From Bilabrum cf. latius (Eukaryota): DNA of 64,000 bases. Positions 1 to 64,000 of the stretch are shown here, piece after piece. Both the position numbers and the translations under genes were made by a program. The stretch is taken from positions 186,001-250,000 of the forward strand of contig OZ237751.1 of assembly GCA_965178125.1 (NCBI GenBank). Reading direction: 5' to 3'. How positions within the stretch are numbered: position 1 is the stretch's first letter; the number at the start of each line of letters is the position of its first letter. The notes beneath the pieces are model-generated. The model did not search any database. It was not told the origin of the DNA and saw only the letters and a program-made list of their open reading frames with translations.

Positions 1-3000
1 GGTCTGGCCGCGTACTCTCACGGAGATCCGGGCCTCAGGGAGGTGGCGGTGCAGGAGGTCGCTCTGGCGGAAGCGGTCAGGCGAGCGGGGCCGGGCGGAT
101 TCTCCGCTGGGGGCGGTGGGGGCCCCTAGAGCCAGTCGTAGCAGGGAGGCATCCAGGGCCGTGATGGAGTTGCATCCCCCCAGGACCTATCCGCGAGGGG
201 GGCGGCCGAAGCGGCTGCGCTGGAGCGGACGCGGGCCCACCGCGAGGCATTGTTCGGCAGCGGAGCCGAACCCGGCACCCCGGGTCAGGGGGGCCCCGGC
301 GCATCGACCCCGCGCAAGCAGCGGTCGATGGCGCTGTCCCCCGAGGCGGTCAAGACCCGCATGCTGGACCAGGTGCAGCAGGCCGGCTTCGCGGCCGAGC
401 ACGCTGGCTGGCGACCCCCCCACGTGGGTGTGCAGCTGGAGCACGCGGAGGCCCAGGCATCAGACAGGGCGGGAGCGCCGGGCATGTCACCCGCCGCTGT
501 GGCCCTGTACTGCTACCGCACGGCGGCGCGTGCGCTGGCCCTCCGGCTGCTCACTCTGGAGCTGCTGGCCGTGTCGGCGGGGGCGCCCGGCTCCCTTCTG
601 TCCAACCGCGGCGAGGAGCTCAGCGCGGACCACGAGCTGATCGAGCGCGTGATCGATGCGTCGGGGAGGGGCGGAAGGGGAGACATCCCGGGCGGGGCAG
701 CGGGCAACGTGGGCGCCGTGGCCATCTGCCGGTACATCTGCTAGAGCGCCACGGAGTCGGCGGTGCGAGGCGCGGCGCGGCTCACCGAGGCTGCCGCGAG
801 GGCCGGGGCACAGGGGGGAGATGGGCCAGGGTCCGGCGATGCCGCCGAGCCGGGGGCCGCGTACGCTTCTCCGCTCAAATCTGCCGCCGTGTCGTAGGCT
901 GTGCTGGAGGCGCGCTAGCAGGCTGTGCGGGAGGGTGCGGGCGCGGGGACAGCCGCCGCACCCGGTGGATCGTTTGGCGCGGCGATGGGGAAGGGGCTCT
1001 TCCGCCCTTTTTCGCAATCCTCCATAGGCACGGACTCGTCAGGAGGCAGCGGGCAGCCGGGCGCGTTGCCCGGCGTGCCCCAGCCGCTGCGCATGGCCTT
1101 CGCGCGCGCCGTCGTGGAGTGCCTCTCTGTGACACACGCACCCGAGGCGGAGACGGCTATGGGGGACGCGGCCGCGACCGTCGGGCTCCGGCTGGCTGCC
1201 TTCCGACGGATGCATGACGCGGGAACGGCCGTCCGGCTGTGCCCAGGAGGGCTCGCCGGGTGGCTGGGAGCAGACCGGGCAGCCGAGGCGCTGGCTGCCG
1301 CTGGCAGGGGAAGCGGTACCGGGGGTGGGGGCGTGTCGCCGCCGGGGGCCTACCTGCAGGCCGCCCTTGCGAACGCGAAGCGGCTGAACGTGCTGCCCAC
1401 CACTGCTCTCATGGCTGCGGCAGATGCGGCGCTGGACCGCAGCTCCAATGCACTCGCGAGCGGTGGGACCCGCAGCAAGCAGAGCCAGGTGGAGACGAGC
1501 GAGGGCGTGGCGGACGAGCTCGACGGGGCCGCGGCTCCCTACGGCGATTCCTTCCTCTTCGACGTGGAGGCGGCCGCGGCGCGGCTGGGTCTGCGGAGGC
1601 AGTGGCGGGCCATCCGTCAGAGGAGGTCAGCCCGCTGGGGCATGGACAACGCCAAGGCCGTGGTGATGCTGCGGCGGGCCGCTCGCTCGCTGACCTCGGC
1701 GGGGGACGGGCCTGGCAGCCCGGTGAAGAAGAGCTGGGGCAGGGGAGCGAGGCCCGCAGCGGCTGGCGCATTCGCCGCCGCGAGAGGTGCCGCCTTGTCG
1801 TCGTCGTCAGCGTCGATGGCAGGCGCCGGCGGCCGCGTCAAGCTCGTGTTTGGCGGTCCCCGGAGCCTCTCCGAAGAGGACGAGGCGCAGCTGGTGCAGG
1901 ACTACCTGGTGGCCTCCGCGGCCGGGTGGGGCCCTCTCCCGCCGGACAATCAGGCGGCGTGCGGCATCGCCGAAGTCGCCGGGGCCCTGCGGCTCGCCCG
2001 CGCAGAGGAGCAGAAGAGGGTGAGGGAGAGGCAGGCGCGCCTCGGGGCCAGGTGGGGGGCGCGCACAGGGCAGCAGAGAGGCATGCTTGAGAACGGCACC
2101 GGGACCGCGGTAGAGGGCGACGGCGAGGACGGCGAGGACGAGGAGGACGAGGACGGTTCGAGCCTGCCGGAGGACCTGGCGCAGCTGGTGCCTGCCGTGG
2201 CGGCGGCACACGAAGCCGCCGAGGAGGAGAGAGACCAGCTGCAGGCGCTGTGGGCCATCGCCGGGTTCAACTGCGTGGCTTCCATCTCGGAGGTGCAGCT
2301 GGACCTGTGCTGCTCCTGGCGCGGGTTCCTAGAGAAAACGATGGGCTTCACCCTTCCGCGCACCCCGCAGGCCGTCTCTTGCCTCAAAGCCCTGCGCACC
2401 AACCAGCTGCAGCTTCCTCTGTACAGCCTGTCGCACAAGACGCCCTACTTCGTGGCGCTCGCGCTCGTGGCTAGGCTGCGGCAGGCTGACCTGGGCGACT
2501 CGATCGTGCTGCAGGCGGCCGTGCACCAGGCCCGGCTGCTCTCCGCTAGCCTGCTAGGGCAGTTCTACGGGGCAGTGCGTGTGCCCTCGAGGAGACACAA
2601 GGGCTCCAGGGAGGCCAGGAGGAAGGCGGACAAGGAGAGCGAGGAATATGCGAGAGCGGGGCTGGCGGCCGACTAGGGCAACGGAGAAGCGGCCGCCGAT
2701 GGGCTGGAGATCCCCATGAGTCCGCCCATGGGCGCGCAGGCAAGTCCTCACAGCGACGACGACTTCCGACCCGAGACCCCTATGCACGCCGCGAGCGAGG
2801 TCGAGCTGGCCGGGCTGAGCACCCTGCACAACGTGATGGAGTCGTTCGGGTCGGCCGAGGTGGCCCGTCTGCTGCTCGCGGTGGTGGGCTCCGTCAAGAA
2901 CGTGCGGGCGGTGCTCGGGGGCGAGAGCCAGAGGGTCGTGCGGGCCTTTTTGGCCCTGCGAGCCGCGGCGAAAGGGACCTCGCGGGCGTCGGGGAGGGGA

Positions 3001-6000
3001 GGCAGGCCGTCTGTGTCGGCCTCCTTGAATCCGGCCGGGGACAGCTCCGTGCTGGGCCAGGTGGCCGCGCAGGGGCGCGGGGATGGTCAGGTGGGAGGGC
3101 TGTCGGCGGCCGCAGCAGAGGACCAGCTGGCCGCCACGGTGGGCATGTCACGGTCGCTGCTGGCCACGGACTTGGTGGGCTCGCTGCTGTGCTCCGCGAG
3201 CGTTCTGGTGACGTTCATGCGGCGAAGGGTCTCCCGGCTGGAGCTGGAGGTGCGGCGCGTGAGGGCGCGCAGGGCCAAGGGCCTCCGGGAGGACGTGGTG
3301 GGGGACGTGGACGCTGCGTCTCACGCGGGTGTGAGCAGGCGCGACCCCCGCACCCCGCGCGTTGGTACACCCGCCGGACGGGGCCGCAGGGGCAGCCTCA
3401 TCGCCCAGTCCACCGCGGCTCGGGAGGCGCGGCAGGCCTCCGCCCAGCGGCAGGCAGTCCCCGTGTTCTCCCCAGGCCGCTCCCGCCCGGCTAGGGCGAG
3501 GGAACAGGCGAGACGAGACAGCACGGCGCAGTTCGCGGCCCGCAGTGACCCCGAGGAGCTGGCCGAAGAGAGGGAGGAGGAGCTGGCGAGCCCGCTGGGA
3601 GCCGCGCAAAAGCAGTGCAGGAGGATGGCGCTGGCAGCGCTCCCGCTCGCGTGCGCGTATGTGCGAGACGCCACCGCGCTGCTGCTGCCGTCATGGTCCG
3701 GGCACGGCGGGCTGGGCGCCGCGGTGTCCGGTACGGCGAGCACGAGCAAGCGCGCCTCCGGACGCGGTGCCTTCGCCGCCCGTGGCCAGGCCACCCGCGG
3801 TGTGCAGGACCTCCGCAGGATCATGGAGTCTGGGAGGCACCCGCTGCTGCTGGCGGCGGAGCGGCAGGCGCGGCAGGCCACGAGCCTCCTCAGCCTGTGC
3901 TGCGAGGCACTGGGCGATGCCGCCCTGTTCCTGCCCGTGCTCAAGCAGTTCGGGGTCATCCCGGCCCTGGTGAGCCTGGGCATGGCCTCGTGCGCGCAGG
4001 TGGCGACCATATTCGACCAGCACGAGTCGGCTTGGCGCGGTGTCTGGCCCGCCCTGGAGGCGGACAGGCGCCGCCGGAGGGAGCGGGAGCAGCGCATGCT
4101 GGACGAGGGCTCTTGGCGGGGCGTCGACTCGCCGCACTTCGAGCTCCCGCTGGCCGTGTCGGACAGCCACGAGGCAGCCGCCGTGCTCGCCGAGAAGCGC
4201 TCCGCCGGCGGCTGCCTGTACGTGGCCGAGGCGGAGACCAGGGCCGTGTCCGATGCCAGGGTGGAGACGGCGGAGCTGTGCGTGACGACTCTGCTGGGGC
4301 TGTCAAAGAGCAGCCGGGCCAGCCAGATGCTGCTCGCAGCACGAGCCGATGGGCTGCTCCTCGCCAATCCGCTGTTCGACCGCATGGAGAGCGTGATGCG
4401 GTCCAGGGGACAGGCCAACGCACTGGGACTCATCCGACCCCACCCCAAGAAGCACCAGGTGCACCGCGTGGACCCCGCGGCGGTAGACGCTAGGTTTGAC
4501 GGCGTCGGTTGGGGCCTCGGGCCCGCGGTGTTTCGGGGCTACGACGACCTGGGCCGCATCAACCCCGCCCACATGCTGTGGCTGCGTTGCCTGGACTTGG
4601 TTCACACGCTGGTGCGCAGGCTGGACCGATCCTACGAGATCGTGGCGCAGCACTCGAGGGCGGCGATCAAGGCGAGGGCGCGGCGGGCGAGGAGGGAAGA
4701 AGCGCGCAGGACCCGCAATTCGGCGGGTCATCGCGCGCGCTCCCCGTCGGAAGCACCGTCCCATGCCAGCGAGGACTCGGTGCGGGACGGTGACTTCGGG
4801 ACGGAGGCCTCGACGGGCATGAGCGACAGCAGGGCGCACAGATTCAGCGAGGAGCTTGAGAGGCACATCAGCGACCAGGCCGACGAGATCGCTGCGGTGG
4901 ACCCCTCCATCGCCAGGGCGGCCTTCTTGACCAGGCAGGAGCTCAATCAGTAGGAAGAGGCCGCCGGTGACGGATTCGGAGCCGATATTCGCCAGCGCGA
5001 GCGCGACGGCGGCTGGGGCAGCGGTGCACCCTCCCCACAGCCCTCGGGCGGCCCTCACGGGACCGAGGCCGGGGAGGGGATGGGCATCGCTGCCTTCCTG
5101 GGCATCGACGAGCCGGGCGCTTGGGACGGGGAGGGCGGCGGGAGTCCCACCGGGGGCAGCAGCCCCATGGCTTCCCCTAGAGCGGGGGGACCTCCCTCGA
5201 TGGTTCGGCAGGACAGTCTCGCGTACACGGAGCACGGCCAGCTGCTGGGCTCTCCTTCCGCAGGGCAGGGCGCTGCGGCACCGGCGACCCCGTGGGCCGC
5301 GGTAACGCCTGCCGGGGGTGCGGCCCTGCGGGCGTCGTAGCTGACAATGGACGTGCCGCGGGGCATAGGGAACAACAATGGCCTCTTCGGGGCCAACGGT
5401 GGCGTCAACTCCTGGCACGCGGCGGCGGGGGCTCCCACCCAGCCGGGAGGCGGCGGGCCGGATGCCCCGGTGGCCGTCGACTCGGCCGGCGGCCCAGCAG
5501 GCGCGCGGGCAGTGTACAAGGGGCGCCGCAGCCTGCAGCCCCGGGAGCTCCGCGTGTTTGAGATCGCGTAGCGGCTGTCCTCGCGGGCCAGCGAGGTCCT
5601 GTACGCCGTGCTGGACAGGTTCCAGGCGACTGCCGTGTCGGCTCTGTCCGGCCGGGTCATGACCCTGCAGGGGCTGCGGGAATCGGGCCAGGTGGCGCGC
5701 GTGGTGGCGCTGGCCCTCAGCGAGCGTCACGCCCAGATCTGGAGGCTGCGGTGCGCGGCACAGGCCGATCTCTCCGTGTCCTCTCAGGCAGCCGCCGGCG
5801 TGCCACCGAGCGAGCGGCAGCGGCCCGTCGACCTAGTCACGAGGTATTTGGAGGCGCTGCAGGGCACCGTGAGGGACTTTTCCGTGTGCCTGGGCAGCGG
5901 GAAGTCCAGAGCGGACTGGCAGGGGGCGCCCGCTGGGATGTAGGGCTCGCAGGCTGGTGCTCGCGACGACATGACTCTCTCGAGCGGGATCGACGGGGCG

Positions 6001-8850
6001 CGGCGGCCCTCGCTGGATCGGGCGCAGCTGGCCCAAGAGCTGGGCAAGGGGCCGGGGTCTGTCGCGGGCCGGCCGAGGCGGACTTCGAGCCTGGGCATGT
6101 CAGATTCTGTGGCGGGCGAGACCGAGAGCGCGCGGACCTCTGGCCTCGCGGCAACCGTGGGGCCGGGCAACACTGACGCGCAAACCGCGGTAGCGAATGA
6201 TAGCGGGGCGCTGAACCGTTGGAAGCTGGAGCAGTTCCACGGAGTGACCTTCGTGCCGGTGGATCCCGAGGAGAGGGAGGCCGGCAAGAAGCAGCGGCTG
6301 GCCGCGGGAGACGAGGCCATGCTGCTGGCGGGGGGCGGCGCGGCCGGCCTAGCCGCCGTCGGTGCCAACGCGATGGAGTCGGCCGCCCGGTCGCAGATGG
6401 GCAGCGGCACTCCGCAGAAGCAGAGAGGCGGCGCTGCCCGGGGCCAGGCACCCATGGATGGCGTGTCGCGCCCCAAGTCGTCGCTCGGCGGCGTGGCGTC
6501 GATCGCGAGACGGGGGTCCCGCAGCCGGTCCCGCCGCAAGCGGCGCAGGCAGATGACGGCCCTGGAGAAGATGGAAGCGGAACTCATCGCGCAGGGTCAG
6601 GGTGCTTATCTGGGTGCCGACGAGGAGATGGGACCCGGGGGCCTAGGGAGGGCGAGAGGCCTGGGGCTGGACGAGGACGAGGACGAGGGCAGCACGGGAG
6701 GTGGGGCGGGATAGACTGGGGACAGTGCCGGCGGGCTAGGCGCGCTGGGCGTAGAGCGCATGCCGTCGGTGGGCGCCGCGCTTGCCAGGGCGGAAGAGGA
6801 GATGGAGGACGAGATGTCCGTGTCGCTGCGCGTGTTCGATGCCTTCGTGCAGCGAGAGCTCGTGCCGGCCGTGCGGGAGGTGATGACAGCCTGCGTCGCC
6901 GCCACTGCAGTGAGGCTGGCACCGGCCCGCAAGGCCCACGCAAAGACGATCGTGATTAGATACAGGCAAGAGAAGGAGCGCGCCAAGGCGGCCTCCAACG
7001 CGCGCGACAGCCCCGGGCCGAGGGAGGCCCACAGGATGTCCAGCAACGGCAATTCCAGCCAGAGCCACGGGAGGCTCGATTCATCCTCACACGGAAGCAA
7101 GGGCAGGAGGGCTGGCAGCAGCTTGCGCAGCCCTACCAGCAGCGGCTCGCGGGGCCGCAGCCGCAGCCGAAGCCCATCCGCGCTCGGAGGCAGCGGGGGT
7201 CGGTTCCGTCGATCCGGTTCGCAGGACAGCCACGGCTCCCAGGACAGCACCAGGGCAGCTTCGGTTGGTGGCGATGCAGCCGGTGGCGGGCGCCGTGGCA
7301 AGGGCGGTGTCAGGCTGCAGGTGGGCGAGGAGGGCCTGCCGGCCGCGTTCGGCGGGGCGGGTGCGTACGAGGAGGCGGTGAAGGAAGCCGTGGTGCATGC
7401 CGACGCGGTGGCGCTGGCTGCCACGGACGCCCAGCAGGCGCAGGCTGCCATCGATCGCGGCCTCGACTTTGAGCCGGGGGCGGGCCTCCGCCGGGTGCTG
7501 CGCGCGGTGGGTCTTTCCGCCGCCACTGCCACAGCGGGCGAGCGCGACTGGCTGGTGGTGTCCCCCGGGCTGGGGCACCTGCTGCTGCTGCTCGAGTACT
7601 GTGTCGCGAGGGGCCAGGTGGCCGACATGTACACGGACAAGGTCGCGACAGGGGCGGGAGGGGCCGTGGTGGACGGTGCCGCGTCCACCTCGACCGCAGG
7701 CGCCGGTGGCGGGAATCCCATAGCGCAGGTGATCGCTCGGCGCGGCACGCACGGTGACTACGACGTGCGGCTTGACCTGGCGGGCGTGTCGGTGGGCGGG
7801 GGTGGGGGCGGGGCCGCCACTGCCTCTGGTTCCGCGACGGGAGGCACATCGGGGGCCAGCACGGTGGGCAGCGAGCTTGGCGGGAGCAGCACCAGCGTGG
7901 CCGTGCTGCTCCGGCCCCAGCTCCGGCAGCTGGCCCGTCTCACGCTCCTCCTGCTCACGCGGGCCGTGGAGTCGTTCGCCACTCTGGCTCCGCAGGACGT
8001 TGTGAGCATGTACGACCCAAAGGCGTACGAGTCGGCGGCTGCCGCGGTGCACCGCATTGACATGCAGATCAAGGTGAGTCGTGCGAGCGAGGCCCAGCAG
8101 AACGCTCTCAGGCAGAAGCGCAAGAGGGAAGAAGAGAAGCTCTGGAGGCTGACGGACGGCGCCGCGAGGGCGGGTCAGTTCCAGGTGACTCCGCAGGCTC
8201 AGAGGCAGTATCAGGAGCAGCTGAGGCACGTGGCGGAGGCGCTCCGAAAATCCGTGGGGGACGCCGGCATGGCGCTGCATGCGATCGAGTCGGGAGAAGG
8301 CAGGGCGCGCGCCAGTGGTGGATCTGTGGGCAGCTTCAGCCGAGGCGGCGGCGGCGGTTTCTCAACGGGCGGGCGCTCCGGCGGACTGGCGTCCGGGCTG
8401 TCGGGGGCGCTGGGCTCTGGCGCCGGGAGGGGCGCCACGGGCGTCTCCGGCGGGGGCTAGTCGGCTCGGTCTTAGCTGCATCGCGCCACCGCCGCGCAGC
8501 AGCAGACGCAGCGGCTGGGTTACGTGGCGAGCGACCCGCTGTCCGTGGCTCGATTCGTGGCGTTCTGCAGGCGGGTGCTCCTGCACCGCGCTGGCATGCC
8601 GGCGCAGGTGGGCGGGGCCCGGCGGCTGGAGATCGATGAGGCAAACCGGATCGTGCCGCAGGGCGCAGGCCGGGAGCCGGGCAAAGAGGCGGGGGCGGAG
8701 GGCGGCAGGAGGCAGGGGTCGAGGTCGCCTAGGAGGTCACAGAGCCGCGGGAGGAGGGGCGTGGTGTCGAGGGCGGCCCTGCGGGCGGGCAATCTTCAGC
8801 TGCAGCGCGGGGTGATGAGCGGCCGGATGATGAGTCAGAGGGGCTTCTGA
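1..8850 (+). CDS. NUP188: Nucleoporin Nup188-like protein, 5'-truncated by the window edge; 13 in-frame TAG read as sense
   Basis: ORF pieces starting at 250, 925, 2716, 5080, 5347, 5608, 5971, 6760 and 8524 share one frame that is open from base 1. They are separated only by TAG (127, 139, 742, 895, 916, 2674, 4951, 5338, 5569, 5941, 6712, 8458, 8473) and end at TGA 8848-8850. Segments YGDSFLFDVEAAAARLG, FNCVASISEVQLDLCCSWRGFLE and AHMLWLRCLDLVHTLVRRL resemble Nup188 C-terminal helical motifs as I recall them. Confidence 0.6.
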
Positions 8851-9143
8851 TGGGCTTCCGTGGGGGTGTGACGTATTGATCGGATCGGATCTGCCCTCAA
8901 TGGCCCAACTCGGGAAGATAATATAGACTCTAGAATGAACATGGAACGCAAGTATCGAAACTCTCCTTTCTCTTGAGCGCTATTGTGCTTGTGAAGGCTT
9001 CCGGCTCAGCATGGACACCGCAGGGGAAACGCGCTTGGGTTATTGTCCAGTGCACCCCAGGAGCGCCGAACCTTCTGCGAACAGTCGGATCGTGGCGAAC
9101 AGATCCGGGGGATATACGCAGGATCTGGCCAGAACTGGGCATC

Positions 9144-12100
9144 ATGGTAGACGCTTTGGCAAAGCATTACCTGTTTCTTGTGAGGTATGCTCGAATTTAG
9201 CTAGTTAAGGCAGCGCTTGTTACTGCTACACCCGCCGCCGCGCAGGATCGACCAATTCCACCTCGGTACTCCCTAAATTCGTCCAACGCTTCGCAGGCCC
9301 TCTAGGAGCAGCTAGGACAGTATGTTGTTGGGCTTAAACCTGAAGCCCTCTCGCTGTCCGTCATGTCCGGCCAAGTTAGACTCGTTGACCTTGAGGTCCG
9401 GCCCGAGGCTCTGGATGGACTTGGATTGCCAGTCAAGGTAGTGTCAGGATCGATAGGCGCCATCGAGATCAACATAGACTCTTATTTTGCGTTAGCATCA
9501 ACTCCAATTCGAGTTGTGGTGAAGGATATATTCCTTTTGGTGAAGAAAGCCGTCCTGACACCAGACGAGATGGAGCGAAGGTCAAAGCAAGCTAAAATTG
9601 GGAATATCAAGCAAGCTTCAGTTCTCTGGAAGCAAGAGCGCGCAAGAGAGATTTCGAAGAAGTCTAGCAAAGGGGGTGACGCGGATGAAGCCATGCTTCC
9701 GGGCGGGATAGTCGGTCAGATCCTTGCAAACCTCTCCATTTCTGTGGAGAATTTCCACTTGCGGTATGAAGACGAGGATTCGAGCACTGCTGGAGGATTC
9801 GCCGCTGGGATCACGTTCAGCAGCTTCAGCAGCTCTCGCGCGAAACGAACCGCGGCCGAGAAGTCGGTCGAGATCGAGCGGCGCAACGCGGAGCTCGCCG
9901 CTCTGAGCGTCTACCTCGACCCCATGCAGACACCAGCAAGCAGCCTGGCCGGATTGAAGGGAGTTCCAAGGAGCCGCGCATTTCTCGCGTAGATCCACGG
10001 CGCCACAGGTGCCGGTGCACCGGCCGCGGCCCCCCGGCACAGCTACGTGCTGGAGCCCACCTCGGCTCACCTTGGGCTCGTGCTCAACCCAACCAAGCAC
10101 CACGGATATCCCAGCGTGGGCGCGTACCTCCGGGTGGATCGGCTGGGGATGGGCCTCGAACAGAGGCACATGCAGAGCTTGCTGTGCGCCCAGAGCTGGT
10201 ATGCCACCCGGCGGTACCGCCCGCTGCAGCGGCCGCGAGCGGGCCGGAGTGCGCGCGCCTGGTGGTGGTACGCCGTGCATTCCACCGTCGGGCAGACCTC
10301 GAAGGCGAACGCAGACGGAAACATTGGCGACGGCGGCGACAGGAGGTGGTTCTTCGGCCACAAGTGCAGCCGCATCACCGGTCTGAACAAGCGCAGGAAG
10401 CGCTACATTGAGCTGTACAAGGCGCACATTCGCAGGGAAGAGGAGGACCTGAGGAAGGGCAAGCCGGGCGAGCACCCGCCGCCCAAGGAAGAAGTAAAGG
10501 AGCTGGAATCGCTCGAGCTGCAGTTTTCCGTGCGGCAAGCTGTTCTGTTTAGGATCATGGCATCAAAGTACCTGGATGCAGAGATGGAGGCGAAGGAATC
10601 TGCAGAGAAGCAGCTGCAGGCCAAGGGGAAGGGTTCCATTGGCTCGTTCATGGGCTTCTCTGGGCCCAGCAAGGCGGATGAGGCGCGGATCCGAGCCATG
10701 GAGAGAGCCACCGCGGCCCGAGTGGGCCAGTCTCTCATCGCTGGGATCGACCTCCAGGCCGTGGACGACGCGTCCACGCTGTCGGCAGAGTACGAGAAGA
10801 TGAGGGTCGAGGTCAGTCTTGGCGAAGCCACGCTGGAGCTCAAGAAACAAGGGGCCCTCCCTGCGCCTGAGCTCCCACGCCGCAGCAGCGCCAGTGGGTC
10901 CGGCGGCCTTGGCAGGAAGCTGTCGTCCCGCAGGTCGGTTCTGGACCAGGCGCTGGAGCGGCAGGGAACGGCAGGAAGAGGCGCCTCGGAATCAAAGTCG
11001 AGCGGAGCCGCTGCGGGGAGAGAAGACGACCTCCCGTACGTCCTGCGTGCCTCAATCGGCGGTCGATTTGCGTTCGTGCAGAGGCCGAGCAGCTGGGCAA
11101 TGGAGCTGGCTCTGGACGATGCCAGGGTCTTGGACGGGTGCACCAGCGGGACCAAGTTCCCTACTGTGCTGGCCCCAACGGGCACCGACTTTGAGTCTCA
11201 GCCGACGGCCAGCCGACTGCTCGAGATCATGCCAGATGCGGCCCCGCCCGACCTTGCGGCAGACCCGCAGCTTGCCTTGGTGCTGGGCGGCGACGTGCCG
11301 GAGATGCACGAGCGGACAGGTGAGGAGGAGAGGGAGCTGGTGGCCCTCCGGGGGGAGCTATCCACCCTGACGATTCTTGGGCCGGCGATTGGTGCCAGCT
11401 CTGGGACGGGAACTGCAGCAGCCGGGGCTAGAAGGGGTGGTGGTGGCGGCCGCCGCCCGTTCGGCCTGGTCCGCATCGAGCAGCACCCGCTCGAGATGCA
11501 CGTAGGCCAGTCAAAGCCTAAGCCGCGGGAAGACATCGACTTCAGAGTATCTGTAGGCATCTTGCCGTGCGAGGCCGTGCTGGCCACCCCGCTGATCGAG
11601 GCAGTTGGGGTGTTCTTCTCTCGGCCCGTGGCTGCCGCAATGTCCAACTCCTTCTCTTCCGAGCTGTCGGCCTCCCTGGATGCCATCAATCAGTCCGCGC
11701 AGCAGGATCTGTACGCTATCATGGCGAGCAAGCCCACGATCGATGTGCGGATGCTTGTAGGAGCGTCCCATGTGATGTGCCCCGACAGGTGCGACACGCT
11801 CGGCGCTCCGCTGCTTGTGGCAGAGCTGGGCGAGCTGTGGCTCCTCTCTCGCGGCCAAAGGCGGGCAGAGGGACAGGAAGAAATGGATGTCACCGAGGCA
11901 GACGTGCGGCGAATCGCGGCGGAATCAGAGGCGGGAAGGCACCGGGACCATGCGAGCGAGGCTGCAGCCTCAGGGGCGGGAGCTGGCGGCAGTGGGCGTG
12001 ATGGTGGTGGCAGCGAGCAGGAAGCATCAGGGGGCGGGGCCTGGGTCGTGGGGGACCCCGACTCGTCCTATCGAGTGGAGGACACCATCGAGACCCGCAG

Positions 12101-15100
12101 GTAGAAGGTAGTCAGCTCGGCCTCTTCCTTGCGCGACGCAGCCAACACGTTCGACCGCTTCCAGCTCGGCCTGCACCACATGCAGGTAGGGTACGTGTAG
12201 AACGGGGCGGCGGCGGCCGGGAGCAGCGGAGATGCTGGATCTGCAGGCGTCCTACCGGTCGTGCGCCGGGCTGACTTTGACTTTGACCTTGAGATCTGCG
12301 TGCTGCCCGCCAAGATCGCAGACGCGGACGCGCGGATGCGAGTCTCCGGCGCCTTACCCCGCGTGTCGGTCGTGATCACGGAGGAATCCGCCCGGCTGGG
12401 CCTGCGCATGGCAGCCAACACGATGGCGGCTCTCGCGTGCATCTCGCGCGAGTTCCAGCTGGAGGACGGCGAGGGGCTCGCAGAGCGCACGAAGGACGAC
12501 GCGGTGCAAACGGCAGGTACCCCGATCGCGCTGAAGAGTGGCGGAGTAGGCGCCGGCGCGGGTGCAGCTGGTGACGAAGGAGTCGTTGCGATCGCGCACA
12601 GCACCGGCATGGCAGACAGCGGTGAGGGAGACTCCGTGGAGGGCGCAGGTCCGGACAGCCATCCCGTGTCTTCTTCTCTTAGCACAGAGATTGTGGCGTC
12701 GTTCCAAGTGGACCTCCTGGACCTCACCATCCTGGGGCCGGAGACTGGCGGGAAGCTGGCGGGTGAGAGAGATGGCGGGGAAATGCCGGGGCGATCTAGC
12801 ATCATGGCCGTAGTCAGCGGGGTGGGCGCCCGTGCCAAAGTCACGCCCGATGCCATCGCTTTGGACGGGCGCCTGTCTGCCCTCCACGTCGTGGATAGAG
12901 ATGCGCTGGCCATGAGCGGGCCCGAGTTTGGCTCTCTGGTGTCTACGGGCCTGCGTGGGGCAAGCATGGCAGGGGGTGCGGAGTCTACGGCAGCCAATGA
13001 TTTTGTTGCTTTCAAGCTTCAGCAGCGGCTGTCTGCACCACCTGCGCCCAGCTCCGCAGGCGGAGAGCGACCGTTTGCGACGGAAGCGGACGTGACAATC
13101 GATCACATCCGCGTGGCGTGGAATCCAGAATGCATTCACATGGCCGTATCAGTTGCAAACGCTCTGTCCGGCGAGATGTCTAGCATTTCCGATGGAACTG
13201 AATTGGTGGCTGAAGGAACCGGGACAGAAGCAGGGGATGAGGGGCCTTGCACGGGTGGTACTGGTGCCATCTTGGCATCTGGTGATGGACAGGGGGCGTT
13301 GAAGGTGTATGCACCCCCTGGCGAGGACACAGTGGGCCGAATGGCAGGCAGCATGCTGGTGCGGGCGCAGCTGGGCTCTGTCGAGCTTACCCTGCAGCAG
13401 CCTTCCATTCGGAAGAAGCTCCTGTCGAGCGCCGTTCGGGCGCTCTCGGTGCGGTACGAGCAGCTGGACGGCGGGGTTGCAGTCTGCAAGGGATCGCTGG
13501 GGCAAGTCAGGCTGATTGACGGGTTTGTGGCGGAAGATGACGCAGCAGCCGAGTCGGAAGCAGAGCTTCTCAGCATCGGAGCAGGGGGCTTGGGAGTGGG
13601 AGTCGCTGGCTCGCATCCCTCTCCGTCAGTCGCAAGTGCCGATTAGAGCGCTTTAGATTTCAACGTGATGCTGTTGCAGCCCGATGCGGCTGTGTTCGAG
13701 GGCGTGCAGACGCATGTGCAGGCTCGTCTTGGCCTCGTGCGAGCCACTTGGTATCATTAGACGATGATGACAGCAATTGAATACCTGCAGACGGGTGTAG
13801 CTTCGTCCCTCGTTGATTCAGCTGCGGAGGCAGCGTCAGGGGCGATGCAGGATATGTCGAAATCTGTTTCACGCACATCGCTGGATATCGAGCTGGCCGG
13901 CGCACGTGCCGTGGTACCGGTCAAACGAGGCAGTCCCAATGGGATTGAGGCCACGTTGGGTGCGGTACGGCTCGAGAGCCGCTTCGGAGAGCTGAGTAGT
14001 GCCAGCATGGCAGCACACCTCAGCATGGCCAGCGTGTCGAGCAATCAACACGAGGTACCCAGCACCGATGCTGCCGGCGCAAGCAGGGCAGCAGCGCGCA
14101 GCATGGAAGTGCACTGCGTTACCGTGAGTAGCCTGCATGTGCATGCATCCGACGAGCTGTCGGGCAGTCAGTGGAGCAAGACGACCGTCTTGGACTGCGA
14201 CCAGCTCTATGTGGCAGCAGCCCGGAACCTGCAGGGCACGGGGGCAGCAGATGGACATGCCGACGTTGCGGTAGCAGTGCAGCTGCCACGGGTGGCCCCC
14301 CGTGTGTCGCCATCGGTTGTGCGAGCAGGCATGTAGGTCCTTCAGTCCAACATCGGTGGAAGCAACGAGGACCTGGCCCGATTCGCTGGGGTCACTCGCG
14401 AGATCGCTGCCAGGTGGGACGCGGCCGTGCTGGACCCGGCCAGTGGGGCGGGGTAGGCGCGAGATGATTCGCCTGGTGCTGCACTTGAGTAGGACTCTAG
14501 TGCTGATGCAATCGGACTAGACCTATCGGTGCGGGCACCACGCGGTATCGGCGTGCTACTCGGGCGGCACACAACTGTGCAGAGCGAAGGCAAGACCGAG
14601 CTGCAGATGCAGCCTATCCTATACGCAGGCATCTACGACCCAAAGGTCCGACTGCAGCAGCGCCAGGGCGGCAGCATGTCGCTCACGTCGGACTTGCAGA
14701 TCGTCGCAGCTTCCAATATGGAGCCAGCCAGACAGCGGTAGCGGCGGCGCGGATCAGGCGTCGGCGCCGGCGGCGAAAGATCCAGTGCAGACACGTCCGG
14801 CGCTTCCAGTCGTAGAAGGGTTGCGGCCTCGCTGGCTGCTGCTCGGGCCGATGAGCTGGCGAGCAGATCGGCTCCAAGCGCGTCTCGCGAGGGGCTTGCG
14901 TGCGTGCGCGACGCAAAGGATGCCTTCGATCAAGCGGACTGGGAGCCTGCCCTGCAGGAGCCTTGGAAATTTAGGCAGGAGCTGGCGATGCGCCCGGCTG
15001 CGACCGGCGAGCAGGAGGACGGGATGGCCAGTGCCCGCCCCGCGTCGCTGGATCTGTAGGTGCATGCGACTTCTGCGCTGGATGTGGAATGCCGCGACAT

Positions 15101-18100
15101 CACGGCCCGTGAGCTCATGCAGCTCATCCCGGAGATACTTGCCAGCATTCCCGGAGCTGACAGCGGCCCGCAAGACTTGAGCGCGGCAGACGAGAGCGGT
15201 AGCAACGTGGCAGAGAATGGCGTAGGGATGGACGTGTCGGTGGACGTGCGCATACCGCTCGTACGGCTGCAGCTGCAGTCCATCGGCCTCGGGGCCTCTA
15301 GGGGCGTGCCGCTGGTTACGGTGGATCTCGCTGCCCTGGCGGCCCAGCTGACGATGGATGGCTCCACTGGTGTCACGCAGCTGTCTGCTTCCCTGCACGG
15401 CTTCGATGTCCACGACGTGCTGCATGCTGACAAGGACCCGTACCGGCTGCTGCTCACGTGCCATCCCGATGCGGGCTCGTTGAAATACCGCATGGACGCA
15501 GGCTAGTGCGGCAACCAGCCGCCCATCCCGCCTGCATCCCGGGCGATGTATCTGGGTACTGCGCAGGAGCCGCTGCAGGCGGCTGGGCTGGAGGTGCACC
15601 GGGTGCTAGAGGCCTGGGAGCAGCAAATGCCTTCCGGTAACCGCGGTGACGACGCATCCTAGGCTCGGCCCAGCGAGGCGGTGGTGCGGCTTGGCTTGAA
15701 GCTGTCGCCAGCGACGGGGATTGTGCCTGCCTGCACGGACGTTAATGCCGATCTTGGATGCCTCCATGTAGAGTGGAACGCGCAGACAATTCTGGAGCTT
15801 CTTGCGTTTTCGTACCACTGCATGCCGTCTACTAGCGAGCCCGTCGTGGAAGCAGGGGCACGGCTGGAGGATGCCACCTCTGGAGCTGAGGCCGGCACGC
15901 AGGAGGCTGACCATGATTCTGGCGACAGCGCCGCTTCGGCGCCTGCTCAGGCTAGTTCCGCGGAGAAAAGTGACCCCGGGGCGGGTGTGCAGGATGAAAG
16001 CAGCTTTGAGCTTGTCGATGTAGCATCCGACACACCAGAAGGCTTGCAGTGCATCGACGTTGGTGCGAGTTCCAGGGGTGCCGGTGGTGGCGTAGCAAGC
16101 GGTGCTTCGCCGCAGCAGCGCACCATGGCAGTGGCTGTCGCAATGCAACGCATGACGATGTCCATGAACGACGCAGACAAGGACTAGAAACTGGCATTCG
16201 TGGCGATCGATGGCATGGGATTTGGCATGGATGCGTATGCACCCAACGGAGGTGCGACGACCACCGGCGAAGCGGGCGGCATCGTGGAGGTGAGGGGGCA
16301 CCTTGGTGCCATCCATGCCGTGGACACTGCATCGACCGTGTCCCAGTACAGGCAGCTGATCCGCACCGTGGAATCAGCCGCTGGCGGCCAACAAAGCGAC
16401 ACGCAGCAGGGTCACCTGCTGCAGTACCGGGTGCAGATCCCCGAGCCTAACCATCCGTTGTTCCGCCGTGCCGAAACCATTGTCAACGCGCAGGTCGGGG
16501 CCCTTGAAGTCGTGTGGCTGCAGCAAGTCTTCATGGGTATCATCAACTACTCGCTAGACAGCATCCTCAGCACTTTACTGCACGACGTGGCTGCTGCCGT
16601 GGAGGGCGCCGTGAAGGAATCGAATGCCAGTCGGGTAGCTCTCAGCATCGGGGTCAAGGCGCCAGACGTGGTGGTGCCCAGCAGCCCCACGGCTTCAGAG
16701 GGGCTGTATGTGGCCTCTGGCGACGTGTCCATCTCGAACTGCTTCGAGAAAGCCCCCCTGCCGACAGGCCGTGCGCCTCCTCTCGCGCTGCTTCCCCTTG
16801 CCAAGCGAAGGAGAGCCCTTCGGTCGCTAAAGGATGGGTCGATCTGGAAGAGTCCCGAGCACATCATCACGGACCGCATGGTGGTTGCGCTCAGCGGCGT
16901 GTCTGTTTGCGCCGTGCACAGCCAGCTGCATGACCCAAGCACAAGAGGCGGTGCAGCTGTGTCAGCCTCCGCCGGTGGAAGCGGCACAAGCGAGAGCAAA
17001 ATGGGTGACGAAGAATCGAAGCAGGCTGACGCCTCGCCGGACTTGCTTGCAGCTAGTCGGGTATTTAGCGCGTCGGATCAGTTGCGGGTGCTGGTTCGCC
17101 GGGGTGCTGATGGCACACCCTTGCTTGTCAGAACGCAATTCGAGGCGGAATCGCAGCCTGCCTCGAGCCAGCCTCACATTGAAGAGAGGGCAGGACACGA
17201 CGAGGAGTTTGTTAGCATGGAGGTGCAGGTGAGTGTGCCGGACTTGGTTGGAACGATGCGCCGGTCCGACTACGCCCTCCTCCTGCGCGTGCTGGATGGC
17301 AACATCGCGGGCGCGCCGCAGCAGCAAGCGGAAGACATGACCGACGGCGATGGCATGGGGTCTCAAGCTGGACCAGGCTTGGCGGATGCTTCTCCGGCTC
17401 CATTGGCCGTTCCGGCCCGGTCCGGCCGTCAAAGCTCGGCAGGGTCAGAGAGCGGGCGGCGCGACCGTGCTACTAGTCAGGTAAGCGGCGTGAGCTCTGC
17501 CCGCGCCCACCGGTCTATCAAGCAGTCGGTCGAGCGTGCCAGGGCGCAACACAGCCTGATGCGCAACGCGCTTCGGCAGCAGAACGAGGCGCAGCAGCGC
17601 GCGACCATGACGAGCGAGGACCGCAGCTGGGAGCACGACCCGCGGTGGTTTGCGGATTCGCAGAGCACCATGCAAGTCGGCGTGTCGCTGTCTAGACTGG
17701 GCATGGGCCTCGTGTGGGACGAAGACGAGCTCGATGTTGGAAGGCCTCGCCCGCGGTCTAGAGCAAGAGATGACCAGTCGAGCGCTCAGCATGCTAGTTT
17801 TGTCGAGTTTGATATATCCAGCAGCACCGTGAAGCTGCAGCAGGTGGCCGCGGACGAGGACATTATCCGGGAGGCCCTCTCGGACGCGTCAGCAGCTGGA
17901 TCCGCGGACGTATCTGCCGCACTCCGACGGACAGGCAAGGCAGCCGCCCGTCACAGCAAGCTGGACGGCTCGGGTTCCTGCTGGCTTGCCCCATCTATGT
18001 CGATGGCTGCGGCGGTGGATGCTGTAGCGGTTTCCTACATGGCCGAGTCGGACGAGTTTTCGCCCTCGGGTATCCCTGAGTTGCACCGGCGGTACCTGGT

Positions 18101-21100
18101 GCACCGGCGAACAGCAGAGGCGCGTCGCCAGGTGGAGGTTACCCTCAACACGGGTGAGAAAGAGGAGGCAATTAGTCCGGAGAGCGACGAGACCCGGCTC
18201 GTGTCCGAGCTCAACGTATCGTGCAAGCTTGCCGGCATGCAAGTCAACCTGCACCCGGCCGTGACCTGCGAGCTCGCCACGTTCCTCCTCACCGCACCAC
18301 GTGGCTCGTCCAAGGCACCAGCTGCAGCGGATCATGGGGCGGACAGAGCCAGCGACGATGCAGACGCTGGTGCCGTGGACTAGCTGGTGGGACTGGATGC
18401 AGCAGCAGTCGAGGGCATCGGCATCATATTGGAGGAAGATGAGGCGGACGAGGAGGGCCCTGAGTAGGGCAGCGGGACCGGGGGAGAAGCGGGCGACGAC
18501 GACGACGAGGACGCAAGGGACGGCGAATCGCTGCTGGCGCGAGCGCTCGCCGGGACTGATGCAGACGTCGATGCTCCAGCTCCGGTCAGACGCAGCACCA
18601 TCACGGTGGACTTGTCGGAGATGGCTGTCACTGTGATGCCAGTTCGGCTGCCAGGCACGGATACATCGCTGCAGGAGCCTCTCACGCTGGGCCTAGACCT
18701 GGTCACACGGATCAAGCAAGATTCGCAGCGAAACGAAGTCCCCGCCGTGTTTCTGCCGGACAGGTTTCACGAAGCGGTGCGACGTGATGCGATTGCGATC
18801 AAGGACGAGAGGCGGCGATGGAGGAACGCCATCGCGGGTGTTGGCGGGGGTAGGAGCGGTGCAGCAATCCAGGGACCAGAAGCGGGATTTGCTGAGGCTA
18901 CGGGTCCTTAGGGCGCCGCCGGCGGTGCCGCGGGCGACGGAGCCGTCCCAACCACGAGCGGCGGCACGCAGGCCGCTTCTCGGGGCTACGAATCGCAAGA
19001 GGCGTTCCGGGCACGCATGGAGGGCGGCCACGGGTTCAAGCTGCCGACAAGGGATGGCATCACGACGGTGGAAGCGCAAGTGGGGCACCTGTGGATCAAG
19101 CTGGGCCTCGCAGAGGAAAGGCAGTCCCTGGCTGGGTCTGCGCCTGGAAGCAGCACCGCTGCAGCCGGCGCACCCGGGGCCGGGTCTGCAGCCGAGTACT
19201 TGCTGGCACCGACTGTAGTGGTGGCCAACGTGCGCATGCGTTAGCAGCAGCCGCTGCTCCCGGCCGCAACCGCACTCCGGGCGCAGCTGCAGCTGCCGTT
19301 GCAGCGGATGAATGCCTCGGCAACGCTTGGCGGTGCGGAAGAGGTCGCCCTCAGGCTGTCGTACTCTGACTACCTGCGGCTGCTCTCCCTGGTGGACGGG
19401 TGGGGGGCCACGTACGGCGCCGTGCAAGAGGCGCACCCGTGGTACGCATAGACGGGCAGCGGCACCGAAGACGACGAACGCAAGGGCGATGCATCGCGCG
19501 GGCAAGACTCGGACCGCAGCGGAATACTCGATGCCGAGGACGAAGAGCAGGAGCAGGCAGCCATGCTCGGCATGCAGCCCGCTGCGATCGATCAGGCGGC
19601 CGGCGTGATCCCCGGGCGCCTGACAACGGAGGAGCGCGCCGCGGTGCTGCAGCGCAACCGCTCCGTGCGGGCGCTTGGGCTGTCATCCTCCGCCAGCAGC
19701 AGGGACATGTCGGCCGTGCTGGAGGCAGCCGAGCAGCATGACGACGAGCCCAGCCGGCCATCCACCGCGAAAGCCGCGCGCATAGGTGGCAGCGCCGTGT
19801 TGGACCCCGACGAGGCGCTCTCACAGGCGATTGAGGGCTGGTCCGACCGCGAGCTAAGGGCCGTAGGAAAGGCCCATTCTTGGTACACCATGCCCGAGTG
19901 CCCATCGGACCCAGCGCCCATGCACCCCGACGACTACGAGCTCAGATTTCGGCGAGACGCAACGGTGGGTCTGCAGCTGGACCGGTTGACCAACGGCTCT
20001 CTCACGGTCACGGCTGTTCTGCCCTCGCAGCCGGGCCTGCACCGACAGGGCGTGATGGCATAGTTCATCGCGGCAGGCGATGTCCTCGTCGCCGTGGACG
20101 GCATCCCTCTGCGTGGCAAGCAGAAGACGGATGTTAAGCCGCTCATCCGGGCCCGCACAGACCCTTTCGTGGTGTTCCGGTTCCGAGCCATGCCGCAGCA
20201 GTGCACTGTCAAGCTCACCAGCGGGGCCCGGCTCACGCTCACCAACGACGTGGAGAAGGGCTTGCTTGCCATGCCGTGCGTCGCCGTGGTAATCTCCTCG
20301 CTCACGGCTCGCGTCACCGCCGACCTCCAGACGCTGCAGGCTCCCAACGTGGCCCTCGCGCAGAGCGGCAACGCCAAGGGCGAGGCGGCAAGGGGTCTCT
20401 TGCTGGCGCCCATGGATGGAAGCCCGAGCGTGTCGTTCCCTTCCTCCGGGTCTGGCTCGGGCTCCGGGCCTCGTCAGAGGTCGCGCTCAATGGCTTCGAG
20501 CGGCTCGGCAGTGACGGCTGCCGCGCCCCCGTCCAAGATGGGGGTGCAGCTGTGCAAGCGTCCCTTTGTGCTCTCCTGCGTGGCCGCCGCCGAATTCAAC
20601 GCGTCGGTGCTGGTGTCAAACCCCTACAATTCTCTGTGGGAACCGCTGCTGGAGCCGTTCGACATGCGGGCGGACCTCACTGCGGTGGACGTGTTCCACC
20701 CGCTGGTCGCAATGATCGCGTACAGGGAAGGCATCACGGCGCAGCTCAAGGCGTTTGGGCAGCCGCTGCCAGAGGAGCAGCTGGTCCAGGACAGGACCAA
20801 CGCCATGGGATGGGTCACGGATCGGTCCGCTGGCGGTAGGACTTTGATCGGCAGCAGCCCCGGGACTCTGAGCAAGCTTGCTGCCCTGGTGGGCGGGGGC
20901 GGGAACCGCGCGATGGTTGCCGCCTGCAAGCCCGGCGACGCCCCGCTGATGGTTCCCGCCGGCGTGGAGGCGCCCATGGTGCGTATGTCCGCCGTTACTT
21001 CGTCGCTCAAGATCAACGCCTCTCACGCGTTCTACGCCACTCTGTACCGGGCCTACCACAGCGTGACTCGAGCAGAGCACCTCAGGACGCAGCAGCAGCA

Positions 21101-24100
21101 GAAGCACTTGCGCGTCGGCAGCAGCGCGGCGGCAGCAGACGAATCTAGTACCCGCCAGCTCTTGCTGCGCCGATCGGTCAGCGACAGCGATTCGCCCGCC
21201 GCAGAGGCACCGTCGGTGCAGCGCCCCTCCTCGAAGCACGCGCCGGTCATCGTGCGCAACGAGTGCGGCTGGCCCTTGCGCGCCTGGTGCGAGGACACCA
21301 CGAGGAGGCATGGATCTGACCAGCCCGCCTCCGTTGGCAGCTACGAGTCCGCGCCGAGCGTGGACATCCCGAGCGGAGGGGCCGAGCCGCTCACAATCCC
21401 GTGGGAGCTGGAGCAGCGGCTGCTCACGCTGGGAACGAGGCCAGGGAGCATGCAGGGAGGCAAGGCCGCGGCTGTGCCCGAGGCCAAGATCTGGATCAAG
21501 GGGTGCAAGAGCGCTCTCCCGCCGCTCTCGCTGAGCAGGCTGGCTGTGGCCGGGGCCGCTCTGGAGAAATCAAGGGGCGGTGGCCTGCTTCGTGTGGCGG
21601 TGCAGGTGCAGCTGACGGACGGCCGGCGGGTGGTCACGGTTAGGTCCTCCCTTTAGGTGCACAACCACACTGAGCAGGCGATCCAGGTCGTCGCCGACGT
21701 GCCGCAAGCCATCGCGGCCGGCAAGCACGTGTGGACCTCCTCGTCACCCGCGCCGGGTGAGTGCGACCCATCAGTGGAGCCCCAGGTCACTGTGCTCGCG
21801 CCCAAAGTGCACAATCCAGCCACGGGGCAGGTCGTGGCTCTGCTGCGGATCGGCACCGCGCTGCCGCATTCGAGCCTGGGCGTTCCGGCCGACATCGCCG
21901 CGGTGGCCACCGGCCTGCGGTTCCAGCCCGTCGTGCACGCCGGGTCCGGCGGGGTTGCATCCCCTGCGGCCGGCGCGCGGTGGGACCTCTCGCTCCCACT
22001 GTCCGTGCTAGCCCCGACCGTGGCCACGGTGTCCTGCACCCCGTCGGCCAGGAGGAGTTCGCCGGCGGAGGGCGAGGCCGCCGTCGTCCCGCGCACGCTC
22101 GAAGGACTGCCCTCCGTGTGCGGGGACCGGGAGACGTGGTCCATGGTCGCCGCCGGGTCCGACGTCGAGCTGCCCGAGGGGCCCGGGTACCCCGACCGAA
22201 CCGTGGCGGGGGCCGTCCCTGGCCTGCCTTTCAGCGTGCAGGCGCGCGTGTACCGGCGGCTGGACGACGCGTACAGGTGCGTGTCGCTCCGGCCTCCTCT
22301 GACGGTGACGAACCTGCTTCCGCTGCCTCTAGAGTTCAGGGGCCGGTCGCGGGACCCGAACGGCAGCAAGGGCGGGATGGCGGTGCCCTGCACCCCGCCT
22401 CTCGCGGGCGGCGTGGTGCTCCCCGGGCAGGAGGTGCCAGTGTACTGCCTGGGGGCCGGTGCCGACCCGGCGCTTGAGGTGTCGCTGAGGGGCTTCGGCT
22501 TCGCCAAGCCTGTGTTCGTGCACTCGTCCGGGCGGCCGCAGGACAGCAAGGAAGTGGTGCTGCATCGCGACACAGAGGCGGGGTCTGCCGCGAATAAGAC
22601 CAAGAAGAACGGTCTGAGGCTCGAGATGATGATCGAGGCGTGCGGCGGCTTCGACCAGCACGAGGCCCAGCTCTCCTGGAAGTACATCAACATCGGGCAC
22701 CAGAGGCGGAAGGGCTGGGGCGACGGGCCCGGCCGCATGCGTGTGGCCTTCAAGGTCCTCTGTTGGGTGCTGAACCACACGGGCCTGCCGCTGTCCTTCG
22801 GGCAGAAGAGCAAGAGCAGGCAGATCGAGAGCGCCGCGGCGCTGGACGACGTGGAGGTCGTCACCGCGTACGAGTACGAGCAGTTCGTCACGTTCCGCGG
22901 GTGGCGGCGGCTGGACTGCAGCTAGGACCGCACGCGGGAGCAGCAGGACGGCGCGCTGCCCAGGGGCTGGGCCTGGCAGGGGGGCTGGCAGCTCGAGGTG
23001 CCCGCAGGGTGTCCCGACGGGAGCGGCTGGGACTACGGCAACAACGTGGCCGGGCTGAGGAACTCTGGCCGAACGTACAGGGGCAAGCCGAGGCCGGTCT
23101 TGGACGGCGTCCGCAGGCGCAAGTTCACGCGGGCCCGCTCCAAGAAGGCCGCGCCGCCCTCGGGCTTGGCAGAGAGCGGCGGCGGCGAGACCCCCTCCAT
23201 CGGGCACTCCCGCTCCGACACCGGTGGGTCTGGCATGATCTCAAGCGGAGCTCTGCAGACGGTGTACTCGCAGACGCACTACGGCGAGGATCCCGGGTTC
23301 GATACCGAGGAGGAGCGGAAGCGTGCCTCTGTCGTGGACCCGTCCGCCTCCGCCCCGCTTCCGGCCAGGCTGCAGCTGCTGTCGCCCCACTCGCCTGAGC
23401 TGTACGTGCGCATGGGCGCGGGAGCCTGGGCGAAGGAACGGATCGGGTGCGACTGGCGCGCCCTGCGGGACCAGGTCAAGACCGCCATCGACGTCCCGTG
23501 CAAGGAGCTGCACGTCCGCGCGGACAAGCGGGGCCGGAGCCTCCGGACGAGCCACACGCTGCACGTCGTGTCTTCCATCCGCAAGGCCCAGCGGCCCTTT
23601 CAGATGTCCAGGACCATCCACGTGTGGGAGAGGTACTGGCTCGTGAACGCGACCAGCGCCCCGCTCCTCTACAAGCAGGAGGGGCGGGACGCGGCCCACG
23701 ACCTGGACCACATGCCCATCCGCGCGGTCGCTCCCTTTGGCAGCGTGGCGGTGCACTCCGACGGGAGCGGAGGCACGCCCCGGATCCAGCTGTCCCCGCT
23801 GCAGGCCAGGGGCGGCTGGTCCACCGCGGTGCCGCTCGAGGGGCTGACGGACGGCTGCATCTCGGTCATGATCGACGCGCCCCCGGACGAGCGGCTGGCC
23901 GGCGCGTCCAGCGGTTCGGGCGGCAGCGACGGGGAGGGCGACGGGGGTCCCCGCCGGCCGCTCCCGACCGTGTCGCAGGAGTGGGCCGACGCGGGGAGCG
24001 AGCCCGGGGCGAGGCGCCGTCTCCTGGACCTTGCGACCATGCGGTGCATGCAGGCCAGCCACAAGAGCAGCTCGGCCGTGGACAGCCTCCTGGGCATGGT

Positions 24101-27100
24101 CATCACCGAGCACGTGACGGTGGGCGTGGAGGTGCGGCCGCACCCCACCATCCCGCTGGCCACCGTGCTCGTGGTCACGGAGCACGCACAGCGGCCCACG
24201 CCCGCCCCGAGGCTGGTGGTGGCGCAGACGGCCGTCACGGACCGCGCTGCCCGCCATGAGCACGCCGTGCTCGGCCAGTCGGGGAGCAGGCGCTCCGACG
24301 GGGAGGTCCTCAAGGCGCTCCGCAGCAGGCTCGAGCTCGCGCGGCTGTCTGCGGAGCAGCACCGGCTGGAGGACGGCGGTCGCGGCAGCAGCGGTGGGGG
24401 CGGCGGGTCGGGAATCGCGGCTCCACTCGCTGCGGTCCCCGCCCCCGCCTCTTCCAGCGGAGGAGATCCCCTTTGGTGCATCGAGAACCGGAGCAGGTCC
24501 TACCTGAGGCTGTCGGTGGTCATCGAGGAGCCTGACGCCCCGCTGCACGTCTTCATCAAGCCGGGGCAGCGGTGCCCCGTCGGCGCGTGGAAGCTGCAGG
24601 CGGACGGCGGCGCGGGTATCGCGGGGTCCACTGTGTTCTCCCTATCGGGTCGCCACTGCTCCACGTTCACGCCGGCCGAGCTGGAGGTCGATGGGCTCGT
24701 GTCTGCGGCGCGCGAATCGCTGGCGATGGGAAGCCGGTCTGACTCCCTGCAGCAGGGCGGCTCCTCGGGCGGGTCGAGCGAGAAGCCCACGAACGACTGC
24801 GTGACGAGGGAGAGACTCGGCGGGATGACCCCGTGCACGGAGGGATTCGGCCCCGCGGTGCACCTGGACATCAGCGTCAGGGGTGAGCAGTCTCCGCTGC
24901 TCGTGGGCTTGCACGCCCAGGACAAGGTCGTGTTCGAGGGCACGGGCGGGAGCGGGGGCCAGGGCGGCCGCAGGCGGATCGTCGCCATGCCTCTGCTGTG
25001 CAGGTGCGCCGTCAGGCATGAGGGCCAGAAGCGGGCGATCGTGGTGGTGGACGCCACCCGCACGGCCCAGCTGTGCGCCGCCGAGCACCTGTATCAGGGG
25101 CTGCAGCTCAAGGCGGAGCACTTTGCCGCGAGCACTCGGGTGCAGGGGGGCAGGGATGCCCTGGAGCGTGCGCTGAACGCCTGCGTGCGGTCTGCGAGGG
25201 GGCAGCTGGTGGGCGCCGGCCCGGGGGAGACGTGGGAGCTGTACGGCTCCCTGCAGCTCGCCGCTGCCAGCCTGTCCCTGATCGACTACAGGCCGCAGGA
25301 GGTCGCCCTCGTGTCGGCGCACGGGCTCCGAATCGACGCGACCGTCAACCGAAGAGAGGTCGCCCTCAAGACGCGCCTGGACCACTACCAGGTGGACGAC
25401 ATGGACCACAACGCCAAGTTCCCAGTGATGCTGTGCCCCGTGGGGAGGGAGAGGGGGTGGCTGCCGGCCGCACTCCGACCCGACGCGGCCCCCGGCGCCA
25501 TTGACTTTCCCGTGCTCGTGGCGGCGCTTCGCGTGGACCTGAGCGGCACGGACCTGGTGTTGAGCAACGGTGGGGTGTCGGTGAAGCCTATCCGCGTGAT
25601 GGTTGCCTACGACATCTTCCGCCGCGCGGCCGTGATCATCGACTCGGCCAACCGGGCCGTGGGCCAGCAGCGGTCCAAGACCAAGATGGCTGACAGCCTC
25701 GCGAGCCGGACGGGGGCTTCCCCCCCTGCCTCTCCCTCTCCCTCTGTGGCACACGGAAGGGCAGGTGCAGGCGCGGCGGCAACTCCCCGGCGGCACGGTG
25801 GGTCGGGCCGAAGCGTCAGCTGGGCCAGCGCCGGCGAGGCGGGCGGGCAGTCCCCGGCCAGGTCCGCTTCTGCGTCCATCAGGGGTGGCGGCAGCGCCCC
25901 GTTCCAGCAGGTGTCCCCGGACCCCGACATGGCAGAGGACGGGCCCGTGGAGCCGCGGCCTGCCGAGTCCTTCCGGATCAACTATCATCTGCTCGAGGGG
26001 AGTCCCGACGGTGGAGGCAGGCCCGCGGAGCTCAACCGATACATCCCGTTCCAAGGCCGAGCCGGCGGCCGCGCCGCCCTGCTCGACCTCGAGGCCGCCA
26101 CGACGGACGCGTCCTTCGGACAGGACTACTCGATCGAGGCGTGCAGCGCGCGGCTGGCCACCGAGCTGGACGCCTGCGCGCTCCCGCTGCAGGACCCTGT
26201 GGTCATTTCCAACCGCAAGGCACTGGCGCGCGACGAGGTCCCGAGGCCTCCACCCCCACCCGCGGCGGACACGGAAGGGGGCGTCACACCTTCCGCGCTG
26301 GAAGGAGCCGCTGGCCCCGCGTCCGGCGCCGGCACCGGCGCGCCGTCCGTCGCTTCCCCGTCCCCCGGCACGTCGGCCCGCTCGGGCCGCTCCAGCCGCG
26401 CCGAGGAGGCCTTCCGCGCGCTCGAGGACGAGATCACGCCCTCGGACCAGGCCGTGCTGCTGACCACGGGCAAGCCGCTGGCAGGGGTGGTGCAGGCGCA
26501 GAACGCCACGCTCCGGTTTGCGCAGGCGATGCGGTACGACGGAGAGGCGGCACACGCGGTGACAGCCATGCGCAGCTTTACTGGGTACTCTGGCGACCTG
26601 TACAGCCCCTCGGACCCCGCGGTGTGCATGCACGCCGAGGCCACGCTGGGGGCGTCCATCGCTACCGTGGCGGCGGGCGTGGCGCAGGCGCTGGGGGGAG
26701 CCGGCGTGGGATCGGCCCCAGCGCTGCAGGCCAGCTCCACGGCCGTGCGTGTGGTGTGCCTCAAGTTCGACGAGCTGGAGGTGGTGCTGTCCTACTCGAG
26801 CGTGGCCACGGGAGACGACAGCGAGAAGGGCCTCCCGCGGGACGTGGCGGAGAAGAAGAGACAGAGGGAGGTGCAGGCGCTGGGGCGGGTCTCGCCGGCG
26901 CTCCCGCAGGTGCACGGCATCCTGGACAGGCTCCCACTGGACGTGCCGATCCTCTCGCTGCGGGTGCCGAACAAGGCCTTCGCCACCACGGAGCCCAAGC
27001 CAGTGGGGCAGACCGCGGAGGCGTACGCGGGGTTCGTGCAGGGGGCCATCCGGTCTGCCATCCCCGAGGCTGCGGCGCAGGCGCTGCTGGGCTCGACCGC

Positions 27101-28106
27101 CACGCACCGGCTCCAGGCCCGGCTTCGGTCCCGGGACGCTAGCTTCGGCAAGGTCGCAGGGAACGCAGTGGCGGGCACGGTGGAGGCCGTGTCTGGCATC
27201 ACGGCGGCGGCGGGCCGCGTGACGGGCACGCTTGGCAAGGGGATCGGCAAGGTGCTGCAGGACGAGGACCTCATGAGGAGACAGGCAGAGGCGGACGACA
27301 GGGACCTGGGGAGCAACGCCGCCTCGGGTGTGGCCTACGGGCTGTACAACATCGGGGAGGGGGTTGCGACGGGGGTGTTCGGGCTGTTCGCGACCCCCAT
27401 CCAGGGGGCCATGGAGGGGGGATTCTAGGGGTTCGCCCAGGGGGTGGGCAAAGGGGCGGCGGGCCTGGTGGCCAGACCCGTGGCGGGCACTCTGCGCGGC
27501 GTGCAGTCCGTGATGACGGGGGTGAGCAACACGATGAACGACGTCGCGGTGGCTGGCGGGGGCGGCTCGGGGGACAGCCGGCCCCCCAGCCGGCTGTTCG
27601 AGCAGAGCAAGGGCAGGGCCAGGCTGAGGAGGGCCTTCATAGGGGAGGGGCTGGCGCTGCACTCGTACGACCTAGGGTCGGCCGTGGTGCAGATGCATCT
27701 GCCCACCGTCCCGCTGCCGGAGGGGGGGTCCGGGATCGGGCCCGGGACAACGGCAGCGGCTTCAGGCGCGCTAGGGGACGAGGAGGTGCTGGAGGGCGTG
27801 CTGGGGGAGGCAGGCACCTCCAAGCTGCTGGCCATGACGAGCCTGCGGGCCTTGGAATTCGACGCGAACGGCGTGGTCATCAAGCAGTTCCTCTGGAGGG
27901 ACGTCGCGCGCGCGTGGGTGGATGGTGGCAGCGTCGTGGTGCGATTCAAGGCGGCCGGCGGGCTGGAGCCAGGGTCTGCGGACCAAGACGAGGTAACGCT
28001 TGTCATATCAGACGCTACGGGTCCCGCTGCTGAGAGGGAAGCGAAAAAGTGCTTGGAGCAGCTCGAAGGTGTCCGAAAGCGCCATGTAGACGAGTTGTCG
28101 GAATGA
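9144..28106 (+). CDS. VPS13: VPS13 family bridge-like lipid transfer protein, ~6,281 aa; join(9144..9179,9297..28106); 23 in-frame TAG
   Basis: Chorein-N start AL*EQLGQYVVGLKPEALSLSVMSGQVRLVDLEVRPEALDGLGLPVKVVSGSIG, ARAWWWYAV, WEPALQEPW and WEPLLEPF repeats, VAB-type VTVRSSL*VHNHT and RPPLTVTNLLPLPL, YQVDDMDHNAKFPVML, and ATG2_C-like PIQGAMEGGF*GFAQGVGKGAAGLVARPVAG. All ORF pieces from 9363 to 27444 are in one frame, separated only by TAG, and end at TGA 28104-28106. Confidence 0.92.
9180..9296 (+). other. Spliceosomal intron of VPS13 (117 nt, phase 0)
   Basis: Donor GTGAGG at 9180 and acceptor cttcgCAG ending 9296 join MVDALAKHYLFL in frame to the Chorein-N motif. Confidence 0.7.
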
Positions 28107-28400
28107 TGCGAAGAACTGCGCTGGAATTCAAATTTCTCATTTGTTATCTACCTGCCAGCTACCGACGACAGGGGCATACATACGGCCACGTCCGGACCTC
28201 CGAAGCGAAAACCGAAGCGCACGGGCGATATTGCAAACAAACCCTCGGCGGATTGCCACCCAAGCTCGAAGCGGCGGTCTTGCACAATCTGAGCCGCACG
28301 AAAGACACTTGTCGCGACCGCATCCACCAAATAGGGTACATCATTCTCAAGAAGAAATAATATTTGGTATGTATTTACATGATCACCTTCGCCTCATAGC

Positions 28401-28472
28401 GTACATGTGGCGCAGTGGAAGCGCACTTGATTTCGGTTCAAGGGGTCCCGGGATCGAACCCCGGCATGTATT
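28401..28472 (+). tRNA. tRNA-Arg (anticodon TCG)
   Basis: Cloverleaf: acceptor GTACATG/CATGTAT, D-arm GCGC-AGTGGAA-GCGC, anticodon arm CTTGA-TTTCGGT-TCAAG, T-arm CCGGG-ATCGAAC-CCCGG, followed by a T-run (Pol III terminator). Confidence 0.85.
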
Positions 28473-28730
28473 TTTATTTATTCTTGTATGCCACAGCGAC
28501 ACCTTCAACCCAACTGGCTAGATGCTGCGTCGTCACACAGCTTATTGCCTGGAACATGCTGTGCCTTGCACATCATCCTTAAGCTATGGGGCGCGGTATT
28601 TTCGACGGCAAATCTTTGACCGATGGAGGTTGGGCTCGGCTGGCAGCGGAACACCCACCCCCCCCCCCCCCCTGGAGCTGGCCCAAGGGGTTGCGAAATC
28701 AGGGCCGCGATGACTCTCATGTCTTCATGG

Positions 28731-28821
28731 GGGATCGGTCTGGCGGGATCGGTCTGGCGGGATCGGTCTGGCGGGATCGGTCTGGCGGGATCGGTCTGGC
28801 GGGATCGGTCTGGCGGGATCG
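28731..28821. repeat. 14-bp tandem repeat (GGGATCGGTCTGGC) x6.5
   Basis: Identical units start at 28731, 28745, 28759, 28773, 28787 and 28801, with a partial unit at 28815. Confidence 0.95.
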
Positions 28822-29281
28822 TGATGCCAGTACCGACGCCTGCAGATCTTCAGTGGAGAGCAGGGCCGTGCGCTTGCTTGCTGCAACCAATTGCGGTCAG
28901 GGAGGGACCACAGGCATGAAGCAGCCCAGACCCCTGGTGCAGACAGGCGACCCAGATGGATGCGCAGCGCAGAGAGAGAGAAGTAGGGGGGTAACCAGAC
29001 CCTGCAATGGGACCCACACACGCCTCGCTCATTGGTTGTCTTCCCCCATTATATATTATAGACTGACCCACAAAGGACGGGGTGCTCGGCTCGAAGAAGT
29101 GCAAGTTGCCCCAGCGGTGGTGATACCCGACGGGGTCGACCGACCGCGGTGGATAGTAACATAAACGCAGATAATGCAGCCAAGGCAACAAAGAAAGTCG
29201 AACGGTACTGCGGCTCCTGCGCAAGAAAGTAGTACTATACAATACTTAAAGTGTTTATTGATTATTAGGTCGGCCGGGTAA

Positions 29282-29354
29282 ACCCTCTTAGCTCAGTTGG
29301 TAGAGCGGGCGACTTTTAATCGCCAAGCCGCGGGATCAAGACCCGCAGGGGGTG
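29282..29354 (+). tRNA. tRNA-Lys (anticodon TTT)
   Basis: Acceptor ACCCTCT/AGGGGGT, D-arm GCTC-AGTTGGTA-GAGC, anticodon arm GGCGA-CTTTTAA-TCGCC, T-arm GCGGG-ATCAAGA-CCCGC, T-runs downstream. Confidence 0.92.
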
Positions 29355-29759
29355 TGTTCCTTTTAATATTTCTTTTTTGCACAGTTACTCGCTTGTGGTG
29401 CATTCTATGCTTCGAAAGAGTTGCAAATCAGGACTAGCGTTGTTAGGCGAACGCTGAAGCGCAGAGGTTTTCGTGTCGTAGAAGTAGATGCACTCGATCG
29501 GCGATGACTAGGGTGCCGCATTCCGCGAGAAACGAGGACATATCTACGCACAATAAATCCTACAGATAGCAATTGGCTTTACTGGCGGGGCTTCCGCGAC
29601 CTTTTCCCATATGTGACGGCTGTGATGCTTCAAGATCGTCCATCTGCCAGAGCTGCTGGTCCTCCTCCTGCTTACATACAGCCTTTCTGGCAGCCACTTA
29701 GAGCCAGTTGACTATCTAGCAGCCACTCGATCGACATCCACTGGCACCTTCTTCCACCA

Positions 29760-32279
29760 TCACGATCGCGTCTCGTCCTAGCTGCGACCCACTGCTCGCT
29801 AGGGGCTGGCGCTCGACTGGGGCAGTTCCAACGCCACGCCCTACCGCTGGCCCGAGCTCGAATCGGGCTGCCCCTCCCCGCCAGCTCGCTGCAGCCTGAC
29901 GCTTTCGGCCGCAGCTGCCAGGGCCCCGCCCAGTCCCGGATCAGTAGACAGGTCGGAGCCTCTGGCCTCTCCCGCCAGACCTAGGTCCGAACACCCGTCC
30001 GCTCCACTGGCAGCGAATCCCCCCGCAAGTGCCGGGTCGCCAGCTGCCCCTGCCCCTACCCCTGCCCCTGCCCCTGCCCCTGCCCACGCCAGGCCGGCGC
30101 CTAGCTCCTCGTCCTCGTCGTCCAGCGGGGCTTGGTACAGCTCGCACCCGCACGTCGCCCTGCAGCACAACTCGAGCGGCCCCTACCACAGACCAAAGCA
30201 CCGATACCCCCACAGCACGTCCGACAGCACACCGAGCAGCCCGAACGCGATGCACATCGCAACGATGGACCCAGGCGCCACCTCGTGGTACGACATGACC
30301 ATGGAGATCCCTGCGGCAAGCACGAAGAACGCCGACAGGATCTAGAACCGGCGGTGCACCCGCCAGGCACCCGCTCTCGCGACGATCTCCTCGCTGACCG
30401 CCACCGTGCCACCGCCCGTGCTCGCGGCGGCCGACACCTGCCGCCTAAGAGCAGCCCGGGCCAGGTCGGCCTCGAAGTTCGGCTCCTTCTCCTTCTCCCT
30501 CTCCCTCTCGGTCTGCTGCCTCATCCCGGCGGGTTCCCCCGGGCCCCCCTGGTGGTGGCTGAGGGTGTCGGGCAGCCGTCCCTGGGCCTGGATCCGGACC
30601 GCGTGGCTGCCGAACGGGCTGCTGCCGGCGTCTTCGCTGCCTGCTTGAGTCACGTTCCGGCGGTGCACGGGCGGTGGCTCACTCTTGTCACCCCTTACGT
30701 GGGAACTGCTTGACCCCCCCGGGGGCCCCCCCGGTGGGGTCTCTCCACCCCTTAGCGAAGAGGGGGGGCCGAGGGGTGAGGGCAAGAAGGGCGCTCCCAG
30801 GAAGCTCCCCGTCCTAAGCTGCCGCGTGATCTCCTGCTCCATGTGCTCGTGGGCCTGCCGCCTCTCCCTGGCCCCCGCCGCGCCCAGCACGATCACCCCA
30901 GCCATGCCGCACCACACGATGATGGCGTAGACGGTGGCCATGAACTTGTCTCCGAACCGCAGCCCGGCAGAGGGAGGCCCCTGGTCCGACGCGGTCGCGT
31001 GGAACAGCACGGCAGCCGTCAATCCGGAGCTGAAAAGGATCACGCGGCTGGTTGCGTTTGGCGGTCCCACCGCCAGCGCAAGCAGCTGCACCAAGGCTAT
31101 AAACGCGGGCGGCAGCACGAAGCGCACGAAGCGGGCGGCGGGGGATCTCTGCAGCGTGAGCGTGGCGGTGAACCGCGAAAAGTAGGCCGTCTTGGAGGAC
31201 GGGTCCGAGGAGAAGAAAGAGGCGGAGGAGGAAGGGGAGGGTGGTGACCCGAAGAACGAGAAGGGGGCGACGACATGCCCGCCACCCGTCGGCCGCTCCT
31301 GCTGCTCAGGAGTCGCCACCGGCACAGTGTCGATGCTGATGCTGGCCGCCTCAGACTGGTCACCACCTCGCGGCTGCTGAGGGCCCCCCCAACTTCTGTG
31401 CGCACCCAGCACGGAGTCGCGGTCCTAGTCCGCTGGCGCCGCCAGGATGCCCGTGTACTTGGTGAGCACGACGTCCGAGCTCGCTCTCTCCACCTTCCAG
31501 CCGGCGGCGGTGAGTGTGGGTGACACCACGGGTCCGCTCTGCGGGCTGAACTGCAGCGACGCGTTCGAACGTCGCGGGTCCTCCACGATGATGCGCAGCT
31601 GCTGCTGCTCGAACGGCCATAGTTTGTATTCTGGCTTGTAGTAGAAAGTGCTCTTCACGCGGTACTGCTGCGTCGTGTTCCTGCTCGCCACAAACTTGTT
31701 CACAACCCGCACGGTGGGGAGCTTGGCCGCGTTCGGCAAGACGCTCTCGATGGCATCGGCCGCGGTGCACGTCTGGCCGCTCGGCGGACAGCTGCCCGTG
31801 TACGCTGATTGCCCTTGCGCCGCAGAAAAGAACAGATAAAAGTCCGCGTCGAACGTGCCGAAGTGCGGCTGCACGTTGGCAATGTTCAGCACGTACACGC
31901 CCACAAAGACGCGCTGGTCGTCGTTTGAATACGCATCCTGCAGGTCTCGACCGTGGCCCTTGGCATGAAAGGGATCTTGAAGCATCATATCCCAGTCGGG
32001 GCTTTCCGTGCCTGCGGTGCTGCCAACTGTTCCTAGCGCCGTCGTCGTCCCAAACTCGCCGGCATGTAAGACGGCGCTCAGCGCGCCAAGTGAGGCAAGC
32101 AGCATTGCGTAGGCCAATGGCGCGCCTCCGCACTTTGCCAAAGGCTTGGCTGCTCGCGAACATTGCGAGCGCAATAGTCCACCGTCGCGGTGGGTGTGGC
32201 CCGCCGGCAATGCTCGCGTGCCCGAACCGCTCTTGTAGAGCGGCTGCCTGTTCGGTTGGAATCCCGCCGGCCCGCGCAT
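29760..32279 (-). CDS. Cys-less (Pro-loop) pentameric ligand-gated ion channel subunit, copy 1; 6 in-frame TAG; start may instead be ATG 32105
   Basis: Signal-like MLLASLGALSAVLHAG, beta1-2 VFVGVYVLNIANVQPHFGTFDADFYLFF, Pro-loop YKLWPFEQQQLRIIVED with no flanking Cys pair, pre-M1/M1 FSRFTATLTLQRSPAARFVRFVLPPAFIALVQLLAL, M2 RVILFSSGLTAAVLFH, M3 FGDKFMATVYAIIVWCGMAGVIVL. TAG at 31425, 30342, 30183, 29841, 29799 and 29778; TGA at 29760. Confidence 0.85.
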
Positions 32280-33412
32280 GAGACACTGTGGCACTATGGA
32301 TTGTTTGCTCTGCCGTGCTTGGCCGACCCAACGAACTTGCTCTCTTGCGCTGGCACAGATATGCTTCAATCGCTTCAGGGTCGTGGAGTGTCCACCAACC
32401 TCATCACATGATGTGGCAGGCTGCCCCCGGCGGACCCCCGCCGGGGGCCCCCACTGGCACTTGTGGCCCCCAAAACTTCAAGTCATCCAAGGATTCGAGC
32501 CAAGTTGCATCTCCCAAGCGCGCGAGTGGTTGCCACTCCGCATGGATGATGTTGCACATATCAACTGTGGTACCGAATTGGCTCCCGCCTTGCGCGGCGG
32601 TACTACTAGTAGTAAGCCGAGCAAACGGATGACTGCAAGCCGCAGCCTAGCAGTAGGTGTTTGTTCGCGCGGTGGGTGCCCTAGCGATTCACCACCCGAC
32701 TTTGTGGGTACTGTGTAGCTTTCATAAGGCACATCGCTTCGTGTCGAGAGCCGCGGTAGCGAATGGGCCACCGGAACCGTCCCATGTAGGACGCACTTGG
32801 AGCACGTCGGCTGACTACGCCCTTGCGTTCAATGGTAGTGTACCGTTGCTATGGTTCAACTTGCAAAGGAGCCGAGTATCGGAATTACACGATTTTGCAG
32901 AGTATGGACCCCTGCGCGTCGTCCGAAGACGATCGGCTACCTCGTTGCGTTCGGTCTACTAGTAGCGTTGCTAAATTGAGCGTTGTGTTACACCTTATGT
33001 ACAATTCTGTATTGTCGCGGGTTTCATTTGCTGCACTGATACTGCTCAACGGAAGCGCAGCTCCGAGAGCAGCTAGCGATAGCCTCGCCGTTCCACCGAG
33101 GCTGAGCAGCGATCAGCCACTGGCAAGTACATGAGGATAATATATAGCAAAATCTGAACACACGCTCGAAGGGTCTCCGGGTCCGGAAAAGGACGAGGCG
33201 GCTCGATTAGGACACCCAGGCGGGTGATCCTGGTATCGAGCCCTTGCCAAGTCCGAAAAATCTGGAAAGGCCATGCCGGCAAGCCTCCCCGCGACACCCT
33301 TTGGGTTTGCGGCTGGAGGTGTGCCGTGCGCGCCGCACCGTGTCGATTCTTTTTTCCTTATCATCTTTCCCTCTCTCGAGATGTGTCCTCCCGGTCGAAG
33401 TAGCCTTCGCCC

Positions 33413-34040
33413 CAGACCTGAGAGGGGGGGGGGACACTGAGCGTGACACAGCGCCAGTTTGAGACCAAGTGCCGTGTGGGGCGGCGACTGTGCCTGCGGC
33501 TGCTCGGCAAGTACCTTCGGGAAGTAGGAGTACGTGACCCAGAGGCAACCGTGGCGGAGATTGCTGACGCGCTCGATCAGTGCCTGCCAAGCCACGACCT
33601 GGCAATGCAAGGTGAAGCCTATGAGGGTGAAGAGATACTGGGCGGGATGGAGGAGGATGACGCAGACGGGGCTGCGGCCGGGGAGGGTGGTGGTGACGGC
33701 CAGCTCTGAGCGCTATGGTGGTGAATCGACTGTGCTGGGGCAGCGGGTTCCTTGAGTTCAACTAACTGAATGATTTTCCATCTTTTATTTCTTCCATTTC
33801 ACGGCTAGTAGCCGATGCCCGAGAAATCGAGTATTACAGATTTAATGGTTACGTCAAGTTTTTACGAACTCTCCGCCATCGGCCCGAAGGAGGTAGAAGA
33901 TGGCACCATGTTACTCACAATCATCTGAAAAGCACGAATATGCCCTTAGATTTTATATTTGATGAGTGGAAGTGCCTTTTCGTGGGGGGGGGGGGGGCAG
34001 GGGGTCTCAGGAAGGTGTCCCCCCCCCCCTCTCAGGTCTG
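33413..34040. mobile_element. Non-autonomous TIR DNA transposon (hAT-like), 628 bp
   Basis: TIRs CAGACCTGAGA(G)10ACAC at 33413-33437 and GTGT(C)11TCTCAGGTCTG at 34015-34040. Perfect 8-bp TSD CTTCGCCC at 33405-33412 and 34041-34048. An 8-bp TSD with 5'-CAG ends is typical of hAT. Confidence 0.85.
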
Positions 34041-34126
34041 CTTCGCCCTTCGGGTGTGACTTCTTAGCCTGGGTAGCGTGTAGTTTGAATCACATAAATT
34101 TAGACTAGGCCTAGGCCTATCGTCTC

Positions 34127-34821
34127 ATCCCGAGTCAGACCCGGCAGCTAGGGAGAGGCAGTCCGGGAACAAGAGGAGGATTGACAAAGGCGACCGGTCG
34201 ACCCACAAGTTCAGGTCGATCGCGAAGAGGACCCAGGCCGTTTTCCAGGACTTTGTTGTTCTACCGACGGGGGGCCTGGGAAGTGGGGCGCGCGGGCTGC
34301 TGCGCCTGTTGGCCCGCATCCGTCGGAAGCGGGTGGGAGGGGCCCGTAGTTTGCCGGAGGAGGCCCAGATCAGGATCTGGGCGCGAGAGATCGCCAAAGG
34401 AGTTTCCATGCTGAGCGCATGCCGCACGATTCAATTCAACCTTAAGGTGCGGAACATGTGAGGAGTACGGGAAGTGAGAGTGGTGCAGGAAGCGGGTCCA
34501 GCAGGAGCTGTGGCCCCCGAGGCGGCGCAAGCGGCAGCACAAGCGGAGGTAGTGCAGGCTGCGAACCCGGCAGGAGTGCTACCAGCTGAAGGGGTTGGAG
34601 GCGCTGAGGACGAGGTAGATGGCCTTGACCCTGACCATGCCGGTCTTATACATCCCCCAGCACCTGCGGTGGGAGCTTCAGATGTGCAGAACCTCCACGG
34701 AGAAGCAGCACAGCTGGCAGCCCCCATGGCTTGAGCTGATCAGTGAGATGTTCCTCCCGGTCGAAGTAGCCTTTGGGTGACTTCTTAGCCTGGGTAGCGT
34801 GTAGTTTGAATCCCATAAATT
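34127..34821 (+). mobile_element. 5'-truncated non-LTR retrotransposon fragment (CRE/RLE-clade-like C-terminus plus 3' UTR)
   Basis: Flanked by a 9-bp direct repeat TATCGTCTC (34118-34126, 34822-34830). Translation HPESDPAARERQSGNKRRIDKGDRSTHKFRSIAKRTQAVFQDFVVLPTGGLGSGARGLLRLLARIR..WAREIAKGV resembles the HP..K..KY..F.PFVVET.GG.G..A..LL..LA tail of restriction-like-endonuclease retroelements. Internal TGA at 34459; the frame ends at TGA 34732. A second ~80-bp copy of its 3' end lies at 33378-34102, split by the TIR element. Confidence 0.65.
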
Positions 34822-35643
34822 TATCGTCTCTCGTCGTGCTAGATGTATCGCCTCTCGTCGTCACCTGACGGCAGAGACCCTTCGGAAGAACAAAGTCGCT
34901 TCGAGCATAGATTATGTATTTCAGAATGTACTAGAAGTGTATCTGAGAAAACGCAAACATTGAATCGAAATTCGAGCATAATCGCGGCAGTTGCAGTTGT
35001 AATCCGCGCCGCAATCCCCGAGTAGTACTACTAGCACACTGTGGTATAGTATGATATCGTGGCTAGGACCTGCGGCGTACCCGTTTGGTGATACATGTTA
35101 GCGTCATGGTCTATTCAGTTCCATACCTATCGCAATCTAGTGTTGAAATCAGTTGTCATCGAAAAGGTCCGCCGTTCGCGCTGCTCAACCATGCCATCAG
35201 TGATCGGGATTGCATGCGGCACAGTCTCCGTGGTGACATTGGCAATTCAAGTAATGCAATCAGGTATACGAGATTCTTGGCGGCTCTAGCCCTACTTTCC
35301 CAGAGTATTCTTTCCTAGTTTGTAGTAGTACCCGCTGATCATTGGGCGCACGTTGCAACAATTCAACGACTTCAAAGTGAGAATAGGAAGCAAATGTAAT
35401 AGTATAAGCATAAGACAGGATCACTGTCTGCTCCTCTGGTAAGAAGGACCTAGCTGCAGGAATCTGATACAGATGCTTTCGTAGGTTTGACCTATCCAAA
35501 CGAGAACGTTCTGTTTGACTGAACCAACCTAATCAGCACACATGCAATCGCTACAAATCGAAGTCAACCTAGATGCACACATATCTTGCAACTGGCCCTG
35601 CAGATCCATGCACCTTCTGCTGGGCCCTGTCCCGGCAAAGGGA

Positions 35644-35736
35644 GCTGCAGGACCCCTCATACAAAGGGGGCTGCAGGACCCCTCTTACGAAGGGGGCTGC
35701 AGGACCCCTCTTACAAAGGGGGCTGCAGGACCCCTC
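35644..35736. repeat. 26-bp tandem repeat (GCTGCAGGACCCCTCTTACAAAGGGG) x3.5
   Basis: Units at 35644, 35670 and 35696 and a partial unit at 35722, with single-base variants; each unit has a CCCCT/AGGGG stem. Confidence 0.9.
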
Positions 35737-36062
35737 TCAGCTGCACCTAGTCCCACGGCCACCAAACAGACTTGCCATGGGAGTCATCTGTTTCAGCTTC
35801 TTCTTGCTCGGCACTGGCTGCCCTGACTGGGCCGAGGGCCCCGCGCCTTCCTTGCCTATAGTCCCCTACTAGTAGGTTGCAGCGGGTGCAGAAGCTGGCA
35901 CCCCCTCGCGCCCGCCGGAATGGCCCCTCCTGCTGCCCCGGCCCCTGCTGCCCCGGCCCCAACCTCCCTGCCCCTGCTGCCGCTGCTGCCCCGGCCCCTG
36001 CCACTTCCGGCTCCAGCTCCAGTGTCTGCACTGCTGCTGCTGCTGCTGCTGCTTAGAGCCAG

Positions 36063-36843
36063 TTGACTATCTGGCAGCCACTCGATCGACATCCACTGGC
36101 ACCTTCTTCCACCATTGTCTATCTGGCAGCCACTCGATCGACATCCACTGGCACCTTCTTCCACCATTGTCTATCTGGCAGCCACTCGATCGACATCCAC
36201 TGGCACCTTCTTCCACCATTGTCTATCTGGCAGCCACTCGATCGACATCCACTGGCACCTTCTTCCACCATTGTCTATCTGGCAGCCACTCGATCGACAT
36301 CCACTGGCACCTTCTTCCACCATTGTCTATCTGGCAGCCACTCGATCGACATCCACTGGCACCTTCTTCCACCATTGTCTATCTGGCAGCCACTCGATCG
36401 ACATCCACTGGCACCTTCTTCCACCATTGTCTATCTGGCAGCCACTCGATCGACATCCACTGGCACCTTCTTCCACCATTGTCTATCTGGCAGCCACTCG
36501 ATCGACATCCACTGGCACCTTCTTCCACCATTGTCTATCTGGCAGCCACTCGATCGACATCCACTGGCACCTTCTTCCACCATTGTCTATCTGGCAGCCA
36601 CTCGATCGACATCCACTGGCACCTTCTTCCACCATTGTCTATCTGGCAGCCACTCGATCGACATCCACTGGCACCTTCTTCCACCATTGTCTATCTGGCA
36701 GCCACTCGATCGACATCCACTGGCACCTTCTTCCACCATTGTCTATCTGGCAGCCACTCGATCGACATCCACTGGCACCTTCTTCCACCATTGTCTATCT
36801 GGCAGCCACTCGATCGACATCCACTGGCACCTTCTTCCACCAT
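36063..36843. repeat. 52-bp minisatellite, 15 essentially identical copies
   Basis: Unit TTGTCTATCTGGCAGCCACTCGATCGACATCCACTGGCACCTTCTTCCACCA; period 52 (36063, 36115, 36167...); a single monomer sits at 29708-29760 in copy 1; no spacers. Confidence 0.97.
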
Positions 36844-39497
36844 CACGATCGCGTCTCGTCCTAGCTGCGACCCACTGCTCGCAAGAGGCTGGCACTCGAC
36901 TGGGACAGCTCCAACGCCACGCCCTACCGCTGGCCCGAGCTCGAATCGGGCTGCCCCTCCCCGCCAGCTCGCTGCAGCCTGACGCTTTCGGCCGCAGCTG
37001 CCAGGGGCCCGCCCAGTCCCGGATCAGTAGGCAGGCCAGAGCCCCTGGCCTCTCCCGCCAGACCTAGGTCCGAACACCCGTCCGCTCCACTGGCAGCGAA
37101 TCCCCCCGCCAGTGCCGGGTCGCCAGCTGCCCCTGCCCCTACCCCTGCCCCTGCCCCTGCCCCTGCCCCTGCCCCTGCCCCTGCCCCTGCCCCTGCCCCT
37201 GCCCCTGCCCCTGCCCCTGCCCCTGCCCCTGCCCCTGCCCCTGCCCCTGCCCCTGCCCCTGCCCCTGCCCCTGCCCCTGCCCCTGCCCCTGCCCCTGCCC
37301 ACGCCAGGCCGGCACCTAGCTCCTCGTCCTCGTCGTCCAGCGGGGCTTGATACAGCTCGCACCCGCACGTCGCCCTGCAGCACAACTCGAGCGGCCCCTA
37401 CCACAGACCAAAGCACCGATACCCCCACAGCACGTCCGACAGCACACCGAGCAGCCCGAACGCGATGCACATCGCAACGATGGACCCAGGCGCCACCTCG
37501 TGGTACGACATGACCATGGAGATCCCTGCGGCAAGCACGAAGAACGCCGACAGGATCTAGAACCGGCGGTGCACCCGCCAGGCACCCGCTCTCGCGACGA
37601 TCTCCTCGCTGACCGCCACCGTGCCACCGCCCGTGCTCGCGGCGGCCGACACCTGCCGCCTAAGAGCAGCCCGGGCCAGGTCGGCCTCGAAGTTCGGCTC
37701 CTTCTCCTTCTCCCTCTCCCTCTCGGTCTGCTGCCTCATCCCGGCGGGTTCCCCCGGGCCCCCCTGGTGGTGGCTGAGGGTGTCGGGCAGCCGTCCCTGG
37801 GCCTGGATCCGGACCGCGTGGCTGCCGAATGGGCTGCTGCCGGCGTCTTGGCTGCCCGCTTGAGTCACGTTCCGGCGGTGCACGGGCGGTGGCTCGCTCT
37901 TGGCACCCCTTACGTGGGAACTGCTTGACCCCCCCGGGGGCCCCCCCGGTGGGGTCTCTCCACCCCTTAGCGAAGAGGGGGGGCCGAGGGGTGAGGGCAA
38001 GAAGGGCGCTCCCAGGAAGCTCCCCGTCCTAAGCTGCCGCGTGATCTCTTGCTCCATGTGCTCGTTGGCCTGCCGCCTCTCCCTGGCCCCCGCCGCGCCC
38101 AGCACGATCACCCCAGCCATGCCACACCACACGATGATGGCGTAGACGGTGGCCATGAACTTGTCTCCGAACCGCAGCCCGGCAGAGGGAGGCCCCTGGT
38201 CCGACGCGGTTGCGTGGAACAGCACGGCAGCCGTCAATCCGGAGCCGAAAAGGGACACGCGGGTGGTTGCGTTTGGCGGTCCCACCGCCAGCGCAAGCAG
38301 CTGCACCACGGCTATAAACACGGGCGGCAGCACGAAGCGCACGAAGCGGGCGGCAGGTGGTCTCCGCAGCGCGAGCGTGGCGGTGAACCGCGAAAAGTAG
38401 GCCGTCTTGGAGGACGGGTCCGAGGAGAAGAAAGAGGCGGAGGAGGAAGGGGAGGGTGGTGACCCGAAGAACGAGAAGGGGGCGACGACATGCCCGCCAC
38501 CCGTCAGCCGCTCCTGCTGCTCGGGAGTCGCCACCGGCACAGTGTCGATGCTGATGCTGGCCGCCTCAGACTCAGGCTGGTCACCACCTCGCGGCTGTTG
38601 ATGGCCCGCCCAACTTCTGTGCGCACCCAGCACGGAGTCGCGGTCCTAGTCCGCTGGCGCCGCCAGGATGCCCGTGTACTTGGTGAGCACGACGTCCGAG
38701 CTCGCTCTCTCCACCTTCCAGCCGGCGGCGGTGAGTGTGGGTGACACCACGGGTCCGCTCTGCGGGCTGAACTGCAGCGACGCGTTCGAACGTCGCGGGT
38801 CCTCCACGATGATGCGCAGCTGCTGCCGCTCGAACGGCCATAGTTTGTATTCCGGCTCGTAGTAGAAGGTGCTCTTCACGCGGTACTGCTGCGTCGTGTT
38901 CCTGCTCGCCACAAACTTGTTCACGACCCGCACGGTGGGGTACTTGGCCGCGTTCGGCAAGACGCTCTCGATGGCATCGGCCGCGGTGCACGTCTGGCCG
39001 CGCGGCGGACAGCTGCCCGTGTACGCTGATTGCCCTTGCGCCGCAGAAAAGAACAGATAAAAGTCCGCGTCGAACGTGCCCAAGCGCGGCTGCACGTTGG
39101 CAATGTTCAGCACGTACACGCCCACAAAGACGCGCTGGTCGTCGTTTGAATACGCATCCTGCAGGTCTCGACCGTGGCCCTTGGCATGAAAGGGATCTTG
39201 AAGCATCATATCCCAGTCGGGGCTTTCCGTGCCTGCGGTGCTGCCAACTGTTCCTAGCGCGGTCGTCGTCCCAAACTCGCTGGCATGTAAGACGGCGCTC
39301 AGCGCGCCAAGTGAGGCAAGCAGCATTGCGTAGGCCAATGGCGCGCCTCCGCACTTTGCCAAAGGCTTGGCTGCTCGCGAACATTGCGAGCGCAATCGTC
39401 CACCGTCGCGGTGGGTGTAGCCCGCCGGCAATGCTCGCGTGCCCGAACCGCTCTAGAGCGGCTGCCTGTTCGGTTGGAATCCTGCCGGCCCGCGCAT
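36843..39497 (-). CDS. Cys-less pentameric ligand-gated ion channel subunit, copy 2; start may instead be ATG 39326
   Basis: Same motifs as copy 1 (YKLWPFERQQLRIIVED; M2 RVSLFGSGLTAAVLFH). TAG at 38646, 37557, 37398, 36924 and 36861, positions shared with copy 1; TGA at 36843. Confidence 0.85.
37127..37300. repeat. (CCCCTG)n hexamer expansion encoding poly(Gly-Ala) in the channel C-terminal tail
   Basis: 22 more units than the equivalent tract at ~30044-30085 (ORF pieces 153 vs 109 aa). Confidence 0.95.
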
Positions 39498-40161
39498 GAG
39501 ACACTATGGATTGTTTGCTCTGCCCTGCATGGCCAGCCTAAAGAAAAACCTGCTCTCTTCCGTTGGCACAAGGCCGCGGCATCATGCAACATGCTCCGGA
39601 TCGATCCATCCAAGAATTCGAGCCAAGTTGCATCTCCCAAGCGTGCGAATGATTGCCACTCCGCATGGATGACGTTGCACATATCAACTGTGGTACCGAA
39701 TCGGCTGCCGCCTTGCGCGGCGGTAAGCCGAGCAAACGGATGACTGCAAGCCGCAGCCTAGCAGTGGGTGTTTGTTCGCGCTGTGGGTGCCCTAGCGATT
39801 CACCACCCGACTTTGTGGGTACTGTGTAGCTTTCATAAGGCACATCGCTTCGTGTCGAGAGCCGCGGTAGCGAATGGGCCACGGGAACCGTCCCATGTAG
39901 GACGCACTTGGAGCACGTCGGCTGACCACGCCCTTGCGTTCAATGCAAGCGCACCGTTGCCATGGTTCAACTTGCAAAGGAGCTGAGTATCGGAATTACA
40001 CGATTTTGTTGAGTATGGACCCCTGTGCGTCCGAAGATGCAGGTGCAATACTCTCGTTCTCGCCAGACGATCGGCCACCTCGCCGTTCCACCTGATGTGA
40101 GGCCGAGCAGCGATCAGCCAAGTACACGAGGATATTATATAGCAAAATCTGAGCACTCGCT

Positions 40162-40449
40162 CGAAGGGTCTCCGGGTCCGGAAAATGACGAGGGGGCTCG
40201 ATTAGGACACCCAGGCGGGTGATCCTGGTATCGAGCCCACGCCAACTTGGCAACTCTAAAAACAATCCGGAAAGGCCATGCCGGCAAGCCTCCCCGCGGA
40301 GTTCGCGGCTGGAGGTGTGCCGTGCGCGTGCCGCGCCGTGTCGATTCTTTTTTCATTATCATCTGTTTGTCCCTCTCTCCTCTTTATCGTCTCTCTCGTC
40401 GTGCTTGCTTGCTGCAAGCATCCAATGACCTGCCGCCAGAGACCCTTCG
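40162..40449 (+). ncRNA. Candidate structured non-coding RNA (~290 nt), family unidentified
   Basis: 11-bp terminal helix CGAAGGGTCTC/GAGACCCTTCG. Hairpins GGCTCGAT..AGGACACCC-AGGC-GGGTGATCCT..ATCGAGCC, CGGCA-AGCCTCCCCGCG..CGCGGCTGGAGGT-G-TGCCG and TGCTTGC/GCAAGCA. TATA-like TATTATATA lies ~20-30 nt upstream. Confidence 0.4.
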
Positions 40450-40475
40450 GAAGAACAAAGTCGTTTCTAACACAG

Positions 40476-43400
40476 TCACTCCACCTGAAGCCCTAAAGAG
40501 CCCACCGCGTCCACCAGCACGTTGCCCGCCACAGCCGCCTCGGCCATCTCGAGCAAGCACTGCATAGCCTTGCAGTCCAGCAGCCGCCGCTGGGTGTTGA
40601 GCCGCACCTGCACCGTCAGCCCGCCCACCTGCACCCCCGCACTCTCCCCCGCAACCCCCTTGAGCACCCGCACGCCTTCCACCGCGTGCAAAGGCGCGCC
40701 CGAGGCCTCCCTCAGCGCCCCGGACGCATCCGCAGCGCCGTCCACCTCCTCGCCCACCACGGGGGGGATGGCACGCCCAATCACGGCGACGCCCGCAGGT
40801 GCCTCGCCAGCGGCTCCGATCGGACGGGGCACAGCCCCCGCGACTCGCCGCGCCGCCGCGAGGCTCCCGGGGGGCACGACCACCATGGCGGCGGGGGACA
40901 GGGCCGCGCCAGCTGGCCAGCAAAAGGACCGGGAGCCCGCCTGCACGGCAGCCGCGAAGGGGTCAAGCGCTGACGGCCCCCCAATGCCCTTGGCCGTCCA
41001 CTGCTGCCACACGACCGCCTGCCCGGGCCGCGGACCCAGCGAGCCGGCCTGCAGGGAGGCGCCCCTAGACAGCACCGCGCATTCCCACAGCTGGGCGGAG
41101 AGCTGCTGCAGCAGAGCAGAGACGGCGGCGGACGCGGCGCCCCGCCCGGACACGTCCACGGGAAGATCGCCGGCGCCACCGCTTCCGAACCGTCCCCGCC
41201 TCGTGAGCGCGCCAGCGTTCACGGCCGGCAGCACGCCCAGCGCCAGACCGCCCTCTCCTCCCTCTGTTCCCTCCCGCGACGACAGCCCGGCAGCGACGGC
41301 CTCCTCGGCCAGCGCGTCCCCGTCTGGGCCCGCGTGCGCGACCGCCACTCCAACCGCGGCGTCCCTCCACGGGCCCGGTCCCACCGTCCTCCGACTGCCC
41401 ACGGAGGATCCCGCCGGCATGCCTCTCGTGTTCCTCCTGAGCCCAGCCTGCGAGGCAGACTCGCCCACGGCCGAACCCACGAGCGAAGCCGGGCCCGCGA
41501 TCAGCGCAGCCCTGGCCCCCAGTCCGTCAAACCGGGTGCTCTCGCGAGCCCGGGCGCCCGCCCTACCCCTTGCCAGCGCCGCCCGCCGCCTCTTGCGCGC
41601 CTTATCCACGACCTCCTCCGAGGCTCGCCACACGATCGCGTCCACCACACCGGCCGCGTCCGAAGCCACCAGCGCGTCGCGGGCCGGTATCCCAGTCCTC
41701 GCCGCGGCCCCCACCGCGGCGGCATAGGCCAGCAGCGAGGCGTTCTGGGGGTCGGGCGCCCCTTTCCTTGCCAGTGCCTTGAGCGCCGCACCCGCCAGAG
41801 CCTGGGAGGAGGACGAGGAGGAGGCCCCCCCCATCGCGCCCCCGACCGCCTTGCCCTCCATGCCCCCGTCCTCGACCCCCCTCTGCCCCCGCGCCGCAGT
41901 GCCGTGCAGCCCAGCCCGCCTGGCCACCGCCGCCGCCCGTGCTCCCTGGACGAGGGCCATGGCTTGCGACTCCTCGGAGGCGACCGCCGCCAGCCTGCGG
42001 AGGTCCTCGGGCAGCATGGGCGAGGGCAGCGAGCGGAGGAGCGACCGCGCGATCACGGGCTGCATGGCCTGCGCCAGAGACGGCACCTGCCGCGCGATGG
42101 CCGCCCAGAAGCGGCGGGGCTGCTCCTGCGGGGCCGCTGCGTCGTCCTGCACCACGGCAGACGCGGCCAGGTTGCGGGCGTGCGGGCTGCCGTCGCTGTT
42201 CCCCTGAGCGTCTAGGTACCTGGACCAGTCCAGCGCAGCCTGCGCCATCACGGCACGCTTGGCACCCGCGTCCACCTGCGTGAACCGCACCCCGCTGGTA
42301 CCGGTACCATTTCCGCCGCCCCAGCCCCTGCCCCTGGCGCCGGCCCCCAGCCCCAAGTTCCCGAAACCGGACCGCATCGCATCTCCCACCGCTGACCGAA
42401 CCGAGGCAGCCACCCCCTTCACCGCCTCGGCGTTCCAGCGGCGCACCGACTCGCCCATGACAAACCGCTTGGTTTCGCTCGAGAGCAGGCAGGCGGACAG
42501 GTCATCCACCACGCCAGTCACAGCGGCCACACCGCCCGCGTCCAGGTCAGAACTCGCAGACCAGCCCGCGTGCCGCGCGGCGTGCGGGCCCGCCCCCACC
42601 CCCTCCGTCCCAGTGATGCTGCCCCGCCTGCCCCTCCGCCGATCGAAACCCCACCGCCTAAGCACCCTCAGCCGCCGGGCCGCGCCGTCAGGGTCACCCT
42701 CGTACACCCCCTGGGCCACCATGGCGTGGGGCCGTCCGTCCAGTTCTCCTACCGCACCACTGCTGTCGCCGCTGCGGCCGGGAGACCCAAACCCGCCCTG
42801 CCGCGTCCTCCTCCTCCCGGGGCTCCCGCCGGAGCCGCCGCTGCCGGTTGCCCGCCTTCGAGGGCTGGCCCCCGCACCGAGGTGCTCCACGAGCGCCTGC
42901 TCCGATCGACCGGGTCCCTGCCTCACGACCGCCGCGCTTGTGTCGGGCAGCGGGAGGCCCCTGGGCCCCACGGGCAGCCTGTGGTGCGGGTGCGTCCCTT
43001 GCTGGAGCTGCTGCTCATGGAGCCCGCCGTCCCTTGCAATCGAGGCGCGGCGCAGGGGGGCGCTCACCTCCCTCGCAGCTGACGGGCCCATGTGCCTCGC
43101 CTGCTCCTCCGCCTTGGAGTGCAGCACGGAGGGGTGCAGCAGCAGGGCAGAGACCACCTGCGACAGCTTGGTGCGGCGACCGCCCCCGCCCCCGGAGCCC
43201 GCGCTGTCCAAGCTGCCCCGGCGGCCCCCTCTGCCGAACCCCTGCGAAGCCACCCTCGCCCCTAGACCCTGATGCGAGCCGTCCATGGCACCGCCGCTGG
43301 TGGACGCGCCGCCGCCCTCGCCGCCCCCAGTGAGAGAAGAAGCAGCGCTCCCGCCTGCAGCCCTGGGCCCGAGTGGAACGGAGCTGCGGTCCAGCAGCAG

Positions 43401-46400
43401 CGCGCCGCTCTGGGGCTGCAGCTCGCGATGCGAGAGGCCCTGCCTCGCCCGCTGCAGGCTCTCCCCCGCCTGCTCCGGGTCTGCCTCGCCCAGCCGGCTC
43501 TTCACCCGACGAGCCGCCCACCGGATCCGCAGCAGCAGAGCCACGGCCTCGCCCAGCGTCCCAGAGACCCAGGCCATGGACCAGCGCTGCAGCCGCCGGC
43601 GCAGGCGGTGCCGCATGGCCGCCGAGGCGCTCACGGCCTGCGCCGAGAAGCTCCTCCTGCCCACCGGGAGCGCTTCCTGCCCCGACGAAGACCGGGAGAG
43701 TCCGCCGGCGCCGGGGTCAGTCCCCCCCGTCACGGTCTCGGCGGGCAGAAGCAGGTCCAGGAGCTGCCGGGTGCGCGCCCGCAGTGCGTCCGTGCGCTTG
43801 TCGTCCCGTCCCGGCCGGGCGCCCAAGCTGCCACCTGTTTCGCGACCGGCTGATGCTCCTCCTCCGATTTCATGTCCTCCTCCTGCAAACGGGACGGCCG
43901 AGCCTGCCCTGAGGTAGCCTGCGTTGTACTACTGCCGCTCCTCCTCCTCCTTCTACTGCTGCTGCTGCTGCCCTGTTGCATGCCCAGACCCGCCCCCTCC
44001 CGCAGGCAGCCGAGGCTCTCCCCCCTCCATGAGCTCCACCACGTCGCGCCCGAGCTTCCACTCGAAACCGTCGTCCTGCGCCTCCTCGCCGTCCAGAATG
44101 GCCGCGAGCGGGGCTGCAGTCCGGTGCGCCCCCTCGGCCGCCGCTGCCACTACCAGCCTCTCACCGCCCTGCAGCGCACCGGCACCGGCACCCGCACCGG
44201 CACCGATGCCGCTGCCACCCACGCAAGGATGATGCCTGTCAGACAGGTCGTCGTCCGAGTCCCCGGCCTCGTCGTCGAAGTGGCCTCCGATCGGTGCCAC
44301 GCTGCCCGTCACCTTGCGCCTGCGCAGGGCCCTCATCCCGCCCTCGGAGGCCTCGGCCAGCGACATGCCCTGCCCGTCCTCCTCCGTGCGCCCGCCCATG
44401 AGATCTCCGAACCGCTTGCGACCACCCAATCTGGATCCGGATCGCGCCGCCCGGGACTCCCCTTTGGCCACCCCGACCACCGAGTGCAGGCTAGCCGCGG
44501 CATCCACCAGCCGCTGCGACAGCACCCTGCACACGTCAGTCTCGAGGGCCCGGAGCCGCCGGAGCCCGTCCAGCCGAGCCCTCTGCCTCCTCGAGTGGCT
44601 GGACCTGGTGTGCGAGGGAAAGGCCGTCGCCAGCACCCGCAGAAAGGCGGCCTCCAGCCGCCGGATGGCCCGTCTCGCCGCGGGTGCTTGTGGGCCCCTG
44701 ACTCCCACCGCGTGCCCAAACTGGACCCGAGGGTCCTGCGGGACCTCGTCGTCACCGGAGGCAGCCGCACCCTTGAAGCGCTCGCTCCCCGCCCCGCCCA
44801 GCCCATGCACCGCCGCGGCCTCGCGCTCACCCGCCTCCCCGGTCGACGAGAGGGCACCAACAGGGAAGCTTACGGCCGCCTGGGACGCCACAGTCCAGGC
44901 GGGCCCGCAGGCAGCAAAAGCCGCCGCGGCCACCCGGGCCCTCTGCGCCTGCCTCGCCCTCTCCTTTGCACGGGCACTCGCAAACTTGGGCTCGCCCCCA
45001 GAGCGCGCATCTGCCTCTTTGTTCACAGCCCGCACGGCCTCTTCTTCCAGCGCCGACAGCGCGGTGCTCTCGATCGCCGGGCCCAGCCGCGCCACGCCCG
45101 CCACCATGCCCACCGGCAGCTCCACGCGGCACCGCAGCACCGGCTCGCCGCGACCGTTGGCGGATACGCCTGCTGCCGCTGGCCCCGCGGCCCCGCCCCC
45201 GAGCAGCCCGAGCAGCGCCGCAGCCGCCCCGTCCCCCCCCTAGGCCGCTCGCTGCACGGCCCCGCTCGCGTCCTCCTCCCACCGGAGGGCCCTGGCCACC
45301 GCCACCCCGCGGGGGAGAGCAGCGGGGAGGCCCATGAGCTCAGAGTGCCCTGCGTGGGCACCGGCGGGGAACAGGCTCGCGGGCGCGCCCAGCACCGCCT
45401 CGGCTGCCCCGCTCGGAGCGTCGTCCTCCCCCGACGCGCCCACTGGGACAGCCCCGCTGCCCGCCTGCACTCGCATGGACCGCAGACCCTCGGGCGCTGC
45501 CAGGATGGACGCACCCAGGGCCATCATCGCGGCTGCCTCTCCCTCCGCGGTCAGCAGTGGAGGAGCATCGAAGGCAGCCACGGGGCGGTACGAGTCGGGG
45601 ATGGGGGGTGCGACCACTGGCATAGATGCGCCCGGTGACGCGAGTGCATTTTGTTCCCTGGACCCGAGTGCGTGTTGCGCCCCTGCCCCCCGCGGGGTGC
45701 TTGGGTGGTCAGCGATAGGGGCCAGCGGTGGGACGGCAGGTCGCTGTGCGTCGCGCCATCCCTCCTGGCTGGGTTCCTCGAGCTCGTTCGAAGATTCTTC
45801 CATTTCATGCTTTTCCTCCTCCTCGCCGCTGTCTGCTTCCTGCTTGCTTTCTTCTTCCGTTTCTGGACAGCGCCCCTCCACCTCCACCACCACGGGAGGC
45901 CCCCGCCTGCCGTCTTCAAGGGCACCCTCGCCACCTGCCTCTCTCGCAACACGGCCAGTGACTCGGTTGTCCTCCTGCTGCTTGCTCTCCTCCACCTGTT
46001 CATGCCCATGCCCATGCCCATGCACACCCGGGCCAGCGACGGCACCTCGTAGCCCTCCCGTCCTTGACTTCTTGCCGCCCCTGGCCCGGTCCTCGAGGCG
46101 GTGAACCTCGTTGCCATTCGAAGAGTCCGACGGCTGCACCTCCACCCGGCCCACAGCCACAGGACGATGCGCGAAGCTGCCTCCAGCCAGCGGTGCCTGC
46201 CACTGAGGCGCACCGTGCACTGAATCCTCCTCGATCGAGTCAGTCTCGACCGCGCTTGCAGCCCCCCAGGCCTGCCTGGCCTCTCGCTCCAAGAGCCTGC
46301 CCTCCTCGGCCAGCAGTCGTCTGGCCTCCTGCCCCTCTCGCTCCCGGACCATCCCGAGGCGGGCTCGCCGGGCCTCGCTCGCGGCCGCCAGCAGCTGCCT

Positions 46401-49076
46401 TAGGTTGCGCTGCTTCTCCTGGTACTCCTCCGGACTCGTCTCGCGGCGGGCAGCGCGAGCCGCCTCGGCCTCCATTGCTGCGCGCACAGGTTGCGCGTCT
46501 GCATCCAGCTGCCTCAGCTTTTCCTGCTCCTGTTCCCTGCTCAGGGGAACGACAGGGGGCATGGATGATGCCCCGCTGCTGCCGCGGATGATCCTAACGT
46601 CAGCCAGGGTTCCTGAAACTGATCCTGCCTCCCCGCCGGACAGAGGAGCAGCCCCTACTAGTGGTCTGGCTCGAGAGCTGCTGCGAGCTCGCTTGTTCCC
46701 TCCAAGAGGACCCGCTGGTTGAGGGGGCACCCTCCTTCCCGCGGCCGCGTGCCACCTCTGCTCGCCCTCTCGCTTGAACGCCACCACGACATCCGACCCG
46801 GGAGGCACCGCCCCCACGGCCACATCACGCAGTGACTCGAGCGACTGCCCCTTAAGCTCGCTCACCAGCGCCAGCGCGGCCCGAGCATCCCGCACGGCCC
46901 TCGCCCGCTCCCTCCACAGCTGCAGCGCCAGTCCGCTTGCCCCCGTGTCCCCCACCAGAGCGGGTGAGGGACCCCTGCGCGCCAGCATGTCCGCCAGCCC
47001 CTCTGCGATGCCCTGCTGCCTGCTGACCGACCTGGCCAGCGCCGCCGCTCTCAGCCGAAGGAGGGCAGCCTCACGCGCCGCGTCCTCGCTCTGCCTGGCC
47101 GGGCCCCTGCTCGCCAACTTGAGGAGCGCGATGGACCGGGCCTGTGCCTCGGCCCGACCGCGGGCCTCCCTGAGCTCTGCCCGCGTGCGCGTGAGCTCTG
47201 CCAGAGCCTTCTTCAGGGCCTCGGCCTCCCTGGCCTCTCGCGCCGCGCGCCGCTCCACCTCCTCACAGGCGGCGCGGTCTGCGGCTTGCAGCTCGGCAGG
47301 AGGCACTTCCTCTTGTTCTTGTTCTTGCTGCTGCTTTCGTGGCTGCTGCGATTCATCCTTTGCCTGCTCATCCGCCTAGGAAGGAGCCGATCCCTTCCCT
47401 CTGTCTTGGTCTTGGCCGCGGTCGGCTGGCTGGGGAGAAGGATGGTGAGGCAGAGGCTGGTGCATGCGCACGTTGACTCTCGTGTCGTGCACCTCCGACT
47501 CCTCCTCCTCGCTGTAGCCACCGCTGCCGCTGCTGCCGCCCTCCTGGCGATGGTGCACCACCTGCGCCGCAGTGCCGTGCATTTCGGAAGCCGCTGGCCC
47601 GCCATCCACTCCCGCACCACCGTGCCCTGCAGTCGTGCCCAGCACGTTCACCACGATGGAAGACCGCCGGCCCCTGCGCCTGCCCGAGGGCCTCCTCCTC
47701 GCCTCCAGCTTGCCCGCCTCTAGCTCCGCGGCCAGCTCCGCCTTCTTGGCCGCCTCCTCTAGGGCCTATGCCCGTGCCACTGCCGCTGCCTCCGAGGCCC
47801 TCAGCTCCCCCTGTTGTTCCCTGGCCCTCCGGAGCTCTTCCTCGAGCCGAGCCACGGCCTGCTGGAGCGTATCCTTCCCCTCTGTCGAGTGGCTCTGCAG
47901 CTCCTGCAGACGCGCAGTGGCACCCTCCAGCCGTGCCTCCACCGCGGCCAGCGCCTGCTTGCCCTCCCGCGCATCCTCCTCGACGCGCCCCAGCGCAGCG
48001 CTCGCCTCCTCGGCCCGCCGATCGGAGGTCTCTCTCGCGGCCTCGGCGGCCTTGCAGCGCTCCTCCCACCGGGCGGAATCGGTGGCCGCGTTCGCCTGCT
48101 GCAGCGAACCTTCCTTGAGCTCGTCCAGCGCTTCCCTGAGGCGAGCCGCCTCCTCCCTCGCCCGCTCCCTCTCCCTCTCCGCCTGCTCGCACCTCGCCCT
48201 GGCTTCCGCAGCAGATGCTTCCGCCTCCTTGCGGAGCCGGCGGTCCACGTCCGCCTCCCTCTTGGCCTGGGACAGCGCTGCCCGCGCCTCGGTGGCGTCA
48301 GCGCGGGCGTCCTCTGCCAGCCTCGCGCTCGCCTCCGTCTGCTCGAGCAACTGCTTGCGCTCGGCGGCTGCCCGCGCCGCGGCCTCTTTCCTGGCATCTA
48401 GAGACCGCTCCAGCCGCTCGTGCGCCTCCGCGGCGCGGGTCTCTGCCTGCTCCCGCTGCGAGCGAGCAGACTGCAGCTGGTCGCGCACCTCCTCGAGCAC
48501 CTGCTCCGAGCTGCCCACCGCGCGCCGCAGCTGCGCGACGCGCGCGAGCGCAAGGGATGATTCCCGCTGTGCCGCCTCAAGATCTTCTTCCAGGCGGCTG
48601 ATCTTGTCTGCCTGCCTAGTCTCGGCGGCGCGCGAGGATTCCAGCTGTGCGAGCACCCTGTCCCGCTCTGCGCGGGCCTCGTCCGTCTCGTAGCGGGATT
48701 TCGCCGCGCGGTCCTGTGCGCGAGTAATAGCGAGCTGCACGGAAGCGGTGCCCCTCGCCCGGCGCTCGTCGGGCTCGTCGGGCTCCACTGCGGCGGCAAC
48801 CCCGCTGAGCGGATTGCCAGGCTTGCCGCTATCCTGCCTCCGCGCCAAAGCATCGCGCCTGGGATGAATTAAAGGGGCCTGCCTAGATCCCAAGCTGGCC
48901 GGACTGCGAGTCGTTCGGCCTCTGGTTGGCCCATAGTCTTTGCCAAAGCCCTTGGGTCGATTGGCGCCAGCTCGAGCCCTTGGGCTTGCAGTCGTATCAA
49001 TCGGAGACGTGCGCTGGTCATCGGACCCGCTAGCCTCAAGATCTCCCCAGTTTAAGTCTTTGCCTGGGCGGCTCAT
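40476..49076 (-). CDS. Large hypothetical protein (~2,870 aa) with N-terminal coiled coils and Ala/Gly/Arg-rich low complexity; 5 in-frame TAG; alternative start 49127
   Basis: Pieces ending at 47766, 47376, 45240, 43953 and 40476 share one frame. TAG at 47766, 47376, 45240, 43953 and 43929; TGA at 40476. Long EAR-rich heptads at ~47700-48700. Confidence 0.75.
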
Positions 49077-49546
49077 TGAGTTTTGGCCTACCTTTCCGCA
49101 AAGAAGGCGGGAATTGCACTTTGTCATTTTTTCGACCGTTCGGTACTTTGTTGCGTGTCAATTCAAGTTGGGCAGAGCGGCTCTCCTTAGCCTGCTGCAG
49201 CAGAACTGGTGGGGTGGGCTCTTTGAGTGTACCTTGAACCGCATTCTGTACTATGTGGATTGGGAGATATGTTGGCAGGATCGCTCCATTTTCTCGCTTG
49301 TATCAGGCCGTCGCACCGCGGTCGAACTGCAAGATTTTGGTCGCAAGTCTGCGTTCCACCACAATGAGGCAATCGCAGCAGTTCTGGACGACCCCACTAG
49401 CGTGTAGCAGCCCATGCGTCCCTGCGCGCTAGAAATGTAGTTCAAAACAACACAACAAGCTTCTGTTTGGCTACCCTACGACTCGGAGCCAAAATCATCG
49501 TGGCCAAGCGTGCGATCAACTGCAAGTCATATTTCACTTCCAAAAT

Positions 49547-50536
49547 ATGTTCAGAAAGATTGCACTGGGAGGAGTCGCGGCGGGCCTTGGAGTAGCTTAT
49601 TACTTGAATTCAACAGTTCGCGCGGCCAAAGTACCAACAGCAAGCATTCTGGCCAGGGAGCGCGCCAGACCTTCCGGTGGCGATGAGACCCAATACACCG
49701 ACTGCTTCAAGGTGAAGCTCTCCCCGAGATGCGCAAATCTGCCCCCAGGCACCATCGCTGCGTGTCTATTTGGCTCTGTTCCGCTCGGATCCATCGAGAT
49801 TCCCCTTCTGTCACGGCTGCAAGGGGGCTCGGTGGCTTGTCACGCAGAGTTCTACACGAGCGACGACGTGCTTCATTCGCGATTGCCAGGTTTTCAGAAG
49901 GCTGGAGGCCCGACGCACGACGATCATCCCGACGGATCTATAAACGAATACTTCTACAATAGGTTCAAGTTCTCTGATGCCATTGCGCTGGGCCTTGTAG
50001 ACCTTCGAAGCATCACAGAGTTCCATCTTGCAGAGGCGAGATCACGTGGCGAGGTCCTAGTGTACGCGAGACGAGAAGCCGACGGAACCCTCTCTGGAAG
50101 AGGCAATCTAGCATCAGGTAATCAAGGTGTCCCTGCGCCTGAACCAGCCGCCAAAGGCATTTTGGACGAAGTCTGCTTCAGATCGGGAGAGCAGTTGCCG
50201 TTCACCACAAGTACTTGGGCTGCGGTACGGCAAGTTCCTCCCTACAGCCCCCCTGGCACCAAGCATCGTCCAGATGAGAGCAGTATCACTGCTTCCGGGG
50301 AGAAAGAGGTCGAGCTCATGTTCGGGTCGCACGCAAGGATGCGCGGACCGGTGGTACCCAAGAGTTTTCCTGGGGCTAACCTGCTAGAAAAGGGGCTATT
50401 TTGGTTCCACGACCTGTACTCCAAGATCATAATTGTGGCTGTAGCCAACGAGGTCGAGCGAAGAGCTAAAGAGATAGAGGTCTCCGGCGAAGCTGGCCTG
50501 AAATCTCGCTGGTCAAGCGACGGCTGGCGGGAGTGA
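49547..50536 (+). CDS. Hypothetical 329-aa protein with N-terminal hydrophobic anchor, possibly DUF2867-like
   Basis: Uninterrupted ATG..TGA ORF; MFRKIALGGVAAGLGVAYYL; YTDCFKV, ELMFGS and FHDLYSKIII motifs recall DUF2867-type proteins (family call tentative). Confidence 0.7.
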   Translation: MFRKIALGGVAAGLGVAYYLNSTVRAAKVPTASILARERARPSGGDETQYTDCFKVKLSPRCANLPPGTIAACLFGSVPLGSIEIPLLSRLQGGSVACHAEFYTSDDVLHSRLPGFQKAGGPTHDDHPDGSINEYFYNRFKFSDAIALGLVDLRSITEFHLAEARSRGEVLVYARREADGTLSGRGNLASGNQGVPAPEPAAKGILDEVCFRSGEQLPFTTSTWAAVRQVPPYSPPGTKHRPDESSITASGEKEVELMFGSHARMRGPVVPKSFPGANLLEKGLFWFHDLYSKIIIVAVANEVERRAKEIEVSGEAGLKSRWSSDGWRE

Positions 50537-50687
50537 GATCTACTGATTGGCTGCTGATGGCTGTGCCAGGGGCGCCTGATGCTGCCCGCTGCCAGGTCGG
50601 ACCATGCAACCACATATCACGGGTGACAAAACATGGCATGTATGCATGAGCTGTGCGCCACAGATACAATGCCGACAACAAGATACT

Positions 50688-50817
50688 ATCCAATGCCAGT
50701 GCGGCAGTCAATGCCACACCCACATGCGCAGCCAGAGCGGCCACAGCCCCAGATCCAATGCCAGTGCGGCAGTCAATGCCACACCCACATGCGCAGCCAG
50801 AGCGGCCACAGCCCCAG
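50688..50817. repeat. 65-bp perfect tandem duplication spanning the myotubularin stop codon
   Basis: atccaatgccagtgcggcagtcaatgccacacccacatgcgcagccagagcggccacagccccag occurs at 50688-50752 and 50753-50817. Confidence 0.93.
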
Positions 50818-53800
50818 CGCGCGCGGCCTGGGGTCAATCCTCCGCCCCTGCTCGACAACACCGCCACCCACGTGCAGCAGTTCCGCCGCATGTCGCGCGC
50901 TTGCCTCCATGCTGCGCCGGGCCTTTCTAGCCGACCCGCTGCCCTCCAGCCAGCCCAGCTGTGCCTCCACCGCAGCCTCGTGCAGCTCCCCAGCAAGCAC
51001 CTCTGCGCCCTCCAGCCCAGTGCCACCTGTACCCCCATCTCCATCTCCATCTCCATCACGCCCACGCCCTGCAAGCGCTCCCCTCTGCAGCCCCGGGCTC
51101 GGTATGTCGTACCCCCGGTTGAGGTACGGCCGAGGGTCCGCCGCCACCACGCTCCACACGTGCATGGTGGTGCCCACCGTCCCAGCCGCGAATCTCTGCT
51201 GCTCCCTGTCGTGCATCCACGAGCCGCTGCGGCCAGCATATGCCTCCCGAGCCAGCAGCGCCAGCAAATTCTCATTAAACTCAAACGCGTGCGGCAGCTG
51301 CCTGCCCATCTGCCAGGCGCAGTCCAGCAGCTGCAGGATAATGGGTGCCCTCTGAGAGTCGCCTGACTTGCTCCTCACGTGCCCGCACCCGATCCCGTGC
51401 CTGCGGGCCAGCTGGTGCCCCCAAGCCCTAAACTCCCGATCGATGACCTCCATGAACCCCACCACGGTGCGGCAGTAAGGATCCACCAGCACCTGCGCGA
51501 GAGCGCTCAGCTGCGCGGTCCGGTCCCAGCCATCAGAGCACGACACCTTGCAGGGGTGCCCCGCCGCGAGTGCTTCCGCCACCCGCACAGACCCAGCCAG
51601 CACCGACGACACGCACTGCATCCACGCCGTCGAGCGCGCGATGGGAAGCATGTCCCTGAGCATCCTGCTGGCCTCCGCCTGCGACACTAGGTCCCGGCCC
51701 CGCGCATCCAGCTCCACCAGGGAGTGCCCTCCTGCTGCGACTGTGCCTCTGTCGCTGTCCCTGTCCTTGCCGTGCGACTCGCCTGCTCCGCTAGCTGTCC
51801 CGCTGCTGCTGCGGTCGTCGTTGTCGTCGTCGCCGGACTGCAACGCTGCAGAGGACGAGGACGCCTTGCCGCGGGCCGTGTTCGCGCCGCTAGCCCCTCC
51901 ATCACCAACCCCTTCACCGCCAACACCGCCCGCTGCATTTCCTGCGCTGCTGCTGCCGGTGCGGTGCTCTTGTACCCTGGCCTGCAGGCGCTTGGCCCAG
52001 ATTGCGGCCCGCAGACTCGCCGACCCGCCGACCGGGTCCCTTCTCCCGCGCACGCCTCCCCTGCCGAGCCCGACCGTGGATGAGGAGTGGATGAGGCCCA
52101 GCATCGGGTCGGCAGGGGAACTTGCAGCTCGGAGCATCGATGGGACAGACAAGGGACTCGCGCCGGCTGCTTGACCCCCGGCTGCTCCCAGGTCACCGAC
52201 GTCGTCACTGCCCCATGTCACGATGCGCCCAGCACGGGGAGAGTCCAGCTCGCCGCCCATCCTTGCCTCTTGCCCCATGCCTGCGTCACTGTCCTCGTCC
52301 TCATCGTATTCTTCTGGAATCGCGCCATCCATCTCGCCCTGCCCGCGCCCGGCACTGCCACCCCGTGTGGAGGCATGAAGCCCCGTGCGCTCCCCACGCA
52401 GCAGCGCAGTCCGGAGGCCGCTGAGGGCCTTGCGAACAGCGTGAATGTTCGCAATATCAAGAAAATGCAGCTTGGCCGCGCCCCCGCAGTATCTCTCGAA
52501 CGCCTCAAAGCCGCCGCCATTCGCGCGGTTAGCCTATGCGTTGAGAAGGGGCCGGGCATCGAACAGGTTCATCACTGGGGCCGACATGGAGCCCGTGGAT
52601 TGCCCGAGCATGAAGTGCGATGAGCGCGCTGGGACAGCCGAAGCAATCCCGCCGCGGGCTGGCGCTATCCCACCGGCGGCGACAGGGCCGCCCAGCCCTC
52701 CGCTGCCGCTGCCCCCTGGCCCGGCCAGCACCGGCCCGGTCCCGCGGTCCCTGTCGCTGCCCTATGCGGGGCCCCCGTCCGACCACCGCCTCGCCTGGCT
52801 ACTGTCCCTCTCCCTCAGCGCAGGCCGATAAGCCTCCATGAACAGCGCCTCGTCGTGAGCTGACACCGCGCCCATGATCCCGGATCTGGCCTGCGCGCTC
52901 CTCAGCAGCGCAACGCCCCTGTGGAACCAAGCGACCACGGGCAGCCGGTGCCGAGCACGGTATGCCGCTGCCCCCCGCAACATTTCCGGGGTCGCAGCCG
53001 CAGGCACGATGTACTCGGCAGGGTACGACTCGCACAGCTAGAAGCCCTCGTTGGTGGAGGAGTCCACACGCCAAGGGCACCCAGGCAGAGTCACACCACC
53101 TCCATCGCACAAGACCTGCTTGGCCGGCTCCCGACCCAAGAGCCGCGCAAAATGCCTACGCACGTCGTAGAGCTTCCAGCCCAGAGCAGTGCTGCTCGGC
53201 GGCTTCGGTATCGTGGCAACCAGACCCGCACCTGCTCCCGCGTGGTACTGCTGCAGCCTCCAGAACTCGAGCGCAAACAGGGGCGGGTCATGCTTCGCGA
53301 AGGCCACCTGCTCCACCACTCGCTCCAGCATCCCCGCGTCCACGGGAGCTGGCTCCCGCAGCGCCCGAAGCAGCGGCCTCCCCCTGAGTGCAGCCTCCGC
53401 CCACACCTCGGCTTGCCCGTCAGGCACCTCGGCTGTGGAGCCTCCCAGTGCGCCCCCGCCGCTCTGCACCGTCACGGTGTGCCGCACGCTCTCCTGCCCC
53501 GCTGTGCTCACGGGGTCGAGCAGTAGCGCGAGAATGGTTGCGGATGCTGCCACAGTGGCATGCATTGAACGGGACCTGCGCAAACCATCCTCAGTCCCAC
53601 GGTCAGGCTCGCGACCAGGACCAGCGGCGGCAAACATGCCGTCTGCAAGCGCCGCTGTGTCTGCGCAAGTGTGGATCAGCCTGAGGAGAACCTCCCCGTG
53701 ATCCGACTAGATATCCTGCAAGCCATGATGATGCGCACCGCGACCGGTGGACTGGATCAACATGGACTGCACTTGGCACGGGCCCCCAACCGCGAACGAC

Positions 53801-56800
53801 GTGTCAAGCCGAAGCGACCTAAGATCCGTGCAGATGACGTGCAGCAGTGCGCGAGCAGGCGGCGCATCCGCAGGGCGTGCGCTATGCCTGTGCTTGGCCC
53901 ACTCCAACGTGGTCGGCAGGCGCTCCCCGTGGTCTCCCGCAGACGTCCCTAGCCCGGTGCCGCCAGCACCCGCGGCACGAGCAACTGCCGCGGCCTCGCG
54001 AGCGTGCTGTCCCAGTACCGCAATGGGGACTGCGCTCAGCTGGGCCGGAGGCGGCGCAACCACAACTTGAGGGTTGTCGCTGCCGACATCCCTTGCGCCT
54101 GCAGAGCTTCTCTGGTCAAGGCTCGCGTCATCGCCGGAGGATGCACCTGACCCAAATCGGCTGCGCTGCTTGCCTCCCTGGCTGCGGGGTCTGCTTGCAG
54201 CGGAGGAACCAGAGGCTGACTTGCCGACGGTTGATGAACCCTCACCGGCAGCCCCGCCAGCCCCCGACTCGGTCCGCAGCACGGCCACAGGGGCGGCTTC
54301 CACCATGGCAGGGGACTGTTCTGACGTGCTGCCTTTGCCCGTGCCGCCCAGCCCTTGAGCGCGGGCGGCGTGCTTAGCCTCGAGCTTGGTCGGGTCTGGC
54401 ATGATCTTGCTGGCTGCCACGCGGGCGATCGCGGTCAGCGGCAGCGTGATGCCTTCGTCTCGCCTGGCGGGACCCGTGTGCCCCTCGAAGCTGGCGCGAA
54501 GATGCACCCAGCTGCGCTCGTTCAGCGAGGCACCCACATTGGCTCCGCTCCCTGCAGCCTCACCGTCTCGAGCGAACGCTCGAGCCGCGTGCTGCCTCTC
54601 CCTGTACAGCGCAGGGTGAGCATGACTCTCCCTGCACAGCCTACGGATAGTCTCATCGATGGTGGCGCGCTGCTGCGTCTCCTCTGAACCGGGGATGTGG
54701 TCCACGGAGCTGCTGCGGCTGCGGGCCATCTCCCTCCCGGACCGCGTGGAATCGCCCTCGCCTGCATCTAATTGTTTGCTCTTCTTGCGTTTCTTGTCCT
54801 TCTTGGGCTTCTTGGGCTTCTTCCTAGCGGTGGGGCTGCTCCTGCCGCTGCGTGCTCCTGCTGAAATCCCTTGGCTCTGCTATTTGGCTGCTTGTGGAAC
54901 AGATGCGCCGCCTGCAATGCCTTGGCTAACAGGCTCCATCGCTCCCCGAATCGATCGCAAACCCGCGGCCTACTGTCCTGCACGCGGGTCATTCTACTGG
55001 GATAGTTTCCATTCGACTCTTTCTCTCCTAGAGAGCTGCTACTGCTTAGCCTGTCCGCCCGATTCGCCCTGTCCCGGTCTCAGGGTCGGTTCACTATCCT
55101 CGCTGGAATGTGACACGAACACTCTCAACCGGTCGTGTAGGCCGATACTGTGGGTCCGATCGAGACTGCTACTGCTGCTGGTGCGGCTGCCAGTCAATGA
55201 AACGAGATGCTCCTTCGGGCTAGTGTCACCTGCATCTGGTGCGTCCTCCCCGCCGGCCTGGTGGACATCAATGCCCTCAACGAGTCGCAGCCTGCACGCC
55301 GGGTCCAGCACCTCCTCCACTAGAGCAGCGTACGGCAAAAAGTGCAGAGCATACGTGGTCACGAATAGCACCCCTGGCCTTCCTCGACTCGTCTCTCGCA
55401 CGCCGTGAGCAACGTACAGCGGCACTTCGCCATGCTGAAGCCTGCGGGCGAGAAGCCACCAGCCCTGCAGCACGAACCTGGAGAGAGCGGAGGGCAGCTC
55501 GGGCAGCCACCGCAACGCAGCGATGCACCCACTAGAGCTTCTGGGAGCATCCACCGCGCTGCTGCCGCTGCTGCTGTTATTGCTGCTACCGCCATCCCTG
55601 CCGGTGGCTCCTCTCGCAGGGGCAGGGCTCAGCTCCCTCACCGCACGGAGAGCCTCTGCCCTAGGAGGCACCCGCAGCACGGACGCAAACGGGGGCAGCC
55701 CCGCCTCTCGCACCCACGCGGGAAATACTCGGCCGATCCTATGCCCCGACGCGTCCAAGCCAGCCACCATAGTCCCAATGCTGCTGGCCCCCGCCGCCAG
55801 CATCGAGGGATCCACGGTCAGGTCCCAATCGGTCGACTCGAGCCTTGCCCTGGTGCTGAGGAGCATGGCAGTGGAAGACGGACCGCCCTCTCTCCATGCA
55901 TCGAATGCTTGCGCGCCCTCTCCCGCGCCAGCCTTGATCTGGGACCCAGGCACCATCGACCGCGAACTGCCTGGCCCAAGTAGCGCCGACACTCCCGCTG
56001 AAGTCGATCGCAGCACGCCCTCCTAGACCTACAGTGGTGCCAGTGGGGAACCCCTCCCGCTCGCCAAGTCGGCATCCGAGAGCTGTCTGTGTCTCACGAG
56101 GGGCGAAGGCTTGTGCACTGCCGGCGATCCGCTCCCGCCCAGCACGGCAGCTGTCCTGGCCCTGCTGCTCTCCCTGCCCCTCTTGAGGAGGCTTGGACCC
56201 TCCTCCGCGTCCGCCCCACCGGATGCCATCCTGCCTGCTGACACGCCGCTCCATCCCCTCTGCCTGGCGTTGATACGACGCGGGCGGGGTGGCGTGCAAT
56301 CCACAGCACTGCTGCTGTTCGCAGCTGGGTGAGCTCCGTGCCAGTGAGGTGCTGTCGGCAGCGGGAGCGTGCTCACTGGTGCTTCGGACTCTGACGGCAC
56401 GTCTGCTTCTCCTCTACCATCTGTCGCCCTAGCCGACTGCCCCAGTCCATTGTCTGCCCCGTACTCATCTTCTGACTCGTCCTCGCTCTCTTCGTGGCCC
56501 CGAGTTGCCTCGAGCGCGATGGCCCAGAACGGCAGCACGCGCCCGTCCAATCGAGCCGGCACCTCGACATGTGCAAGCTCACCGTCGCCCGCCCCCGAGC
56601 CACTTTTCCCCACCAGCCTCCCGCTGTGACTGTCCATTGGGCCCATCCCCTCTGGGTCGGTGTCCCTCGCGGCCAGCAGCATGGACAGGTCATCGGGCGC
56701 GTCCGACTGCTCGAGTTCCCTGGGAGTGGCCAAGAGAGCTAGGGCGGGGCACACGCTGCTGGGCGCTCGACGGTGGAGAAGCCTGTCTTTCCAGCCGATG

Positions 56801-58290
56801 CGGCGGCCGCTGCGCCCTGCCCGTCTGCCTGTCCCCACAGCCCCACTCTGGCCCGCCCCACCCGGATCATCCGGATCTAGGTCCCGTGCCCCGCCCCACG
56901 ATGCGCTCGAGGACGAAGCTCCCCTAAGAAGCTGCCTGACGCCACCAGGGCGCGCTTGCCTATCGTCAAAGAACGGCGCCCGGACGATCCAGCCGTGCTG
57001 AAGCCACTGGTGCCGCGTTGCCAGTTCATCGGTGGTACCTCCCCCGCTTCCCACTCCCTCTGCTGCATGTACGTCCTGGCCTCCCAACGGGCTACCGTAC
57101 ATGCTCCACCCGTCCGCTTTACCCCCGCTGCCTCTAGCACCGACAGGCCCCGACTAAACCCCGGGTGCCCCGTCGCCCGGCCCACCCCCGGACCCCCCCT
57201 CCCCACCACCACCGCTCATGCCTCCCCCAGCGACCCCATCGCTGGCTCCATGCAAACCACCCTGTGCCGCAAGCGGAGATATTATGCTCACCACCGAGTC
57301 GCCCCGCACCAAGTACTGCCCCTGCGCGCCCCTACCGCCCATGGGACTACCGTGCATCGGCCCGCCCAGCAGCGGCGCGGCACCGGATGGTTGCCCCGCG
57401 CCGCTTTGCGAGCCGGTAGTATGGGAGGGAGGCAGTGAGGGCGGGCGCGGCCTGGGAGTCGGGTCCGCGGGCCCAGCTGCGACCAGGGGTGGCATGGATT
57501 CGGAGCCAATATCGCTCGCCCGGCGGGCCCTCCACCCGAGTGCCCAGGCGACCCTCCAGCGCTGCAGCCGAGGCGCTGCCCTGGCCCTGGCGGCCTGCCG
57601 CGCGGCGGATGTGCGCCGCATGCCCGCCATGCCCAGCCTCTCACAGGTTTCTAGCTGTCCCAAGGCTGCCTCCGCCGCGATGAGCGTCATGTCTTCCTCG
57701 GTCGCAACCACCCTGCGCATGACCTCGTCCTGCAGCCGGAGCGCTTCCTGAGCCGCCTCCCTGTGGCGCTCCGCAAGCTCCGGTTCCTTTCGCGCGTCTT
57801 GGCCGCGCTTGAGCCTCTCTGAAAGGGTATTTCGCCTATCCAAAGTGTCATACAGCTCTTGTTTCAGCACTTTTGCCATGTGCAGATCCGGCGCGATACG
57901 CCCAAGCAGCGGCCCCAGCAACGAGGCAGCCAGCTCGTGGGCAACTGCGCGCTGGTACGCATCCCATCCCTGCAGTGATCCTCGTAGTTGTTGCAAAAAT
58001 GGTTGGTCGAAGGCTGCAGCCTGTTGCAACGTAGAATCTAGCATTCGCCTCAATGCTCCTATCGCCTTGTCAAACGCCATGAAAGCTTCCCTGTACCTAA
58101 TTACGACGGACACTGCCTCATCTACTTGTAATCTTAACTTCTTCATTTTATCTTTCAATGCTCGAAACGTCGCACTTGTATCGGTGGCAGACTGGGAAAA
58201 CATGGCATGACCCATTCGGCGCCATACATCCCATTTCCCTTGTCTCGAGAGATTTGCTGCGGCTGCAGGGTCTCCATCATACTAAGACAT
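50773..58290 (-). CDS. Myotubularin-family phosphoinositide 3-phosphatase (~2,505 aa) with N-terminal BAR-like helical domain and PH-GRAM-like segment; 12 in-frame TAG
   Basis: WRVDSSTNEGF*LCESYPAEYIVP, YRARHRLPVVAW, LLRSAQ, FDARPLLNA*ANRANGGGFE, FLDIANIHAVRKAL, catalytic SCSDGWDRTAQLSALAQVLVDPYCRT, RAPIILQLLDCAWQMGRQLPHAFEFNE. Eight ORF pieces lie in one frame from ATG 58290 to TGA 50773. Confidence 0.9.
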
Positions 58291-58453
58291 TAAACCTTTA
58301 AGATAGAGTGGGACAATACACGGGACACAGCTTCACAGGAACCGCAATACAAGATTTTTCGGAACTCCGGGTAGCAGCGAACCTTCTCTTGCAGGCATGA
58401 AGGTTCGCCAGACGTGTGTGACATGGGAGACTTTCTGTTCGCCCAGTTTAGCC

Positions 58454-60246
58454 ATGATGCGGGCCCTTAGAGCAGTTCGAGGAGTGGCCCGGGCTACAAG
58501 AAGCCGTATTAGCTGCTCTGCTTCCGTTGGGCTGCGGTTTGCTTCTCAAGATGTCCGATCACTGGCTGCTGACCTGAACAGGTCTCTGGAAGACTCCGAT
58601 CCGGCCCTGTTCGACCTGATCGAGAAAGAGAAACAACGACAGCGAACATCACTAGTCTTGATTGCATCCGAGGTAAGAACTTGACTCCTATTTCTGTCCT
58701 CAATACTCCTATTCGTAGATGCCTGCAGCGACAGTTGCTCCGCTGTTCCTGCGCAACCCGCACCTTCTTGGATTCAGCCGTGCTGGCGTGTAGCAAGCAC
58801 ACTTTGGCCCTACCATGCGTCTAGTATGTATTGTGGTGGTCATCTGCGCAGCCCCTAGCATTCGAATGATGCCTCCGTTCCGGCCCCTTGCATCGCTCGC
58901 AGAATTTCACTTCGGCGTCTGTGCTGGACGCGCTGGGCTCCGTCATGAGCAACAAATACAGCGAAGGATACCCCGGGGCGCGCTACTACGGTGGAAACGA
59001 GCACATCGACGCGGTCGAGCGCTTGTGCCAGCAGCGAGCGCTTGAGGCGTTCGGTCTGTCCGAGGACGAGTGGCACGTGAACGTGCAGAGCCTGTCTGGC
59101 TCCCCCGCAAACTTTGCCGTGTACACGGCCCTGCTGCAGCCGCACGACCGCATCTTGTCTCTGGACCTGCCCTCTGGGGGGCACTTGTCGCACGGGTACC
59201 AGACCGACAAGAAGAAGGTGAGCGCGGTGTCTGCGTACTTCGAGACGCTCCCCTACAAGCTCGACCCCGCCACCGGGCTGATCAACTACGACGAGGCGGA
59301 CCAGCTGGCCAGGGCGTTCCGCCCCAAGCTGGTGGTGGCTGGTGCCTCTGCCTACGCTCGCCTGATCGACTACGAGAAGATGAGGCAGATCGCCGACCTG
59401 AGCGGGGCAGTGCTGCTGGCAGACATGGCGCACATCTCGGGGCTGGTGGCCGCGGGCTGCATCCCCTCTCCCTTCGACCACTGCGACGTGGTGATGACCA
59501 CCACACACAAGAGCCTAAGGGGGCCCAGAGGTGCCCTCATCTTCAGCAGGAAGGGGGTCAAGTCCGTCAGCAAGAAGGGGGTCAAGACCATGTACGACTT
59601 CGGACCCAAGATCGACTCTGCCGTGTTCCCTGGCCTGCAGGGGGGCCCGCACAACCACACGATCGCGGCTCTTGCAACCGCCCTAAAGCAGGCGTCTTCC
59701 GCCGAGTTCAAGCAGTACCAGGATGCCGTCATGGGGAACAGCAGGGCCCTCTGCGAGGAGCTCATGGGTCTGGGGTACGACATGGTGAGCGGGGGGACCA
59801 GCAACCACCTGTGTCTGGTGGACCTCAGGTCCAAGGGGATCGACGGGGCCAGGGCGGAGCGGGTGCTGGAGTTGAGCGGGCTGGTGACCAACAAGAACAC
59901 CGTGCCGGGCGACACGTCCGCGATCGTGCCCGGGGGTATCCGGCTGGGGGCGCCCGCCATGACCTCGAGGGGGCTCGGTGAGGAGGACTTCAGGCAGGTG
60001 GGCCGGTTCTTCGATAGGGCCGTGCAGCTCGCAGTGGAGGCCAAGGAAGAGGTGGCAAAGGGGTACACGGGCAAGGGCAAGCCCAAGCTCAAGGACTTCT
60101 TCGCGGGCTTGACAGCCGAGGGCGAGGAGGCGCTGCAGGTGGCGCCGCGGATCGCCGAGCTTCGCGCCGAGGTGGCCGAGTTTTCCAGCGGGTTCCCCAC
60201 TGTGGGCTTCGAAGAGGCTAGCATGAAGTACCCCGAGAGGCAGTGA
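58454..60246 (+). CDS. SHMT: Serine hydroxymethyltransferase, probably mitochondrial, 520 aa; join(58454..58672,58903..60246)
   Basis: LIASE|NFTS across a GTAAGA..ctcgCAG intron, [27 protein letters not shown]-lysine motif [20 protein letters not shown]; Arg/Ala/Ser-rich presequence; TGA stop; no TAG. Confidence 0.97.
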
Positions 60247-60476
60247 ACAGCGAGAGATCAACGGCAGTGGCAGCCTGAGTGTTCTACAGGTTGTTGCTGT
60301 CTGGCGGAACCGCGGCAAAGAGAGGATTTATGCGTTGGCCGCGCGCCTCGCCTCGGCCAGACTGGTTTGCGTGCTGATGAAATGGCAGCCACACTGGCGA
60401 TGCGTATGAAATCATTTATTTTCTTGTTGCGCTGCCAGTGGCAAGACAAACCAAACAAAACGTGGGTGCTAGCATG

Positions 60477-61058
60477 TCATGTGCCTCCTCCGACTGCCCC
60501 AGTGGCAGCGTGGCCCTCTGTTGCTGATTTTGAGTACACAAGAACAGACGTGAACTTGTCTGAGGCTGACTTGCTTGTGGCTGCGGCGGCGGCAGCAGCC
60601 CCAGTCGCCGCAGCGGATGCTTCGCTAGACGACTTGCCTGTCCCGCTTTGCACCACGACCCTTCCCTTCTGAGTATGGAGCTCGATGCACAGAATGCCAT
60701 TTCCTTCCTCATTATCCCAGGCAGCACAGTCGGCTCGTGCCCCAGAGGCCAGTGAGCTGCACAAAGGAGCTATCCCTGCAGCAGAGGTGCCACTTTCTGC
60801 GATGCAAACGATTCAAAGGCGCGCTAGAGCCACTCAGCCCAAAACGTCGGTTCAGAATGCAAATATAGAGCACGCAAATACTCTTACGGCCGATGAGCAT
60901 GCCGCTCTCATCCGTCAAAGCAGCGGCATCGGCGCGCTCATCTCTTCTACTGCGGTGCGCAACGGAGATTGGTGGCGGTGGAAGCCGTGCGATCAGTGTC
61001 CAGAAACATACATAAATGAAGACACGACCACATACATTGCTTCGCATGCCTGCTGCAT
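60477..61058 (-). CDS. LAMTOR5: LAMTOR5/HBXIP-like Roadblock-fold protein, 134 aa; complement(join(60477..60796,60888..60949,61036..61058))
   Basis: Two GT-AG introns (61035..60950 GTATGT/accgCAG; 60887..60797 GTAAGA/atcgCAG) give MQQACEAIRRDERADAAALTDESGMLIGQSGTSAAGIAPLCSSLASGARA..GILCIELHTQKGRVVVQ..FTSVLVYSK, matching the LAMTOR5 pattern CTDSQGLNLG..VVCLESDNGNIMIQ..TVAVHK; TGA at 60477. Confidence 0.65.
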
Positions 61059-61230
61059 GATAAAATGGATTGCTTGTTTTGACTGGTTCGCTGCGGGTTC
61101 GTGAACCACTCCTTCGTCGGCGAATCGCACTGCTGATTATCGCAGCCATCAAGGCTGATGGTTGGCAAGCAGGCGGCGACAGCGGTGCTCTAACACGCCG
61201 GCAATGCGTAGACCTACCAGTGAGAGTGTC

Positions 61231-63626
61231 TCAATCCACACCAAACCGGAAGAAATCGCTGCCCTGGTCCGGAGCCCCACCGGGAACTGCTGGCCCGCCG
61301 CCCACCATTTCACTAGCACCCATGGACACGGCTGCACCCGACGACGAAGATGCCGCTGTCTACCCAGCCCCCATGCCAGCCCCCATGCCAGCCCCTCCGC
61401 CGGCATCCATCCACGCAGGACGTAGGGACACCCCCCGGGGTCCTACACTGTCCCCCCGTTTGCCATACCCCTTCATGGGGACAGCCCCACCTACCGGCTG
61501 AGCCGCAGACGCCCCCACGCCCCCCTACCTAGCGAAAAAATCAGCCATGGATTCCTCCGCCTCGTCCTCGTCCTCGTCCTCGTCGCCGTCTCCCATCCCA
61601 TCGCCGTGCCCCGTAGCCATGCCGGCCTCGATTTCATCGCCCGTGGGATCAAGGTATTTCTCTACCATCCATCGGGCTGCCAGCGCAGCTCCGTGCATGG
61701 AATCCCCGGGGCTACTAGAGGCCGGGCTGTCCGCCAGATCCCCGAGGTGCTCCAGCCCCCTGGACTCTAGCACCACTGGGACGAGCCCGGGGCGGTGCTT
61801 GCAGATCGTGTGCAGAAAAGCGACGCTCTGGTACACCACCTGGACCCTCTTTGCCAGCACCCTGCGCACCACCACGCCAACGAACCCAGGGAGCTCTGCC
61901 ACAGCGTCAAAGTACTTGCCGGGGGGATGCACCACGAACCTGCCACGGGCGTCCACCATAGCCCCCTCTGCCACTTTGTCCAGCTTCGAGCAGCCCACCC
62001 CAAAGGAAGTCTCCTTTGCCCACCCAGCCACAGGGGATGCCTCCTTTGTGTCGCGGGCGAAGGCCACCTGCGTCAGGCAGATGAGAGACTCGACAGCCAG
62101 AGCAAAGGTTCCGTCAGCCATGTCCAGCAGGTGTGGGAGCACCCCTCCCTCCACGAAGAATTTCGCGTGCTGCTCCCCCCTGCCGGGAGGAGACACCAGG
62201 TTGGCCACCACCCACATGGCCTGCTGCTTCAGCGCAATCACATCCACCGGGGCGGACGCACCGCCCACCAGTCCCCGGGCATTCACACTGGAGCTGCCCG
62301 GCCCCTGAGGCACCGAGTGGTCCAGGCTTGGCACGGGCCCGGCTTGCCCCGCGCCTATTGCGCTCCTCGACGACTCCTCGGCTGCCTTCGCGGCGGGGTG
62401 TTCCCCGGTTAGGATGCCCCTTACGGAGCGCATGATGGAAGGAACGGCCGCTACTGCCTCCGTGGGCGCATGGTGGCTCGTGACCCCGCAGCTGTTCCCC
62501 ACAACGGTCAGCAGCGGTGCTGCCATCCTGGACGTCCTTGCGTGAAAGAGCGCATTCCCGGCCAGCCTGAGCCCCCCTTTGTTGATGAACTGCTTAAGGA
62601 TATTGTCATGCACCTGCACGATCATTGCCAGCAGCTGGGCCGCTTCGGCGCCTATGGTTTCGTCCACTGGCCCAGAGGCATGGGGGCCAGCACCGCTGCC
62701 ACCCTCCTTGCTCTCGCTTGCACCAGCACCAGCACCAGCACCGGCACCCTGTTTGAAGGCAACTCCCGCCATGGCAGCCCGCTCTGCTGCGGCCTTGCTC
62801 ATGGTGACTCCGTCAGAGCCGCTCGCGCCCGCCTAGTGCGCGGCCGCCGGTCTCAGCCAGTAGAGGCAGAGGGCCACCACATCCAGCTCGAGGATGGTGC
62901 GAGGCTCTAGCCCCGGTCCCCGCATCATGTTGGTCAGGGCCCAGAGGCACGTGCTGGCGAGAGAGATGGGCCGCTGGTAGGCGCTTCGCATGATGGCGGC
63001 GAATGCGCCTTGGGCCAGAAGAACGTCCCGCACTCGATCGAGAGAGGCGGCCATGGTGCCGAGCGCGTGCACGGCGTACTCTGCCATTACCTTGTGCTCA
63101 CCCTCGGCCAGGCGGATGATTTCGGGAGATACTTGCATGACGTAGTCCACGTGTTCGTCTGTGCCCGTGGCAAGCGTGTCCACGATCCAGACGGCTTCGA
63201 GGCAGTGGGCATCCAGAACCGAACTCCGCTGCTCGCCCCTGCCGCCCCGAATGAAGAACCGCAGAGCTTCGATCAGATTGAGGTCCATGACAAACTCCAA
63301 TGGCGGGTCATCGTCTTGCGTTATGGCGCGTCGGATCATCTGCAGCCCTTCCAACTGGTGCCTGGCCTTGGGGCCCCGGATTGCCTTGCGAGCTGCCTCC
63401 CGTAAGGCGTCTGGAGATATCGCGATGACTGGCTCAGGCCCTCTGCAAGGAACAATTCTTGAATGAGTTTTCAAAATTGCGTGTTTACGTGGTGAGAGGA
63501 GGCTGTCTGGGAGATCGTGTATCCGGGAACGAGCAGCACTCACCGTCGTCGAGTTCGAACCAGCCTCTTTTCCCGCTATAATCGAACCCGCTGTATGCTT
63601 TTGCTAGAGCGTGCCTACGAATACAT
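61231..63626 (-). CDS. Importin-alpha-like ARM-repeat protein (~764 aa); complement(join(61231..63442,63544..63626)); 5 in-frame TAG
   Basis: Basic IBB-like exon 1 MYS*ARSSKSIQRVRL*REKRLVRTRRR; intron GTGAGT..ccttgCAG; ARM motifs LEAVWIVDTLATG, AEYAVHALGTMAA, CLWALTNMMRG, QQAMWVVANL; acidic tail, RPAWM, DFFRFGVD then TGA 61231. TAG at 63615, 63576, 62833, 61525 and 61360. Confidence 0.78.
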
Positions 63627-64000
63627 TGAATCGATGAGTAACCCTTTGTTCGGTGCATTCCTAAAGAAAGCACTGGCTTGTGTGAGTCTGATGCAGCAAA
63701 TCACTTTCTCACTCGACGGCTTTCCTCTTTCGAAATTGTCTGTTTCACTTCGCTTCGTCTCTGCTCCAATACTTTCTGCGCTGCATCACCTCGGCCACTC
63801 ATTGGCTAGAAGCCCACAGATGCCTCCAAAGGCCTGCCAGATGACATTCGAATCCAAGCTTGGGTGATGACGAGTGATTTTGAAACGGTTTAGGGCAGTC
63901 GCACGGTTGTAGATTGAAAGCTGTTCAATGCTTACAATATTCTGTGCATCTCGGTGCTCTGCATCACATCCATCCACCTTTACCACCACCGACCCCACCC

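Follow-up and report, generated by a model that had tools for sequence, protein, structure and literature searches.

The DNA analysed here, called the window, is a stretch of 64,000 nucleotides, and together with 8 kb of one relative (L001) it made up our whole sample. It has 66% GC, a GC3 of about 0.8 and few introns. At its beginning lies G1 (1..8850, + strand), a 5′-open ORF of 2,949 codons with a GC3 of 0.85 and no Pfam family, which carries 13 in-frame TAG codons, no TAA and a TGA end. A "tRNA-???" reported by ARAGORN at 6320-6410 was taken as false, as it falls within the G1 coding sequence and was without Rfam support. G2 (9144..28106, + strand) encodes a VPS13-like protein of 6,320 codons (Pfam VPS13_N, E=9e-46; VPS13_VAB, E=4e-8) and holds 24 in-frame TAG, no TAA and a TGA end. 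The convergent intergenic region contains tRNA-Arg(TCG) (28401..28472, + strand), followed by tRNA-Lys(TTT) (29282..29354, + strand), neither of which is a suppressor. G3 (29760..32369, - strand) is membrane-protein-like and G4 (36843..39569, - strand) is its paralog; G3 has six in-frame TAG, half of which fall in the final 27 codons, and G4 has seven, of which two probably belong to the 5′ UTR, while both lack TAA and end in TGA. The TAG at codon 857 of G3 aligns with a TTG in G4. Between 33.4 and 34.7 kb, the best small ORFs terminate with TGA. Genes ended by TAA between the models were also considered, and such ORFs scored near or below zero for coding.

G5 (40476..49127, - strand; 2,883 codons) encodes a coiled-coil, low-complexity protein, with five TAG, no TAA and a TGA end. 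G9 (49253..50536, + strand) is a weakly supported ORF with a coding score of about zero, one TAG and a TGA end, covered from about 49550 by contigs of runs X5-X7. G6 (50773..58290, - strand; 2,505 codons) encodes a myotubularin-like phosphatase (Pfam Myotub-related, E=6e-80, best stretch at residues 2215-2366), with 12 TAG, no TAA and a TGA end. G7 (58460..60429, + strand) is a mitochondrial-type SHMT (Pfam SHMT, E=3e-183) without any TAG, whose first exon runs to about 58670 and is separated by a 230-base GT..AG intron from a second exon starting at about 58901. This joint (58670>58901) was present in contigs of runs X5, X6 and X7, and the spliced reading recovers the N-terminal part of SHMT. 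G7 stops at a TGA (60244-60246), and its transcript contigs extend as far as 60429. An ORF on the opposite strand (58509-60224, - strand) was rejected as an antisense shadow of SHMT, the real gene being on the + strand. The last two genes are a small conserved ORF (60414..60900, - strand), spliced at 60796>60888 and ended by TGA, and G8 (61231..63699, - strand), which is without a Pfam family and has two 5′ introns (about 63443-63543 and about 63614-63711), three to four coding TAG, no TAA and a TGA end.

The RNA evidence consisted of Logan contigs, so that transcript ends and expression levels are to be taken only as hints. Runs X5-X7, three runs from two studies, were presumed to be RNA, and GT..AG introns were visible as contig joints in all three. 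Together with the VPS13, myotubularin and SHMT domains, these introns point to nuclear DNA of an intron-poor eukaryote with 66% GC. The named best SHMT matches were stramenopiles and streptophytes, at 63-72% identity. In an SHMT tree of 27 rows hand-picked from the 120 matches listed and limited to stramenopiles and plants, the clade of the window had a long stem and branched among the stramenopiles, apart from the plants; support for this position was weak (34/87). The names of ten myotubularin matches were uninformative about the lineage. The UAR=Gln algal parasite Amoeboaphelidium was considered and set aside, since its genomes have about 40% GC against 66% here. With 66% GC and ORFs of 2,500-6,300 codons, the window appears unlike ciliate DNA.

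The first-pass annotation had counted about 70 TAG and no TAA in some 17,000 codons, with ten models ending in TGA, and our recount bears this out: the nine long gene models comprise 18,135 codons with 73 TAG, no TAA and no TGA in frame, and TGA closes all ten genes. A cautious total would be about 68 TAG, as at least five of the 73 sit in 5′ parts of doubtful coding status (codons 22 and 39 of G4, codon 3 of G6, codons 13 and 32 of G8), and codon 13 of G8 lies inside an intron according to the contig joints. In the two other frames of the same genes we counted 27 and 23 TAA, 101 and 90 TAG, and 244 and 188 TGA. Set against these off-frame counts, in-frame TAG is about as frequent as expected under neutrality; TAA and TGA are both purged, UAA being kept out of the reading frames of the window genes as strictly as UGA. 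When ORFs were re-bounded by TGA alone, the limits of the big ORFs did not change and TAA was still zero, the sole shift being the upstream limit of VPS13 (from 8922 to 8880), so the absence of TAA is no artefact of how the models were drawn. In the window genes, UAG and UAA are uncoupled.

Since introns exist here, we considered whether TAG might not be translated as written, owing to RNA editing, introns, assembly errors or pseudogenes. No evidence in support of this was found. The contigs of the four runs compared contained no letter different from the window sequence, and contig pieces of X5 covered seven TAG codons unchanged (by mapping codons to coordinates). Among these pieces only that of G8 is itself spliced; this contig (X5, record 15) spans the TAG at codon 289 of G8, unedited. 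An accumulation of 73 TAG against no TGA and no TAA in the same frames also speaks against this explanation, as does the relative L001, which has an ortholog of the G6 myotubularin gene in which TAG recurs. We therefore give it practically no credence.

TAG also occurs within conserved genes, both in VPS13 and ahead of the point where the myotubularin domain ends. Because the myotubularin domain continues for about 450 codons beyond the last TAG of G6 (codon 1919), this TAG must be read through. To which amino acid it corresponds was judged from the residues that relatives place at the TAG columns. Glutamine was the partner at 9 of 25 columns, the other 16 being occupied by other residues, and its share depended on the closeness of the match: 5/7 in matches at least 87% identical, 1/3 in matches 62% identical, and 3/15 against L001, where those three were the best-conserved contexts. 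In the VPS13-like G2, relatives have Q at four of six TAG columns. A BLOSUM62 likelihood over the TAG columns placed glutamine ahead of the next residue, glutamate, by 4.6 log10 units and ahead of serine by about 5, with leucine outside the top six residues. These comparisons agree with the glutamine assignment proposed in the first-pass annotation, and UAG is a sense codon that most likely means glutamine. Distant myotubularins (best 150 matches) have V, L, I or M in 78 of 115 sequences and glutamine in four at one TAG column, and E, K, S or A, with glutamine in 12 of 139, at another, while the third TAG column of the domain region falls in an insert; because these columns are variable, they do not identify the UAG residue. 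With TAG counted as glutamine, it makes up 73 of the 838 glutamine codons of the window genes (8.7%).

Given a sense role for UAG, the ordinary UAR=Gln code (table 6) would be the customary expectation, as UAA and UAG usually change jointly (Panek et al. 2017, PMC5304391), and TAA would then be missing solely because of the GC3 of about 0.8. G1 taken alone suits this reading, since its CAA/CAG ratio of 5/129 predicts almost no TAA. For all genes together it fails. Taking TAA as synonymous with TAG, the in-frame A/G pairs (CAA/CAG 114/651, GAA/GAG 193/884, AAA/AAG 67/358) lead to 13-16 expected TAA and the overall expectation is 13-19, against none observed (P about 1e-5 to 4e-8). More specifically, the probability of finding no TAA beside 73 TAG is 8e-6 to 5e-7 by the in-frame ratios and 4e-8 by the off-frame TAA/TAG ratio. 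GC bias is thus no explanation for the missing TAA, whose in-frame depletion relative to the off-frames equals that of TGA.

The relative L001 allows the same comparison at a lower GC3 (0.51). Its SHMT is 91% identical to that of the window, and its 1,690 codons contain 14 TAG, no TAA and no TGA in frame, with a CAA/CAG ratio of 26/36. Here 8-10 TAA would be expected and none was seen (P(0/14) 5e-4 to 1.4e-3). TAA is therefore not used as a sense codon in either sequence, as the first-pass annotation had suggested. Its added caution that high GC makes TAA scarce does not suffice, because the absence exceeds the GC expectation and holds at a GC3 of 0.51, and we regard table 6 as very improbable. 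The small conserved spliced gene is likewise present in L001, whereas tblastn detected no ortholog of G8 there, and no tRNA genes were found in the L001 sequence.

All ten genes of the window (the nine models and the small spliced gene) terminate with TGA, and so do both gene ends of L001, with SHMT and the small spliced gene ending in TGA in both. UGA is the only terminator seen in the window. Many genes ending in TAG had been named in the first-pass annotation as the mark of a context-dependent code; in this small sample no TAG terminator was present in any of the ten window genes or the two of L001. Such a code, in which UAG would be glutamine within genes and a terminator near mRNA 3′ ends, could account for the TAG codons lying 27, 13 and 6 codons upstream of the TGA in G3, and 27 and 6 codons upstream in G4. 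Homology does not fix where these two proteins end, and a terminating TAG there is possible. None of the ten window genes needs a TAG end, however; SHMT stops at TGA in both the window and L001, and in G1, G2, G5 and G6 the last TAG precedes the TGA by 125 to 1,151 codons. We consider a context-dependent code improbable.

TAA ended none of the 12 genes (ten in the window and two in L001). If TAA made up 5-20% of stops, the probability of seeing no TAA end would be 0.1-0.6, and for the ten window genes it would be 0.35 at a 10% share and 0.11 at 20%, so that 12 gene ends are too small a sample to tell a rare TAA stop from one never used. This bears on a second possibility, that UAG is glutamine and UGA the only working terminator, with UAA vacated: without a cognate tRNA, released poorly or not at all, and pushed by GC pressure out of coding sequences and gene ends alike. 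In its favour, TAA is absent both in frame and from the 12 ends, including the two of L001, where a GC3 of 0.51 should not disfavour it. UAA moreover dominates the stops in the published UAG-only codes examined, hence its total absence here stands out. On the other side, the 12 gene ends have low power, and TAA is plentiful between genes, where 9.6 kb carry 39 copies on the + strand. It would also be unusual for a eukaryotic eRF1 to recognise UGA and not UAA. We see a vacated UAA as possible but rather unlikely, and are a little more doubtful still of the fuller version, in which UGA is the sole terminator and UAA, neither decoded nor stopping, was emptied by GC pressure after UAG had been captured for glutamine.

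On balance, we think it fairly probable that the cytoplasmic code reads UAG as glutamine and that UAA has not followed, most likely being still a stop codon. By analogy with Iotanema (Panek et al. 2017, PMC5304391), a dedicated tRNA-Gln with a CUA anticodon, which cannot pair with UAA, would decode UAG, and eRF1 would have lost recognition of UAG while still reading UGA; the first-pass annotation had put forward a mechanism of this kind. UAA would most likely remain a stop codon, a role that is assumed here, and we propose that it is rare at gene ends because a GC-rich genome prefers UGA. No suppressor tRNA was present in the 64-kb window, where tRNA-Gln(CUA) was absent and tRNA-Arg(TCG) and tRNA-Lys(TTT) were the only tRNA genes, and the window contained no eRF1 gene.

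UAA and UAG nearly always change together, and few nuclear lineages are known to split them. Each independent split is a test of whether the coupling has a mechanistic cause or is just a habit, and the lineage of the window may turn out to have an eRF1 whose recognition of the stop codons is balanced differently. Should a vacated UAA prove true, eRF1 would recognise UGA alone, or UGA much better than UAA, a specificity undescribed for UAG-only codes. There is a practical side as well: standard-code gene callers cut the genes of this organism wherever a TAG occurs (P0277 and P0278, both from one contig, are an example), and its proteome in databases will be fragmented unless the right code is applied.

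Table 6, used by many ciliates, hexamitin diplomonads, some ulvophytes and Amoeboaphelidium, shares with the window a UAG meaning glutamine and a UGA terminator but also reads UAA as glutamine, whereas here no TAA was seen against 13-19 expected. In the context-dependent codes of some ciliates (Condylostoma) and of Blastocrithidia, one codon is both sense and a regular terminator, while here none of the 12 ends, a small sample, is TAG. UAG is also reassigned without UAA, as here, in the rhizarian exLh and uncultivated phyllopharyngeans, where it means leucine, and in Scotinosphaera, where it means serine; the amino acid differs. The first-pass annotation called split codes rare, which holds, but the glutamine-only form is already documented in Iotanema spirale, Protocruzia tuzeti, Hartmannula sinica and Trochilia petrani. 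Outside ciliates and fornicates, our literature search, which reached a minority of subscription journals, found no UAG-only code reported for any GC-rich organism.

The code of the window matches this UAG=Gln type, described for Iotanema and some ciliates. In the phyllopharyngean ciliates H. sinica and T. petrani, according to McGowan et al. (2024, PMC11687900), only UAG has become glutamine, as here, making up 18.5-31.8% of glutamine codons compared with 8.7% in the window; UAA is the preferred stop there, with UGA ending 8.1% and 13.1% of genes, respectively, whereas only UGA was seen here. In the fornicate I. spirale, UAG is glutamine and UAA and UGA are stops, an arrangement with the format of the former NCBI table 15, and 104 of 119 complete genes end in UAA and 15 in UGA (Panek et al. 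2017, PMC5304391). The window resembles Iotanema in that UAG is a frequent glutamine codon, that no UAA or UGA is found in frame, and that UAG terminators are absent among the ends seen here. It differs in its gene ends, mostly UAA there and UGA in ten of ten genes here, in its 66% GC and in its mitochondrial-type SHMT. With its GC-rich DNA and UGA-only ends, the window thus represents a compositional regime opposite to that of the UAA-dominant Iotanema and phyllopharyngeans.

When TAG was read as a sense codon, the window, with a GC content of 66% overall and 57-73% across 4-kb windows, was found to hold very long reading frames, while the standard code left the same frames fragmented. Three families were detected by Pfam: VPS13, in a frame of 6,320 codons at 9144-28106 (VPS13_N, E=9e-46; VPS13_VAB, E=4e-8), a myotubularin phosphatase domain, in a frame of 2,505 codons at 50773-58290 (E=6e-80), and serine hydroxymethyltransferase (SHMT) at 58888-60246 (E=3e-183). 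Contigs from three public runs in two studies join 58670 to 58901, removing a GT..AG intron of 230 bases and giving back the missing N-terminal part of SHMT, and contigs of the same runs reveal three short introns on the minus strand (63442>63544, 63613>63712, and 60796>60888). Given these Pfam families and spliced joints, the window is nuclear DNA from a eukaryote with few introns. The 3′ end of SHMT faces that of a small minus-strand ORF (60414-60900), which has one 91-base intron. This ORF is conserved at about 7200-7600 (minus strand) in L001, a metagenome contig of a relative, and ends in TGA in both. Several short plus-strand ORFs at 33400-34780, all TGA-ended and with positive coding scores, suggest a small multi-exon gene between two paralogs described below.

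Nine gene models, together 18,135 codons, contain 73 in-frame TAG, no TAA and no TGA. All nine end in TGA, as does a tenth gene, the small spliced minus-strand ORF (10/10); thus, the codon, TAG and gene-end figures of the first-pass annotation are correct. About 5 of the 73 TAG fall in possibly noncoding 5′ parts, namely codons 22 and 39 of G4 (36843-39569, minus strand), codon 3 of the myotubularin gene, and codons 13 and 32 of G8 (61231-63699, minus strand). Model drawing does not explain the missing TAA, since the large ORFs, redrawn with TGA as the sole stop, had the same bounds and still no TAA. In these genes, the two off-frames hold 101 and 90 TAG, 27 and 23 TAA, and 244 and 188 TGA; in-frame TAG is therefore close to its unselected level, while TAA and TGA are both wholly purged. 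Among the genes of the window, SHMT is the most conserved and has the highest GC3 (0.88). Its 452 codons include 16 CAG and no TAG, which would fit TAG avoidance in highly expressed genes, though the zero is not significant because only about 1.8 are expected at the TAG/CAG ratio of the window. The stop is followed by TG (TGATG) in four of the nine genes, G1 (1-8850), VPS13, G3 (29760-32369) and G4, which may be chance with nine genes.

Were TAA and TAG synonymous, 13-16 TAA would be expected from the in-frame purine-ending codon pairs (CAA/CAG 114/651, GAA/GAG 193/884, AAA/AAG 67/358) and 19 from the off-frame TAA/TAG ratio, against 0 observed (P for no TAA among 73, 8e-6 to 4e-8). It had been cautioned that high GC alone might make TAA scarce, and L001 answers this point. 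Its SHMT is 91% identical to that of the window and is adjoined by a myotubularin ortholog of 1,690 codons with a GC3 of only 0.51 (CAA/CAG 26/36), in which TAG occurs 14 times and TAA never, versus 8-10 TAA expected (P = 5e-4 to 1.4e-3). The lack of TAA is confirmed as far beyond chance, and no use of TAA as a sense codon is detectable. The counts of 73 versus 0 in the window and 14 versus 0 in L001 support the proposal that UAG and UAA are uncoupled.

That TAG is read through is seen in the myotubularin gene, since its domain reaches residue 2366, past the last TAG at codon 1919. RNA editing or sequence error is unlikely to account for the in-frame TAG: no alternative letter was present in any of four runs over all of 44001-64000, and seven TAG codons (mapped to coordinates by hand) were unchanged in contigs of a run with spliced forms, one of these contigs being itself spliced and covering the TAG at codon 289 of G8. 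This evidence is support rather than proof, because the run types are presumed and all run data are contigs. No gene in the window requires a dual role for TAG as both stop and sense codon, which may nevertheless apply to G3 and G4, as each carries a TAG six codons before its TGA.

G3 and G4 are near-identical minus-strand paralogs separated by about 7 kb. In G4, a (CTGCCC)29 array at 37127-37300 encodes a long Gly-Ala run that is short in G3, and codon 857 is TAG in G3 versus TTG (Leu) in G4. Fifteen copies of a 52-base unit follow directly on the G4 stop (36063-36843, 99% matches) and create long spurious ORFs on both strands; a single copy follows the G3 stop near 29700-29760. The myotubularin stop codon lies within an exact 65-base tandem duplication (50688-50817), of which a contig of a public run (X5) has only one copy, so data sets differ in copy number. 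Where the plus- and minus-strand gene blocks converge, the gap between them (28107-29759) holds a 14-base repeat of 6.5 copies (28731-28821), a C run at about 28657-28672, and the only two tRNA genes of the window.

Aligning the window with L001 gave 15 columns with TAG on one side, where the partner was Gln in three, Ala in two, Gly in two, and nine further residues in a single column each. The best-conserved flanks are those of the three Gln columns, where the partner codons are CAA, CAG and CAG. Closer relatives are represented by predicted proteins in public collections, called with TAG as a stop, so their glutamines are probably encoded by CAA or CAG. Matches 87-97% identical (P0124, P0277 and P0278, the latter two being VPS13 pieces from one contig separated by a few codons) have Gln at 5/7 window TAG columns, the others being Lys and Ser; matches 62% identical (P0279, P0125) have Gln at 1/3. 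A BLOSUM62 likelihood over all 25 columns placed Gln first and Glu next, 4.6 log10 units behind. Three TAG columns aligned with distant myotubularin homologs did not identify the residue, one being E/K/S/A (Gln 12/139), one inside an insert, and one mostly V/L/I/M (Gln 4/115). From these alignments, TAG most likely encodes glutamine.

The tRNA genes of the window are tRNA-Arg(TCG) and tRNA-Lys(TTT); L001 contains none, and no eRF1 gene lies within the 64 kb. In a VPS13 frame with 24 TAG, inefficient near-cognate readthrough would hardly reach full length, so a dedicated UAG-reading tRNA is likely. As argued by Panek et al. 2017 (PMC5304391), a tRNA that reads UAG and ignores UAA can only carry the anticodon CUA; such a tRNA would probably derive from tRNA-Gln(CUG), and eRF1 would have to have lost its grip on UAG.

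TAA ends 0/10 genes in the window and 0/2 in L001, which says little because gene ends are so few: ten ends without TAA have P = 0.35 if TAA ends 10% of genes and 0.11 if 20%. TAA is common between genes (39 on the plus strand in 9.6 kb). The most likely reading is that UAA has kept its stop function and is seldom used because the genome is GC-rich; the main rival is that UAA is unassigned and UGA the sole stop.

The best named SHMT matches are from stramenopiles and streptophytes (63-72% identity). In a tree of 27 rows, hand-chosen among 120 matches listed and confined to their supergroups, the window clade has a long branch and falls, with weak support, among stramenopile rows. Amoeboaphelidium was rejected as the lineage, its GC being about 40% versus 66%.

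In-frame UAA defines the table 6 code (UAR=Gln), and the window, which has none, does not fit it. UAG=Gln with UAA and UGA as stops was first shown in the fornicate Iotanema spirale, with 204 in-frame UAG in 126 genes and ends at UAA (104) and UGA (15) (Panek et al. 2017, PMC5304391), and later in two ciliates, Hartmannula sinica and Trochilia petrani (McGowan et al. 2024, PMC11687900). A UAG=Gln-only code is also mentioned for Protocruzia tuzeti, and UAG alone stands for Ser in Scotinosphaera and for Leu in some ciliates and one rhizarian. Within the literature searched, whose coverage leaves out most subscription journals, a UAG=Gln-only code is unreported for any GC-rich organism. With the Iotanema-type code the window shares in-frame UAG in conserved genes, Gln as the best match at UAG columns, and a lack of in-frame UAA and UGA. 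UAA is the dominant terminator in the published cases compared, whereas none is seen at gene ends here. The window thus adds a case to the known, rare UAG=Gln-only codes, its unusual trait being UGA as the sole terminator seen.

Follow-up and report, generated by a model that had tools for sequence, protein, structure and literature searches.

The window, a 64-kb stretch of DNA with a GC content of 57-73% that an earlier note had rightly called GC-rich, contains seven long open frames when TAG is read as sense, together with a newly found SHMT gene. The first frame (1..8850, plus strand; 2,949 codons) is open at its 5' end, closes with TGA and carries 13 TAG, at 127, 139, 742, 895, 916, 2674, 4951, 5338, 5569, 5941, 6712, 8458 and 8473; Pfam assigns it to no family. 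Downstream on the same strand lies a VPS13 gene (8973..28106), recognized by Pfam (PF12624, 7e-46; PF25036, 5e-8), which spans 6,377 codons from stop to stop, has its first ATG at 9144, contains 24 TAG and ends with TGA; its best named homologue is a Cafeteria protein (P0008). A candidate GT-AG intron occupies 9180-9296, so that TAG 9198 falls either in the leader or in this intron, and 23 of the 24 TAG lie downstream of it.

Two tandem paralogues, 97% identical in DNA, follow on the minus strand. Paralogue 1 (29760..32369), a membrane protein, has six TAG (31427, 30344, 30185, 29843, 29801 and 29780) and a TGA end; paralogue 2 (36843..39569), which also ends with TGA, has five coding TAG (38648, 37559, 37400, 36926 and 36863) and two more in its leader (39506 and 39455). 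This leader is non-coding, because it differs from that of paralogue 1 by an 8-base indel. The pair is possibly ligand-gated-channel-like, and its PDB matches, to acetylcholine-receptor chains, are non-significant (E 0.26). Five TAG shared by the two copies had been offered as support for a sense reading; they are indeed present in both, but they are duplicates and not independent evidence, because the copies are 97% identical. The TAG at 29801 in paralogue 1 is replaced by TTG (Leu) in paralogue 2.

The remaining minus-strand frames comprise a protein rich in coiled-coil and low-complexity sequence (40476..49127; 2,883 codons, TGA end), with TAG at 47768, 47378, 45242, 43955 and 43931; a myotubularin-family phosphatase (50773..58290; 2,505 codons, 12 TAG, TGA end; PF06602, 6e-80); and an 'ARM-like' frame (61231..63699; 822 codons, TGA end) whose first ATG is codon 121, with TAG at 62835, 61527 and 61362 after that ATG and at 63663 and 63606 before it. 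The myotubularin catalytic loop, C-S-D-G-W-D-R-T, is intact, three TAG (53040, 52764 and 52536) lie within the phosphatase-domain region, and alignment to human MTMR2 and MTMR1 resumes past each TAG. On the plus strand, SHMT (58397..60246; PF00464, 2e-183) contains no TAG. Its exon 1 runs to 58672 and its exon 2 from 58903 to 60246, separated by a GT-AG intron (58673-58902) whose removal joins ...IASE to NFTS..., and the gene closes with TGA at 60244-60246. The protein is mitochondrial in type and has an N-terminal extension; its top PDB matches are SHMT chains from eukaryotes, and those that are named carry a mitochondrial label. Among the family names first given to these genes, VPS13 and myotubularin are confirmed by Pfam, and the Pfam search returned no match for the 'Nup188-like', 'channel', 'coiled coil' and 'ARM' frames.

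Together, the seven frames hold 72 in-frame TAG (13 + 24 + 6 + 7 + 5 + 12 + 5, in order of position). The earlier note had counted 69, and the recount adds VPS13 9198 and the two leader codons 39506 and 39455; about 67 of the 72 are confidently coding. TAA and internal TGA are both entirely absent from the 17,760 in-frame codons, whereas an off-frame control, in which these stretches are read in frames +1 and +2, predicts 90 TAG, 22 TAA and 213 TGA. This pattern of stops is far beyond chance. As the note had stated, each of the seven genes stays in one frame, for up to 6,377 codons with no shift, and ends at TGA; with SHMT included, TGA is the terminator of all eight genes seen in the window. 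TAA was seen neither as a stop nor as a sense codon, in a small sample of eight gene ends, all TGA, and at a GC3 of 0.70-0.85. The sequence contexts quoted in favour of glutamine are also present: five CAG codons directly precede TAG 43955, TAG-CAG-CAG occurs at 19242 and CAG-TAG-CAG at 55041. Likewise, TAG does fall inside conserved domains, as seen in the Pfam-confirmed VPS13 and myotubularin, where homology resumes in frame after it.

We then asked which residue occupies TAG columns in a relative, a check of the kind that the note had proposed. The VPS13 of this relative is encoded on a metagenome contig (L001) and is 62% identical to that of the window over 1,785 aligned columns; its open frame of 1,797 codons contains 16 TAG, no TAA and no TGA, and its TAG positions differ from those of the window within an otherwise conserved frame. 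Public gene calls split it precisely at TAG, into fragments such as P0013, P0014, P0026 and P0029. The comparison yields 18 TAG columns, all from this one protein and this one relative, in which the partner is Q in seven (each CAG), E in three (GAG), S in three, A in two and N, G and R in one each; TAG 22923, for example, faces GAG, and TAG 27426 faces TCG. Leu occurs in none. Log-likelihoods over these 18 columns are -37.6 for Q, -51.1 for E, -53.5 for background, -54.4 for K, -56.5 for S and -89.5 for L, so that Gln ranks first of the 20 residues, by 13.5 log-units. Gln makes up only about 3% of residues, versus 7/18 at TAG columns, and an ordinary Gln is kept at 53% in the same alignment.

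Other observations also bear on the identity of the amino acid. At VPS13 TAG 21654, where homologues had been said to carry Q, all three homologues compared do so: P0012 (98% identity), P0016 (39%) and the Cafeteria protein P0008. The Q of P0012 and P0016 represents true CAG or CAA codons, because public callers treated TAG as a stop, as judged from the breaks of the L001 calls P0013 and P0014 at its TAG. In a collinear relative, X6, which is roughly 10% diverged, TAG 139 is listed as a T>C change, giving CAG. Further, Gln adjoins TAG at the rate at which it adjoins itself (11/72, 15.3%, versus 117/750, 15.6%; 4-11% for other residues). The glutamine meaning first proposed from the sequence is thus supported by the column tabulation, by TAG 21654 and by the CAG of X6. 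Distant homologues, at 25-30% identity, do not have Gln-rich TAG columns: in the Cafeteria alignment, two of ten are Q and the rest T, S, A, V, V, R, P and A, and of the two myotubularin TAG columns that can be aligned with human MTMR2 and MTMR1, one faces E and the other V or D.

UAA does not share this meaning. The window has a CAA/CAG ratio of 0.16 and L001 one of 0.5; if TAA stood to TAG as CAA stands to CAG, the window should contain 11.5 TAA and L001 should contain 8.0. Against this expectation of about 19, not one TAA occurs, and UAA is therefore not a Gln codon here. UAG, by contrast, is an ordinary and rather rare synonym of CAG: about 9% of the Gln codons of the window are UAG, and about 22% of those of L001. 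It is dispersed across coding sequence and also occurs within conserved domains, and its positions turn over among relatives through single T/C changes.

Could these TAG be left untranslated, through splicing, RNA editing, assembly error or decay of the genes into pseudogenes? GT-AG introns do exist here, in SHMT and, as a candidate that would remove TAG 9198, in VPS13. However, error or decay would also have produced TGA and TAA, and none of the 72 internal stops is either; the frames stay open over as many as 6,377 codons without shifts, and the sites lie in aligned domain sequence, not in insertions. Over the listed pieces, the window also matches an independent X1 contig, and contigs from X5 and X7, without a single difference, and L001, at 62% identity, keeps the frame while placing its TAG elsewhere. 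We regard this explanation as scarcely credible. It is nearly as improbable that UAG is sense but encodes glutamate, or one of the one-step neighbours Ser, Lys and Leu. Such codes exist elsewhere (UAR as Glu and UAG as Leu are reported in PMC11687900), three of the 18 columns show GAG and three Ser, both MTMR2 and MTMR1 have Glu where the window has TAG 53040, and the paralogues differ once by TAG versus TTG (n = 1). Yet every one of these residues fits the VPS13 columns worse than Gln (-51.1 for E, -54.4 for K, -56.5 for S and -89.5 for L, compared with -37.6), seven of 18 partners are Gln in spite of its rarity, Q occupies the column of TAG 21654 in 3/3 homologues, X6 has CAG at TAG 139, and the Gln-neighbour rate of TAG equals that of Gln itself.

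A dual role, in which UAG means Gln inside genes and still acts as a stop in some contexts, for example near the 3' end, is unlikely, though less so than the two readings above. The paralogues have TAG 6, 13 and 27 codons ahead of their TGA, the 'ARM-like' frame has one 42 codons ahead, and just eight gene ends were seen, with the protein ends predicted. Against this, none of the eight genes needs TAG as a stop, since TGA is present in each; conserved sequence in VPS13 and myotubularin runs on past the last TAG; and 23 TAG in the single VPS13 gene demand near-complete read-through. We therefore consider it highly probable, from the sequence evidence, that the window belongs to the nuclear DNA of a eukaryote, rich in GC, in which UAG is read as glutamine. 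By analogy with other lineages in which UAG alone changed, such a code would employ a tRNA-Gln(CUA), derived from tRNA-Gln(CUG), that pairs with UAG and not with UAA, and recognition of UAG by eRF1 would have been lost or weakened, with changes predicted in its N-domain (the GTS, NIKS and YxCxxxF region). The tRNA set of the window consists of tRNA-Arg(TCG) and tRNA-Lys(UUU), without tRNA-Gln(CUA), and the eRF1 gene is absent from these 64 kb.

The earlier note had suggested an independent, undescribed and non-ciliate case. This is plausible, and the lineage of the window may be new. A fuller reading, which we hold tentatively and at slightly less than even likelihood, is that a lineage without a described variant code, neither ciliate nor fornicate, independently took UAG alone to Gln, with UGA as its working stop. 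Within this reading, Cafeteria, as the only strong named VPS13 match, suggests that the organism may be a GC-rich, deeply branching heterotroph with a distant tie to bicosoecid stramenopiles; and the change may be common to an environmental clade in which the window organism is joined by X6, at roughly 10% divergence, and by L001, at 62% identity. If true, no nuclear stop-codon reassignment would have preceded this one in stramenopiles, and UAG would have been captured in a very GC-rich genome. Nuclear code changes are rare and split meanings of UAG and UAA rarer, with a handful of lineages named in PMC11687900. A further UAG-only case in a very GC-rich genome, with diverged relatives, bears on how UAG is captured without UAA and offers a new system for locating the responsible tRNA and eRF1 changes. 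There is also a practical consequence: standard-code gene calling shreds these genes, and errors in annotation, orthology and phylogenomics of the organism and of its relatives can be avoided only by translating TAG as Gln.

How does this code compare with those already described? Codes without dedicated stops (Condylostoma, karyorelicts, Blastocrithidia) were rejected, as their feature, the use of UGA or of all three stops as sense codons within genes, does not occur here (0 internal TGA and 0 TAA in 17,760 codons). The UAR=Gln codes of many ciliates, Hexamita, Streblomastix, ulvophycean algae and Amoeboaphelidium share with the window the change from stop to Gln and the UGA terminator, as reported in PMC11687900, but they also read UAA as Gln, whereas TAA is absent from 17,760 codons of the window and 1,797 of L001; a code of this type (NCBI table 6) was therefore set aside, TAA being missing from all frames despite CAA/CAG ratios of 0.16 and 0.5. 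UAG is likewise decoupled from UAA in the uncultured rhizarian exLh and some phyllopharyngeans, where it is reported to mean Leu (PMC11687900, PMC5304391). The window differs in its preference for Gln over Leu (-37.6 versus -89.5), and UAG=Leu of the exLh type was rejected, with Leu in 0/18 columns and a single TAG/TTG paralogue difference as its sole link.

Among ciliates, the code in which UAG alone means Gln corresponds to NCBI table 15; ciliate macronuclear DNA is mostly AT-rich, and the chromosomes of phyllopharyngeans are gene-sized. By contrast, the 64 kb of the window hold several genes, giant ones among them, at very high GC, and are matched by a 50-kb contig of run X1. Ciliates are absent among the named best matches. 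Nor did a sequence link to fornicates stand out, Aduncisulcus being one of many myotubularin matches, at about 38% identity. UAG-only reassignment to Gln is recorded in four other lineages in PMC11687900, and Iotanema, Protocruzia and some phyllopharyngean ciliates are known examples; Protocruzia tuzeti and two phyllopharyngean lineages resemble the window in taking UAG to Gln and leaving UAA unreassigned (PMC11687900). Iotanema spirale (Fornicata) is similar in that only UAG was reassigned, to Gln, and UAA is not sense (PMC5304391, PMC9161772), and the mechanism proposed for it combines UAG-only decoding by a CUA anticodon with changes in eRF1 (PMC5304391). Iotanema, however, is reported to keep UAA as its dominant stop (PMC5304391), whereas 8/8 window genes end with TGA, and the window is further set apart by its GC content of 57-73% and by an SHMT that is mitochondrial in type and extended at its N terminus.

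When TAG is read as a sense codon, the window (57-73% GC) resolves into seven long frames, which the standard stop set splits into many pieces. On the plus strand, a frame whose 5' end is open (1-8850; 2,949 codons) is followed by VPS13 (8973-28106; 6,377 codons; Pfam PF12624 at 7e-46 and PF25036 at 5e-8). On the minus strand lie two tandem membrane-protein paralogues (29760-32369 and 36843-39569), a coiled-coil frame (40476-49127; 2,883 codons), a myotubularin phosphatase (50773-58290; 2,505 codons; PF06602 at 6e-80) and a frame at 61231-63699. An earlier note had named these genes from the sequence alone; Pfam upholds VPS13 and myotubularin, and its labels 'Nup188-like' (1-8850), 'channel' (the paralogues) and 'ARM' (61231-63699) are unconfirmed because those frames, like the coiled-coil frame, have no Pfam match. 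Compared against the PDB, the 'channel' drew acetylcholine-receptor chains at a non-significant level (E 0.26). Absent from that list is a mitochondrial-type serine hydroxymethyltransferase (SHMT; 58397-60246, plus strand; PF00464 at 2e-183). A further plus-strand frame (49238-50536; 432 codons, one TAG, no Pfam match) occupies the interval that separates the coiled-coil gene from the myotubularin gene, on the strand opposite to both, and it may be an additional gene.

Among the 17,760 in-frame codons of the seven frames and SHMT exon 2, we counted 72 TAG (13 + 24 + 6 + 7 + 5 + 12 + 5), zero TAA and zero internal TGA; from the shifted frames (+1 and +2) of these stretches, one would predict 90 TAG, 22 TAA and 213 TGA. 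These counts confirm the earlier note's main claim, that TAG occurs in frame within long genes, and its observation that genes terminate at TGA, which holds for 8 of 8 ends. Its total of 69 TAG was slightly low, omitting the codon at 9198 and two in the leader of paralogue 2. Because TAG 9198 lies within a leader or candidate intron of VPS13, the paralogue leader is not coding (an 8-base indel separates the two copies), and two TAG of the 'ARM' frame precede its first ATG, about 67 TAG fall in confidently coding sequence. Five TAG positions are common to both paralogues, as had been reported, but they are duplicates rather than independent evidence, since the two genes share 97% DNA identity.

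Several alignments run across TAG codons. Myotubularin aligns with the human proteins MTMR2 and MTMR1 through TAG 53040 and TAG 52536 and on to an intact catalytic loop; the initial homologue search for this gene returned 2 matches among 7,999 candidates, low-complexity words dominating. VPS13 aligns with its homologue from Cafeteria and with other VPS13 proteins over ten TAG positions, which are spread from its N-terminal to its C-terminal part. Using VPS13 residues 4111-5310 as the query, a HMMER search of the full library recovered metagenome fragments at 98%, 59-67% and 39% identity. A metagenome scan with a single VPS13 piece found no relative; the same kind of scan with a VPS13 alignment found one locus, L001, a contig of 5,393 bases and 58% GC. 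L001 is open throughout as one 1,797-codon frame that includes 16 TAG but no TAA or TGA, and is 62% identical to the window VPS13 over 1,785 aligned columns. As an independent relative, it is the strongest support for translation of TAG. None of the 18 TAG columns in this alignment has TAG in both sequences; therefore, TAG positions change between relatives in the manner of synonymous sites and, as judged from the two aligned genes, are not conserved read-through sites. Public gene calls on L001 (P0013, P0014, P0026 and P0029) are short fragments that start and stop exactly at TAG codons. Standard-code calling thus fragments such genes, and databases hold the proteins of this lineage only as pieces.

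Could the TAG codons instead reflect editing, splicing, errors or pseudogenes? We consider this very unlikely, given that all 72 internal stops are TAG, that the frames contain no frameshifts, that the contig pieces listed for three sequencing runs (X1, X5 and X7) match the DNA without a single difference, and that a diverged relative has the same pattern at different sites. TAG-bearing contigs of X5 and X7, in which TAG is unchanged, were left out as transcript evidence because these runs are RNA by guess only. Within a code that translates UAG, the codon may, with low probability, still retain residual stop function close to gene ends.

We then asked which amino acid UAG encodes. The window and L001 VPS13 sequences were aligned with X at each TAG, and residue replacement was estimated from the remaining alignment. 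Partners in the 18 TAG columns are Q in seven, E in three, S in three, A in two, and N, G and R in one each; all seven Q partners are encoded by CAG, one transition from TAG, and all three E partners by GAG. This tabulation, for one gene pair the kind of check that the earlier note proposed genome-wide, favors Gln (log-likelihood -37.6) over Glu (-51.1), background (-53.5), Lys (-54.4), Ser (-56.5) and Leu (-89.5). Because ordinary Gln is conserved in only 53% of columns of the same alignment, 7 of 18 is what would be expected of a Gln codon. Further, all three homologues covering TAG 21654 read Q there: P0012 (98% identity), P0016 (39%) and the Cafeteria protein P0008. A collinear relative in another run, X6, about 8-10% diverged, has a T>C change at position 139 that turns TAG into CAG; TAG 127 is unchanged among the 40 of 1,616 differences listed. 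The CAG/TAG neighbor signal described earlier also holds: a Gln neighbor stands beside 11 of 72 TAG (15.3%) and 117 of 750 Gln (15.6%), compared with 4-11% for every other residue. UAG acts as a minor codon for Gln: its share of all Gln codons is 9% in the window, rising to 22% in L001. Together, the VPS13-L001 columns, TAG 21654, the X6 change at 139 and the neighbor rates support the proposal that UAG is a sense codon, most likely for Gln, which we regard as highly probable.

Some observations point away from Gln. Glu occupies 3 of the 18 TAG columns, and TAG 29801 corresponds to TTG in the other paralogue. When VPS13 is compared with four homologues at 24-30% identity, TAG columns are mostly non-Q: the Cafeteria protein has Q in 2 of 10 (only 13758 and 21654), and among distant homologues TAG 9303 faces T, N, N and N, TAG 9990 faces S, T and T, and TAG 27426 faces A, A, P and E. 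In the two columns alignable with MTMR2 and MTMR1, TAG 53040 faces E and TAG 52536 faces V or D. We attribute these signals to a lack of conservation in the columns concerned and to the usual exchange of Gln and Glu, and the likelihood result stands.

Were UAA also translated as Gln, at a TAA:TAG ratio equal to CAA:CAG, the window should contain 11.5 TAA and L001 8.0; neither has any, which excludes UAA as a codon for Gln. UAG but not UAA would be decoded by a tRNA-Gln(CUA), a single mutation away from tRNA-Gln(CUG), and eRF1 would be predicted to lack efficient UAG recognition, as could result from changes at residues in contact with the third base of the stop codon, such as T32G in Iotanema. 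PMC5304391 presents such a UAG-only model, in which tRNA-Gln(CUA) derives from tRNA-Gln(CUG) and eRF1 is altered. ARAGORN and Rfam detect no tRNA-Gln(CUA) within the 64-kb window; both identify tRNA-Arg(TCG) (28401-28472, plus strand) and tRNA-Lys(TTT) (29282-29354, plus strand), located in the gap of a convergent strand switch between plus- and minus-strand gene runs. A third ARAGORN call (6320-6410), with a two-base anticodon, was rejected, as it lies inside a coding frame and lacks Rfam support. Same-strand gene runs and tRNAs at a strand switch had suggested a kinetoplastid-like polycistronic genome, an idea dropped because GT-AG introns exist and SHMT opposes the minus-strand run around it.

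The SHMT intron is a canonical GT-AG intron of 230 bases (58673-58902) whose removal joins ...IASE to NFTS.... The gene contains zero TAG codons, stops at TGA and has an N-terminal extension resembling a mitochondrial presequence. It and the myotubularin gene are arranged head to head, the start codons about 100-160 bases apart. A minus-strand frame at 58509-60224 (7 TAG, ending in TAA) was rejected as a gene, being the antisense of SHMT. In VPS13, a candidate in-frame GT-AG intron of 117 bases (9180-9296) lies shortly 3' of the start codon (9144-9300 region, plus strand); its removal would drop TAG 9198 and move Met near the conserved N-terminal motif. The match of an X5 contig, from a run that is RNA by guess only, begins precisely at position 9297, and the contig's 62 preceding letters have no match, in agreement with splicing of this candidate.

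The similarity of the paralogues (29700-39900), which extends to their leaders, identifies them at the sequence level as a recent tandem duplication. An Ala-Gly dipeptide run is much longer in paralogue 2 than in paralogue 1, and the 4.4-kb spacer between them, of lower GC (about 57%), holds a ~156-base tandem repeat (about 35.8-36.8 kb) as well as repeats, each of about 52 bases, of the 3' end of the gene (36632-36791). Elsewhere, acidic GAG/GAC-rich repeats (about 2113-2157, 6651-6688 and 18486-18514) attract many unrelated contigs. Apparent long-range 'joints' fall mostly at these repeats with sides of 20-25 letters; we read them as low-complexity artefacts rather than rearrangements.

By protein comparison, Cafeteria roenbergensis is the only strong named match to VPS13: the VPS13 N-terminus scores 147 bits against it at 30% identity, the other three matches score ≤73 bits, and nine aligned segments are spread along the protein. 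Myotubularin matches are scattered among sponges, a haptophyte, oomycetes, an ochrophyte and a fornicate at 35-43% identity, and SHMT was compared against the PDB alone. Close relatives appear solely as metagenome fragments. The lineage has GT-AG introns, and its mitochondrial-type SHMT carries an N-terminal extension. Literature listings, abstracts and article passages yielded no stramenopile or bicosoecid nuclear UAG reassignment, and a search of broader scope on code changes returned known lineages only; supplementary tables may name more lineages.

This lineage is probably new to the list of UAG-reassigned lineages; the type of code is itself known, since UAG-only reassignment to Gln is described in PMC11687900 for the fornicate Iotanema spirale, the ciliate Protocruzia tuzeti and two phyllopharyngean ciliate lineages. 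That source also lists a rhizarian with UAG=Leu and several further groups with UAR=Gln. The window matches neither UAR=Gln codes nor the UAG=Leu code, nor codes without dedicated stops. It also differs from Iotanema in its terminators: UAA is the dominant stop there, according to PMC5304391, whereas here TGA closes 8 of 8 genes.
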